The position numbers were made by a program, and so were the translations under genes. Shown piece after piece: positions 1-64,000 of a stretch of 64,000 nucleotides of DNA. The stretch lies in contig NC_047024.1 of the NCBI RefSeq assembly GCF_902652985.1, positions 4,030,001 to 4,094,000 on the forward strand, read 5' to 3'. Positions within the stretch are counted from its first letter, which is position 1, and each line of letters starts with the position of its first letter. Source of the DNA: Pecten maximus. Its lineage: Eukaryota. The notes under the pieces were generated by a model. It worked only from the letters and a program-made list of their open reading frames with translations, searched no databases and was not told where the DNA came from.

Positions 1-757
1 GATTTCTGAATATTTTGCTCTATTATTGTGTAATACTGGAAGGATAATAGCAACTCATAACTATCATGTTACTTCTCTCAATGTGAAGGATAGGGTTGTG
101 TTTAAATGTGTACTTAAGACAGACGTTCTGTTGGGGAAAACCAGAACATGACATAAGATGGACATTTCTGAAGATTCTGCCTGAGATTTAGTCATATTTG
201 GTGATGCTGCTGATACCTGGTGAAAACCAGGGTTACATCGTGGTATATGATGTTGTCTCATACCCAGTTTCATTCTTTATTGACGGGGTCTTGTCAGGCA
301 GTTTATGTGGATTGCTGTATTTTGTTGACATTAGTTCAGATAGATGTTTGAAGAATATTTGCAAAGCAAAGAAATTATTTTTTCATTGTCAATGTCATCA
401 TTTTCTACAGTGGAATTTAATTCATCCTGACAATTTGACAGCTGGGAAAAAAGACAAGAAAGCTGACATAAACAATGACAAATGCTTTTGGTCGGGGCCC
501 TGGTCCTAACTCCATTACTGTAAGCAAGTCAGTTAAGTCCTGGATTCTTACCAGGTAATCGCCTAATGAAACATGAGTTTCATCCATGTTCTTATGTACA
601 TTGTGTTCGACTGTTGTAACATCAATTATTTCAAACTTTGGTGCTGGACTTCACAGGCTGCCACTTTTATTTTTTAGTAAAATTTGTATGTTTAGATTGG
701 CAGAATGTCAGCTGTCGGTCAGTGTTCACAAACGTATCACCAAGGTTCTCTGTTTAG

Positions 758-1299
758 TTGCAGACACTGCAGTAGATGTCGGGCAGGGGTCTGGTGTCCT
801 GAGCCAAGAGACAGGTTCTGAGACGGGATTACGTCTGGATTTTACCTGTAACATCTGTCGGTTCACGACACCATCACATGACGCACTGCAACGACACATC
901 AAACAGCACCGGCCGCAAGCATCGCATGTCCAATACGACGCCCCATTCGCATGTGAAAGTTGTGGTAGGACATACAGAACTAAGACCGGCCTTAAACTTC
1001 ATGTCAATACAAAACATAAGTTGGAATTCCGTTTCACCTGTGAGATCTGCAATAAAGGGTTTAATGTGTTGTGTAACTTCCGGGGACACATGGCAAGCCA
1101 TAATAAAACATTTGTGGAAAAATGTGAGAAATGCGGATCAACATTTCCTCATCGGGAAAACCTAATCACACACGAAAAGTTCTGTGTTGGACACAAACTA
1201 TTCGCCTGTAAAAAATGTGGAAAATCTTTTAGTAACCATAGTAACCTGATGGAGCATATACTCACAAAACATGATGCAAAAAAATCTGGACCAAAATAA
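758..1299 (+). CDS. Putative alternative terminal exon 1: 5 zinc fingers (C2H2 plus one C2HC), 'type B' paralog of exon 11
   Basis: ORF 586..1299. Acceptor ttctctgtttAG at 756-757 (alternative ttgcAG 762-763), both phase 1. Five CxxC..H..H/C motifs; stop TAA. Confidence 0.82.
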
Positions 1300-1531
1300 C
1301 TTTTACCTGGAAATAGGTACACATAAACACTGAGGCTCTGTCATACACATGAGTGTCAGACTGCACATTGTCCATTTACAAGTGTCCGACAATGGCTACT
1401 TAGTCTCCACATTACGAGTGTCCTTGGCTACTTAGTCTCCACATTACGAGTGTCCGACAATGACAGCCCATTGTTGATTTACAAGTGTTAATCCCAAACA
1501 TTGTTCATAATTAATAAGTTTATTTGTTAAA

Positions 1532-1824
1532 CCGAATAGGACACAGACCATTGGTCAGTACAATTGGGGATATAATTGGTTGTATCAGGCCGAATAGGAC
1601 ACAGACCATTGGTCAGTACAATAGGGGATATAATTGGTTGTATCAGGCCGAATAGGACACAGACCATTGGTCAGTACAATTGGGGATATAATTGGTTGTA
1701 TCAGGCCGAATAGGACACAGACCATTGGTCAGTACAATAGGGGATATAATTGGTTGTATCAGGCCGAATAGGACACAGACCATTGGTCAGTACAATTGGG
1801 GATATAATTGGTTGTATCAGGCCG
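1532..1824. repeat. 58-bp tandem repeat, 5 copies
   Basis: ccgaataggacacagaccattggtcagtac... starts at 1532, 1590, 1648, 1706 and 1764. Confidence 0.92.
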
Positions 1825-1863
1825 TTTAAGGGGCTGCTTTCTACTAGCTTTATATAGGCTGTA

Positions 1864-2577
1864 GACTTGGACAGATAGACAGACACACACAAAACGGCTA
1901 TTGACCCTGGCTCGGACAGATGGACAGACACAGACGGAACATGACTATGAAGTGGAGGAAAATACCTATTCCTACAAACTCTGTAGATTTGCTGATCTGT
2001 TTATAAATACACTGTATATTATAGCCACTAGCTACCAGGTATTTAATATTTTGTATCCTACACTTCATAGTCATGTTCCGTCTGTCCATCTGTCCATCTG
2101 TCCGAGCCAGGGTCAATAGCCATTTTGTGTGTGTCGATCTGTCCATCTGTCCAAGTCAGGGTCAATATTCGTTTTGTGTGTGTCTGTCTATCTGTCCAAG
2201 TCAGGGTCAATAGTCATTTTGTGTGTGTCTGTCCACCTATCCAAGCCAGGGTCAACAGTCATTTTGTGTGTGTCTGTCCATCTATCCAAGTCAGGGTCAA
2301 CAGTCATTTTGTGTGTGTCTGTCCATCTATCCAAGTCAGGGTCAATAGTCGTTTTGTGTGTGTCTGTCCATCTGTCCAAGTCAGGGTCAACAGTCATTTT
2401 GTGTGTGTCTGTCCATCTATCCAAGTCAGGGTCAATAGTCGTTTTGTGTGTCTGTCCATCTGTCCAAGTCGGGGTCAATAGTCGTTTTGTGTGTCTGTAC
2501 ATCTATCCAAGCCAGGGTCAGTGGTCAGTGGTCATTGCTTTGTCTGTGTCTGTCCATCTGTCCAAGTCAAGGTCAGT
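1864..2577. repeat. ~90-bp inverted repeat (1864-1954 / 2061-2157) whose right arm continues as a 45-bp tandem array; MITE- or Helentron-like relic
   Basis: gacttggacaga...catgactatgaagtg mirrors cacttcatagtcatg...ctgtccaagtc. The unit caagtcagggtcaatagtcattttgtgtgtgtctgtccatctatc repeats about 10 times. Confidence 0.75.
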
Positions 2578-2590
2578 GGTAATTGGCTTT

Positions 2591-2961
2591 GGGTTCTGTC
2601 CCCCTGGCCGGGACATACCAGAGTCTTTAAAAATGGTAGTTGCTGCTCCTGCTTAGCGCTCAGCAAATAAGGAGTGGGATGACTGGTTCGCCCGTTGTCA
2701 GTATAATGTGACCGGGTGGGGTGTGTTGCTGGGTGTCTTCAGCAGTATGCTTCAGTGAGGTAGCACTCTAAATCGGCAAAAGATCCGGCCTATCACAAGG
2801 AGACTTCACACGAACATACCGCAGCCTCCCAAAACACACATACGCACTCGCTACACGCATACATGTCGCACGCACAGGAGGCCGTCCTTAAATGACCTTA
2901 GCTGTTAATAGGACGTTAAACAAACCAAACCAAACCAAACCAAACCAAACCAAACCAAACC
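2591..2961 (+). mobile_element. 5'-truncated SINE (resembles molluscan Meta-type SINEs) with (AAACC)n tail
   Basis: B-box-like gggttctgtcccc, central tggtagttgctgctcctgcttagcgctcagc, 3' ...ttagctgttaataggacgttaaa followed by an AAACC microsatellite. Family assignment is from recall, not a search. Confidence 0.6.
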
Positions 2962-3385
2962 ATTCCTTTGTCTGTGACCATGAATAGTAAACTAGTATAT
3001 TTGCATATCTCGGTAATTCTTCAACAGATCTAATTTGTTTATTAGTTCAGATTAGGTGTGGACCATGTGTACAATATTTAGGATCAGTGCTTCATATGAA
3101 GCCAAGACTTCTGCTGTAGTCAACCTAGCATGAGATTGAAAGGGAAGTCGACCAAAAAAAAGAGAGGGAGGGGGGAGGGAATTAATAGGGGACGATTATC
3201 AATCCAAGATATTGTAATTATGGTAGAGAGAGAATGAGAAAGTGGAAAGAATTGGAAGCTGTATAGATAGCAGAGTATGTTTTGTATTTCCACCATCATG
3301 TTCAGATGTTTGATTTTGAAAATAAATGTTGTAAAAAGAATAAATCGTTATCATTGAATTGAAAGACAATTTCTTATCTGTTCAG

Positions 3386-3942
3386 GTCCCCAGCCTGCCC
3401 CCGTGGGAGTCGCATCCTCCCTGACAACACAAATAACCATGGTGACTCATCCGGGCCCTGGTGGGGTACAGCAGGGGAACCAGGGGGCATATCGAGGGCC
3501 CCCAACAGGGGCTGAGGGGCAATGGTCCTATCACTGTGATATCTGCCCAAAGTCCTTTCTCACAAAGATGGAACTTAGTGTGCACCTAACACAGCACCAG
3601 CAGCAGAAGAGATATCGCTGTGGGATTTGTCGGTATTCCCTCTCAGACCGAAGTGTGCTGAGACAACACCTACTACAACATAGTAACGAGTTCACACACT
3701 TCTGTTATCCCTGTGGCAAGGGCTTCAAATCCTACACAGGCCACTATCGTCATGAAAAACTCTTCCATCGTCCACAAACCAACAACCCAAAGTGTCAGAT
3801 TTGTGGGCGACAGTTCCCAGATGACAGTAGTCTTAAAATCCACTACCGCAGACATTCTGACGATCGTCCATTTAAATGTGAAATGTGTGGAAAGTCTTAT
3901 AAACACAAGAAAAGTCTACAGGATCATACATGTATCCCATAG
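3386..3942 (+). CDS. Putative alternative terminal exon 2: 5 zinc fingers, last ends H-T-C
   Basis: Acceptor ttcttatctgttcAG at 3384-3385, phase 1 with ORF 3403..3942. HSDDRPFKC linker; stop TAG. Confidence 0.88.
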
Positions 3943-4113
3943 CAACAGGACCATACATATATCCCATAACAACAGGACCATACCTGTATCCCATAGCAAC
4001 AGGACCATACCTGTATCCCATAGCAACAGGACCATACCTGTATCCCATAGCAACAGGACCATACATGTATCCCATAGCAACAGACCATACATATATCCCA
4101 TAGCAACAGGACC
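3925..4113. repeat. 27-bp minisatellite that includes the last codons and stop of exon 2
   Basis: catacatgtatcccatagcaacaggac, about 7 copies. Confidence 0.88.
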
Positions 4114-5001
4114 AATCAAAGTACATTTGGAAAGCAAAGGTCATTACTGGATGACCTTCAGAACTGTGGAAAAAGAAAAAAAACTGATGTACATACCCCT
4201 TTTATACAGTATCAAACAAATTTGAGATTTCATTGACTAGTTGTCTTATACATTTCGTGTGAATGTTAATCGACTGCCATTAATTTGTATTACCTCAGTA
4301 TCATGTGGAGTACAAACTTAACACAAATATATTGGTGATCCTCATGTACCAGTGTATTGGATGGTGATTCTCCCAGGATTCCTAGTCTGTACCCATATTG
4401 TAGTGCTCTACAAACTCACGCCTTCCGGTGTATATACTGATGTATTTGGTCTGTGAGATTAGATTAAAGTATTGCTATACAAATCATCCTGTCTTCAGTG
4501 GTTTTTTCGTTGTGTATTTATCCTGAAATTATGACAAATAACTTGAAGGGAAATATAGTATTGGCCTATCGGTGAAAAACAGGGAACTTTACAATATGCC
4601 ATTTCTGACATGGTATGAGTTGTCATTAGGAACCTTACAATATAAATGTTTGTGATGGCCTGTGAAAGTTTTCATCTTTTACCTGTAAGTCCTATTGGTT
4701 TTATAACTGGCCGTTGACATATCTCAGCACATCTGATGTGTTTAAAGTGTTTTGTCATTCTATTTGAGTGGAAATTGTTGTACTCGGATCTGATATAGTC
4801 TGTATAGTCTGTATAGACCAGACCCTCAGGCCTGGCACTGTTCCTGTGTATAATGAACCTGTGTAATCAAGAAACCTGTTTTAACTGGAGGATTAGCTAG
4901 ATACCTAACTTTGACGTTGCTGTCACATACTCGTACATGCTTTCTATCTGATGCCGTATAGTGAGTATACCTTGACTGAAAGCCTCTTGTTTTGATTTCA
5001 G

Positions 5002-5558
5002 ATTTTCCTGTGGATTCTTTGTTGCAAGGCAGTGTTTTAGAAAACCCTGTCAATCTAAAGGGCCTCAACTGGGCCAAGCAGCACTTTGGTGGGGCTGAAC
5101 CTGACTCCCCAGGGAACAGACGCTTCAAAGGGCCCCACCCTGGAGAAGGGGATGGGGAGAAGACAGTTAAATGTGGTTTTTGTTACATGCCCCGAAGCAG
5201 TCGAGAGAGCCTGCGGGAACACATCACCACACACCATGGCGAGGAGTACCAACATATCTGTTATGACTGTGGTAAAGCCTACCGCTCCATGGCTGGCTAC
5301 CAGAAACACCGCAAGATCTACCACGGGGAGGGTCGTAACTGTGTAATCTGTCAGATATGTGGTAGTGTGTGTGCCAACAACAGCATGCTGATGAACCACA
5401 TGAGGTCACACACTGACGTGCGCCCCTACATGTGTAAACGTTGTGGCCGCTCCTACAAGTACAAAAGTCACCTCAACGAGCATGAGCGGAACTGTTCAAC
5501 CAGTGAACAAAGCTCACAGCCCTCACAGCCATCACAGTCACAGGAGAACACAGAATGA
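5002..5558 (+). CDS. Putative alternative terminal exon 3: 4 zinc fingers
   Basis: Acceptor cttgttttgatttcAG at 5000-5001, phase 1. HTDVRPYMC linker; stop TGA. Confidence 0.88.
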
Positions 5559-5589
5559 GTCTGGTAAATGTTCGACCATTAATCTGTCT

Positions 5590-6385
5590 TTACCACCACA
5601 ATAACCCCTATAACATTGTGTTACCACCACAATAACCCCTCCACATTGTCTTTACCACCACAATAGCGCCTCCACATTGTGTTACCACCACAATAGCCCC
5701 TACCACATTGTGTTACCATCAACAATAGCCCCCTACCACATTGTGTTACCATCAACAATAGCCCCTCCACAATAACTCCTACCACATTGTGTTACCATCA
5801 ACAATAGCCCCCTACCACATTGTGTTACCATCAACAATAGCCCCTACCACATTGTGTTACCATCAACAATAGCCCCCTACCACATTGTGTTACCATCAAC
5901 AATAGCCCCCTACCACATTGTGTTACCATCAACAATAGCCCCTACCACATTGTGTTACCATCAACAATAGCCCCCTACCACATTGTGTTACCATCAACAA
6001 TAGCCCCCTACCACATTGTGTTATCACCACAATAGCCCCTACCACATTGTGTTACCATCAACAATAGCCCCCTACCACATTGTGTTACCATCAACAATAG
6101 CCCCCTACCACATTGTGTTATCACCACAATAGCCCCTACCACATTGTGTTACCATCAACAATAGCCCCCTACCACATTGTGTTACCATCAACAATAGCCC
6201 CCTACCACATTGTGTTATCACCACAATAACCCCTACCACATTGTGTTACCATCAACAATAGCCCCCTACCACATTGTGTCACCATCAACAATAGCCCCTC
6301 CACAATAACCCCTACCACATTGTGTTACCATCCAAAATGATCCGTACCACATGTGTTACCTTCCACAATAGCCCCTATCACATTG
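5590..6385. repeat. ~32-bp minisatellite
   Basis: ccacattgtgttaccatcaacaatagccccta repeated. Confidence 0.92.
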
Positions 6386-6622
6386 TATTGATATAGATAA
6401 CTATATATAGATACCCTATGAAGTGATGTTAACAAGACAATAGCTGTCATGGCTTGATCTACAATACCATATATCTGAAATCATTTACATTGTATAAGTT
6501 AACTACATGATTCAATGCATGAATCCACAGTGAATTTCTGTTACTGTTTTGTCTGGTTTTTAAGAATATCTGATTTTATGAAAATGATAGGGAAGGAATG
6601 GTAAGTTCCATACTTGTATTCC

Positions 6623-7590
6623 CACCAAGGTCATAGGCCCTGGATCAGATCACACTACCAATGTCATAGGTCCTGGATCAGGTCACACTACCAAGGTCAT
6701 AGGCCCTGGATGAGGTCACACTACCAAGGTCATAGGCCCTGGATGAGGTCACACTACCAAGGTCATAGGCCCTGGATCAGATCACACTTCCAATGTCATA
6801 GGCCCTGGACCTGGTCAGTCTACCAATGTCATAGGCCCTGGACCTGGTCAGTCTACCAAGGTCATAAGCCCTAGATCATGTCAGTCTACCAAGGTCATAG
6901 GTCCTTGATCAGGTCACACTACCAAGGTCATAGGGCCTGGATCAGGTCACACTACCAAGGTCATAGGCCCTGGATCAGGTCACACTACCAAGGTCATAAG
7001 CCCTGGATCAGGTCACACTACCAAGGTCATAGCCCTGGATCAGATCACACTACCAAGGTCATAGCCCTGGATCAGGTCACACTACCAAGGTCATAGCCCT
7101 GAATCAGGTCACACAAACAAGGTCATAGGCCCTGGATCAGATCACACTACCAAGGTCATAAGCCCTGGATCAGGTCACACTACCAAAGTCATAAGCCCTG
7201 GATCAGGTCACACTACCAATGTCATAGGCCCTGGATGAGGTCACACTACCAAGGTCATAAGCCCTGGATCAGGTCACACTACCAAGGTCATAGCCCTGGA
7301 TCAGATCACACTACCAAGGTCATAGCCCTGGATCAGGTCACACTACCAAGGAGGTCATAGCCCTGGATCAGGTCACACAAACAAGGTCATAGGCCCTGGA
7401 TCAGATCACACTACCAAGGTCATAGGCCCTGGATCAGATCACACTACCAAGGTCATAGGCTCCGGATCTGATCAGACTATCAGGGTCAAAGGTCCTCGAT
7501 CAAGTCAGGACTACCAAGGTCAAAGGCCCTGGATTAGGTCAGGACTACCAAGGTCAAAGGCCATAAATCAGGTCAGACAACTTAGGTCAA
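6623..7590. repeat. 33-bp minisatellite carrying CAAGGTCA
   Basis: caaggtcataggccctggatcaggtcacactac repeated; produces spurious 11-aa-repeat ORFs. Confidence 0.92.
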
Positions 7591-7759
7591 AGGCCAAAAT
7601 GTTAATTTACTGCAGGTTTCAAGGCATTGAAAGTTTTTGGTGGAAAATGCTGGGCTAGCAAGGGTTGGATTTCTGAACTTACTTTCCTGCTTTCTAGTCT
7701 CATCTGAGCTTTGAATATATAGATTACTTGGTATATATTTAAAGGCTGTCTGGTTAGAC

Positions 7760-8400
7760 CCTAAATATATGACAGTTGTAGGGTGCCTGGTTACACCCTA
7801 AATACATGACAGTTGGAGGGTGCCTGGTTACACCCTAAATACACGACAGTCGGAGGGTGCCCAGTTACACCCTAAATACATGACAGTTGGAGGGTGCCTG
7901 GTTACACCCTTAATACATGACAGTTGGAGGGTGCCTGGTTACACCCTAAATACATGACAGTCTGAGGGTGCCTGGTTACACTCTAAATACATGACTGTTG
8001 TAGGGTGCCTGGTTACACCCTAGATACATGACAGTTGGAGGGTGCTTGGTTACACCCTAAATACATAACAGTCGGAGGGTGCCCAGTTACACCCTAGATA
8101 CATGACAGTTGGAGGGTGCCTGGTTACACCCTTAATACATGACAGTTGGAGGGTGCCTGGTTACACCCTAAATACATGACAGTCTGAGGGTGCCTGGTTA
8201 CACTCTAAATACATGACTGTTGTAGGGTGCCTGGTTACACTCTAAATACATGACTGTTGTAGGGTGCCTGGTTACACCCTAGATACATGACAGTTGGAGG
8301 GTGCCTGGTTACACCCTTAATACATGACAGTTGGAGGGTGCCTGGTTACACCCTAAATACATGACAGTTGTAGGGTGCCTGGTTACACCCTAGATACATG
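7760..8400. repeat. 37-bp minisatellite with internal inverted repeat (AGGGTG...CACCCT)
   Basis: gggtgcctggttacaccctaaatacatgacagttgga, about 17 copies. Confidence 0.92.
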
Positions 8401-8746
8401 ATTATACCATTATTCACCAGTAAGAGAGGTAGTACAAGTTTCTTAGTGAGGATGTATGAATATATTATGCCAAATCTACCACAGGTACACTGATAGATGC
8501 CAGTCTTTGAATGTTGATGAAGAACTTAAAACTGAAGGTGGAACATATCAACACTTTCTTTGAAACATTTATTAAATGTGTAAAACAGACCAATTAGTTG
8601 ACAGTCTGATTGAAATATTTGTTGGATGTATAAGACATGCCAATTAGTTTGTATTATTTCTAAAATCAATCTTAAGTTTCCCTGTTCCTTTTCTATCCAA
8701 TGACCTTTATCGTATGACTGAAGGTCTCACATTGTCTTTTGGTCAG

Positions 8747-9255
8747 GTGATGCCAGAAACACGGGACAGGGAGCCACCATGGATCTTGGGACCTATGTGG
8801 ATAATTTCTATGAGAACAATAGTATGACTACACCAGTGACACAGTCAGCAGGATTTCAACATCAGTTTGTTCAAGGTCATGGAGTTACAAGGTCATTGGA
8901 AGGTCAAGGGGAGATTTCATGTGGATTGTGTTTAGTTTGTTGTAGAGGTAGAGAGGAATTCCGAGATCATGTGTTATTAAGTCACGGCGACCAGTACACA
9001 CACCTGTGTTACGACTGTGGTAAACTGTTCAGGTCCTATCAGGGCTACAAGAAACACGAGAAACTGTATCATCGTGGCGGAGTAGACTGTAAGTCGTGCG
9101 AGATTTGTGGCAAACAATTTCCAGACGATAGCAGTCTTAAAAAGCACAGACTAAAACACACTGGGGATCGACCTTTTGCGTGTGACAAATGTGGCAAAAC
9201 GTATAAACATCGGAGTAATCTTAAAGATCATTCTTGTGTGGGATTTCCTTCATAA
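8747..9255 (+). CDS. Putative alternative terminal exon 4: 4 zinc fingers; near-duplicate of exon 5
   Basis: Acceptor ttgtcttttggtcAG at 8745-8746, phase 1 with ORF 8779..9255. AATAAA at 9267-9272. Confidence 0.88.
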
Positions 9256-9440
9256 CAAGTTCACACAATAAATTCACACAAATGGGCAGAGGTACTCATA
9301 GTTTTGTGTGACTCACAAGGTCCTTAGATAATATTATCGTGGAACAAAAAATATAATGCCAGTTTGTATGCTTCAGAATACACAGAACCGCTGTGTAGAA
9401 TTCAGAATACACAGAACTGCTGTGTAGAAACTGTTGTGGA

Positions 9441-9618
9441 TGTCTGCTGAAGTTTTAATTGGCCTTTAAGTCGATCTCCACTGCAGTGGTTTGCTATAAG
9501 TGTCTGAAGTTTTAATTGGCCTTTAAGTCGATCTCCACTGCAGTGGTTTGCTATAAGTGTCTGAAGTTTGAATTGGCCTTTAAGTCGATCTCCACTGCAG
9601 TGGTTTGCTATAAGTGTC
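9441..9618. repeat. 57-bp tandem repeat, 3 copies
   Basis: tgaagttttaattggcctttaagtcgatctccactgcagtggtttgctataagtgtc x3. Confidence 0.88.
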
Positions 9619-10603
9619 GGATGATGAACAGAATCTTGTATTTGTAACATGGCTAGTCGCTGTAAACAAGGTGCCCAGAGAAGTTGTTGCTCAGACACAG
9701 TTTGACTGTGTTAATTTTTATATGTTATTATTGGACTTAATGAATTCCACCATCTAGAAGCAGCAGGGAGCTTGTTTATGTGTGATGAAGTATTTTAAGA
9801 TCAGTATTACCAACTATACTGTTTCCTACAATACCTTGGCTGGATATAAAGGTGATGTTGACCCAATGAACAGTCGGTATTGTATGAATCTACTTGTATA
9901 GATATGTTGCACTTCCATGGTAGGAATTGCAGGTGACAGTATGTATATAATGTTCCAAATAAAATGTGTTGGTATGTATATAATGTTCCAAATAAAATGT
10001 GTTGATTTCAGAAAATCAGGTTTTTGTTTGATATGCTTGTGTTGGATAATTACTAAGACTGCAGTGGTAATGAGTTCTTATGTCATGAGTCATAAGAATC
10101 TCGAGTGATTTATTGATAGATTTTTTTGACAATTTGGTGGTAGCTACATACATATGACCTTGACCTTCCAATTTATCTATATAATGAATTTATAATAACT
10201 GACACTATTGACCTTGACATCACAATTTTATGCTTGACTGACTTGATATCATTTTGATCAATAAGCCATACTGCGTGTGTTGTCTGTGACCTGACCTTGT
10301 GATTTATTACAGATCAGTGGTCAGTATGGGATCCTATCATCAGTAGTCACAATATTATATTTGACCACCAATAAAAATATGATACATTGTTATTTACACA
10401 TGACTATCGGATGAAGCACTACGTACGGGTATAATACAAGGTCTGAGGCTGTTGTTTCTAGCTATAGATGATGATTGATGACCAAGCTTGTGCACGTCTA
10501 TTTGTTTAAGCCTCATTAACCAAATATCTTTATTTATACCTGTTTCCTTTGTTTCTTGTGACATTTGACTGAAGGTCATTGTTTCACATTGTCTTTTGGT
10601 CAG

Positions 10604-11103
10604 GTGATGCCAGAAACACGGGACAGGGAGCCACCATGGATCTTGGGACCTATGTGGATAATTTCTATGAGAACAATAGTATGACTACACCAGTGACACA
10701 GTCAGCAGGATTTCAACATCAGTTTGTTCAAGGTCATGGAGTTACAAGGTCATTGGAAGGTCAAGGGGAGATTTCATGTGGATTGTGTTTAGTTTGTTGT
10801 AGAGGTAGAGAGGAATTCCGAGATCATGTGTTATTAAGTCACGGCGACCAGTACACACACCTGTGTTACGACTGTGGTAAGCTGTTCAGGTCCTATCAGG
10901 GCTACAAGAAACACGAGAAACTGTATCATCGTGGCGGAGTAGACTGTAAGTCGTGCGAGATTTGTGGCAGGACGTTTCCTGATGACAGTAGTCTGAAACA
11001 ACACAGACTAAAGCACACTGATGAACGACCCTTCAGCTGTGACAAATGTGGCAAATCTTACAAGTATAGGAATACACTCAAAGATCATTCCTGTATCGGC
11101 TAA
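10604..11103 (+). CDS. Putative alternative terminal exon 5: 4 zinc fingers
   Basis: Acceptor ttgtcttttggtcAG at 10602-10603, phase 1. First ~365 coding nt nearly identical to exon 4. Confidence 0.88.
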
Positions 11104-11444
11104 AACAATCAATCTTATGTAGTCTGAAATGATTATCCCTGTGTGGGCTGAATTTTCATACCTTTGTCTGCTGAATTATCATACCTATGTTGGCTGAATT
11201 ATCATCCCTGTATCGGCTGAATTATCATACCTATGTTGGCTGAATTATACCTGTGTGGGCTGAATTATCATACCTGTGTCGGCTAAAATAGACATAATGA
11301 CATTCTTTAAAGATCACAGAAACTTACACATTTAGGATCAGTCATGTGTTACTGTGATTCTATAATGGGGGGTTTGATTTATAGATACATTGATTTGATA
11401 TACAAAGGAATGGACTAGTTTTGTTTATTTTGGTAGGTCATACG

Positions 11445-11930
11445 GATTTCATCTGGATAGGTGTCATCTTGGATTTTACCTGGATAGGTCTCAGGATTTT
11501 ATCTCGATAGGTCTCAGGATTTTATCTCGATAGGCTAGATAGGTCTCAGGATTTATCTCGATAGGCTAGATAGCTCTCAGCTTGGATTTTATGTGGATAG
11601 GTCTCAGGATTTTATCTGGATACAGATATCTCATCTTGGATTTTATCTGGATACAGATATCTCATCTTGGATTTTATCTGGATACAGATATCACATCTTG
11701 GATTTTATCTGGATACAGATATCTTATCTTGGATTTTATCTGGATACAGATATCTCATCTTGGATTTTATCTGGATACAGATATCTCATCTTGGATTTTA
11801 TCTGGATACAGATATCACATCTTGGATTTTATCTGGATACAGATATCTTATCTTGGATTTTATCTGGATAGGCTAGATAGGTCTCAGGATTTTATCTGGA
11901 TAGGTCTCAGGATTTTATCTGGATAGATCT
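11445..11930. repeat. 31-bp minisatellite
   Basis: ggattttatctggatacagatatctcatctt repeated. Confidence 0.9.
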
Positions 11931-12099
11931 TATGTTAGATTGATCTGGATAAATGTGATTAACCTGGACATTATTGTTGTAACACCAGTACCAAACTGAG
12001 TTCTGACACAAACCATCCTGGCTGATTATACAGAACTGACTACCCATAATATTCAACTGTGACTTTATTCTCTCCTTGAAATATTAATTGTCACAAAAT

Positions 12100-12260
12100 C
12101 CTACCTTGAACCAATGCTGACCTTGAACCAATAATGACCTTGAACCAACGCTTACCTTAAACTAATGCTGACCTTGAACCAATAATGACCTTGAACCAAC
12201 GCTTACCTTAAACCAATAATGACCTTGAACCACAGCTGACCTTGAACCAATGCTTACCTT
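12100..12260. repeat. Short TGACCTTGAACC-based tandem repeat
   Basis: tgaccttgaaccaataa / tgaccttgaaccaacgc units. Confidence 0.75.
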
Positions 12261-12804
12261 CAACTACTTATGTTAACCAAAGATAACCTTAGTAATCAGT
12301 TGTTACCAGTAATACCAATAAAGCTCCTGTCATAGTAAACCATCCAAACTATAATAGTCAATGTAGTTCTGGTTTCTATCGCAGAATGTGTCTCATACTA
12401 CATTAGGTATGAATCTGTCATTTTACAACTTGAATGACATCATTTCTTCTCTGACCATTTCCAAATATTGTAGTACCTTACGTCGGTACAAACAACAGGT
12501 GATTTATACATCAACACTGTACTATTGCCCTGCCTGACAGTAGTTAAGGCCTCCTTCAGTAATCACGGTTTATGATTAATTTTCTATTGAAAACAGCTTT
12601 TAACATTAAAATACAACACATGTTTGTGGAGATATTAATTCACTCAGCGATACATTGTTTTTTTTATTTATTGTTGGCCTTGTCAATTGTTTGACATTAC
12701 ATTATGTTGTTTATTTAATTCATTCTTGGCTTTGTCATTTGTTTGACCTTTGTATTTGTGTTTGTAGTGACTGAAGGTCATTTGAACGCTTTGTCTTTGG
12801 TTAG

Positions 12805-13343
12805 GTGATGATTCAAGTCTGGAACAGCTCATTAACATCCAATCAAGCTCCAGTGATAGTTACAAAGACCCCTCCAGTGCACTGCAGTCTGGATATAGTG
12901 GACAGTACAAAGGTCAAGGCCACCCCAATGAAGTACTAACGGAGAGTGAAGGTCAAAGGTCACTAGCGGTCAATAGAGAGTTGGGTATATTTGCCTGTGC
13001 TCTGTGTCTGACAGGTTGTCGAGGACGACAGGGATTGAGGATGCATGTGTTGTCCCATCATGGCCCAGAATATACACATATCTGTTTTGAATGTGGTGGA
13101 CGCTTGTTCAAGTCATATCAAGGATATAAAAAACATGAGAAATTGTGTCATCGTGGTGGTCTAGACTGTAAAACTTGTCAAGTGTGTGGCAAGTCATTCC
13201 CCAATGACAGCAGTCTAAAACAGCACTTACAGAAACACACAGATGATCGTCCCTTCTCCTGTGACAAGTGTGGAAAGAATTATAAGTTTATCAACAGTCT
13301 TAGGACCCACACATGTGTTTTACCAATGAATCCACAGTCCTAG
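12805..13343 (+). CDS. Putative alternative terminal exon 6: 4 zinc fingers
   Basis: Acceptor ttgtctttggttAG at 12803-12804, phase 1. Frame is open from there (GDDSSLEQLI...) into ORF 12981..13343. Confidence 0.88.
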
Positions 13344-13386
13344 GAGTTCTATATATACAGTATCATCACAATATCAGCACGCTTGG

Positions 13387-13935
13387 TACCTCCTAGGAAT
13401 ATCTGACACTTATTACCTCCCGGGAATACCTGACACTTTGTACCTCCTCGGAATACCTGACACTTTGTATCTATCGGGAATACCTGACACTTTGTACCTC
13501 CCTGGAATACCCGACACTTTGTACCTCCTCAGAATACCTGACACTTTGTACCTCCCTGGAATACCCGACACTTTGTACCTCCCGGGAATACCTGACACTT
13601 TGTACCTCCCGGGAATACCTGACACTTTGTACCTCCCGGGAATACCTGACACTTTGTACCTCCCGGGAATACCTGACACTTTGTACCTCCCGGGAATACC
13701 TGACCTCCTAGGAATACCTGACACTTTGTACCTCCTGGGAATACCTGACACTTTGTACCTTTCGGGAATACCTGACACTTTGTACCTCCCGGGAATACCT
13801 GACACTTTGTACCCCCGGGAATACCTGACACTTTGTACCTCCCGGGAATACCCGACACTTTGTACCTCCCGGGAATACCTGACACTTGGTACTTCCCAGA
13901 AATATCACTTTGTACCTCCCGGGAATACCTGACTT
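13387..13935. repeat. 27-bp minisatellite
   Basis: tacctcccgggaatacctgacactttg, about 20 copies. Confidence 0.93.
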
Positions 13936-14371
13936 ATCTAGATGTTACTGTGAATACTGAGATTAGAAACAGAATCTACATAACCTAAAAGACTGTCACC
14001 CAATGTATTGAACCTGTCTTAATCAAAAAGAGAAAAAGAATGGGGTTAAAGTTTCATAGTATTAAAACAATAATGTACAACATGTTGAGAAACATATGTC
14101 TTCCATAAATATTCCACTATAAGGCTTTGATTGACATCACATCATCATTAGATCAAATAATGTGCCTTCAAGTGTCTGTGTATGTGTTATAAGTCCTCCC
14201 AACTAATCAGAGATATTTGTTTCTAGGTTAGATCTGCTGGTTATAATAGATAAACATGGTGTGAAGGTCATTCTGTATATATACATATTAGGTTTGTGTT
14301 TCCATTTTGGACCTATTTTACCTGTGTTTCTAGTGAGTGAAGGTCATTCTTTCACCTTATCTTTTGGTCAG

Positions 14372-14925
14372 GTGATGCTGTGGATCCAAGCCAAGGTCAA
14401 ATCACCGATCTGGGATCATTCACGGATAGTTACTACAGGAATGCAATGACTACAGGTGCCAATGCAATGCCTTCATCAGGATTTATTGTACAACAGTTAG
14501 GTCAAGGTCATGGACAGACAATTTCACAACAGAGCCAAGGTCAAATTCTTACAAAAGTTCAGGGTCATATTGGTTCGAATGTTTATGGTTGTGGACAGTG
14601 TCTATTACGATGTGAAGGTAAAGAGGGATTACGTAAGCATGTTTTAGATGTTCATGGTGCACAGTTTACCCATATCTGTTTTGATTGTGGTAAACTGTTC
14701 AAGTCCTACCAAGGCTACAAGAAACATGAGAAATTCCTACATAGAGATGGTGGTGATTTCAAGAGGTGTCCAATATGTGGTCGGAACTTCCCTAATGACA
14801 GTAGTCTCAAACAGCACCAACTGAAGCACGCAGATAGCAAACCATACACCTGTGATAAGTGTGGCAGATCCTACAAGTATCTAACCTCCCTCCACTACCA
14901 CACCTGTGTCACACAGGGACAGTAA
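14372..14925 (+). CDS. Putative alternative terminal exon 7: 4 zinc fingers
   Basis: Acceptor cttatcttttggtcAG at 14370-14371, phase 1 with ORF 14380..14925. Confidence 0.88.
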
Positions 14926-15281
14926 CACCACACCTGTGTCACACGGGGACAGTAACATCACACAGGGACAGTAACACCACACCTGTGTCACACAGGGACA
15001 GTAACACCACACCTGTGTCACACAGGGACAGGTAACACTACACCTGTGTCACACGGGGACAGGTAACACCAAACCTGTGTCACACGGGGACAGTAACACC
15101 ACACCTGTGTCACACAGGGACAGGTAACACTACACCTGTGTCACACGGGGACAGGTAACACCAAACCTGTGTCACACGGGAACAGTAACACCACACCTGT
15201 GTCACACAGGGACAGTAACACCACACCTGTGTCACACAGGCACAGTAACACCACACCTGTGTCACACAGGCACAGTAACAC
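14897..15281. repeat. 30/31-bp minisatellite that includes the last codons and stop of exon 7
   Basis: caccacacctgtgtcacacagggacagtaa, about 12 copies. Confidence 0.9.
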
Positions 15282-15399
15282 GTGGCAGTGGTATACAGGT
15301 ATTCTCACTTTAATATGGGATTTCCTATTCTTTTAAATCCTATTCAGATCTTGGGTGCTTGAATGTGATCAACAATTTCTGTTGAACAATTAATGTTGT

Positions 15400-15730
15400 G
15401 TCATCAATTTCTGCTTGACAAGGATAGTTATGTCATCAGTTTCTGTCAGACTATAATAGTTGGCATAAGTTTCTGTTTGACAATGATGTCATCAATTTCT
15501 GTTTGACAGTGATGTGTCATCAGTTTCTGTTAGACAATAATAGTTATGTGATCAGTTTCTGTTAGACAATAATAGTTGTTTCATCAGTTTCTGTTAGACA
15601 ATAATAGTTGTGTCATCAGTTTCTGTTAGATAATAATAGTTGTGTCATCAGTTTCTGTTAAATAGTTGTTTCATCAGTTTCTGTTAGACAATAATAGTTG
15701 TTTCATCAGTTTCTGTCGGACAATAATAGC
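15400..15730. repeat. ~31-bp degenerate minisatellite
   Basis: tcatcagtttctgttagacaataatagttgt units. Confidence 0.82.
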
Positions 15731-16224
15731 ATTTAGTTATGTTCCATTCTACTGTAATCTTCATGGTTCCAGTATTTTACTGTAAATAAGTATGGCAACT
15801 TGTTTTATATGATTTGATTATCTTTATCCAGCAAGTCAAATGTCACATGCCTAATAATAATTAAAGATGAAGTTTGAATATCCGAACAGCAATTCAAATT
15901 TAATTTTAAACTGTTGTGTTGAGTATTTTATCAGGTAGAAATACCGTTCAGACATTTATCATTTCCCCAGAGTGATGGACTGCTTATTAGTTTGATGATG
16001 TTTGTGTTAAGCAAGCTAGGGAAACTGGACAAGACCACATTTGTGAATAATTAATAATGATCAGTTGAAAGAGTTTGTGTTTACTTTTCTCAATGTTTTT
16101 CTGTTAATATAATAAAAAGAATTAAGATGGAAACATACTGTTTTTGTTTTGTCTATATGGTTCTGTTGTCTTCTCGAGTATAAAGTAATATTACTATGTA
16201 AACATAGTAGTCTAGGTATAAAGT

Positions 16225-18836
16225 AACATTACGATGTTGACACAGTAATCGTGGACATACTAGGCCTGTAACTATTACAATGTTGACACAGTAGTCGTGG
16301 ACGTACTAGGCCTGTAATATTACAATGTTGACACAGTAGTCGTGGACGTACTAGGTCTGTAACATTACAATGTTGACACGGTAGTCGTGGACGTACTAGG
16401 TCTGTAACATTACAATGTTGACACGGTAGTCGTGGACGTACTAGGCCTGTAATATTACAATGTTGACACAGTAGTCGTGGACGTACTAGGTCTGTAACAT
16501 TACAATGTTGACACAGTAGTCGTGGACGTACTAGGTCTATAACATTACAATGTTGACACAGTAGTCTTGGACGTACTAGGTCTATAACATTACAATGTTG
16601 ACACGGTAGTCGTAGACGTACTAGGTCTGTATCATTACAATGTTGACACAGTAGTCGTGGACGTACTAGGCCTGTATCATTACAATGTTGACACAGTAGT
16701 CGTGGACGTACTAGGTCTATAACATTACAATGTTGACACAGTAGTCTTGGACGTACTAGGTCTATAACATTACAATGTTGACACAGTAGTCGTGGACGTA
16801 CTAGGTCTGTATCATTACAATGTTGACACAGTAGTCGTGGACGTACTAGGTCTATAACATTACAATGTTGACACAGTAGTCGTGGACGTACTAGGCCAGT
16901 AACATCACAACGTTGACACAGTAGTCATGGACGTACTAGGTCTGTAACATTACAATGTTGACACAGTAGTCGTGGACGTACTAGGTCTGTAACATTACAA
17001 TGTTGACACAGTAGTTGTGGACGTACTAGGTCTGTATCATTACAATGTTGACACGGTAGTCGTGGACGTACTATGTCTGTAACATTACAATGTTGACACA
17101 GTAGTCGTGGACGTACTAGGCCTGTAACATTACAATATTGACACGGTAGTCGTGGACGTACTAGGTCTATAACATTACAATGTTGACACAGTAGGCGTGG
17201 ACATACTAGGTCTGTAGCATTACAATGTTGACACGGTAGTCGTGGACGTACTAGGCCAGTAACATCACAATGTTGACACAGTAGTCATGGACGTACTAGG
17301 TTTGTAACATTACAATGTTGACACAGTAGTCGTGGACGTACCCGGTCTGTTACATTACAATGTTGACACAGTAGTCATGGACGTACTAGGTCTGTAACAT
17401 TACAATGTTGACACAGTAGTCGTGGACGTACTAGGTCTGTAACATTACAATGTTGACACGGTAGTCGTGGACGTACTAGGCCTGTAACATTACAATGTTG
17501 ACACAGTAGTCGTGGACGTACAAGGTCTGTAACATTACAATGTTGACACGGTAGTCGTGGACGTACTAGGCCTGTAACATTACAATGTTGACACGGTAGT
17601 CGTGGACGTACAAGGCCTGTAATATTACAATGTTGACCCAGTAGTCGTGGACGTTCTAGGTCTAACATACATTACAATTTTGACACAGTAGTCGTGGACG
17701 TACTAGGTCTGTAACATTACAATGTTGACACAGTAGTCGTGGACATTCTAGGTCTGTATCATTACAATGTTGACACAGTAGTCGTGGACGTACTAGGTCT
17801 GTAACATTACAATGTTGACACAGTCGTGGACGTACTAGGTCTGTAACATTACAATGTTGACACAGTAGTCGTGGACGTACTCGGTCTGTAACATTACAAT
17901 GTTGACACAGTAGTCGTGGATGTACTAGGCCAGTAACATTACAATGTTGACACAGTCGTGGACGTACTAGGTCTGTAACATTACAATGTTGACACAGTAG
18001 TCGTGGACATTCTAGGTCTGTAACATTACAATGTTGACACAGTAGTCGTGGACGTACTAGGTCTGTATCATTACAATGTTGACACAGTAGTCGTGGACGT
18101 ACTAGGTCTGTAACATTACAATGTTGACACGGTAGTCGTGGACGTACTAGGCATGTATCATTACAATGTTGACACAGTAGTCGTGGACGGACTAGGTCTG
18201 TATGATTACAATGTTGACACAGTAGTCGTGGACGTACTAGGCCTGTATCATTACAATGTTGACACAGTAGTCGTGGACGTACTAGGTCTGTAACATTACA
18301 ATGTTGACATAGTAGTCGTGGACGCACTAGGCCAGTAATATTACAATGTTGACACAGTAGTCGTGGACGTACTAGGTCTGTAACATTACAATGTTGACAC
18401 GGTAGTCGTGGACGCACTAGGTCTGTATCATTACAGTGTTGACACAGTAGTCGTGGACGTACTAGGTCTGTATTATTACAATGTTGACACAGTAGTCGTG
18501 GACGTACTAGGCCTGTAACATTACAATGTTGACACAGTAATCGTGGACGTACTAGGTCTGTATCATTACAATGTTGACACAGTAGTCGTGGACGTACTAG
18601 GTCTGTAACATTACAATGTTGACACGGTAGTCGTGGACGTACTAGGTCTGTAACATTACAATGTTGACACAGTAGTCGTGGACGTACTAGGTCTGTAATA
18701 TTACAATGTTGACACAGTAGTCGTGGACGTACTAGGTCTGTAACATTACAATGTTGACACAGTAGTCGTGGACGTACTAGGTCTGTATCATTACAATGTT
18801 GACACAGTAGTCGTGGATGTACAAGGCATGTAACAT
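16225..18836. repeat. 45-bp minisatellite, about 58 copies
   Basis: acaatgttgacacagtagtcgtggacgtactaggtctgtaacatt; head-to-tail, no unique spacers. Confidence 0.96.
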
Positions 18837-19700
18837 CATCAAAGTTACTGTTGCTTTCACCAGAATCAATATGCTACTTGAGGTGGAATAGGGTTATAGT
18901 GTGAGACACTTGATCAATACATTTGTATGTGTAAGGAGAACGTCGATACAGAAACCAGGATCAATATGTCTCTGTCGAGGGAAGCTGCTCAGGCCGGAAT
19001 AAATGTTTGTCTGCAAGCAAGTATAGAGAACTGGTAGACTGAGCTCAGGGGTGGGTTACCAGAGTAGTGACACAGCCAAGATTTGGAATGTAGCATAAGG
19101 GAGCAGAAAATGAACCGTTTGGAATGTAGAATTAGGATTTAGAGATCAAACATTTGGAATGTAGAATTAAGATTTAGAGATCAAACATTTGGAATGTAGA
19201 ATAAGGGTTTAGAGAACAATTATATTCATTCTGAATATCAAGCACTGTTTATCATTATTGAGTTCAAAACATCTTTTATAAAAAAAAGAAAAAGAACAAA
19301 ATAAAGACTTTAATCTTGATGTTCTTTTCTATGAACAATTGAAAACAAAATGTGTATGGCCACATGAACATTAAACAACCAAATATACGAACATTTCATT
19401 ATACAATGGAGTCCAACCTCTCTGTACCTTTATCGTACAACTTTAAAGCCCTAATGTTCGTTTGTATAGCGAGCATGCTGTCATAATAACCCCAAAGGTT
19501 GACTTCTGTAGGATATGTGTATGATTTGTGTGATAATCTCATAGGTTGACCTCTGTGAATATATGTATGACTATAGTGATGACCTCATAGGTTGACCTGT
19601 GAATATATGTATGACTATAGTGATGACCTCATAGGTTGACCTCTGTGAATATGTTATGTATGAATTGTAATGATAGTGTTTGACCCTTGTCTTTGGTTAG

Positions 19701-20302
19701 GTGATGCTTCCACCAAAGGGCCGTCTCAAGATCTCTACCTGTCTAATGTCAAGTCAGCCAAGAAGTCTGCAACAAGATATTTGGACCAATCTTTAATTCA
19801 AGGTCATGGAATTGCTGCATTGCAAGGTCAAGGTCATGGCAATGACAAGTTCCAAGGTCAAGGACAGGCTAATCAACTAGGTCAAAGTCATATCAATACA
19901 ACATCAAATATAAATCAAGGGCCTGTATTTCCCTCTGGTCAGGGCCGCGTGGGTCCAAACCTATATGGCTGTGGATTGTGTCTGGTTGTTTGTCATGGTA
20001 AAGAGGGTTTACGAGACCATGTTTGGTCATGTCATGGAACACAGTTCAGGTATATCTGTTACGAATGTGGTAAAGTGTTCAGGTCCTACCATGGACACAA
20101 GAAACATGACAAGTTGGTACACCAGGGAGGGGTAGACTGTAAGACCTGTCAGATCTGTGGTAAAGTGTTCATCGATAACAGCAGTCTTAAACACCATCTA
20201 CACACACATTCTGACGACCGCCCATTCACCTGTGATAAGTGTGGAAAATCTTACAAGTATGCTACAACGCTAAAGGAACATGTATGTGTACGGATCCAGT
20301 GA
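19701..20302 (+). CDS. Putative alternative terminal exon 8: QG-rich linker plus 4 zinc fingers
   Basis: Acceptor cttgtctttggttAG at 19699-19700, phase 1 with ORF 19670..20302. Confidence 0.88.
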
Positions 20303-20815
20303 GATCTAGCGGCAAGAAGGAAAAACTGTACATAAATTACGCCCATACCCATACAAATAGGAAGAGACCTTGATGTTGATGTGATACCATGAACAGTCTT
20401 CATACTGGCTTAAAGACATGTAGTTGACCTAGTGTTTGAATTCAGAAAGTGTATAAAAAGTTTGATTCATTTATTTGAAAAGTGGTTCAGAGACAAGGAT
20501 GTTGGGCTGTGGAGAGAGGTAAATGTTTTGCCTGTATGCTGTTTAGCAGTACAAGATGTCTACGGAACTGTTAAGGCAAGGATTGGGGAGACAGGAGATA
20601 TGTCGTGTTCACAGTTGTAAACGATACTTTACCGTAGAGATAGCAATGAGACTTGTGTTTACCATAGGAACATAACAGCTAGGGATGCCGAGGGGGTTGT
20701 CAAAGACAACCGAGTCGGATTCAATGGTTTTGTATTAGATTATATATAGGTAAGAAACTTGTTATATGTTCCAGGTAGTATGGATGAACTCGCCTAGTAC
20801 ACAAAAGACAATTTC

Positions 20816-21040
20816 TTCTATATGGCGCTGTAGTGATGTGTCTCACTAGATGGCGCTGTAGTGATTTATTACACTAGATGGCACTGTAGTGACGTATCAC
20901 ACTAGATGGCACTGTAGTGACGTATCTCACTAGATGGCGCTGTAGTGACGTATCACACTAGATGGCGCTGTAGTGATTTATTACACTAGATGGCGCTGTA
21001 GTGAAGTATCACACTAGGTGTCGCTGTAGTGATGTATTAC
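20816..21040. repeat. 28-bp tandem repeat, about 8 copies, each with a CTCF-like motif CACTAGATGGC(G/A)CT
   Basis: cactag at 20844, 20872, 20900, 20928, 20956, 20984 and 21012. Confidence 0.88.
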
Positions 21041-21191
21041 AAGACAATATAATCCGTATTTAGTTTGATATCTGTGCATGTTATATATTTGGGGTGGCTA
21101 CACACTAAACGTGATCTGATTCTCCTTTGTAACTGTTGTATAACAATAAAGATATTACTAAGACAAAGTTTTCATCTTTTGTTTTCTATAG

Positions 21192-21592
21192 GTTTGTCCC
21201 CCTCTGACAGTGCGGGCTTGTTTTATCCTTCTCACACTGAGAGAACACAGTTTGCCTGTCAAATCTGCAAGATTATCCAATACTTCCCCGACATGGGAAG
21301 TTTGCGGGACCATATTTTATCACGCCACAAGGAAGACTACCAGGAGTTCTGTTTGCTATGTGGCAAGGGCTTCAAATCTGTCAGCGGGTTCAGCGACCAC
21401 CAAAAAATATATCATGGTTCTGGTAAACAGAAATTTTGTTGTGAAGTTTGTGGTAAATGTGTAGCACGAAAAAGTCACCTTGAGGTACACATGCGCCGCC
21501 ACTCTGATGTCCGGTCCTTTGGCTGCCTTACTTGTATGAAATCATTTAAACACAAACACCAGCTCCGGCACCACGTCTGTTTCCCTGAATAG
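21192..21592 (+). CDS. Putative alternative terminal exon 9: 4 zinc fingers
   Basis: Acceptor catcttttgttttctatAG at 21190-21191, phase 1 with ORF 21065..21592. Confidence 0.87.
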
Positions 21593-22249
21593 TGTAAGTT
21601 CTCCTTCTTACCCTCTTAACATTGATAGCTGTTTAATAACCCATCCTATATATAAAACCCTGGATAATGATATGTATGCTGATGAACATTATAGCAAACC
21701 TATTGTAGTGGCAGTCATAGCCTAATGAATACAAAGCATGGGATAACACTATTTCTGTGAAGGGCGATGTTCTTAAGGTTAAATTAGGATGCTGTATCTA
21801 CTGTACTGTAATGTTCACTGTAATTTACAGCCTGGTTGCATTCATGTGACAAGATACTGACAACTCTAGGGTCATGTGACCAAATTCTATCTACATGTGG
21901 TCATGTGACCTCTTGCTATATTCCATATGATCCTGTCTACTCAAGAGTCATGTGACCTGATAATAATCTATACTCTCTTTACAATGATGAAAATCTGATG
22001 TTGTCTATAGGGTATGGTTAGATGCTGATCCTATGATCACTTTAGGTCCTTACCATCACTGACCAGTCCTTAGGGACTATCTAGCTGTGTGGTGCAGTTA
22101 AAGTCATTTTGGCTGTACTGTATCTAATGCTCAATTAGTTTTGAAATGTTGTGTATCTTGTAGAATCGTTTGTAGAGTTGTATGACCTTGATAGATGTCC
22201 TGTTGTTTCTCTGTTACTATAGTCACACCACTTTTGTTTATATCCATAG

Positions 22250-22671
22250 GGATGACAGACAGAGAGATGAAGAAGTTGGGGCCGGACTGGGATTTGGAAG
22301 AAGAGAAGGACAGGGAAGAAGAAGAGAAGGTGCGGAAATATAGCTGCAACATCTGTCTGCATTCCTACTCCCAGATTGACCTACTCAAGGAGCACTTGCT
22401 CGTTAATCATGGCACTGAGTTCTCACTCTTTTGTTTCGAGTGTGGCAAAGGCTTTAAATCTGCTGGAGGATTAAAAGGTCACAGAAAGGTCACACATTCT
22501 GATGGAGCAGATGTACATGAGTGTGATATTTGTGGCAGAGTTTTCCCGCATAAGAGTAACCTCAATTCACACATGGTTAGTCACTCGGATCACCGTCCCT
22601 TCTTGTGTAAAGTCTGTGGAAAATCATACAAACGAAAACAGAACTATAAAGAACATATGTGTAATTTGTAA
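22250..22671 (+). CDS. Putative alternative terminal exon 10: acidic linker plus 4 zinc fingers
   Basis: Acceptor cttttgtttatatccatAG at 22248-22249 (alternative 22221-22222), both phase 1. Confidence 0.86.
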
Positions 22672-22786
22672 AATCTGCATAATTGTGTACAAATGATTGA
22701 GGAACTTTAGTGTTTGGAAAGTTGTACATGTACAAACAAAAGTGTAAAGGCCATGAGCTTTGTGGTAAAATCTGTAGAAAGTAGGG

Positions 22787-23540
22787 TAAAATCTCACACC
22801 AGTAAGTGTGGATACAGTTGTCCATGGTAAGATCAGCTCCTTCTCAACCGTACAGTAAAATCTCACGCCAGTAAGTGTGGATACAGTTGTCCATGGTAAG
22901 ATCAGCTCCTTCTCAACCGTACAGTATAATCTCACACCAGTAAGTGTGGATACTTCTCAACCGTACAGTAAAATCTCACACCAGTAAGTGTGGATACATC
23001 TCAACCGTACAGTAAAATCTCACACCAGTAAGTGTGGATACTTCTCAACCGTACAGTAAAATCTCACATCAGTAAGTGTTGATACTTCTCAACCGTACAA
23101 TAAAATCTCACACCAGTAAGTGTTGATACTTCTCAACCGTACAGTAAAATCTCATGCCAGTAAGTGTGGATACATCTCAACCGTACAGTAAAATCTCACA
23201 CCAGTAAGTGTGGATACTTCTCAACCGTACAGTAAAATCTCACACCTGTAAGTGTGGATACTTCTCAACCGTACAGTAAAATCTCACACCTGTAAGTGTG
23301 GATACTTCTCAACTGTACAGTAAAATCTCACACCAGTAAGTGTGGATACTTCTCAACCGTACAGTAAAATCTCACACCGGTAGATGTGGATACTTCTCAA
23401 CCGTACAGTATAATCTCACACCAGTAAGTGTGGATACTTCTCAACCGTACAGTAAAATCTCACACTAGTAAGTGTGGATACTTCTCACCCGTACAGTAAA
23501 ATCTCACACTAGTAAGTGTTGATACAGCTGTCCTTGGTAA
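22787..23540. repeat. 44-bp minisatellite
   Basis: gtaaaatctcacaccagtaagtgtggatacttctcaaccgtaca repeated. Confidence 0.93.
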
Positions 23541-24194
23541 GAGAATGATGGACTCATCAGTATAATGACCGGCACTAGTCTGAATCTGTGAATTTTATTA
23601 TGAAGGAATGAATTAGTTGTGACTGAGATTAACCATACTTAAAAGAGAATGTAGTTTTCAGATCATGAACATATTTTAGTTGAATTTGATTGCTAAAAAA
23701 AAGTTTTAGTAAGTCTGTTGAGTGATAGGATGTATCTTGGCTTCAGTTTAACAATTTTATATTTATCAAAACTTACAGTAGAAAGCTGTGTAAAATGGTA
23801 GGTTACTTACTTTTCCGTATACATGTATCAATTTATCATTAACTAGTCTGATATCTTTGTCCCAGTGACTCGGCTTTAGATAAGTTACATTGTATTGTTT
23901 TGATACATTTACAACTGCACAGTTTGTGCATCCACTGATGTCAAAACATTGGTGTGAAGATGCTTGATCAACATAGATGTATACACAACTATCGGATACA
24001 GATTTATGTACAATCAATGAAGTCTGCAAGTAATAGAGGAAAGTTGAGGAAGATTATAAGTAATGTGTTTAAAGTCAAGCAAACAGCCATGAACATCGGT
24101 CTGTGTGTGGAAAGTTAACATTGTTAAAATTGTAAGATGGAACCTCTCTATCTTCATATGACTTTCGCTGTTAGCATCGTATTAACCATTGACA

Positions 24195-24728
24195 TCAGAT
24201 GACCTTGACATACTAATAGACAGATTAGATCATATGATCTTGACCCACTCATTGACAAATTAGATAATAGTGACCTTGACCTTCTCGAAGACAGATTAGC
24301 TTATATGACCTTGACCTACTAACAGACAGATAACATCATATGACCTTGACCCACTCATTGATAGATAGTGACCTTGACCTACTCGTAGATATATTAGGTT
24401 ATCTTATCTTATCCTGACTTACTAACAGAATAAGATTATATGACCTGAACCTTTTAATAGACATATTTGATTATGTGACCTTTGACCTATTCATAGACAG
24501 ATTAGATTATGACCTATTGACAGACATGTTAGATTATGTGACCTTGAGCTATTGACAGACATTAGATTATGTGACCTTGACCTACTAATAGACATATTAG
24601 ATTATGTGACCTTGAGCTATTGACAGACATGTTAGATTATGTGACCTTGACCTACTAATAGACATTAGATTATGTGACCTTGACTTACTAATTGACCAAT
24701 AAGATTATGTGACCTTGACCTACTAACA
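24195..24728. repeat. Degenerate TGACCTTGACC-containing minisatellite
   Basis: gattatgtgaccttgacctactaatagacatta-like units. Confidence 0.8.
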
Positions 24729-25799
24729 GTTATGATATATGTTTAGATAATAATGTGACTGTGTACCTGTACTGATACAGGTAAGGTCTGTAGGCTTTGT
24801 ACTTGTTTATCCAGTCTGAACAGATCTTTTTGGACAATTGTTCCTGACCACTTTTGTAAATAGTTTCCCTAATATGTATGAATTATAGGAGATTATATTT
24901 CTTTCCCATATGAATAAGCAGTTGGATATTCTTGTAGCCTAATTCTGATGTTTATGTCTCGGTGTGTCTACTGCATTGCTAAAACCTTTAACTCCCTTGT
25001 GTTAACCCCTTCGGGGGCAAGACGGGGTAACCACCTCGTGGGTGGTATGGGCGATCTCGGGCAGATACTGAAGCTGATACACTTGAGGTGTGCTGAGTGT
25101 TTGATAACTAAGGAATCTTTCCCTGGAGATTGAGATAGATATACCTCAACTCAAGAGTTTAACAGTTTAATACAAGGCTTTGCCAAGTGCAAACTTTTTA
25201 AAAATCTGATCCTGAAGGTTGGGATGTCTCTACTACATCTCACCTGGGTGATTGATTACATTTCTCTTACAACTAAATTGATGATATAACTACACTTAAC
25301 ATGTTTACATTTACACTACACATGTACGTCTGATACAATTGATGAATCAATGAAACCATTTTATTTTGAGTTACAATATCAGGTGTTTTGATTAGCTATA
25401 GGGAAGACAGATCTTTTCCCCATAAACAGACTATATCTATGTCGTGTGGGAGAGCAATATTTCCTGATATTTGTCTCCCATTAATGTGGATCCTATATTT
25501 GTCTCTCACTGTTTATTGCTCATTGACCCATGATGTTTGTCTCGCTGTTTATTGCTCATTGACCTCTGACATTTGTCTCTCATTTTGTATAGTAGATATA
25601 TGTCTCCTGGTTACAAGTTTCTCCTGGTTACAAGTTTACACATGGCAGTGTTGTTTTGAGTGTTTGTAATTTGCTATCATTGGTGATGTACTCATCGGCT
25701 TTTAGTGTTCTATATTAAATGATTAAAATTAACATTTTGTTTTGTCATACTTTATTAGATCATCAATTAGAAGTAAATGAGCTAATGCTGTTCCACATA

Positions 25800-26455
25800 C
25801 ATCCACAGAACATGTTGGGTACACTGAACATCATCCACAGAACATGTTGGGTAAACTAAACATCATCCACAGAACATGTTGGGTACACTGAACATCATTC
25901 ACAGAACATGTTGGGTACACTGACTTCATCCACAGAACATGTTGGGTACACTGAACATCATCCACAGAACATGTTGGGTACACTGAACATCATCCACAGA
26001 ACATGTTGGGTACACTGAACATCATCCACAGAACATGTTGGGTACACTGAATGTCATCCACAGAACATGTTGGGTACACTGAACATCCACATAACATGTT
26101 GGGTACACTGAACATCATCCACAGAACATGTTTGGTACATTAACATCATCCACAGAACATGTTTGGTACACTGAACATTGACATAACATGCTGGGTACAC
26201 TGAACATCCACAGAACATGTTGGGTACACTGAACATCATCCACAGAACATGTTTGGTACATTAACATCATCCACAGAACATGTTGGGTACACTGAACATC
26301 ATCCACAGATTATGTTGGGTACACTGAACATCCACAGAACATGTTTGGTACACTGAACATCCACAGAACATGTTGGGTACACTGAACATCCACAGAACAT
26401 GTTGGGTACACTGAACTTCATCCACAGAACATGTTGGGTACACTGAACATGATCC
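25800..26455. repeat. 30/33-bp minisatellite
   Basis: catccacagaacatgttgggtacactgaacat repeated. Confidence 0.92.
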
Positions 26456-26514
26456 ATGTGACAAGCAAAATAGCTACAAACTGTGTTATGTATTGCTTCT
26501 TATTAAAACATTAT

Positions 26515-27240
26515 GGCATCACATTTCCACAATAGAGTGGCATCACATTGTCATCAGTATGGCATCACATGATCACAACTATGTGGCACCACATTGTTAC
26601 AACAGTGTGGCATCACATTGACAACAATGTGGCACCTCATCATGTCAGTGTGGCATCACATGGTCACAACAATGTGGCATCCCATGATTACAACAATGTG
26701 GCATCACATTGACACAACAGTGGCACCTCGTCATGTCAGTGTGGCATCACATTGTCACAACAGTGTGGCATCACATTGACAACAATGTGGCACCTCGTCA
26801 TGTCAGTGTGGCATCACATTGTCACAACAGTGTGGCATCACATTGACAACAATGTGGCACCTCATCATGTCAGGTGGCATTACATGGTCACAACAATGTG
26901 GCATCACATGGTCACAACAATGTGGCATCACATTTACACCACAGTGTGGCATCACATTTACACAACAGTGTGGCACCTCATCATGTCAGTGTGGCATCAC
27001 ATTGTCACATAATATTGTTAAAACAGTTTGGCACCACATTGTCACACACAACAGTGTGGTGCCACATTGTTACAGTATGGCATTACATTGTCACACCAGA
27101 ATGGTGCCAAATTGTTACAACAGGTGGCACCACATTGTCAGAGCAGGTGTCACCACACTGTCACAGCGGGTGGCACCACATTGTCACAGCGGGTGGCACC
27201 ACATTGTCACAACAGAGTGGCAACCATATTGTCACACAGA
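26515..27240. repeat. Degenerate ~21-24-bp minisatellite
   Basis: tgtggcatcacattgtcacaacag-like units. Confidence 0.85.
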
Positions 27241-27599
27241 ATGGCATTGCTGCTTTTAAATGTTAAGCCTGTTCATTCAGTTCTACAAACACTACACCAT
27301 GTCAGATTATTTCTATACAGTGTTATCCCCTGCTCATGAAAGGGGATCACGATACTTGGGGATTATGAATTACATAGCTGTCACACAATCCACATAGGCT
27401 GTTTTCTATTTATAAAACATCTGAATCTGATGTCTGTTGAGGGAGGTTTAGAGTGACGATAACATCTTCAGATGTACTTAATACATAGACTTAGTTCTTG
27501 TTTTCATACAGGATAAAGGTTTTAAGATTTAAAAATAGTTAAAGGTCAAACTTTATGTCTATAGAGGTTTAAATTTTAACAACAACAAATATTTAAAAG

Positions 27600-27935
27600 T
27601 TAATGACTGCAGAGGTTTAAAGGTTTAGGGCTATAGGGGTTAAAGTATTAAGATCTACAGGGGTTAAACTGTCAAGGACTACAGAGGTTTAAAGGTCAAG
27701 GACTCCAGAGGTTTAAAGGTCAAGGACTACAGAGGTTTAAAGGTTTAGGGCTATAGGAGTTAAAATATTAAGATCTACTGGGGTTAAACTGTCAAGGACT
27801 ACAGAGGTTTAAAGGTGAAGTAATACAGAGGTTTAAAGGCCAAGGACTACAGAGGTTTAAAGGTCAAGGACTACAGAGGTTTAAAGGTCAAGGACTCCAG
27901 TGATGTAATGTTTAAGGACTACAGAGGTTTAAAAG
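27600..27935. repeat. ~24-bp minisatellite
   Basis: gaggtttaaaggtcaaggactaca units. Confidence 0.82.
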
Positions 27936-28221
27936 TTTTGTGGATGTCACACAAGCATTTCTCGTTATTTGACTGAAGGAATATGAATCTGGATCAAACA
28001 ACCAAATAAAAAGTGGCACAGAACATGAGGGATCATCCCAAATATTCCTCAATGTAATGAGAACGTGTGTAACATTAGTGAGATTTTCTGGTGACCATTT
28101 ACAGTATGTCCAGGTTGGTTTAAGGGAAACAAGTATGGGTTGGTTTTAGTTACACACTTCCTGAATGTATCAAAAGGAATTCAATATTGATAATATCCTC
28201 AAACTTTTATTTATTTTTCAG

Positions 28222-28850
28222 ATCCCAAAGTGAAATTAGAAACATCTGAAATGGGTTCCTTTGAAGTTCCATCCAATTATTTACAGACACAATGGTCAGA
28301 GGAGACTTCGGGCTCTGAGACACCGATATCATATATGACCACCATTTCCAGTCCAGAAACCATGATGACCTTGACCCCTTGTGGCCCAGACATGAAATGT
28401 CCTGAGTGTGATTTCGTGACAAGTAAAATGTATGTAATGATTAGGCACAGACAGAGCCATTCTGTGCAAACGTTCAAATGTTCCAGATGTCCGAAGTCTT
28501 ATACAAACAAGTCTCAACTCGATAAACATGTACGCTTCAAACACACAGGTCAAGGTCATCTGGTGTGTGACCTCTGTGGTAGAAAGTACACTAGTAACAC
28601 TGGCCTGCGGATGCACAAGCAGAGCGTGCATGAGCATCGATACAACTACCAATGTGAAATCTGTGATAAGAAGTTCATGCATCTGAGTCACTACAAGGGC
28701 CACGTGAGCTCGCATTACTCTGTCAAGCCCGAGCTTTGTACCATGTGTGGTAAAAGCTTCCGTTTTGCCCAGGATCTCTCTCGCCATATTAAAATCTGTG
28801 GCAACCAAACAGGAATAGTATCGAAAAGAAGGTCTGATAGCAACACTTAA
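28222..28850 (+). CDS. Putative alternative terminal exon 11: 5 zinc fingers, 'type B' paralog of exon 1
   Basis: Acceptor cttttatttatttttcAG at 28220-28221, phase 1 with ORF 28230..28850. Confidence 0.88.
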
Positions 28851-28952
28851 CCAAAAGCTTCTGTGTCACCATCTTGTTTTCTCTCGCCATACTGAACATC
28901 CTAACAGAACGAGTATCGGAAAAAAAAATTGATTAGCAATACTTAACCAAGA

Positions 28953-29205
28953 TCTCTGACTGTTCAATCAAACAATATTAATGGCACTGTACAAAAGTTT
29001 TGCATATTACACCACATCTCTGACTGTTCAATTAAACAATATTAATGGCACTGTACAAAAGTTTTGCATATTACACCACATCTCTGACTGTTCAATTAAA
29101 CAATATTAATGGCACAGTACAAAAGTGTTACATATTACACCACATCTCTGACTGTTCAATTAAACAATATTAATGGCACTGTACCGAAGTTTAGCATACA
29201 CCACA
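28953..29205. repeat. ~64-bp tandem repeat, about 4 copies
   Basis: tctctgactgttcaattaaacaatattaatggcactgtacaaaagtt... repeated. Confidence 0.85.
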
Positions 29206-29981
29206 GTATCTTGTTTTATGAAACCTTGGAGTTCGAAATTATGTTTGTTTTCATTTTGTCTTCCACATTTTCATAGATTGATTTGTATATGTACGAATAG
29301 ACCGATTGATCAGTACCGTAATATCTCATCCTAGTGGTAAATCAGTGTTTTTATATCTAGCAATGACAGCCATTATGATTTAGCTTTCACTAAAATTACT
29401 AAAATATCATTTAACTGAATTTATATATAAAATCTTTGCTGAACAAAAATATATTGATAATTTGAATGAGTTGCTTTAAGTTTTGTAGATTAGAATCATA
29501 CATTGTGTGTAACAGTTGGACGTTCTGTAGATAAAAATGTATGTTTGTTTATATTTTTGTATATGAAGCTTTGTAGTTGAGAAGTTTTGTAGATGAGTAT
29601 GGGCAATTGTTTTTAACAAATGTTTAATAATTTGGATATTTATGTTTATTTGTAATTTCCTTTCTGTACACATTGTATTATAAACTGGTCATAAAGACCA
29701 ACACCTCACAAGTTGAGACGGAGTTAGGGAGCTGCACTGTTTATTTCTGATTCCTACCAGACAACTATACATATATACCCTTAGTAGTTTTAGGGATCAG
29801 AAGGATCCCCTCCTGGTTTTGGTCAACTGGAACATGAATCATGTAGTCGCCCTCCCTTCTGTTTACACGTCACCGTTTTAGTTATAATCTTTGAACTACA
29901 CTTGTTTTCACTAATAAAATCATATCTGTATTTAAAGTGTCATAGTTATGTATAAAATTACCAAATATGTAGCCAGACTGG

Positions 29982-31158
29982 ACTTACCATACACCATATA
30001 TGTAGAGGGATTACACTTACCATACACCATATATGTAGAGGGATTACACTTACCATACACCATATATGTAGAGATTACACTTACCATACACCATATATGT
30101 AGAGATTACACTTACCATACACCATATATGTAGAGGGGATTACACTTACCATACACCATATATGTAGAGGGATTACACTTACCATACACCATATATGTAG
30201 ATATTACACTTACCATACACCATATATGTAGAGATTACACTTACCATACACCATATATGTAGAGATTACACTTACCATACACCATATATGTAGAGGGATT
30301 ACACTTACCATACACCATATATGTAGAGATTACACTTACCATACACCATATATGTAGAGGGATTACACTTACCATACACCATATATGTAGAGGGATTACA
30401 CTTACCATACACCATATATGTAGAGATTACACTTACCATACACCATATATGTAGAGGATTACACTTACCATACACCATATATGTAGAGATTACACTTACC
30501 ATACACCATATATGGTAGAGGATACACTTACCATACACCATATATGTAGAGATTACACTTACCATACACCATATATGTAGAGGGATTACACTTACCATAC
30601 ACCATATATGTAGAGGGACTACACTTACCATACACCATATATGTAGAGGGATTACACTTACCATACACCATATATGTAGAGGGATTACACTTACCATACA
30701 CCATATATGTAGAGGGATTACACTTACCATACACCATATATGTAGAGGGATTACACTTACCATACACCATATATGTAGAGGGATTACACTTACCATACAC
30801 CATATATGTAGAGATTACACTTACCATACACCATATATGTAGAGGGATTACACTTACCATACACCATATATGTAGAGGGATTACACTTACCATACACCAT
30901 ATATGTAGAGATTACACTTACCATACACCATATATGTAGAGATTACACTTACCATACACCATATATGTAGAGGGATTACACTTACCATACACCATATATG
31001 TAGAGGGATTACACTTACCATACACCATATATGTAGAGATTACACTTACCATACACCATATATGTAGAGGGATTACACTTACCATACACCATATATGTAG
31101 AGGGATTACACTTACCATACACCATATATGTAGATGGATTACACTTACCATACACCAT
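29982..31158. repeat. 31/33-bp minisatellite, about 36 copies; - strand unit contains TG/GTAAGT
   Basis: acttaccatacaccatatatgtagag(gg)attac repeated. Confidence 0.95.
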
Positions 31159-32204
31159 AATGACCATATATATGTAAGGCCGGACTAGGCTGAATGAGGT
31201 GCGCTAGGTAACTCAAATTGTTAGAGTGTTTGTCTACAGTTGAGAGGTCCTGGGTTACATCACTGTCTCTGCCATTGTTGTTCTCACCTACATATCGGTC
31301 ATCTTGTGGTAGGACCTTCTTATCCTCTTGTGAAATGAAAACTTCATTAAATATGCTAATTTCATCGTGACTTGGACATACTTGTAAGAAATAACGAGCG
31401 TTGACATGAAATCCTACAATTCTGTATTTAATATACTCCATTCAGATTGTGTAATGCTGTACATTATCAAACCTCAGTGAAGGCTGGTCAACAGATAGGA
31501 TTAATAAAAGCTGTAGCTGATGATGAATGTATCATGTATTTAACACACCAGCATTAATATTGATGATTGGCTATAGACAGTTTATACACAACACAACAAT
31601 TGATAGAAGGTACAAAGAATTTATTGTTCTAAACCTTGCAACTTGTTCAAGCTTAAACAATAATAAATTTTTGGCATTCTCAGGGGCTGCTTTGTTACTA
31701 CTACAATACAATTTAAAACACAAATAAAACAACATCATTATTTACAACAAATACTTGTTAAATGATAGTAAAGGATAAATGGAACATAATAACCTGATAA
31801 TATAAGAAATTTTACAGAGGTCAAAGTCGTGGAGTGATCCCCGAGCTTGAGCGATCCCAAGCTTACCGACTAAGACTGGAGTCCGTCATATATCATCCAC
31901 AAATTTCAAAATATATACATTTATAATTTCATTGATACATAAATGATGATATGTGGATTTACCAATGTAGATTAAAGAGGTCTTGTACATACAATAATGT
32001 ACATTATTATGTAGGTATTAAACATACCAGGCAGTAGGTCACACTCTCGCGTGTTATCAGGTGAATACATGTAATTTGTGTTTCAGCGGTCAGTACTACA
32101 GAGTATTTAAAATGACGCTCTGTTAACGGTACATAGTCACATGGATGGACATATCGTTTAATATAGAAATCATGGTAGAAACATAGACCACATATCCGGA
32201 AATA

Positions 32205-35200
32205 TGAAGTGACAACCTACAGTTATCAATGAATATAAAGTGACAACCTACAGTTATCAATAAATATAATGTGACAACCTACAGTTATCAATAAATATGA
32301 TGTGACAGCCTACAGTTAAAATAAATATGATGTGACAACCTACATTTATCAATAAATATGATGTGACAACCTACAGTTAACAGGAAATATCATGTGACAA
32401 CCTACAGTTAACACGAAATATCACGTGACAACCTACAGTTATCAATAAATATAATGTGACAACCTACAGTTATCAATAAATATGATGTGACAACCTACAG
32501 TTATCAATTAATATAATGTGACAACCTACAGTTATCAATAAATATGTGACAACCTACAGTTATCAATAAACACGATGTCACAACCTACAGTTATCTGGAA
32601 ATATGATGTGACAATCTACAGTTCTCAATAAATATGATGTGACAACCTACAGTTATCAATAAATATAATGTGACAACCTACAGTTATCAATAAATATGAT
32701 GTGACAACCTACAATTATCAATAAATATAATGTGACAACCTACAGTTATCAATAAATATAATGTGACAACCTACAGTTATCAATAAATATGATGTGACAA
32801 CCTACAATTATCAATAAATATAATGTGACAACCTACAGTTATCAATAAATATAATGTGACAACCTACAGTTCTCAATAAATATGATGTGACAACCTGCAG
32901 TTATCAATAAATATGATGTGACAACCTACAGTTATCAATAAATATAATGTGACAACATGATGTGACAACCTACAATTATCAATAAATACAATGTGACAAC
33001 ATACAGTTATCAATAAATATAATGTGACAACCTAGTTATCAATAAATATGATGTGACAACCTACAGTTATCAGGAAATATAATGTGACAACCTACAGTTA
33101 TCAATAAATATAATGTGACAACCTACAGTTATCAATAAATATGATGTGACAACCTACAGTTATCAATAAATATAATGTGACAACCTACAGTTATCAATAA
33201 ATATGATGTGACAACTTAAAGTTATAAATAAATATGATGTGACAACCTACAGTTATCAGGAAATATAATGTGACAACCTGCAGTTATCAATAAATATGAT
33301 GTGACAACCTACAGTTATCAATAAATATGATGTGACAACCTACAGTTACCAGGAAATATAATGTGACAACCTACAGTTACCAGGAAATATAATGTGACAA
33401 TCTACAGTTACCAGGAAATATAATGTGACAATCTACAGTTATCAGGAAATATAATGTGACAATCTACAGTTATCAGGAAATATAATGTGACAACCTGCAG
33501 TTATCAATAAATATGATGTGACAACCTGCAGTTATCAATAAATATGATGTGACAACCTAGTTATCAATAAATATGATGTGACAACCTACAGTTACCAGGA
33601 AATATAATGTGACAACCTACAGTTACCAGGAAATATGATGTGACAATCTACAGTTATCAATAAATATAATGTGACAATCTACAGTTATCAGGAAATATAA
33701 TGTGACAACCTACAGTTATCAATAAATATGATGTGACAACCTACAGTTATCAATAAATATGATGTGACAACCTACAGTTATCAATAAATATAATGTGACA
33801 ACCTACATATATCAATAAATATGATGTGACAACCTGCAGTTATCAATAAATATGATGTGACAACCTACAGTTATCAATAAATATGATGTGACAATCTACA
33901 GTTATCAATAAATATGATGTGACAACCTACAGTTACCAGGAAATATAATGTGACAACCTACAGTTATCAATAAATATGATGTGACAACCTACAGTTACCA
34001 GGAAATATAATGTGACAACCTACAGTTATCAATAAATATGATGTGACAATCTACAGTTACAAGGAAATATGATGTGACAACCTAGTTATCAATGAATATG
34101 ATGTGACAACCTGCAGTTATCAATAAATATGATGTGACAACCTACAGTTATCAATAAATATGATGTGACAACCTACAGTTATCAATAAATATAATGTGAC
34201 AACCTACAGTTATCAATAAATATGATGTGACAACATACAGTTATCAATAAATATAATGTGACAACCTACAGTTATCAATAAATATGATGTGACAACCTAC
34301 AGTTACCAGGAAATATGATGTGACAATCTACAGTTATCAATAAATATGATGTGACAACCTACAGTTATCAGGAAATATGATGTGACAAATCTACAGTTAT
34401 CAATAAATATGATGTGACAACCTACAGTTACCAGGAAATATAATGTGACAACCTACAGTTACCAGGAAATATGATGTGACAATCTACAGTTACAAGGAAA
34501 TATGATGTGACAACCTAGTTATCAATGAATATGATGTGACAACCTGCAGTTATCAATAAATATGATGTGACAACCTACAGTTATCAATAAAGATGATGTG
34601 ACAACCTACATTTATCAATAAATATGATATGACAACCTACAGTTATCAATAAATATGATGTGACAACCTACAGTTATCAATAAATATGATGTGACAACCT
34701 AGTTATCAATAAATATGATGTGACAACCTACAGTTATCAATAAATATAATGTGACAACATACAGTTATCAGTAAATATAATGTGACAACATACAGTTATC
34801 AGTAAATATAATGTGACAACCTAGTTATCAGTAAATATGATGTGACAACCTACATTTATCAATAAATATAATGTGACAACCTACAGTTATCAGTAAATAT
34901 AATGTGACAACCTACATTTATCAATAAATATGATGTGACAACCTACAGTTATCAGTAAATATAATGTGACAACCTAGTTATCAATAAATATGATGTGACA
35001 ACCTACAGTTATCAATAAATATAATGTGACAACATGATGTGACAACCTACAATTATCAATAAATACAATGTGACAACATACAGTTATCAATAAATATAAT
35101 GTGACAACCTACAGTTATCAATAAATATGATGTGACAACCTACAATTATCAATAAATACAATGTGACAACCTACAGTTATCAATAAATATAATGTGACAA

Positions 35201-35460
35201 CCTACAGTTATCAGTAAATATAATGTGACAACCTAGTTATCAATAAATATGATGTGACAATCTACAGTTATCAATGAATATGATGTGACAACCTACAGTT
35301 ATCAGGAAATATAATGTGACAACCTACGGTTACCAGGAAATATAATGTGACAACCTACAGTTATCAGGAAATATGATGTGACAACCTACAGTTATCAATA
35401 AATATAATGTGACAACCTACAGTTATCAATAAATATGATGTGACAACCTACATATATCAG
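32205..35460. repeat. 31-bp minisatellite, about 100 copies
   Basis: atgtgacaacctacagttatcaataaatatg repeated over ~3.25 kb. Confidence 0.96.
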
Positions 35461-36484
35461 GAGACCACTTATAGTAGGGTATGTCATTTCAATAGAGACC
35501 CCTTGTTAACACTGCCTATAAAGAGACTGTATTACATATGAGTATTCCATCCTCCTAAAACATCCCTTCAAAATAGATCACTACAGTAATATTCTGTTAA
35601 TCCCTTTAAAGAGACTGTACTCCGGAATCATATGACATTACATGATCGTAGAGAAAAAACATACTATACTTGTCGAAATTCATCCCTCTTACACAGAAAT
35701 TAATATAACAGTTTTCACTTGTTTCAGGAATTACATTTATTTTGAAAAAAAAAAAAAAAGATCATTCCTTATATTTATTTTCTATTTTATCTGTTAAAGC
35801 CCCCAATGATAAAAAAGAGCTTTCTTTCGTGTTTTTACCTGGGAGTATCGTCGGAAGAAGAACAACGGGTGAGCCGTTTACGTGGGAAAGTGTGAGACAG
35901 TTCTTTGCATGGTCTTAGCATGGTCTTAGCAACCGTCATAACAACAACACGAACAAAATGTAGTTCCAACCACAATACTTATTCTGTGAAATTTTTTCAT
36001 ATTTATTTTTAAATACCAATGATGTGATAAACAGAAACTTACACTCTTGGTCATTATTGATCTGGTTCAGTAACTTTATGTGCTACTCTCCTAAAGGCTC
36101 GTGATATATAAAATTATTGAACTTGTTAAGTAACTTCTATATGACAAAGCCACGTACGAGTGTAACATTAGGTATGTATGCCACAGTAAATCAAGAATAA
36201 TCACAGTTAGGGAGCTCTCTGGCAGGAGGACATTCAGTACCTACTACAAGTAAGCAGTAGTTGGTATGATTTGTCAGTACTGTAGAGTAGCTACAGCACA
36301 TAAGGGAATCCTCTGGATAACTCGGGAACACAAAACAATCACTCTGCTTTCAGCATCTTTATTTGTGTTGGGGAGATGAACTTCTGTTGTGTTTTATATC
36401 ATTGATTGGTGATGGGAAATATTTTACACATTGTAATTATGTTGTGTCAAACTTTCATATTGCTGTACAGCTTTGATGGTACCC

Positions 36485-36640
36485 TGTTAATACTGATTGT
36501 CTCCTTGTTACTGATTGTCTCCCTTGTTACTGATTGTCTCCCTTGTTACTGATTATCTCCCTTGTTACTGATTGTCTCCCTTGTAACTGATTGTCTCCCT
36601 TGTTACTGATTATCTCCCCTGTTTCTGATTATTTCCCTTA
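36485..36640. repeat. ~20-bp pyrimidine-rich repeat immediately upstream of the exon 12 acceptor
   Basis: cccttgttactgattgtctc units. Confidence 0.85.
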
Positions 36641-36667
36641 CTGGCATCTGTTTTATCTCCCGTCTAG

Positions 36668-37206
36668 GTGAGATGAGCCCGGGGGGAGAGGACGACCACA
36701 CCCTGGGGATAGAGCTTGGACCTGTAAGGACTGTGAAGAGGTACCCCTGTTCTCAATGCCAGAAGATCTGTAAGACTCCAGAAGACCTGATCCGACACCA
36801 GACCATTCACCAAAAGCCCATTATTGTTTGCCGTATTTGTGAAAATCTTTCGTTTCCTACACCACAAAATCTGAAGGACCATCTGATCCAACATCATGGC
36901 CATGAATTTACACACTTCTGTTTCCAGTGTGGTAAGGGTTTCAAGTCGGACGCAGGCATCAAGGATCACCAAAAGGTGTACCATGTGACCTCGTTAGAAT
37001 GCCCGGTGTGTGAAGTGTGCGGGAAATCTTTTGCCTTGAGGAATCGTCTAGTGGTACACATGCGAAGTCATTCCCATCAACGTCCATTTATCTGCCCCCA
37101 TTGTGGCAAAGCCTACAAGCACAAACATGGATTAAAAACTCACATTCAGACAAGTTGCCTCCCCTCAATGGGTGCCTCATACAACCCTAACGACAACATC
37201 CAGTGA
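36668..37206 (+). CDS. Putative alternative terminal exon 12: 5 zinc fingers
   Basis: Acceptor ttttatctcccgtctAG at 36666-36667, phase 1 with ORF 36673..37206. Confidence 0.88.
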
Positions 37207-37245
37207 GGTCACATGGTAGGTGATTCTATGTTACATGTGTTTAGT

Positions 37246-37445
37246 GTCTGACCAGGGTCAAAGTATTATATATCTGTCCATAGATTGTTCAACGCTTGAC
37301 TCATCTAGCTCTGATGTCCGACCAGAGTCAAAGTATTATATATCTGTCCATAAATTGTTCAACGCTTGACTCATCTAGCTCTGATGTCCGACCAGAGTCA
37401 AAGTATTATATATCTGTCCATAAATTGTTCAAAGCTTGACTCACC
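37246..37445. repeat. 70-bp tandem repeat, about 3 copies
   Basis: gaccagagtcaaagtattatatatctgtccata... x3. Confidence 0.85.
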
Positions 37446-38634
37446 TGGCTTTGATATATTTGCAATAGAAAATCAAAACTTCAAAACAGGGTCTGTTTCA
37501 GCAAAGTCTGGTATGCATGTTTAATATGCTATGTACTCAAGTATCTCATTTTCCCCAGAGATTGAGATTGTTGCTATGGTTTCTGAAATTGAGGACTGAT
37601 TCATCAAAACCAATTTGTACATGAAATCTTTTCCCTTCAAACATGTAACCCTAATTGGGGACGGTTTATAAAACTACACTCGACATACAACCGTCCATTT
37701 CCATGGTACCATGTTTATCCACAATAAGCTCTGATTGGCTGTTTAGAGGTATTAGTTATCTTCAGGATGAGAGCTGTGATTGGTTATTGAGAGTTCTGAT
37801 TGGCTGTTTAGAAATATTAGTTATCCTCAGAATGAGAGCTCTGATTGGTTGTTGAGAGGTATTAGTTATCCTCAGGATGAGAGCTCTGATTGGTTGTTTA
37901 GGAATATTAGTTATCCTCAGGATGAGAGCTCAAGTTAATTCCAAATTCTTCATGTCAACGAAATCACCTGCTTCAGAAAGACAATTGATATGAAACCATT
38001 TTCATTATGACCTCATTTTATGCCAAATATCGAGTTGCCAGAAAAACAGAAGTATCTTTGACTAGATAGTTGTGAGATGTCCTGACCTCGTACACAGAAT
38101 GTTTAGGATCAACGCTGATTTTTCTGTTGTTATACTTTTCGTCAGGCTCAGAAACCATTCAGGAATTTCCATCGAAGTGTAATTTTTTTACTTCAGTACC
38201 AGACGATCTCTGATAGGAAGACTGGTATGTAATAGCTGTATCAGGCCAGACAATATGTTTGTGTTGAAATGTTCTACACAGTATTATGGGCTACACCCTG
38301 TCATATAAGACAGAAACTTGTATATTTCCGGAACACCTTAACATCTTCTGTAGGCATACTGGAAGGTTATTTTGTGTATAGTTTTAGGATGCGGACAATG
38401 GGATAATTGTTCTGGTTTTTAATTTGCCTAGTATCAGAAATACAAACACGATGGTAAAACCTCTGTCAAGTGTACTGCCATGTGATATGTTTACAGTGAC
38501 TTGACACCTGATATGTAATGTTGTTTTACTGTGGGGGTTAGTATATCACCTATTACACTTTATCGAAACTTGAAGATTGTTACATAAAATTTCATTGTAA
38601 TATGAACTTGTTTCTTATTCTGCATACCCTTACA

Positions 38635-39610
38635 TAACACACAGGTACACATCATTTACCTGTACCCCATACAGGTACAAATCATACACCTGTACCCCAT
38701 ACAGGTACACATCATACATCTGTACAATATACAGGTACACATCATTTACCTGTACCCCATACAAGTACACATCATACACCTGTACCCCATACAGGTACAA
38801 ATCATACACCTGTACCCCATACAGGTACAAATCATACACCTGTACAATATACAGGTACACATCATACACCTGTACAATATACAGGTACACATCATACACC
38901 TGTACAATATACAGGTACACATCATACACCTGTACAATATACAGGTACACATCATACACCTATACAATATACAGGTACACACCATACACCTATACAATAT
39001 ACAGGTACACATCATACACCTGTACAATATACAGGTACACACCATACACCTGTACAATATACAGGTACACATCATACACCTGTACAATATACAGGTACAC
39101 ATCATTAAGTTGTACAATATACAGGTACACATCATACACCTGTACAATATACAGGTACACATCATACACCTGTACAATATACAGGTACACATCATACACC
39201 TGTACAATATACAGGTACACATCATACACCTGTACAATATACAGGTACACATCATACACCTGTACAATATACAGGTACACATCATTAAGTTGTACAATAT
39301 ACAGGTACACATCATACACCTGTACAATATACAGGTACACATCATTAAGTTGTACAATATACAGGTACACATCATACACCTGTACAATATACAGGTACAC
39401 ATCATTAAGTTGTACAATATACAGGTACACATCATTAAGTTGTACAATATACAGGTACACATCATACACCTGTACAATGTACAGGTACACATCATACACC
39501 TGTACAATGTACAGGTACACATCATACACCTGTACAATATACAGGTACACATCATTAAGTTGTACAATATACAGGTACACATCATTAAGTTGTACAATAT
39601 ACAGGTACAA
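38635..39610. repeat. 30-bp minisatellite, about 32 copies
   Basis: acaggtacacatcatacacctgtacaatat repeated. Confidence 0.95.
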
Positions 39611-39842
39611 GATCTTTTGTGTGATTACAGTTACTTACGGTAGTTACATTATGCAGAATTTAGTATTCAGCCAATTTGTGTATAATGAGTTACAGCTAGA
39701 GTTCCATGTAATTTTGTTATGTTGATTTAACTAAAGTGCAGAATTCTGCCATCACTATTGTTTTAAGTACAATGCTATAAACTGTGTATATATACATCAG
39801 TGTTGTGTTGACCTTATTCTAGCCTGAGGTTCTCTTTTCCAG

Positions 39843-40354
39843 CCGAGACTGATGAGGAAGGAGCACCAGATGAGCTTGGAGAAGAAACCAAAACCTTGCC
39901 TGAGACGCACTTCTGTCCGATATGCAATGTGCCATTCAAATCGAAAAAACGTTTGGGGAACCACATCCTATTCCATAGGGAGACATTACATCGCTGTACC
40001 CTCTGTGACATACGTTTCACCAGTCGAGAAACACTCAAAGATCACATGTTGAGCATCCATAGCAGCCAGTTCTACCATTTTTGTTTTGATTGTGGTAAGG
40101 CTTTCAAGTCTTATTCTGGCTTCAACGACCACAACAAGACAAACCATGGCACGGGCGCCCACAAATGTGACGTCTGCGGCAAGTCTTTCTCCTGTAACAG
40201 CCGACTTCTTGTCCACAAACGTAGTCACTCCAATGAGCGACCATTTGTGTGCAACAGATGTGGTCGTCGATACAAACACAAAAAGCCATACAGGGACCAT
40301 GTGTGTATCTACCAGCAGCCAAGTGATGATCCGGACTTTGTCGTAAAGTACTAA
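39843..40354 (+). CDS. Putative alternative terminal exon 13: 5 zinc fingers; paralog of exon 14
   Basis: Acceptor ttctcttttccAG at 39841-39842, phase 1. Frame is open (AETDEEGAPDELGEETK) into ORF 39896..40354. Confidence 0.88.
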
Positions 40355-40839
40355 ACGATGGCCTTTCATAGTCTTTATCTGAAAACTGTACGAAATCTAG
40401 GACACGAGTGTGTGTATTACTATTCTGGACCTTGTTTTGAATCAGAAATCAGCAATATGACTGGATATGAAATCTGACAATGAAAATTTGTGAATCAAAA
40501 TTGATACGTTGATATATGTATTGATTTACTCTCATGATATTCATATTCTTCAGACAAACCAAATTGTCTACGTACGTACGGTAGGCCTACGTAGTGCGGT
40601 TTGTAATCAGGTACAATCTAACAAAACATCGTCCGACCAGTCATATCCGAATTCTACCGGTTATTTTGATCAACTTTCCCAAACCGAACCCTCTATAGAC
40701 CGAACAAATATCCATGTCCAATGCATGTTCGGTTCATAGAGGTTCCATTGTAGCTACTGTTTGAAATTTTATTGATCAAAATTTCCAGTATGTCTTGACA
40801 TGAAATAATTGAGAGCCGGTGTCATCAATAAACATACAA

Positions 40840-41432
40840 AGGAATTAAAGGTCCACACAACATGTACACTTGGTAAAATCAATTAAAAGTTTATCTATAA
40901 TTGAGGAATTAAAGGTCCACACAACATGTACACTTGGTAAAATCAATTAAAAGTTTATCTATAACTGAGGAATTAAATATCAACACAACATGTACACTTG
41001 GTAAAATCAATTAAAAGTTTATCTATAACTGAGGAATTAAATATCAACACAACATGTACACCTGGTAAAATCAATTAAAAGTTTATCTATATATAGCTGA
41101 GGAATTAAATATCAACACAACATGTACACTTGGTAAAATCAATTAAAAGTTTATCTATATATAGCTGAGGAATTAAAGATCAACATAACATGTACACTTG
41201 GTAATTTTCATTCAAAATTTATCTATACCTCAGCAAGTAAATATCAACACAACATGTATATTTGGTAAAGTCAATTAAAAGTTTATCTATAACTGAGAAA
41301 TGAAAGGTCCACACAACATGTACACTTTGTGAAGCCCATTAAAGTTAATCTATAATTGAGAAATTAAAGGCCAACACAACATGTACACCTGGTAAAGTCA
41401 ATTAAAACTTTATCTATATCTGAGGAATTAAA
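40840..41432. repeat. ~63-bp tandem repeat
   Basis: gaggaattaaatatcaacacaacatgtacacttggtaaaatcaattaaaagtttatctataact units. Confidence 0.88.
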
Positions 41433-41994
41433 GGCATGCAGTGGTTTAGTCATAAGGTATGATGATTGAATGTTTACTTAGAGAATTTATAAAATATATA
41501 GATACAATATATACAATGTCAATGAAATTTAACATTATACATTTGTATATAGAACATAGTTTATTCAAACGGTAATTATTATATTTCTGAACATAGTGTT
41601 ACTTGGTAAATAGTATATCAATCTGTGTTATTACTAAATGTTTAACTTTCTAAACCAATCCTATTGCAAGTATATGGCATTGTCCGTCCGGCATAAACTT
41701 TTGTCTGGGGAACTCCTCCTACATTTTCAAGCGATCTTTTTGAAACTTATTAGCTTTTTTAATCATTATATATGTACTGTAGTTGTATATCCCTGATTGC
41801 CACTTTGTATTTGACTATTTTTTGCGGAAATGTATTCCCCTTCATTTATTTCAATATTTTATTTTTATCTCGCCTATGATGAAGTAGCAAAGCAAGACTA
41901 TGGTGTTATTTTTCCAGCGGCGACACAACTACATTGTACGTTTTGTGCTTAGATCTGTTGCTTAAAAAGTACCAGACCAATTTTAACCAAACTA

Positions 41995-43032
41995 CAGTCA
42001 AACTTCGATGTTTCGAAGTTCAAGGGACTAACAGAAAAACTTCGAAACAGCGGGACTTCGAATTATTCATGGTTGACAATAGATCGATGTTTTCTTGATA
42101 ATGACCATATCTGTTAACGTTACATGTCCTCAGTGTCTTCGTGTTGATAGTCGCCTGTCAGGCTCACATCGAAAAGTTTAGTTAATTTATACCTCAAACA
42201 CAACAAAATAAAAATTCTTTTCATTAATTATACCTAAGCATTTTATTAATTAAACAAAATATGTATCGGTTACAAAAAACTTATATCGCGTTTAACAGAT
42301 AAAACAAAAGAAGTACAATGCACACTTACGTAAGTCGTTAGGCTTTTCTGCTAAAGACACGTGCGTTTACGTTATGTGCATATAAAATACGGAATGCCGA
42401 TCGGTTGGAGAATGCATGATTGAATGACAAATAATCGATTTACTTGGATATTTATGTATAAGTTTGAAACGTGACACTTTGAATATGAGTGAAGCTATCG
42501 CTAATTGTTTGTGTTTAAAATTGGTCCGGTTGTTTTACAGTTCCGTAAAATTTACTCACCGACCGCTGATTTCAATGGCGGCGGAGATTATCAGAGACGA
42601 CTACCGAAATGTTTTACCGGAGTGATTAAATGTCATGGCTTCTAAATACACCTTTTATCTATCAATTTGGTCTGATTATTAATTAACCCCATGACCGGGA
42701 GTGACAACACACGCTATCGTTATCCCTATTGTCAGTCAGGGCATTTGGGGGAGAGGTGTGAAATCTTGCCGCAGGGGTCACGGCAAACACCTGTCCAGTG
42801 GTCAGTACAGGTAATTTTTTTGTTCGAATCATGAGATGTCAATTACCTATAATATCATAGCTAACGGGTCATGAAAAAAGTTCGATACATCGAAAACTTC
42901 GATTTATAAAAATTCGAATCATACATAGTTTCGTTAGTAGTGTTATATAGTGAGAAAATTCGGGACCAAGCAAAAAGTTCGATACAGCGAGAAATTCGAA
43001 TCAACGAAGTTCGAATCATCGAGGTTTGACTG
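41995..43032. mobile_element. Non-autonomous Tc1/mariner (pogo-like) MITE with TA target-site duplication
   Basis: TA|CAGTCAAACTTCGATGTTTCGAA ... TTCGAATCATCGAGGTTTGACTG|TA, with subterminal TTCGA repeats at both ends and no transposase ORF. Confidence 0.85.
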
Positions 43033-44391
43033 TAGGTGTATATTAACACTCATAAGGACAATCGGGGACTCCAGGAAGTAATGCTGTGAATTTCTAAGTT
43101 GTGTTTCAGCTCAGTTTCTCAAAAAGTATTAATGCCATTCCACCAAGCTTGGCATGTAGCTAAATTGTACTATGGACATCTCCACACACCTTACTGATTA
43201 CAGGAATTTTGAGAAATTAAAATAAAATCATTGTTGCTTCTCCAATTGATTTGCATATTAGTTTATAGCCAAATTGGAATGAATTCTAACATATCTCAGA
43301 CTTTACAGAAAGGATAATTTTTGGGGTAAAAGTGACATATTTTGGTGAATTAACTGATTTTGCAAAAATTTGTTTTTGTTTTACAATGCATCAGTATTTA
43401 AACAGATTTGTAATCTATACAGGGTGCTTCTATACTATCAAGGGAAGGTTGGCGTTTGTTTTTTGTTTGTATTTTTTAGATACTGAAATTATGATAAATA
43501 ATTGAGTTTGCTTTGTATTCTAATGTTTGTCAGGTGATCTCCTATTTTTTTCAACCAATCTTTTTGAAACTTGGTAGGCTATATGATAAAAATAGTAAAA
43601 TGCAATTGTGTTCCTCAATGGCATTTTGATTCAACAGTTTTTTCAAAAGTCATTGCCTTTTGTTAATTTCAGTATATGACTTTTGTCTGGAGATCACATT
43701 TTCTCCTGATCTCTTGGAAACTTTTAATTTTAATCTCTAAACAATTAATTTTGCATTTCAATATTTGTTTTCACTTGATGCATTAATTCTTTTTTTTCTT
43801 GGGCATGTAACTGGCATATGTTGTTCTGTCCCACGGTGCTCTTGTCTTATCTGTTAGTCCATTGTGTTTGGTTCCATGGAGACACAAGCTAGCTTTGTCA
43901 CACTGTGTCACAACCTCATCAGGTCCTCCTGGTGTTGAGCTTGGCCTGTTTGACTCATCCATTGCTCCCGATATCTCTGACATCCATTGCTCCTGATATC
44001 TCTGACATCATTTACACCTGACATCACTGACATCTTTGACATCCATTACTCCCGACATCTCTGACATCCATTACTCCTGACATCTCTGACATCCATTACT
44101 CCCGACATCTCTGACATCCATTACTCCTGACATCCATTACTCCTGACATCTCTGACATCCATCACTCCTGACATCTCTGACATCCATCACTCCTGACATC
44201 TCTGACATCCATTACTCCCGACATCTCTGACATCCATCACTCCTGACATATCTGACATCCATTACTCCCGACATCTCTGACATCCATTACTCCTGACATC
44301 CATCACTCCTGACATCTCTGACATCCATCACTCCTGACATCTCTGACATCCATTACTCCTGACATCTCTGACATCCATTACTCCTGACATC

Positions 44392-46354
44392 CAGGGTGGC
44401 GGATCACGTGATCCGCGATGGTATACTTCACGGAAAAATGGCGTCGAAAACAGCCCCCTCGACGGGTAATATCAGGTAGGGCAGCTCTGATTACCTCTTG
44501 ATTATTGTTATATATAGCCTAAAACCATCTATCTGTTGGTCCAGCCTTAGTTGTGCAATATTATGTCTAAAATCCCAGTAGTTTGTGAGAACATTGTGCA
44601 CGAAGGTTACGATCGGCGATCTTGAGCTCGGGTATATTTCACGGATCGAACAGAATTTCTTCATAAATCGTCATTTTGATAATGATGCTAGATATAAGTC
44701 ATAGTTAAATAAAAGTTTGACAGATTTTATTGTTAGAAAAATATACTATATACCGTTGTCATTTGAAATAAACATATGCGATGATTCGTATGAAATTGGT
44801 ATAATTCACGGACAAATTAACTATGGTATAATTCACTGCTAACCGGGAATGTATGGTTGTGTTTTCTAGAAGATTCAATTACAATTAAGTCAATCCTTTC
44901 TAAAAATTGAAGTTAAGTGATTTAATATAACGCGCTGCACATAACTTAGAGGCAATTTACTTTATGAAATTTTAGAACAATGGTACATGTTTTGTGTGAA
45001 GTATGCGGCAAGAGCTACCGGAGTAGGTCAGGACTTAACGACCATAAGAGAGTACACCAGAACAATGCACCTTACAAGTGCTGTGCCAAGCTGTTCTTCA
45101 GCAAGGCTAATTATCAAAGACACAGGTAAGTAGACTACTTCAGTATTTTCGGGATTTTTCAGTAAACTACATGACAGTATCTCCGTGACTTTTATAACCT
45201 GTCATAAAGTAAACAAATTTGCCGCCAAATAATCTCCAACAAAGTTTCCAAAATGTCTTTGTTTCAGTTGAGTATCTCATTGCTGTAGTTGTGTTACAGT
45301 CAAACCATCTAACAACTTCAATCCACAGCCGAAAAGCGATGTTGTCAATTGGAAATCGTTTCTCCTTTATTTGGCGAAAAAATTGATAAAGTGAAACATG
45401 GAGTCCATCGTGTTTGGACAGTTCTTGTAAGACATCTGGGACAAGTTCGATTACCTTTTCCTCAATGGTCTCATTTTCCCTTTCTTCGTTTTTTTCGATG
45501 TTTTTTTTCAATTAGCCCTCCATCCGTCTCTGGTATACAGTCGCCAAATAGCGATCGGGATGATTTTGACTTGAGCTTTTTGCTGCGTGGGCTCTTGAAT
45601 GTGTAGGGTGATTTACATATTGGCGACAGCCGTGAAGAAATCAACGGAGAAAAGTAGGGAGATGAGGACTGTTTTGATTTTTTAAACGCCGGTGACACAT
45701 TATAGTGAGATGAGTGTAAGGGTTTAAAAGGTGATTTCAATGGTCCTCTCTTCACTCCAACGGCGACGTTTGACGGGTAAACTATATAAGAAGCTTTTGT
45801 TGAAACGGGAGTCTTTCTTCTCCTTCGTCCAAGGTGGGACTTGGCCTTCATTTTGTCATGTTATCTGAAACAGATGTTGTTTTGTCCGTGAATTATACCA
45901 TTTTCCTGACAAAAATCCTCGCATTAATTTGTGCGTGAATTATACCAATTTCATACGAATCCATCGCATATGTTTATTTCAAATGACAACGGTATATAGT
46001 ATATTTTTCTAACAATAAAATCTGTCAAACTTTTATTTAACTATGACTTATATCTAGCATCATTATCAAAATGACGATTTATGAAGAAATTCTGTTCTGT
46101 TCCGTGAAATATACCCGAGCTCAAGATCGCCGATCATAACCTTCGTGCACAATGTTCTCACAAACTACTGGGATTTTAGACACAATATTGCACAACTAAG
46201 GCTGGACCAACACATAGATGGTTTTAGGCTATATATAACAATAATCAAGAGGTAATCAGAGCTGCCCTACCTGATAATACCCGTCGAGGGGGCTGTTTTC
46301 GACGCCATTTTTCCGTGAAGTATACCATCGCGGATCACGTGATCCGCCACCCTG
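44392..46354 (-). mobile_element. Internally deleted DNA transposon with ~420-bp near-perfect TIRs and a frameshifted coding fragment
   Basis: CAGGGTGGCGGATCACGTGATCCGCG... at 44392 is mirrored at 46354; TIR identity extends to ~44810 / ~45934. GACATC flanks both ends. Internal overlapping - strand ORFs 45471..45851 and 45167..45511. Confidence 0.85.
45167..45851 (-). pseudogene. Truncated, frameshifted transposase-like N-terminal fragment (superfamily not determined)
   Basis: Basic S/P-rich N-terminus, then a frameshift at the T-tracts ~45490-45510 into ...FPIDNIAFRLWIEVVRWF...MRYSTETKTFWKLCWRLFGGKFVYFMTG. Lies inside the TIR element; no catalytic core seen. Confidence 0.5.
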
Positions 46355-48767
46355 GACATCTCCGACATCCATTATTCCTGACATCTCTGACATCAATTAC
46401 TCCTGACATCTCTGACATCCATTACTCCTGGCATCTCTGACATCCATTACTCCTGACATCACTGACATCCATTACTCCTGACATCTCTGACATCCATTAC
46501 TCCTGACATCTCTGACATCCATTACTCCTGACATCTCTGACATCCATTACTCCTGACATCCATTACTCCTGACATCTCTGACATCCATTACTCTTAACAT
46601 CTCTGACATCCATTACTCCTGACATCTCTGACATCCATTACTCCTGACATCTCTGACATCCATTACTCCTGACATCACTGACATCCATTACTCCTGACAT
46701 CTCTGACATCCATTACTCCTGACATCTCTGACATCCATTACTCCCGACATCTCTGACATCCATTACTCCCGACATCTCTGACATCCATTACTCCCGACAT
46801 CTCTGACATCCATTACTCCCGACATCTCTGACATCCATTACTCCTGACATCTCTGACATCCATTACTCCCGACATCTCTGACATCCATTACTCCCGACAT
46901 CTCTGACATCCATTACTCCTGACATCTCTGACATCCATTACTCCTGAAATCTCTGACATCCATTACTCCCGACATCTCTGACATCTCTGACTTCCATTAC
47001 TCCTGACATCTCTGACATCCATTACTCCTGACATCTCTAACATCTCTGACATCCATTACTCCTGACATCTCTAACATCTCTGACATCCATTACTCCTGAC
47101 ATCTCTAACATCACTGACATCCATCACTCCTGACCTCCCTAACATCCATTACTCCTTACATCACTGACATCCATTACTCCTGACATCTCTGACATCCATT
47201 ACTCCTGACATCACTGACATCCATTACTCCTGACATCTCTGACATCCATTACTCCTGACATCTCTGACATACATCACTCCTGACATCTCTGACATCCATT
47301 ACTCCTGACATCACTGACATCCATTACTCCTGACATCTCTGACATCCATTACTTCTGACATCTCTGACATACATCACTCCTGACCTCCCTAACATCCATT
47401 ACTCCTTACATCACTGACATCCATTACTCCTGACATCTCTGACATCCATTACTCCTGACATCTCTGACATCCATTACTCCTGACATCTCTGACATCCATT
47501 ACTCCTGACATCTCTAACATCACTGACATCCATCACTCCTGACCTCCCTTACATCCATCACTCCTGACCTCCCTAACATCCATTACTCCTTACATCACTG
47601 ACATCCATTACTCCTGACATCTCTGACATCTATTACTCCTGACATCTCTAACATCCATCACTCCTGACATCTCTGACATCCATTACTCCTGACATCACTG
47701 ACATCCATTACCTCTGACATCTCTAACATCCATTACTCCTGACATCACTGACATCCATCACTCCTGACATCCATTACTCCTGACATCTCTGACATCAATT
47801 ATTCCTGACATCTCCGACATCCATTACTCCCGATATCTCTGACATCCATCACTCCTGACATCTCTGACATCCATTACTCCTGACATCACTGACATCCATT
47901 ACTCCTGACATCTCTGACATCCATTACTCCTGACATCTCTGACATCCATCACTCCTGACATCTCTGACATCCATTACTCCCGACATCTCTGACATCCATT
48001 ACTCCTGACATCTCTGACATCCATTACTCCCGACATTTCTGACATCCATTACTCCCGACATCTCTGACATCCATTACTCCTGACATCACTGACATCCATT
48101 ATTCCTGACATCCATTACTTCTTGCATCTCTGACATCAATTACTCCTGACATCTCTGACATCCATTACTACTGACATCTCTGACATCCATTACTCCTGAC
48201 ATCCATCACTCCTGACATCTCTGACATCCATTACCCCTGACATCTCTGACATCCATTATTACTCCTGAAAATTCTAACATCAATTACTTCTTGCATCTCA
48301 TTACTTCTGACATGGACATCCATCATGCTTGACATCAATTATTATTTTTGATGTTTGTGAAAGCCATTCATTTTTGATAGCAGTGTCATCTTATACTGTC
48401 AACATGAAACTGAGTTTGAAGTTTCTATTCCACCAGTGAAGTATATAATCTTGACGTTGGTTCAGATTTCTGTGAAGTGCAGTGTGTCTAGGACACACTA
48501 ATTTATTGTTGATATCACAATCCTCCAGAGTTGTACATCAAGCTGTAAATATATAATATCCAGTAACATTGTAGTGGCATGTTCCGTATTATATGTCTTG
48601 TTTAAATCATTGTATGTAATACACACATATATACACATTATCATTAAAAAACTGTGTTTTCTGAATAAAATTCAAACCTCACTTTTATCATGTGTTTTGT
48701 TCTGGTATGAGGAGATAATATTACTGTGTACATAATCTGTTTTGAGTGAGTGGGATTACATCACCAC

Positions 48768-49848
48768 TGCCACATACATACAGAGATTTCAGAAACAGAG
48801 ACCACCTTCTTAATGCCACGTGTATAGAAAGATTTCAGAAAAAGAGATCATGCTCCTTCTTGTAACCACATACTTACAGAAAGTTCAGAAACAGAGACCA
48901 GCTTACTGGTGCCACATACATACAGAGATTCCAGAAACAGAGATCACCTTGGTGCCACATACATACAGAGATTTCAGAAACATCACCTTCTTGGTGCCAC
49001 ATATATACAGTAAAGAGATTCCAGAAGCAGAGATCACTTTCTTGATGCCACATACAGAGATTCCAGAAACAGAGACCACCTTCTTGGTGCCACATACAGA
49101 GATTTCAGAAACAGAGACCACCTTCTTGGTGCCACATATATACAGAGATTCCAGAAACAGAGACCACCTTCTTGGTGCCACATATATACAGAGATTCCAG
49201 AAACAGAGACCACCTTCTTGGTGCCACATACATACAGAGATTCCAGAAACAGAGATCACCTTCTTGGTGCCACATATATACAGTATAGAGATTACCTTCT
49301 TGATGCCACATACATACAGAGATTTCAGAAACAGAGACCACCTTCTTGATGCCACATACAGAGATTTCAGAAACAGAGACCACCTTCTTGGTGCCACATA
49401 CAGAGATTTCAGAAACAGAGACCACCTTCTTGGTGCCACATACATAAAAGAGATTTCAGAAGCAGAGACCACCTTCTTGATGCCACATACAGAGATTTCA
49501 GAAACAGAGACCACATTCTTGGTGCCACATACAGAGATTCCAGAAAGAGAGATCACCTTCTTGGTGCCACATACAGAGATTTCAGAAACAGAGACCACCT
49601 TCTTGGTGCCACATACATAAAAGAGATTTCAGAAGCAGAGACCACCTTCTTAATGCCACATTCATAAAAGAGATTTCAGAAACAGAGACCACCTTCTTGG
49701 TGCCACATACATACAGAGATTCCAGAAACAGAGATCACATTATTGATGCCACATACATACAGAGATTCCAGAAACAGAGATCACCCTCTTGGTGCCACAT
49801 ACATAAAAGAGATTTCAGAAACAGAGACCACCTTCTTAATGCCACATA
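48768..49848. repeat. ~42-46-bp minisatellite
   Basis: gccacatacagagatttcagaaacagagaccaccttcttggt repeated. Confidence 0.93.
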
Positions 49849-49859
49849 ATGTCTTTGCT

Positions 49860-49998
49860 GTCGTGGTTGTGTCCTTGGGCAAGACACTTTACCCTAATTG
49901 CTCTCGATGGCATTAATCGGGCCTCCTGTATGTTGGTCAGTGAGGGAGTCACCAACTACTACAAGAAGACACTGCCTCAAAATGACCCTGGCAGTGTA
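49860..49998 (+). mobile_element. CORE-SINE fragment
   Basis: gtgtccttgggcaagacactttaccct resembles the CORE domain (tgtgaccttgggcaagtcacttaacc). aaatgaccctggcagtg resembles the 3' end of the SINE at ~2890. Confidence 0.55.
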
Positions 49999-50484
49999 CA
50001 GTAAAAAAGCCCAATTCTGAAAAATAAGGCACAGAAAAATGATGCCTCACAATCAAGTTTTTCAGCAATCTTACCTTGATTGTGAGACACCATTTTTCGC
50101 TGTAGGCAAAACTGAATTTCCTGTGTAAACACTTTCGGAAAATCCGTGAATTTAAAATCCGAAACTGATTTACATAATGTATTTATTTTAGTTTTAACAA
50201 ATGTGAAGTCTGTATGTACTACATAATAATGAATATACCAATTATAGTGTACATTTATTTTTTCAATTTTTATGCATATCATGCATAATACAGGAGTTAT
50301 TTGTTTCACAAAACATTTGCCCATGGCCAGGCAGTCTTTCTGTGATCTGCAACCTCAAGGGGGGATACACTGAGCCAACAAACAAACAAAGTTTAACATA
50401 AAGATTCTAAAGATATTTTATTTACTATGTCCACTATCTATATGTCCAAGAGCAGTATAAAGGACAAGAAATTTGGTCGCAGCC

Positions 50485-52632
50485 TCTGTCACCGACACAA
50501 TTGATCCTTTGTTTTGGTTCTTTGTCACCCACACAATTGATCCTTTGTCTTGGTTCTGTCACCCATACAATCGATCCTTTGTCTTGACTTTGTCACCCAC
50601 ACAATTGATCCTTTGTCTTGACTTTGTCACCCACACAATTGATCCTTTGTCTTGACTCTGTCACCCACACAATTGATCCTTTGTCTTGACTTTGTCACCG
50701 ACACAATTGATCCTTTGGTTTTGGTTCTTTGTCACCCACACAATTGATCCTTTGTCTTGACTCTGTCACCCACACAATTGATCCTTTGTCTTGACTTTGT
50801 CACCCACACAATTGATCCTTTGTCTTGGTTCTGTCACCCACACAATTGATCCTTTGTCTTGACTTTGTCACCGACACAATTGATCCTTTGTCTTGACTCT
50901 GTCACCCACACAATTGATCCTTTGTCTTGGTTCTGTCACCCACACAATTGATCCTTTTTCTTGACTCTGTCACCCACACAATTGATCCTTTGTCTTGACT
51001 CTGTCACCCACACAATTGATCCTTTGTCTTGACTTTGTCACCCACACAATCGATCCTTTGTCTTGACTCTGTCACCCACACAATTGATCCTTTGTCTTGA
51101 CTCTGTCACCCACACAATTGATCCTTTGTCTTGACTCTGTCACCCACACAATTGATCCTTTGTCTTGGTTCTGTCACCCACACAATTGATCCTTTGTCTT
51201 GACTCTGTCACCCACACAATTGATCCTTTGTCTTGGTTCTGTCACCGACACAATTGATCCTTTGTCTTGACTTTGTCACCGACACAATTGATCCTTTGTC
51301 TTGGTTCTGTCACCCACACAATTGATCCTTTGTCTTGGTTCTGTCACCCACACAATTGATCCTTTGTCTTGGTTCTGTCACCGACACAATTGATCCTTTG
51401 TCTTGAATTTGTCACCCACACAATTGATCCTGTCTTGACTTTGTCACCGACACAATTGATCCTTTGTCTTGGTTCTGTCACCCACACAATTGATCCTTTG
51501 TTTTGGTTCTGTCACCAACACAATTGATCCTTTGTCTTGGTTCTGTCACCGACACAATTGATCCTTTGTCTTGACTTTGTCACCGACACAATTGATCCTT
51601 TGTCTTGGTTCTGTCACCCACACAATTGATCCTTTGTCTTGGTTCTGTCACCGACACAATTGATCCTTTGTCTTGACTTTGTCACCGACACAATTGATCC
51701 TTTATTTTGGTTCTTTGTCACCCACACAATTGATCCTTTGTCTTGGTTCTGTCACCCACACAATTGATCCTTTGTCTTGACTCTGTCACCCACACAATTG
51801 ATCCTTTGTCTTGACTCTGTCACCCACACAATTGATCCTTTGTCTTGGTTCTGTCACCGACACAATTGATCCTTTGTCTTGACTTTGTCACCGACACAAT
51901 TGATCCTTTGTCTTGACTTTGTCACCGACACAATTGATCCTTTGTTTTGGTTCTTTGTCACCCACACAATTGATCCTTTGTCTTGACTCTGTCACCCACA
52001 CAATTGATCCTTTGTCTTGACTCTGTCACCCACACAATTGATCCTTTGTCTTGACTTTGTCACCCACACAATTGATCCTTTGTCTTGACTCTGTCACCCA
52101 CACAATTGATCCTTTGTCTTGACTTTGTCACCCACACAATTGATCCTTTGTCTTGACTCTGTCACCCACACAATTGATCCTTTGTCTTGACTCTGTCACC
52201 CACACAATTGATCCTTTGTCTTGACTTTGTCACCCACACAATTGATCCTTTGTCTTGACTTTGTCACCCACACAATTGATCCTTTGTCTTGACTCTGTCA
52301 CCCACACAATTGATCCTTTGTCTTGACTCTGTCACCCACACAATTGATCCTTTGTCTTGACTCTGTCACCCACACAATTGATCCTTTGTCTTGACTCTGT
52401 CACCCACACAATTGATCCTTTGTCTTGACTCTGTCACCCACACAATTGATCCTTTGTCTTGACTCTGTCACCCACACAATTGATCCTTTGTCTTGACTCT
52501 GTCACTCACACAATCGATCCTTTGTCTTGACTCTGTCACCCACACAATTGATCCTTTGTTTTGGTTCTTTGTCACCAACACAATTTATTCTTTGTCTTGA
52601 CTTTGTCACCCACACAACTGATCATTTGTCTT
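50485..52632. repeat. 34-bp minisatellite, about 63 copies
   Basis: tgtcacccacacaattgatcctttgtcttgactc repeated. Confidence 0.96.
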
Positions 52633-53619
52633 GATGAACAACTGATTGAAAAAAAAAACTTACTTGTATTACTGATGCTTTTACATATGTGATCGAGCAG
52701 ATATATTTACAATAAATTTAATACAGTTAAAATTTGAATTGACTTAATGTAGATTGAGGTACAAGATTTATTGTACAGATAGACGTACCCCAGAGGATGT
52801 GATAGATGTCTTAGAGAGATAGTGAGGTCACAATTTCATCCTAAGCATGGTCAGGGTATTTCTCTTTACTCATTGGCCAGTGTAAGCTATATTGGATTGC
52901 CAGGATTCCTTTGAGCTAAAGATCCAGGGTTTGTGGTTGTCTTTGGGGACTGACTTTGTGAAGGAAGGAGTTTTGTAAAAGTGGAGAGTAAAGGTCACTT
53001 TGCTCATGTTAAATGACCTCAGCCTTGTGGTAGGTCATCACCTTGAGTGAAGCCTCAGTACAGACAGGACCTCATTCACTACTTATTTGTATAAAAACCG
53101 ATAAACCAACAGAGACAATCGTACAATAGTAAGCTAGATATTTTAAAGTGACTATAAACTCATTAAACATTGATTTCTTCTTAGAAATAATGAAATGGGT
53201 TTAAGATATAAAGATGCACGAGTCTATACCATAAAAGGAGACAGATGAATGGAGTCACAAGGGTGTAAGTGATGAGTCCCCACAGCATTCTGCTTGTGAA
53301 CGGTAACATATCTGTATGTATTCTTGTTGGACGTACTGAATTATTGTTTTGCACTGACATAAGTATTTACAAAACACAGTTGCTGACACTTGTAATTGTC
53401 CTAATAAGGAAAGTCTTAGTTTTAAGATACATTTATTAAAAATATTATGCCTGATGATATTTTCCAATTGATTTTTACAGTTAAAGTTGCTTCAATAAGC
53501 CAGTTGTGTTTTTTAATTACATACCTTTTGTGATAAAACCCAAGTGGCCGGTACGATTTTGCCTGTGTTTACATTGTTACCATGGTACTCAGATACTTGT
53601 TACTTTTGTCTCTCTGTAG

Positions 53620-54092
53620 ATGGCGCTGACAGCGTTGGCCTGCTCCTGGGCGCAGAAGACACTGACAGCCATTCAGAGAAGACATCCGAATTCTCATGTC
53701 CCCTGTGTCATAAAGACTTCCCGACATCCTACAATCTGTGGCAACACATGCAGAGCCACCAGTATAGGTGTTCTATATGTGAGAAAGGGTTCGAGGACAA
53801 GGAGACATTGAGTCGACACCTACTGTCTATACACAGTGAGGAATTCTACCACTTCTGTTTTGAATGTGGTAAGGGTTTTAAATCCTACTCTGGAATCAAT
53901 GACCATAGAAAGACATACCATGGAATGGGTGACCACAAGTGTGATATCTGTGCCAAGTCTTTCTCCTGCAACAGTCGGCTTCTCGTTCATAAGAAGAGCC
54001 ATTCTGACGAACGACCATTCGTCTGCTTGAGCTGTGGAAGGTCCTACAAACACAAGAAGGATTTGCGAGATCATTTCTGTGCCTATACCTAG
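53620..54092 (+). CDS. Putative alternative terminal exon 14: 5 zinc fingers; paralog of exon 13
   Basis: Acceptor cttttgtctctctgtAG at 53618-53619, phase 1. Shares KSFSCNSRLLVHK with exon 13. Confidence 0.88.
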
Positions 54093-55182
54093 TCACGTCT
54101 ACTGGAGGTGTTCTGTAAGCTGTGATTAGTGATCCTCAGTATGTCAGATATTCTTCTTCCCTGCTCATTTATATTCCAAAATGACTGGGCTTGGATGATA
54201 ATACATCCCTGTTAAAGGGATATTCCACACAATTTGTAAAAATTCTCTTCTGTACCTGTTAATAACACTTTTAAAACTATTGTGAGTGTCAAAATATCTT
54301 ACCTTTGGTCAGTTTGGACAAGGTTGGAAATACTCCTGGTCAATATATAATTAGACCACCCTGATACCTAGAGACTTTATGAAGCCTGGACCTGAAGGCT
54401 CGCTGGTTTACAGTTCTGGGTAAAAACATGTGGATTACATGCTGTTCACTTGTAATTTTTGCTGGGATTACAATTTCATTTCCTCAAGATGATTTCTTGT
54501 CAATTTTATAATGAAACAAACTATTTCATACTTTTTGACTCCATCAAAGCAAACCAGTCTGAACACTATGCCTGTGTCTGCTTATACCGAAAATAACGAG
54601 GGGTTCCAATTGAAAACAAACCTGTTATGACATTACCATGGCCACATGCATGTTTGTAATTTGATATAGTTAGATCTGTAAAGAATTCAAAGAATTCCCA
54701 CAAATTAAATATCATACGTTTGTTTATATTTTAAATTGAGGCGTTCGATTTCTGTCAGAACATGCAAATTGTATAAAACACATCTAATGAAATACTTACT
54801 TGTGCAAAATATCAAATGAAGGGTAGACATGGAATTTTCATAATACTGTCACATTCACCCTCTCTAGCTTATTACAACCAGATAATTTAGTACTGAGTGA
54901 TTTTATCCTTTACACATTGTTTTTTAATCAGAAACCACTTAATTGAGAAAGATTTTGGACCATGTCCATCGTATAAAGGAGGCAGACATTTGACTTGTCC
55001 CATCATTAATGGAGACAGACATAAGGGGGGGGGGGGGGTTGGCTGAGGGAATGTAGATATTGAAATCTGAACAGCGCTGACTATTGTGTATTATATTAAA
55101 TTCTTTATTTCAGATACTAGTGGTAATTAAAATGTTTTGTTAGAGTAGCCCAGTAATAGGATTATCGTTTTCTATGTTACAG

Positions 55183-55538
55183 GTCAGATGTGGTCCATCC
55201 CTCCTCCGCTGGAGCGTGACGTATGCCATCAGGTAGCTGTTGGACTCTCCGATTGGCCTGATGCGTCAAATCCAGTAGAACACCAGTTAGTCCGTGTGCC
55301 TGGTCTCAATCGAGCTTGTGGGTTTTGTCGAATCAGCCGTAATAAGACAAAGCAAGGGTATGCAAGAAAGTCGTACTACCAGTGTCAAGTGTGTGCTGTA
55401 CCGCTATGCCGCGGCAACTGTTTCGATTACTACCATGAACTGGTGAATGAACACCGACAATTTGCTTGTTCGGTGAGAGCTATGTATAAAATGTTACTAA
55501 AGAAATTCTCCTACCACCAGAGAGAACTAGGGACTTGA
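55183..55538 (+). CDS. Putative alternative terminal exon 15: piggyBac-transposase-type C-terminal cysteine-rich zinc-binding domain
   Basis: Acceptor cgttttctatgttacAG at 55181-55182, phase 1. RACGFC...RKSYYQCQVCAVPLCRGNCFDYYH fits the PGBD C-terminal pattern (CxxC...CxxCxVPLC...CFxxYH). No DDD core or TIRs seen nearby. Confidence 0.78.
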
Positions 55539-55753
55539 AATATATTTGAGTGTCATGTCGACTGTCTCTTGTTTTTAGGTGTGAATTTATTACTAGTGAG
55601 TAGACTGTGACAAATTCAGGTAGAATTCCATTAAGTTGTGTATTTATTTTCATAATCATTACTTGAAATATTATTTATTTTATCATATTATCGTCATGTT
55701 TAACATTCAGAGTTTACAATATTGTAAGTAAGCTGTAGTTGTAAGCATATATC

Positions 55754-57838
55754 GAGTACAGACTGTAGGTAATTAGTTTACCAGGTATGAGTACAGACTG
55801 TAGGTAATTAGTTTACCAGGTATGAGTACAGACTGTAGGTAATTAGTTTACCAGGTATGAGTACAGACTGTAGGTAATTAGCTTACCAGGTATGAGTACA
55901 GACTGTAGGTAATTAGCTTACCAGGTATGAGTACAGACTGTAGGTAATTGGTTTACCAGGTATGAGTACAGACTGTAGGTAATTAGTTTACCAGGTATGA
56001 GTACAGACTGTAGGTAATTGGTTTACCAGGTATGAGTACAGACTGTAGGTAATTAGTTTACCAGGTATGAGTACAGACTGTAGGTAATTAGTTTACCAGG
56101 TATGAGTACAGACTGTAGGTAATTAGTTTACCAGGTATGAGTACAGACTGTAGGTAATTAGTTTACCAGGTATGACTACAGACTATAGGTAATTAGTTTA
56201 CCAGGTATGACTACAGACTATAGGTAATTAGTTTACCAGGTATGAGTACAGGCTGTAGGTAATTAGTTTACCAGGTATGAGTACAGACTATAGGTAATTA
56301 GTTTACCAGGTATGAGTACAGACTGTAGGTAATTAGTTTACCAGGTATGAGTACAGACTGTAGGTAATTAGTTTACCAGGTATGAGTACAGGCTGTAGGT
56401 AATTGGTTTACCAGGTATGAGTACAGACTGTAGGTAATTAGTTTACCAGGTATGAGTACAGACTGTAGGTAATTAGTTTACCAGGTATGAGTACAGACTG
56501 TAGGTAATTAGTTTACCAGGTATGAGTACAGACTTTAGGTAATTAGTTTACCAGGTATGAGTACAGACTTTAGGTTACCAGGTATGAGTACAGACTGTAG
56601 GTTACCAGGTATGAGTACAGACTGTAGGTAATTAGGTTACCAGGTATGAGTACAGACTGTAGGTAATTAGTTTACCAGGTATGAGTACAGACTGTAGGTT
56701 ACCAGGTATGAGTACAGACTGTAGGTTACCAGGTATGAGTACAGACTGTAGGTTACCAGGTATGAGTACAGACTGTAGGTTACCAGGTATGAGTACAGAC
56801 TGTAGGTAATTAGTTTACCAGGTATGAGTACAGCCTTTAGGTAATTAGTTTACCAGGTATGAGTACAGACTGTAGGTTACCAGGTATGAGTACAGACTGT
56901 AGGTTACCAGGTATGAGTACAGACTGTAGGTAATTAGTTTACCAGGTATGAGTACAGACTGTAGGTAATTAGTTTACCAGGTATGAGTACAGACTGTAGG
57001 TAATTAGTTTACCAGGTATGAGTACAGACTGTAGGTAATTAGTTTACCAGGTATGAGTACAGACTGTAGGTAATTAGTTTACCAGGTATGAGTACAGACT
57101 GTAGGTAATTAGTTTACCAGGTATGTGTACAGACTGTAGGTTACCAGGTATGAGTACAGACTGTAGGTTACCAGGTATGAGTACAGACTTTAGGTAATTA
57201 GTTTACCAGGTATGAGTACAGACTGTAGGTAATTAGTTTACCAGGTATGAGTACAGACTTTAGGTAATTAGTTTACCAGGTATGAGTACAGACTGTAGGT
57301 AATTAGTTTACCAGGTATGAGTACAGACTTTAGGTAATTAGTTTACCAGGTATGAGTACAGACTGTAGGTAATTAGTTTACCAGGTATGTGTACAGACTG
57401 TAGGTAATTAGTTTACCAGGTATGAGTACAGACTGTAGGTTACCAGGTATGAGTACAGACTGTAGGTAATTAGTTTAACAGGTATGAGTACAGACTGTAG
57501 GTAATTAGTTTACCAGGTATGAGTACAGACTGTAGGTAATTAGTTTACCAGGTATGAGTACAGACTTTAGGTAATTAGTTTACCAGGTATGAGTACAGAC
57601 TATAGGTAATTAGTTTACCAAATATGAGTACAGACTGTAGGTAATTAGTTTACCAGGTATGAGTACAGACTGTAGGTAATTAGTTTACCAGGTATGAGTA
57701 CAGACTGTAGGTAATTAGTTTACCAGGTATGAGTACAGGCTGTAGGTTACCAGGTATGAGTACAGACTTTAGGTAATTAGTTTACCAAATATGAGTACAG
57801 ACTGTAGGTAATTAGTTTACCAAGGTATGACTACAGAC
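55754..57838. repeat. 35-bp minisatellite (with 26-bp variants), about 60 copies
   Basis: gagtacagactgtaggtaattagtttaccaggtat repeated. Confidence 0.96.
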
Positions 57839-58820
57839 AATATTTTAATTCTCTTCATATCCCAATCTCATTAAGCTCCTCTTCTACATCTGTTTTAATT
57901 TCAATTTTGAATTTAACTTAATTAGATTTCAAAAACTCACTTTACACCATATTTTCCCACATAATGATAGTGATTGTTTCACTTAGACAGTATGTTATGT
58001 TGTTTTATTAGTAAAATATATATAATTTGTTTAGATGTCTAATGCTATTATAACTTTTACAAAATATATATAAATAAAGTATTGAAAGCACGTTGATCTG
58101 TATAGCATGTATAATTAATGAATTATTGATGATGTTAATGTTGGCAACCATTCAAGCCTACAATGTAAAGCATCAGAAGATATGTTGAATACACTGGTAA
58201 TGGTATTTTTGGTTGTTTGGATGCCCTAATTACATGAAATAAAATAGATGGGGATGCCTAGTCTATACTTGTATGACAGCTTCAATAAATGATTGTCTGT
58301 GAGCATGCCAAGTCTGTACTTGTATGTCAGCTACAGTAAACATTTTTCTGTGAGCATTACAGCCAGTTAAGAAGCCACTACTGTAAATAATACAACTATG
58401 CCACTTACCTGTGTTCCTGGCAGCTCACCAATTTTTTTTATTAGGATTCAATCTTGTCCATAACATAAGTAAGTCTTAGACACAAAACTAGGTTGTTCAC
58501 AATGCTGGAGTTTGTATATACTTGGATGTGCTGTCCCATAAACAATGTACAGCCAGTTTACCTCGCACAACATCCTTTATTTCCAACTAGTTTGTTTTAC
58601 ATATAGTTGTAGTGTTTTGGTGTTGAAAGGTGTTGAAAAATGGTAAAAGTCTGTAATAAACAGAAACAGAGAAACGTAAGAATACGCGTAAAAAATTGAA
58701 TTTACATGTATAGCAATTTTAGCATTGTCAGTTATATGGTAACTATGAGCTTCCATACATTGAAAATTTTGACAAACTGACGATTCCTTCGATCACGAAA
58801 ATTCCATAAATCTTAATAAA

Positions 58821-59208
58821 TGTCGTAGTTTCAATGTTCAACAATGATTGGCATCAATAAATCTTCAATTCAAATAGCAGCATTGTTATTAAAAGTTCAC
58901 AACTGAGAGTCATAGCTCCGTCTGCACATCGTATAGTGACACCACGTGGTACGAGCGCAGAAGTTTCACAACTGTTGAAATAATCGTACTTTGTAAGAAA
59001 TAACAGTCATAAATGAACAAAAACCACTTATATTACTTATATAAGTTCTGATAACTGAAAGTACTTACACCGTGGTGGCTGCAAGTTACATACAACATCT
59101 TTTTCTTTACACGAAGTATGCATCAACCGTAGTAAACAACATTGTCAATATTGAGAGTTCTTCAAAGGGAGATAATCGCGAGACTACTACGGAAGCCGCG
59201 GCGGCACA
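58821..59208 (-). mobile_element. Probable 3' LTR of the BEL/Pao element
   Basis: On the - strand, purine-rich tract AGGCGAGGAG (59218-59209) is followed by TGT at 59208. The distal ...CGACA end at 58821 is a guess because the 5' LTR is outside the window. Confidence 0.5.
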
Positions 59209-59272
59209 CTCCTCGCCTGATGTCACTAGACAACACTACCGAGTACCACATAATACATTTTCTATGTCACAT

Positions 59273-62200
59273 TCAGCCTTTGTTGTCTCCAAGAAGTAAG
59301 ATCAGTTCGTTGATCGGTCGTACATATAACACAGGCTTTCCTTGTCCGGAAGTAATCTTGACCTCTGCCGTTCGAACTAAACCGTCATTGCTTGGGAAGA
59401 CCCTTGCGACATAACCCAATGGCCAATTGTTCCTTGATACCTCCTTGTCCCTAAGTAGCACAATATCCCCTATCGCGATATTCTTGCGCTTGTCATTCCA
59501 TTTCCGTCGAGGTTGTAGAGTATGGAGGTATTGGGCTCTCCAGCGCTTCCAAAATGTGTCGGCTAGAACCTTCACTCTTTTCCACTGCGCCTTGTGCAAA
59601 CTAGAATTATCAAGAGGCACAAATGGTTCGATGATGGAGTCTGGTTTCTGTGTCAGAAGTGTAGCCGGACTGATTGGAAATGGATCCTCCGGATCTGAAG
59701 ACACGGGTACTAGTGGCCTGGCGTTAACGATCGCGCAAACCTCAGCTAGGAAGGTAACGAGTACTTCGTGAGTCAAATTAGTGTCCATCACTGTTGTCAG
59801 CATTGACTCAAGAACGCGACGTGAGACACCTATCATCCTTTCCCAAGCCCCGCCCATATGTGATGCGTGCGGTGGGTTGAAAAGCCAGGTAGTTCCGCGG
59901 TCGTATAGGAATGTCTTCACTGCTTCTTCCTCAACCTTAAAGGCGTTAATCTGCAGATCATCCACCGCGCCAATGAAATTAGTGCCACGATCTGATCGGA
60001 TCTGTTTTACATGGCCCCTCACAGCGGTAAACCTTCTGAAGGCATTAATAAAAGACGACGAACTCAATTCTTCTATTACCTCTATGTGGATAGCCCTGGT
60101 GGTGAGGCATGTGAACATAATTGCCCAGCGTTTTGCTTGGGCTGAACCACCACGAGTACGCCTGCTAACAATCTGCCATGGACCGAAAGTGTCCACACCG
60201 ACGTTGGTGAATGGTGGGCCAGGTTGAAGTCGGTCGGAAGGTATGTCTGCCATCAATTGGTGCTCCAATTTCCCTCGAAGTTTACGACATTTCACGCACG
60301 CATGCAAGACCGTTGATACCAAGCGCTTACAGCCCGTTATCCAATATCCGGCTGTCCTCACGGCTCCTTCTGTGAAATTTCGCCCTTGGTGTTTAACCTG
60401 TTCATGAAATAGTCTCACGAGAAGTAATGCGACATGATGCTTCCCAGGGATGATGATTGGATTCATTTCATTCTGTTGAACATGGCTTTGATTTAGGCGT
60501 CCGCCTACTCGTAGAATTCCATCCTGATCCAAAAATGCGTTCAGTGACAGAATCGAACTTCCGTTTGGAAGAAGTTGATCGCGTTCGAGACTGTTTAGTT
60601 CTTCCGGATATGCCTCTTTTTGCACCTCCTTCACCACGAATTGTTCGGCCTTGTGGTAAGCAGCAACACTTCTGTCCTTACTGCAAATATGCCAACCCCT
60701 ACACTCGGACTTGCTGACAATGGACTGTGCCACATGCGTCAGTGTCATAATAGCCCTGATAAGGGTCCTCCAAGTAGAAAATCTTGCGAAGCGATGAGAA
60801 CCAAGTGGTGACTGTTTGACGTCTGTCTTTAGACTTTGAACCTGGGGCCTTACCTCTTTGTCATCTTCTGGTTCATGCAGATCAAACACATGCTCTGATG
60901 TCATATCATTAATCGTAGTAAGACGAGTAGGTCCATTGAGCCACATGCTGTCTTGAATAGCCTGGGCGGGTACTGATCTTGTCCCTTCATCTGCTGGATT
61001 TCTATCTGTTTGCACATACGACCATTGATCTGCGTCCGTCACGTGTATAATGCGTTCTACCCTATTGGCTACATATGTATAAAACCTCCTTGTTTTGTTG
61101 TATATGTAACCAAGTACAACTTTGCTATCGGTGTGGAATCGAAATTTCTCAAGAGGGATATGTAAGTGGTCAGATACTGTCTCTGCTATGTCCACGGCCA
61201 ATACTGCAGCACACAATTCCAGTCTCGGTATTGTATGGCCATGGAGGGGGGCTACCTTAGCCTTGCCAAGAATGAATCCAATATCTTGTTTTCCGTTTCC
61301 ATCCTTTGTATGTAGATAACTTACTGCAGCGATAGCTTTCTCGGAGGCATCAGAGAAGACATGGACGGTACTGTCAATAGATAGTTTGAATGAAAACTGT
61401 GCGTAGGTCCGAGGTATACGAACATGTTGTAGGTGTTCAAGAGAGTCTCTCCAGAGTTCCCATTGTATGCGATGTTCTGCGGGGAGAGGTTCATCCCAAT
61501 CTTTGGTTCCATGAATAAGAGATCTCAAAAAGTGTTTCCCATCGATTACTACTGGAGCCAAAAATCCTAACGGGTCGAAGATCCCGTTGACAGTTGACAG
61601 TATGCCCCTGCGCGTGTATGGTTTAGCTTCTGTTGAGACTTGATAAAGAAACGAGTCGGTTTCCAAACTCCAACTGACTCCCAAGCTACACTGAACAGGC
61701 AGTGGTTCACATCCTAAATCGAGATCCTTAACACCTTTTGCAAGGTCGTCTGCAGGAAAAGAGTTCATAACTTCATCACTATTAGAGGCAATTTTGTGTA
61801 AGCGTAGTTTCCCTCCTTGGTGAAGTGCATGCTGTGTTCTTTTCATAAGGTCAACAGCTTCGTCGACAGTTGGTAATGAGGTAAGCCCGTCATCCACGTA
61901 GAAGTCATTAGTGACAAAGTCGGAAACGTCATCATCATTTCCTTCGGCTGACTTTCGAAGTCCTAAGGTGGCAATGGCAGGAGAAGGACTGTTTCCGAAG
62001 ACGTGGACGCACATGCGATATTCCACCAACTCATTTTCCGGATTGTTGTCCTTGTACCATAAGAACCTTAAGTAGTTCCTGTGGTCTTCCCTTACTTGAA
62101 AGCAATAAAACATTTGCTCAATGTCTCCTACTATAGCCACCGACTCCCTTCGGAACCGCATCAGCACTCCAAGCAAGCTATTTGCAAGGTCTGGACCAGA

Positions 62201-64000
62201 CATGAGGACATCGTTCAATGAAACTCCATTGTGCCTTGCCGAGGAGTCAAACACTGCTCTAAGTTGCTCCGGTTTCCGCGGGTGGTATACACCGAAAATT
62301 GGTAAATACCAACATTCTTCGCTGTCCTTAAGCGCCGGCGCTAACTCGGCGTGGCCACTACTGAATATCTTTTCCATGAAGTCTACGAAGTGCTGTCGCT
62401 TCACGGGGTTCTTTCGCAGACTGGTATCCAGGGTTCTTGCTCGTTTAACAGCTTGTGTTCGGTTGTTAGTCAATCTTGGTCGTGGATCGCGGAATGGCAG
62501 TGGAGCTATCCATTTACCATCATTACCTTTCACAAGCTCTTCTTTCATGATGCCGAGAAACCTTCGGTCTTCCTGTGACATGCTGACTTTCTCATCCTCC
62601 TTTGTACGATGGAACACATGTTTTCCTAATACATCAAGCTCCTTTAAGGACCTGTTCGCATCGTAGATGCACTCAAATTCGTTCGGACAGGGTTTGAAGA
62701 GTGATGGTCGGCCATCTGCTAGGAAATTGGTTTTACAAACATTTACTAGTTCTGGAATGCGAGTCCTTCCTAAGCAAGTCTCTCCGATTATGACCCAACC
62801 GAGAGGGAGTTTCTGGGCATATGGCGTGTTTGATGGTCCTATTCTCTGGTCCAAAACATGATGAGCTCTAATTACGTCCCTTCCAATAAGCATCAAAATG
62901 TGAGCAGTGTTGTCAATAGGAGGAATACACTTGGCAACGTCTCTGAGATGGGCGTAGTTTTCGGCTACCTCAGGAGTAGGTATTTCATCGCGAATTTCAG
63001 GGACGCGGTCACATTCTAACAGGATGGGAATGTCAAGACTTATAGACCTGTCTACAGGTTCAACGATAACCTTAGTCGAGTCTCTGCCTGTGGTCTTCGA
63101 AACCCCGGACACCGAAGATAACACGTAGTTGTGTTGTTTTCCTTTAATGCCAAGTTGGTCAAATAATTGTGATTTGGCCAGTGACATGTTGCTCTGGTCG
63201 TCAATCATGGCATAAAGTCTTATGCGGTCTGTGGGTCGGTCTTGATGGAACGCGTCAACAAGAACAATTTTGGCACATGATTTCCCTTTGAACTTATTGC
63301 CACAGATCTGCGTGCAGTTAACTTGGACAGGAGATTTAGATACCAGTGATGCAGGCTCCTCGCCGTACTCTAAGGAGCCTGAATTTGACTGATGCTCAAG
63401 ATGGAGTGCTGTGCAGTGCCTTGCACTATTACATTCGCTACAAGGTTGTTTCACATCACAGTTGCGACTGATGTGTGACGTCGATTCACAGCACCGGAAG
63501 CAGACCTTCTTATCCCGCAACAACTTCTTCCTCTCCTCCATCGACATGGTGAGGAAGGCCCTACATTTGTTGAGAGTGTGGGAACTAACGTTGTGTAGAA
63601 AACAAGTCTTTCTGTTTCTGTCACTGTTTTGTATGCTATCAGCGTTGGTTTTCCTGACTGAGATGTTCTTTCTCTCTTGAGGATTCCTTTGTACAGTCTT
63701 ATCATTCTTGCTTCCATTAGGTTGGTCATATGTGAAACTGGGATTGTTTTTCACTTTACTTAGATCTCTCAAAAATTCAGAGAAGAAACTGAATGGAGGA
63801 AATGCGACATGGTGTGTTTTTGTAAACTTTATTGCAGCATTGGTCCATCTCTCTTGTAGGTTATGTGGAAGTTTGGACACAATTGGCGAGACTCCTGTCG
63901 ATGAGTCGAAGTATCCTAAAAGAGACTTATATTGGCTATCCTCCTTGAGTGATTCAATTTCGGATGCTAAATCTGATAGATCAAACAGTTTCTTGGTGTC
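59273..64000 (-). CDS. BEL/Pao LTR retrotransposon Gag-Pol polyprotein (5' end beyond window)
   Basis: Uninterrupted ORF, also open from 63881 to 64000. Cys/His Gag knuckles, protease IDDQSN, RT (RAVFDSS, DIEQMF, FYVDD), Pao RNase H (FSDASEKA, IPRLELCAA, TDS, NPAD), integrase (H..H..CxxC, GVDTFGP, SDRGTNF, GGAWERMI) and C-terminal W.LG.V..V.P..DG.VR. Confidence 0.96.
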   Translation of the reverse strand, partial: DTKKLFDLSDLASEIESLKEDSQYKSLLGYFDSSTGVSPIVSKLPHNLQERWTNAAIKFTKTHHVAFPPFSFFSEFLRDLSKVKNNPSFTYDQPNGSKNDKTVQRNPQERKNISVRKTNADSIQNSDRNRKTCFLHNVSSHTLNKCRAFLTMSMEERKKLLRDKKVCFRCCESTSHISRNCDVKQPCSECNSARHCTALHLEHQSNSGSLEYGEEPASLVSKSPVQVNCTQICGNKFKGKSCAKIVLVDAFHQDRPTDRIRLYAMIDDQSNMSLAKSQLFDQLGIKGKQHNYVLSSVSGVSKTTGRDSTKVIVEPVDRSISLDIPILLECDRVPEIRDEIPTPEVAENYAHLRDVAKCIPPIDNTAHILMLIGRDVIRAHHVLDQRIGPSNTPYAQKLPLGWVIIGETCLGRTRIPELVNVCKTNFLADGRPSLFKPCPNEFECIYDANRSLKELDVLGKHVFHRTKEDEKVSMSQEDRRFLGIMKEELVKGNDGKWIAPLPFRDPRPRLTNNRTQAVKRARTLDTSLRKNPVKRQHFVDFMEKIFSSGHAELAPALKDSEECWYLPIFGVYHPRKPEQLRAVFDSSARHNGVSLNDVLMSGPDLANSLLGVLMRFRRESVAIVGDIEQMFYCFQVREDHRNYLRFLWYKDNNPENELVEYRMCVHVFGNSPSPAIATLGLRKSAEGNDDDVSDFVTNDFYVDDGLTSLPTVDEAVDLMKRTQHALHQGGKLRLHKIASNSDEVMNSFPADDLAKGVKDLDLGCEPLPVQCSLGVSWSLETDSFLYQVSTEAKPYTRRGILSTVNGIFDPLGFLAPVVIDGKHFLRSLIHGTKDWDEPLPAEHRIQWELWRDSLEHLQHVRIPRTYAQFSFKLSIDSTVHVFSDASEKAIAAVSYLHTKDGNGKQDIGFILGKAKVAPLHGHTIPRLELCAAVLAVDIAETVSDHLHIPLEKFRFHTDSKVVLGYIYNKTRRFYTYVANRVERIIHVTDADQWSYVQTDRNPADEGTRSVPAQAIQDSMWLNGPTRLTTINDMTSEHVFDLHEPEDDKEVRPQVQSLKTDVKQSPLGSHRFARFSTWRTLIRAIMTLTHVAQSIVSKSECRGWHICSKDRSVAAYHKAEQFVVKEVQKEAYPEELNSLERDQLLPNGSSILSLNAFLDQDGILRVGGRLNQSHVQQNEMNPIIIPGKHHVALLLVRLFHEQVKHQGRNFTEGAVRTAGYWITGCKRLVSTVLHACVKCRKLRGKLEHQLMADIPSDRLQPGPPFTNVGVDTFGPWQIVSRRTRGGSAQAKRWAIMFTCLTTRAIHIEVIEELSSSSFINAFRRFTAVRGHVKQIRSDRGTNFIGAVDDLQINAFKVEEEAVKTFLYDRGTTWLFNPPHASHMGGAWERMIGVSRRVLESMLTTVMDTNLTHEVLVTFLAEVCAIVNARPLVPVSSDPEDPFPISPATLLTQKPDSIIEPFVPLDNSSLHKAQWKRVKVLADTFWKRWRAQYLHTLQPRRKWNDKRKNIAIGDIVLLRDKEVSRNNWPLGYVARVFPSNDGLVRTAEVKITSGQGKPVLYVRPINELILLLGDNKG

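Follow-up and report, generated by a model that had tools for sequence, protein, structure and literature searches.

A BTB gene of the scallop Pecten maximus with a probable array of about 48 alternative 3'-terminal exons

Layout of the locus

The stretch of DNA analysed here, which we refer to as the window, comprises 64,000 nucleotides of the Pecten maximus genome (C10:4030001–4094000) and carries fifteen forward-strand blocks that are very likely the final 15 of approximately 48 alternative 3'-terminal exons of one gene, known in RefSeq as LOC117336858. The array of terminal exons begins 46 kb before the window. An initial annotation of the window had described fifteen YAG acceptors of uniform phase 1, each followed by a block with its own stop, and this held fully on checking the sequence: the base at 15 of 15 positions is the G of a YAG after a pyrimidine-rich tract, and the frame which takes that G as codon position 1 is open to its own stop in all fifteen blocks (stops at 1299, 3942, 5558, 9255, 11103, 13343, 14925, 20302, 21592, 22671, 28850, 37206, 40354, 54092 and 55538), giving tails of 118–209 aa. 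Its count of at least 15 exons also held, the true array being far larger, and its remark that many blocks lack an in-frame ATG near their start corresponds to seven of the fifteen having no in-frame Met ahead of the first finger, with the remaining eight having one.

Two classes of module are found in the window, C2H2 fingers in 14 of the 15 exons and a piggyBac-type zinc finger in one. A finger-motif scan identified 14 finger blocks, and Pfam searches on nine blocks gave C2H2 matches in eight (PF00096, 38.9–77.6 bits against a gathering cut-off of 25.2) and a zf-Tnp_2 match in the fifteenth; the six finger exons outside the Pfam scan have three to four finger motifs apiece. All searches used a single exon or a database protein as query. 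From these domain matches the variable exons encode DNA-binding modules, mostly of three to five C2H2 fingers, with DNA binding itself being inferred. Elsewhere in the array, upstream of the window, are BEN-like and C17orf113-like modules with scores at or just below the Pfam cut-offs, and an exon at C10:4011820 that is truncated to 64 aa in P. maximus and longer in Mizuhopecten. The motif scan revealed no minus-strand finger blocks between C10:3984260 and 4085538, and the three minus-strand finger blocks that were detected belong to the adjacent gene LOC117336493.

Terminal exons of the window

All fifteen exons lie on the plus strand and are named here by their first position. Nine of them correspond exactly to the tails of RefSeq isoforms of P. 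maximus. Eight of these are described as C2H2 exons, namely those at 3386–3942 (isoform X5, P0008, exact from acceptor to stop and with a Pfam match), 5002–5558 (X4, XP_033753449.1, P0138), 8747–9255 (X13, P0006), 12805–13343 (X11, XP_033753457.1, P0128), 19701–20302 (X3, P0132), 21192–21592 (X30, XP_033753479.1, P0125), 22250–22671 (X26, XP_033753474.1, P0129) and 36668–37206 (X10, XP_033753455.1, P0141). The ninth, at 28222–28850 (X2, P0133, with a Pfam match), has five finger motifs. Exon 19701 has a long Gln/Gly-rich linker and contains no Met anywhere.

The first exon of the window (758–1299) encodes a 180-aa tail with five finger motifs and a Pfam C2H2 match, its class being shared with exon 28222. 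Orthologous tails begin at junction+1 in Ylistrum X4 (P0023, 83%) and Argopecten X7 (P0071), and its length is compatible with RefSeq isoform X9, which was not recovered, so that this assignment is an inference. A second AG of equal phase lies 6 nt downstream of its acceptor. Exon 14372 (14372–14925, C2H2 by Pfam) has orthologous tails P0024, P0042 and P0055 (74–83%) starting from the junction, and by a similar inference its length is compatible with RefSeq X6, also not recovered.

The C2H2 exons at 10604–11103, 39843–40354 (with a Pfam match) and 53620–54092 are outside the RefSeq isoform set of P. maximus. Exon 10604 has an open frame and is a partly converted twin of exon 8747, with which it has a nearly identical tract of 386 nt in common; the acceptor contexts of the two are identical. 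Orthologous tails start from the junction of exon 10604 in Mizuhopecten X23 (P0037, 86%) and Ylistrum X9 (P0019, 80%). Exon 39843 has an orthologous tail from the junction in Argopecten irradians X28 (P0059, 77%), and these two exons are supported by orthology alone, without transcript evidence from P. maximus. Exon 53620 has both a Mizuhopecten X26 ortholog (P0038, 79%) and a junction contig, described below.

The final exon of the array (55183–55538) encodes the piggyBac-type cysteine-rich finger zf-Tnp_2 (PF13842), scoring 30.9 bits where the cut-off is 24. Orthologous tails are present in Mizuhopecten X47 (XP_021368318.1, P0197, 89%, junction+1) and Argopecten X43 (P0174, 83%). There is no ORF of more than 49 aa between 54093 and 55181, the 1.1 kb upstream of this exon, and hence no transposase core (DDE_Tnp_1_7) adjoins it. 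The finger thus stands alone and is used as a cassette, its descent from a transposon being inferred from the family name only.

Several other long ORFs in the window (2129–2656, 13438–13932, 26819–27259, 39110–39643 and 48820–49620) were rejected as exons, since they neither match Pfam nor have an orthologous tail, as were three long ORFs on the minus strand for the same reasons.

The constant exons and their donor

The initial annotation predicted an upstream phase-1 donor and proposed a search there for constant exons and their domain, BTB or other. Three constant exons were found at approximately C10:3980155–3982562, 48 kb upstream of the window, and the domain is BTB: PF00651 matches the open frame C10:3980700–3982033 and occupies residues 21–121 of every isoform tested. 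It is of the classical, dimerising transcription-factor type. The constant exons encode this domain, a Ser/Pro-rich linker of ~350 aa and an acidic stretch, and end at a single phase-1 donor at C10:3982562/3 (AAAG|GTAGGA). Splicing in cis from this donor to the exons of the window needs introns of 48–103 kb.

Phase of the acceptors

Because the acceptors of the initial annotation had been picked with knowledge of the reading frames, a blind scoring was carried out on each of the 42 finger blocks in the array: candidate AGs, taken from the in-frame stop upstream as far as the first finger, were all given a frame-blind pyrimidine-tract score. The best-scoring AG was in phase 1 in 38 of 42 blocks, where one third would be expected (binomial P = 1.7e-14). 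The previously chosen acceptor ranked top in 11 of the 14 finger blocks of the window; of the exceptions, 19700 ranked second, 28221 was tied with two other AGs and listed last, and 757 was outside the top three, and these three were instead fixed by RefSeq or orthologous isoforms. A yTGAw element recurs 25–35 nt upstream of many acceptors; it was set aside as a selector motif as it looks like an ordinary branch point.

Isoform, orthology and transcript evidence

RefSeq lists 33 isoforms for LOC117336858, 30 of which were recovered. All 30 consist of an identical 585-aa constant part followed by exactly one terminal exon, matching letter for letter from acceptor to stop, and none of them chains two terminal exons. 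Nine recovered isoforms use acceptors in the window exactly as initially placed. These isoforms are computed models and the read support behind them is not visible. Orthologous tails from Ylistrum, Mizuhopecten or Argopecten start exactly at the acceptor for all 15 window exons and for 47 of the 48 exons of the array. Between species the zinc-finger part (from the first CxxC onward) is 87% identical as against 67% for the linkers, a difference which suggests that the binding module is under constraint.

A splice junction was observed directly for a single exon of the window. A contig of run X1 aligns to 53618–53789 and is preceded by 11 loose letters. Read together with the first two aligned bases, these letters are identical to the end of the constant exon (13 bases, C10:3982550–3982562), and this 13-base string is unique in 184 kb. 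This contig joins the constant donor to the acceptor at 53619 across 101 kb, but it is a single contig whose overhang is 11 letters long, and the run it comes from was classed as RNA by a guess of the tool. Contigs cover exon 53620 and none covers the preceding intron. For exon 55183 the contig evidence is of coverage only, with no junction seen: four runs have contigs over the exon and the ~690 bases of intron just upstream are free of contigs, but one contig begins, unspliced, 12 nt upstream of the AG. Short high-depth pieces at 54215–54232 and 54453–54479 were discounted as repeat matches, and the Logan-derived 198-aa proteins P0151–P0154 were rejected as junction evidence since they begin in translated intron. 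A search for AATAAA or ATTAAA within 1.5 kb past each stop left many exons without either hexamer, at a rate no commoner than estimated chance in AT-rich DNA; on this rough estimate the hexamers give no evidence on 3' ends.

The claim of the initial annotation that a single transcription-factor gene carries swappable DNA-binding modules is therefore upheld by the RefSeq isoforms, the orthologous tails and the one junction contig, and all fifteen of its acceptors match the starts of orthologous tails. Its expectation that automated annotation would split the array into ZNF genes failed for NCBI Gnomon, which models one gene with 33 isoforms; splitting was seen only in some annotations and for single exons (OWF43294.1 in Mizuhopecten, XP_060086354.1 in Ylistrum).

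Proposed mechanism

The locus is very likely one gene in which constant BTB exons are spliced to a single choice among alternative terminal DNA-binding exons. The lone phase-1 donor is joined to one phase-1 acceptor, and the exon so chosen contributes its own stop as well as a variable linker and a DNA-binding module. Each terminal exon would also have its own 3' end, an inference for which separate poly(A) sites have not been shown. Downstream of the chosen exon no donor would be used, which would make the choice mutually exclusive. We infer that the choice is made in cis, where use of a nearer acceptor and cleavage there would compete with read-through to farther acceptors. Isoforms could furthermore pair through BTB dimerisation, and such pairing may yield a large set of DNA-binding specificities from one locus.

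Alternative explanations

The alternative that survives best, itself unlikely, is that the gene is real but that exons 10604, 39843 and 55183 are disused, decaying cassettes in P. maximus. None of the three figures among the 33 RefSeq isoforms, to judge from their length-ordered numbering, 55183 has no observed junction, and upstream of the window the exon at C10:4011820 is truncated in P. maximus. Against this, each of the three retains an intact frame and a good acceptor and has orthologous tails of 77–89% identity, exon 55183 is covered in four runs, and exon 53620, which is likewise outside RefSeq, turned out to be spliced.

A second alternative is trans-splicing, in which the constant and terminal exons are transcribed apart and joined between RNA molecules. 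It is used by the closest known systems, mod(mdg4) and lola of Drosophila (PMC11426971, PMC13490949), the cis introns would be very long for the window exons, and the unspliced start of the exon 55183 contig fits a separate precursor, although it fits pre-mRNA equally. However, the 48 exons all follow the constant exons in the same orientation, and none is antisense, so that cis splicing is enough; the terminal exons are not known to have separate promoters, and no observation here demands trans-splicing. We consider it very unlikely, on the basis of contigs that cannot be phased.

The remaining possibility, a row of small independent zinc-finger genes in tandem, each with its own promoter and 5' exon, the multi-isoform gene being an annotation artefact, draws on the stand-alone models OWF43294.1 (148 aa) and XP_060086354.1 (176 aa) and on the Met before the first finger in eight exons, but is all but excluded by the seven exons without a usable Met, the uniform phase (P = 1.7e-14) matching a single upstream donor, the junction seen directly, the exon-by-exon agreement of four species' annotations and the absence of transcript contigs from the spacer before 53619.

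Relation to known systems

The single-gene reading invites comparison with two Drosophila genes, and the description of the array as lola/mod(mdg4)-like holds as a likeness of design and not as membership, since its BTB is not of the TTK type. In lola, constant BTB 5' exons are followed by alternative 3' exons, with C2H2 fingers in 17 of 20 isoforms (PMC11426971). The scallop gene likewise has constant BTB exons and then alternative 3' exons with mostly differing C2H2 fingers, and in both exon choice gives many DNA-binding specificities per gene. They differ in size (~20 isoforms in lola, ~48 exons in the scallop array) and in BTB type, lola having the arthropod-specific TTK type whereas the scallop protein is without the TTK motif and nearest to vertebrate ZBTB and BACH proteins. 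Tails of lola carry a finger pair, as against three to five fingers in the scallop.

The mod(mdg4) gene combines a BTB constant part with a choice of at least 30 terminal exons, every one of which carries a single module for DNA binding or interaction (PMC11426971, PMC13490949), and makes all of its mRNAs by trans-splicing (PMC13490949). It resembles the scallop array in its BTB constant part, its one-module terminal exons and its modules with transposon kin, FLYWCH being a module with relatives in transposons. The tails are mostly FLYWCH in mod(mdg4) and mostly C2H2 in the scallop, and the mod(mdg4) BTB is of the TTK type. Some mod(mdg4) exons are on the opposite strand, a feature that is not found in the scallop array.

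The closest solved BTB structures are those of vertebrate ZBTB17/Miz-1, BCL6 and BACH1 (E = 3e-12 to 1e-5). Of the 60 best solved chains, most are vertebrate ZBTB17, BACH1/2, BCL6, ZBTB5/7A/8A, myoneurin and KLHL/KEAP1 and none is from Drosophila, and the Atlas look-alikes of the scallop BTB are chordate BTB clusters. The TTK motif (FxLRWN, searched as F.LRW) does not occur within the N-terminal 140 residues of any of seven proteins, those of the scallop gene, three scallop paralogs and mussel, oyster and freshwater-mussel relatives, and no TTK motif is reported in Mollusca (PMC11426971). Vertebrate ZBTB and BACH proteins and the scallop protein have the same order of N-terminal BTB, long disordered linker and C-terminal C2H2 fingers. 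Each vertebrate ZBTB or BACH gene has one fixed finger array, diversity coming from gene number; the scallop gene, unlike these, swaps its finger array by exon choice.

P. maximus has at least three paralogous loci (LOC117336493, LOC117336857 and LOC117336489), and related loci occur in Mizuhopecten (LOC110459976), Mytilus (LOC134685596), other mussels and an oyster, with related proteins in freshwater mussels. The paralogs and orthologs in scallops, mussels and oyster have constant parts that are 52–93% identical and many annotated isoforms which differ in their tail, and the two paralogs checked, LOC117336493 and LOC117336857, have a phase-1 donor context identical to that of LOC117336858. 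C2H2 tails are scarcer in the paralogs than in LOC117336858, and zf-Tnp_2 and BEN tails are more numerous. In Sinanodonta, the tail of one relative gives a weak match to DUF3504. The gene of protein P0266 spans 108.7 kb. All of these bivalve loci are database models and not described systems. The initial annotation knew of no description of such a BTB exon-swap gene in molluscs, and none was found in the literature searched.

Significance

A bolder reading, towards which the balance of evidence tips only slightly when its parts are taken jointly, is that bivalves possess a lola/mod(mdg4)-like system which arose independently of arthropods, on a classical and not a TTK-type BTB. It would comprise at least four clustered paralogs per genome with 20–50 alternative terminal exons each, and well over a hundred transcription-factor isoforms; transposon modules (the piggyBac finger, BEN and perhaps a Crypton-type DUF3504) would have been captured repeatedly, and the array of ~48 exons would be the largest of its kind, undescribed despite its RefSeq models.

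The names of such loci are misleading, as each isoform is called after a different unrelated protein, and the loci raise or skew the numbers of zinc-finger and BTB genes counted in mollusc genomes. The array also shows transposon-type fingers as ordinary cassettes. It offers a second, independent system in which to ask how one donor selects from dozens of acceptors spread across 100 kb, and whether trans-splicing accompanies the design. The swapping of the DNA-binding domain of a BTB factor through terminal exons has been treated as a hallmark of TTK-type BTB genes in arthropods (PMC11426971). The bivalve version is built on another BTB type, has a larger set of cassettes than either lola or mod(mdg4), and is conserved between scallops at the level of individual exons. 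Its existence argues that evolution can arrive repeatedly at this solution where many DNA-binding specificities are needed.

Architecture of the gene

The gene, annotated in RefSeq as LOC117336858, joins one BTB front part, through one phase-1 splice donor, to about 48 alternative phase-1 terminal exons, each of which carries its own stop codon. The DNA examined, 184 kb in all, comprised the window (C10:4030001-4094000, plus strand, C10 being contig NC_047024.1) with flanks of 90 kb on its upstream side and 30 kb on its downstream side. Within it the array runs on upstream of the window, on the same strand, back to C10:3984260. Three constant exons lie immediately before the start of the array. 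The first (C10 ~3980155-3980295) encodes the N-terminus; the second (C10:3980700-3982033) contains the BTB match and a Ser/Pro-rich linker and ends in a phase-2 donor; and the third (C10:3982267-3982562) encodes an acidic stretch and ends in the donor AAAG/GTAGGA, in phase 1. Donor context and phase of this third exon are the same in both paralogs examined. The initial annotation had predicted an upstream phase-1 donor, and this held, with a single donor at the end of constant exon 3.

Terminal exons within the window

The same annotation had placed 15 phase-1 acceptors in the window, each leading to an exon with its own stop, and this claim held for all of them on checking the sequence: every acceptor G belongs to a YAG behind a pyrimidine-rich tract, and translation that takes this G as a first codon base stays open to a stop in 15/15 blocks, giving tails of 118-209 aa. 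Of the nine blocks scanned with Pfam, eight have C2H2 fingers that score well above the cut-off and the last (acceptor 55182) has a zf-Tnp_2 domain (30.9 bits against a cut-off of 24). A finger-motif scan gave 14 finger blocks in the window, none of which had been overlooked. Seven blocks lack a Met before the first finger. Because the acceptors had originally been chosen with the frames known, acceptor choice was re-assessed blind in the 42 finger blocks from the whole array: starting at the in-frame stop that precedes each block, all AGs up to its first finger were scored, with reading frame playing no part in the score. The top-scoring AG was in phase 1 in 38 of the 42 (P = 1.7e-14 against the one third expected).

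The first exon of the window has AGs 6 nt apart (G at 757 and 763); as both are in phase 1 they could serve as a tandem acceptor, adding or dropping two residues, and orthologous models use the first. Exons 8747 and 10604 (named by their first bases) share 386 nt that are identical but for one mismatch (window 8727-9112 and 10584-10969), the tract reaching 19 nt upstream of the acceptor G and 366 nt downstream of it. Identity falls to ~76-88% across the last two fingers, the introns farther upstream show no in-register alignment, and in Ylistrum each of the pair has an ortholog of its own (X8 and X9). From sequence alone, they look more like old twins subject to gene conversion than a fresh duplication.

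Agreement with RefSeq and with other scallops

A database search with the BTB exon led to LOC117336858, for which RefSeq lists isoforms X1-X33 in P. maximus. We recovered 30 of the 33. All share the same first 585 residues, and the tail of each is an exact copy of one genomic exon from acceptor to stop; none of these 30 joins two terminal exons. Nine fall in the window and use exactly the acceptors of the initial annotation: 3385 (X5), 5001 (X4), 8746 (X13), 12804 (X11), 19700 (X3), 21191 (X30), 22249 (X26), 28221 (X2) and 36667 (X10). Since isoform numbers follow length, the unrecovered X9 and X6 probably correspond to the exons at 757 and 14371, and this numbering leaves no P. maximus RefSeq slot for 10603, 39842, 53619 or 55182. 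The expectation that automated annotation would split the gene failed for the NCBI pipeline, which keeps one gene and names its isoforms after different, unrelated proteins; single exons are split off in other annotations.

Isoforms of the same gene number at least 36 in Ylistrum balloti, at least 49 in Mizuhopecten yessoensis and at least 45 in Argopecten irradians. When 150 tails were mapped onto the DNA of P. maximus, 47 of the 48 candidate exons each proved the top hit for one or more orthologous tails, and nearly all such tails start at the acceptor itself, the few exceptions lying within a few residues. All 15 window exons have an orthologous tail of this kind, including those not in RefSeq for P. 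maximus: 10603 matches Mizuhopecten X23 (86% identity), 39842 Argopecten X28 (77%), 53619 Mizuhopecten X26 (79%) and the piggyBac-type 55182 both Mizuhopecten X47 (XP_021368318.1; 89%) and Argopecten X43 (83%). This exon-by-exon orthology dates the cassettes to before the four scallop genera split, with a one-to-one correspondence retained since. Identity between species is 87% in the zinc-finger part, counted from the first CxxC of each tail, versus 67% in the linkers, a difference that fits selection on the binding module. The array is real and conserved, but already visible in RefSeq.

Transcript evidence

Read contigs from four sequencing runs were examined only at exons 53620 and 55183, for which support was weakest, avoiding the flanking minisatellites; that these runs are RNA is a guess of the tool. 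Their contigs cover 53620-54130 and 55171-55610 and beyond, and, two short repeat matches apart, none of the four runs has a contig on the introns around these exons. A contig of sequencing run X1 lies on 53618-53789, preceded by 11 loose letters which, with two aligned bases, reproduce the final 13 nt of constant exon 3. This 13-base string is unique in the 184 kb examined, has its end at the donor, and is unlike the corresponding ends of the two paralogs examined. Within the limits of one contig from a run only guessed to be RNA, this shows a direct junction from constant exon 3 to 53619, spanning 101 kb and skipping more than 40 other acceptors, to an exon missing from RefSeq. Exon-only coverage together with the junction supports the RNA guess. 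No junction was found for exon 55183 in contigs of the four runs. One contig over it starts 12 nt upstream of the AG, for which pre-mRNA, DNA or a separate precursor are each possible.

Dozens of copies of 34-nt and 35-nt units make up two long minisatellites, at 52000-52680 and 55614 to ~57800. The second probably lies within the 3' UTR of the last exon, because it begins 76 nt past that exon's stop and an RNA-type contig extends into it.

Module types across the array

The whole gene has about 43 C2H2 exons, one zf-Tnp_2 exon and one BEN-like exon, the first cassette (RefSeq X25; 23.1 bits against a cut-off of 23.2). Three terminal exons without a C2H2 finger, at C10:3987811, 3988373 and 3991698 (loci L006 and L005; RefSeq X29, X27 and X28), score 27-28 bits against the C17orf113 probable zinc finger, under the cut-off of 29.5. 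With these and the BEN-like cassette, the array mixes at least four module types, the BEN-like and C17orf113-like matches being below Pfam cut-offs.

The tail of RefSeq X33 (C10:4011820-4012296; ~1820-2296 of locus L003) has only 64 aa and one finger. Next to it comes a separate finger frame of 122 aa, and the alignment of the Mizuhopecten counterpart (X40) extends over the two. Judged on sequence only, the P. maximus cassette seems to have been broken by a frame change.

Paralogs and genomic neighbourhood

At least three more multi-isoform paralogs are present in P. maximus (LOC117336493, LOC117336857 and LOC117336489), many of whose tails contain zf-Tnp_2 or BEN. LOC117336493 (C10:3967855-3970047, minus strand) lies upstream, head to head with LOC117336858, their first exons ~10 kb apart; LOC117336857 (C10:4107268-4109020, plus strand) follows in tandem, 22 kb beyond the array, and has its own exon array from ~C10:4119813. 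These two flanking genes (loci L011, L007 and L009) share the same design. Further BTB matches of the same kind occur at C10:3843294, 25860651 and 25874285. The family extends beyond scallops: relatives with many annotated isoforms were found in Mytilus species and Ostrea edulis. Among freshwater mussels, related proteins are present in Sinanodonta and Potamilus, and one gene there is 108.7 kb long. Just beyond the array end, 59273-63880 (minus strand) holds a 1535-aa open frame with a Pao retrotransposon peptidase (PF05380, E = 5e-45) and DUF5641, and is on that basis a BEL/Pao-type LTR retrotransposon.

Proposed mechanism and relation to lola and mod(mdg4)

Each terminal exon is inferred to end in its own cleavage site, so that nothing downstream of the chosen exon would be spliced on and the choice would be exclusive. 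The choice itself is inferred to happen in cis: either a near acceptor is used or a more distant one is reached by read-through. Trans-splicing of the mod(mdg4) kind remains possible; it is not excluded, but neither is it needed, since every terminal exon lies downstream of the constant exons and on the same strand. The isoforms may pair through BTB dimerisation, an inference by analogy with ZBTB proteins, for which such pairing is known and which supply the nearest BTB domains of solved structure.

The queries for all searches were individual exons or proteins from databases. In the literature searched we found no description of these bivalve gene models, which are themselves public, and a 2025 oyster paper states that there is no published work on BTB genes in oysters. 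The locus design is the same as that of Drosophila lola and mod(mdg4), but the scallop gene is not a member of their family of TTK-type BTB proteins, as it has no TTK motif and its nearest BTBs are those of vertebrate ZBTB, BACH and BCL6. Multi-isoform BTB factors have been regarded as a trait of the TTK group, which was not found in Mollusca (PMC11426971); the scallop design has likely evolved independently.

Follow-up and report, generated by a model that had tools for sequence, protein, structure and literature searches.

A piggyBac-type cysteine-rich domain encoded by a probable alternative terminal exon of a BTB gene in the scallop Pecten maximus

Here we provide evidence that positions 55183-55538 of the stretch of Pecten maximus DNA that we analysed (64 kb, C10:4030001-4094000 of the 918-Mb assembly; hereafter, the window) are transcribed and conserved and encode a piggyBac-type cysteine-rich domain (CRD). 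The reading that we favour, with a probability of roughly 0.78, is that they form the last alternative 3'-terminal cassette exon of LOC117336858, a lola/mod(mdg4)-like gene, and that this exon is a diverged cassette copy. According to this reading, a constant part containing a BTB domain would be joined via a phase-1 donor to one of many single-exon cassettes, each of which would supply its own DNA-binding module and its own stop codon. An earlier note, written from the letters of the window, had proposed that a piggyBac domain was captured at this site as one cassette of an exon array. Its view of the domain and of the logic of the exon is upheld by our results; its view of the history, a single capture, is not. 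The features concerned are listed below, and positions without a prefix are those of the window.

53620-54092, + strand: last C2H2 cassette exon, next to the CRD exon (positive control for the splice to the constant exon)
55153-55182, + strand: end of the intron, with a pyrimidine-rich tract and a cag acceptor (from the sequence; RNA-like contigs are absent on 54131-55182)
55183-55538, + strand: coding part of the probable alternative terminal exon (117 codons after the Gly codon; TGA at 55536-55538)
55281-55436, + strand: piggyBac-type cysteine-rich domain (zf-Tnp_2), His32-His83 (Pfam; profile match at C10:4085281-4085436)
55437-55535, + strand: C-terminal extension with a predicted long helix (model residues 96-113; AlphaFold model)
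55539-55753, + strand: 3' untranslated region (contigs of runs X1, X2 and X8 reach beyond 55750)
55754-57838, no strand: 35-nt minisatellite in 62 copies, right behind the exon (repeat pattern)

The host gene, LOC117336858, has its BTB exon at C10:3980697 on the + strand, and RefSeq contains at least 33 isoforms of it, whose only variable part is one terminal cassette exon. All the isoforms that we retrieved have 585 residues in common, which carry the BTB domain at the N-terminus and end with ...SSWYMGSYK; the tails that follow are wholly different. The shared donor (AAAG/gtaggaat, C10:3982562) is of phase 1, leaving one base of a codon. Five RefSeq tails could be mapped in the window, and all are single terminal exons with phase-1 acceptors (at 3386, 8747, 12805, 21192 and 22250), each with its own stop. 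Thus, the shared constant exon that the earlier note had predicted does exist, as evidenced by the RefSeq isoforms, their common donor and the junction letters at the neighbouring C2H2 exon described below. The same holds for its observation that the CRD exon agrees with the C2H2 exons in strand, phase-1 acceptor and terminal stop: the layout matches that of the five RefSeq-mapped C2H2 cassettes. It should be noted that the multi-cassette BTB architecture was found for LOC117336858 as a whole, and that what was found for the CRD exon itself is the phase and the RNA boundary.

Most cassettes of LOC117336858 encode C2H2 fingers, one encodes a BEN domain and three are zf-C17orf113-like, so that, with the CRD, one BTB scaffold is combined with at least four unrelated module types. 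The BEN cassette corresponds to isoform X25 (C10:3984172-3984687; 23.1 bits, just below the cut-off of 23.2), and the zf-C17orf113-like cassettes to isoforms X27-X29, which lie outside the window; the two that were scanned, X27 and X29, score 26-27 bits, below the cut-off of 29.5. The C2H2 cassettes at 8747-9255 and 10579-11103 are nearly identical over ~120 residues from the start, with differences confined to the region near the end, which looks like a recent tandem duplication. Two adjoining open frames of 114 and 126 aa without a Pfam match are present on the - strand inside the array (45167-45851). Beyond the last cassette, between LOC117336858 and the next BTB gene, the - strand carries an intact BEL/Pao pol frame of 1535 codons (59273-63880; Peptidase_A17, 154 bits; DUF5641, 95 bits).

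Around 55150-55538, the reading frame on the + strand is open for 129 codons, and the open reading frame listing gives 55188-55538 (116 aa, stop codon TGA). Eleven codons inside the open frame lies an acceptor, ...ttttctatgttacag/GT, which makes 55183 the first base of the exon. This site is the only in-frame AG preceded by a pyrimidine tract (14 pyrimidines out of 20), and it is weaker than the consensus of the paralogs, ...cctttcag. The exon is of phase 1: the GT at 55183-55184 completes the Gly codon started by the G of the donor, QMWS... follows, and the product of the exon amounts to 118 aa. We considered the second CAG as an alternative acceptor (55188) and rejected it; its use would lead to an early stop after a frame shift and would leave the contig ends described below unexplained. 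The distance from the donor to the CRD exon is 102,620 nt (an intron of ~102.6 kb), and the last C2H2 cassette lies 1.1 kb upstream of the exon. None of the 22 RefSeq isoforms of LOC117336858 that we retrieved (of at least 33) contains the CRD exon. The expected CRD product has 703 aa, and nothing is annotated between X30 (718 aa) and X31 (690 aa). Likewise, no CRD isoform of the orthologous gene is listed in the other three scallops. The CRD exon would add an unannotated isoform to the annotation of LOC117336858.

No AATAAA is present in 55539-55753, and the transcript continues into the minisatellite. Because RNA contigs run towards this array, the minisatellite behind the CRD exon may be 3' untranslated sequence. 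Minisatellites are abundant in this region: between positions 1 and 58000 of the window there are 34 arrays, each with its own unit of 17-130 nt, making up 45% of the cassette array. For 11 of 15 cassettes, a minisatellite array lies at most 250 nt downstream of the stop codon (at most 40 nt in 6 of the 15), a proximity that random non-repeat positions matched in at most 1 of 10,000 trials.

Several lines of evidence identify the encoded domain. With the Pfam profile zf-Tnp_2 (PF13842), residues 32-83 score 31.0 bits (E 3.9e-7), above the gathering cut-off of 24, and match positions 6-59 of the 60 in the profile; the same stretch scores 31.8 bits in a profile scan of the genome. The Cys/His pattern quoted in the earlier note is present in 55183-55538 and, given the Pfam score, is more than a chance resemblance. 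No variation is seen among 40 aligned relatives at the eight presumed zinc ligands (H32, C44, C47, C66, C69, C74, C78 and H83), through which the CRD would bind two zinc ions. The loop between C47 and C66 is long and very basic, and is conserved across cassettes. The AlphaFold (AF2) model has a pLDDT of >90 over residues 31-100, which include the domain, and its best match in the PDB is the piggyBat CRD (9c0f; Z 4.8, against 3.2 for the next row; rmsd 3.0 Å over 57 residues, 28% identity). Foldseek gives this match a probability of 0.98 but an E value of 0.04, scores that are modest for so small a domain. Furthermore, the piggyBat CRD is the best sequence match in a phmmer search of the PDB (E 0.0095), and C1 domains and PiggyMac rank below it among the PDB matches. 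The Pfam match, the eight invariant ligands and piggyBat as the top PDB match all agree with the earlier identification of the domain as a piggyBac-type CRD. It has been reported that the CRDs of PiggyMac, piggyBat and human PGBD2-4 have an upstream His and a C1-like binuclear cross-brace, and that the CRD of T. ni piggyBac is PHD-like, with the arrangement CxxC-CxxC-CxxH-CxxC (PMC8086355). By its ligand arrangement, the CRD of the exon is of the piggyBat/PiggyMac type and not of the PHD-like T. ni type.

DNA binding has been shown for the piggyBat CRD, and in its complex with DNA an imperfect palindrome is read jointly by both CRDs of the transposase dimer, mainly via the long loop after the first strand, which enters the major groove (PMC11707139). 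No DNA binding in vitro was found for the PiggyMac CRD (PMC8086355), so that binding is not a general property of CRDs of this type. We infer that the CRD of the exon binds DNA. The BTB domain would dimerise the protein and present two CRDs together, as in the piggyBat transposase dimer, and the DNA target of the common BTB scaffold would change from one CRD cassette to the next.

The CRD stretch was found in twelve public runs belonging to four studies. The contigs of these runs total 42-177 million letters, which, compared with a genome of 918 Mb, is a small amount and fits RNA. We aligned the contigs of four runs to 53300-55750; these represent three independent data sets, since runs X1 and X7 have the same size and identical rows. 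The contigs cover only two exons in this region and leave 54131-55182 without cover. On the CRD exon, the contigs begin precisely at 55183 (runs X2 and X8) or at 55187 (run X1) and extend beyond 55750, at a low depth of 3-4. Thus, the exon is transcribed, as contigs from three independent studies show, and the contig ends strongly support a boundary of the RNA at 55183, where the acceptor was predicted. The neighbouring C2H2 exon served as a control: the alignment of a contig of run X1 begins at 53618, and the loose letters of this contig, GGATCTTACAA, correspond to the end of the constant exon. These letters fix the C2H2 acceptor at 53620 and demonstrate that such contigs can report a junction. 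At 55183, however, no contig in the three independent data sets carries letters of the constant exon. A plain junction between the constant exon and the CRD exon would carry the final AG onto 55181-55182, and the contigs of two studies stop at 55183 instead. This may mean that the exon has several upstream partners, or that the junction words were lost at a depth of 3-4. Hence, of the two things that junction reads could reveal, the boundary at 55183 is seen and letters joining the CRD exon to the shared donor are not. Since the contigs lack constant-exon letters, we infer the splice to the BTB constant exon, and this unseen junction is the weakest link of our explanation.

In an exhaustive protein search, OWF43300.1 of Mizuhopecten yessoensis (110 aa, E 1e-64) was the one close relative of the exon product, and it was the only ortholog found when the 116-aa protein was used. 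It is 89-90% identical over residues 1-111, including the parts outside the CRD. GenBank models it as a separate 110-aa gene with the same Met start, and the scaffold on which it lies (3,811,173 bp) also carries the orthologous BTB gene with its isoforms. The frame of the ortholog is open. Orthologous C2H2 cassettes of Pecten and Mizuhopecten are 77-91% identical and the constant part is 89% identical; the ortholog of cassette 53620-54092, for instance, is the tail of Mizuhopecten isoform X26 and is 79% identical. Since its 89% identity falls within the range of the C2H2 cassettes, the CRD exon has been kept as well as undoubted coding exons, and its presence in Mizuhopecten indicates that it is old. 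In addition, two runs from other individuals show a single coding difference in the covered part, which is synonymous (55535, ACT to ACC), and four differences in the 215-nt untranslated region.

We found no transposon around the exon. A tblastn search of the whole 64-kb window with open reading frames from five piggyBac transposase loci of the genome, made for remnants of the catalytic core, matched only 55281-55439, and no core (PF13843/DDE_Tnp_1_7) near the locus was among the 117 matches listed (116 of 516 candidates were scored). No plausible pair of terminal inverted repeats brackets the exon. The tblastn and inverted-repeat searches thus confirm what had been read from the letters, namely that neither a catalytic core nor terminal repeats surround the exon. 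The flanks are single copy, except for a dispersed repeat of ~110 nt (54706-54813) and the minisatellite from 55754, and multicopy piggyBac flanks are absent. We accordingly rejected a transposon relic, there being no core remnant, no terminal inverted repeats and no multicopy flanks. The dispersed repeat, 370 nt upstream of the acceptor, has copies that are 71-88% identical on C9, C14, C15 and elsewhere on C10. Genome-wide, there are more than 100 matches to the piggyBac catalytic core, many of them intact frames of 570-590 codons; some are identical copies on several chromosomes, so that piggyBac-like elements look recently active in the Pecten maximus genome. The CRD of the exon is 45% identical to that of one genomic piggyBac transposase locus.

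The closest relatives of the exon are found nearby. When the genome was searched with the exon product and the Pfam profile, at least 56 distinct short open frames of the CRD type (91-273 codons) emerged between 3.756 and 4.180 Mb of C10. They fall into four groups, one behind each of four BTB exons and sharing its strand:

Gene A: BTB exon at C10:3843294, - strand; 12 CRD frames, C10:3755968-3808762
Gene B (LOC117336493): BTB exon at C10:3969361, - strand; 14 CRD frames, C10:3927965-3958194
Gene C (LOC117336858): BTB exon at C10:3980697, + strand; 1 CRD frame (the exon at 55183-55538)
Gene D (LOC117336857, judged by cassette matches): BTB exon at C10:4107265, + strand; 29 CRD frames, C10:4124011-4179730

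The counts were taken from search tables and from the sequence of 12 loci and are lower bounds (at least 14, 29 and 12 in the sister genes). Elsewhere in the genome there are about two dozen CRD matches, mostly at the ends of transposase frames of 430-580 codons. All of the other Pecten CRD cassette frames that were read (14 of 14) have a phase-1 acceptor, typically ...cctttcag. The closest paralog of the CRD exon is a cassette of the head-to-head sister gene LOC117336493, which is 51-53% identical, has the helix motif after the CRD in common with it and forms the tail of isoform X12 of that gene; it is also the tail of Argopecten isoform X14. This ...YKMLLKKFS-like motif in the C-terminal extension is common to one cassette subfamily (a gene B cassette, an Argopecten protein and gene D cassettes). 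RefSeq contains isoforms with a BTB domain and a PF13842 tail in four scallops (Pecten, Ylistrum, Mizuhopecten and Argopecten), such isoforms are also annotated in two oysters (Saccostrea echinata and Crassostrea virginica), and CRD-only mini-ORFs are present in Pinctada and Tegillarca. Bivalve databases also hold mini-proteins named 'PiggyBac transposable element-derived protein 4 C-terminal zinc-finger domain-containing' (Mizuhopecten, Tegillarca and Pinctada), together with more than 100 unnamed short ORFs; these mini-proteins are likely cassette exons mis-modelled as separate genes, and the short ORFs look like cassette exons as well. In a quick tree of 165 CRDs (65 columns), from which no row was deliberately excluded, the midpoint root separates 11 of 11 transposase-linked CRDs from 33 of 33 cassettes, with a branch support of 26. 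Such a split fits a single old domestication with later duplication of cassettes, without being a proof of it.

These results alter the history that had been proposed for the exon. Within the 64-kb window it does stand isolated; beyond it, at least 56 such cassettes are present in four neighbouring genes. It was not captured as one cassette, because at least 56 cassettes are spread over four clustered BTB paralogs and its nearest relative is a cassette of LOC117336493, not a transposase. It agrees with the earlier proposal of a transposase module domesticated as an isoform in having the layout of a terminal cassette exon in phase with the C2H2 cassettes, and it is transcribed and conserved; it departs from that proposal in having arisen by cassette duplication. 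The BTB isoforms with a zf-Tnp_2 tail in oysters likewise point to an old domestication and to an origin of the exon from cassette duplication. The exon would then be a diverged copy of the cassette type that fills the arrays of three neighbouring BTB paralogs, and not a transposon that landed at this site.

The same data bear on explanations other than the one we prefer. It is possible, although unlikely, that 55183-55538 belongs to a small gene or transcript of its own that starts from the Met at 55188, or that it is joined to some other upstream exon, outside the BTB protein in either case. The contigs that end exactly at 55183 without constant-exon letters would fit this, as would the 110-aa protein with the same Met that GenBank models in Mizuhopecten and the lack of the CRD exon in the RefSeq isoforms retrieved. 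However, the contig end is identical in two studies and lies directly behind a cag acceptor with a pyrimidine tract, which is rarely where transcription starts. Moreover, the frame is open through the acceptor and in the phase of the constant donor, the phase-1 layout recurs in 14 of 14 other Pecten CRD cassette frames examined, many cassettes of the CRD type are RefSeq-supported tails of BTB isoforms, and the first 30 residues ahead of the CRD are conserved as well.

It seems very unlikely to us that the exon is a pseudo-exon, that is, a copy of a cassette from gene B or gene D, left stranded behind the C2H2 array, with a low level of transcription and no function. On the one hand, it is the sole CRD cassette in the array of LOC117336858 and sits at its far end, 1.1 kb past the last C2H2 exon and before a retrotransposon. 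In addition, the paralogs have a stronger acceptor, ...cctttcag, and the RNA depth is only 3-4. On the other hand, the frame is intact and, with 89% identity to that of Mizuhopecten, ranks near the top of the range seen for functional C2H2 cassettes; all eight ligands are kept, and the sole coding polymorphism is synonymous. A recent piggyBac exon trap at this very site, comparable to CSB-PGBD3 and of which only the CRD remains, is more improbable still: the genome does contain more than 100 piggyBac transposase matches, many with intact frames, and one transposase has a CRD 45% identical to that of the exon, but a core remnant, terminal repeats and multicopy flanks were all sought around the exon and not found, its closest relatives are cassettes and not transposases, and it has an ortholog in another genus.

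The organisation of LOC117336858 resembles that of Drosophila lola and mod(mdg4), in which BTB constant exons are followed by about 20-30 alternative 3' cassettes. In both cases, an N-terminal BTB domain is encoded in common exons, and behind these lies a long series of terminal exons that exclude one another and that each supply a separate zinc-finger module and stop codon. The cassettes of lola encode C2H2 fingers and those of mod(mdg4) encode FLYWCH fingers, which form a Pfam family of their own and are often regarded as transposase-related. The scallop system differs in that its host is a mollusc, that a single gene combines the piggyBac CRD with C2H2, BEN and further modules, and that four paralogs lie side by side. 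The TTK-type BTB motif of arthropods has been reported to be absent from Mollusca (PMC11426971), and all mod(mdg4) mRNAs are made by trans-splicing (PMC13490949). The likeness is one of architecture and is probably convergent.

As for the domain, the scallop CRD agrees with those of piggyBat, PGBD2-4 and PiggyMac in the order and spacing type of its ligands (His, CxxC, CxxC, C, C, His) and in the long loop after the first CxxC. Its six Cys and two His are as in PiggyMac, whereas piggyBat has Cys3His1 and Cys2His2, and it differs from both piggyBat and PiggyMac in being without a DDE transposase core and in having a predicted extra C-terminal helix. The earlier note had likened the exon to CSB-PGBD3, in which a transposase-derived module also serves as an alternative 3' terminal exon behind a host interaction or effector part. 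The analogy does not fit: CSB-PGBD3 contains the whole transposase ORF of one inserted element, whereas the CRD is the only transposase-matching part of the 118-aa scallop exon, a module of only ~55 aa that has been multiplied into dozens of diverged cassettes. A different parallel is offered by the KRAB zinc-finger genes of vertebrates, which lie in tandem clusters and in which an N-terminal module of the repressor or oligomerising kind is likewise joined to a DNA-binding repertoire that has diversified rapidly. There, the diversity resides in many genes, whereas in the scallop it comes from alternative exons in few genes. Any link between the scallop cassettes and transposon control is speculation.

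The exon at 55183-55538 is an unannotated member of a BTB cassette system, and its interest lies mainly in the expansion of the CRD across the cluster. BTB-CRD isoforms are already contained in the automated annotation, and no description of BTB-piggyBac CRD cassette arrays was found in the literature that we searched. New transcription factors are known to be built from the DNA-binding domains of transposases, which are usually captured singly. A CRD of ~55 residues present in dozens of exons behind BTB scaffolds, from scallops to oysters, would rank among the largest cases in which a domesticated transposase domain has expanded, and the BTB-CRD system would be an independent invention of the lola/mod(mdg4) strategy of making many DNA-binding proteins from one gene. 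With low confidence, we suggest that pteriomorph bivalves might have their own counterpart of lola/mod(mdg4), in which a CRD repertoire (at least 56 in the scallop) would act as sequence-specific DNA readers presented as dimers. Their targets may be subterminal palindromes of intact piggyBac-like elements, amounting to a splicing-based surveillance like that by KRAB-ZNF proteins, with cassettes perhaps shared between genes; the 55183-55538 exon would then be one such reader on a gene that otherwise carries mainly C2H2 cassettes. The cassettes provide a natural variant series for how a little-studied zinc finger reads DNA, and their repertoires allow a test of whether they track the transposons resident in the genome.
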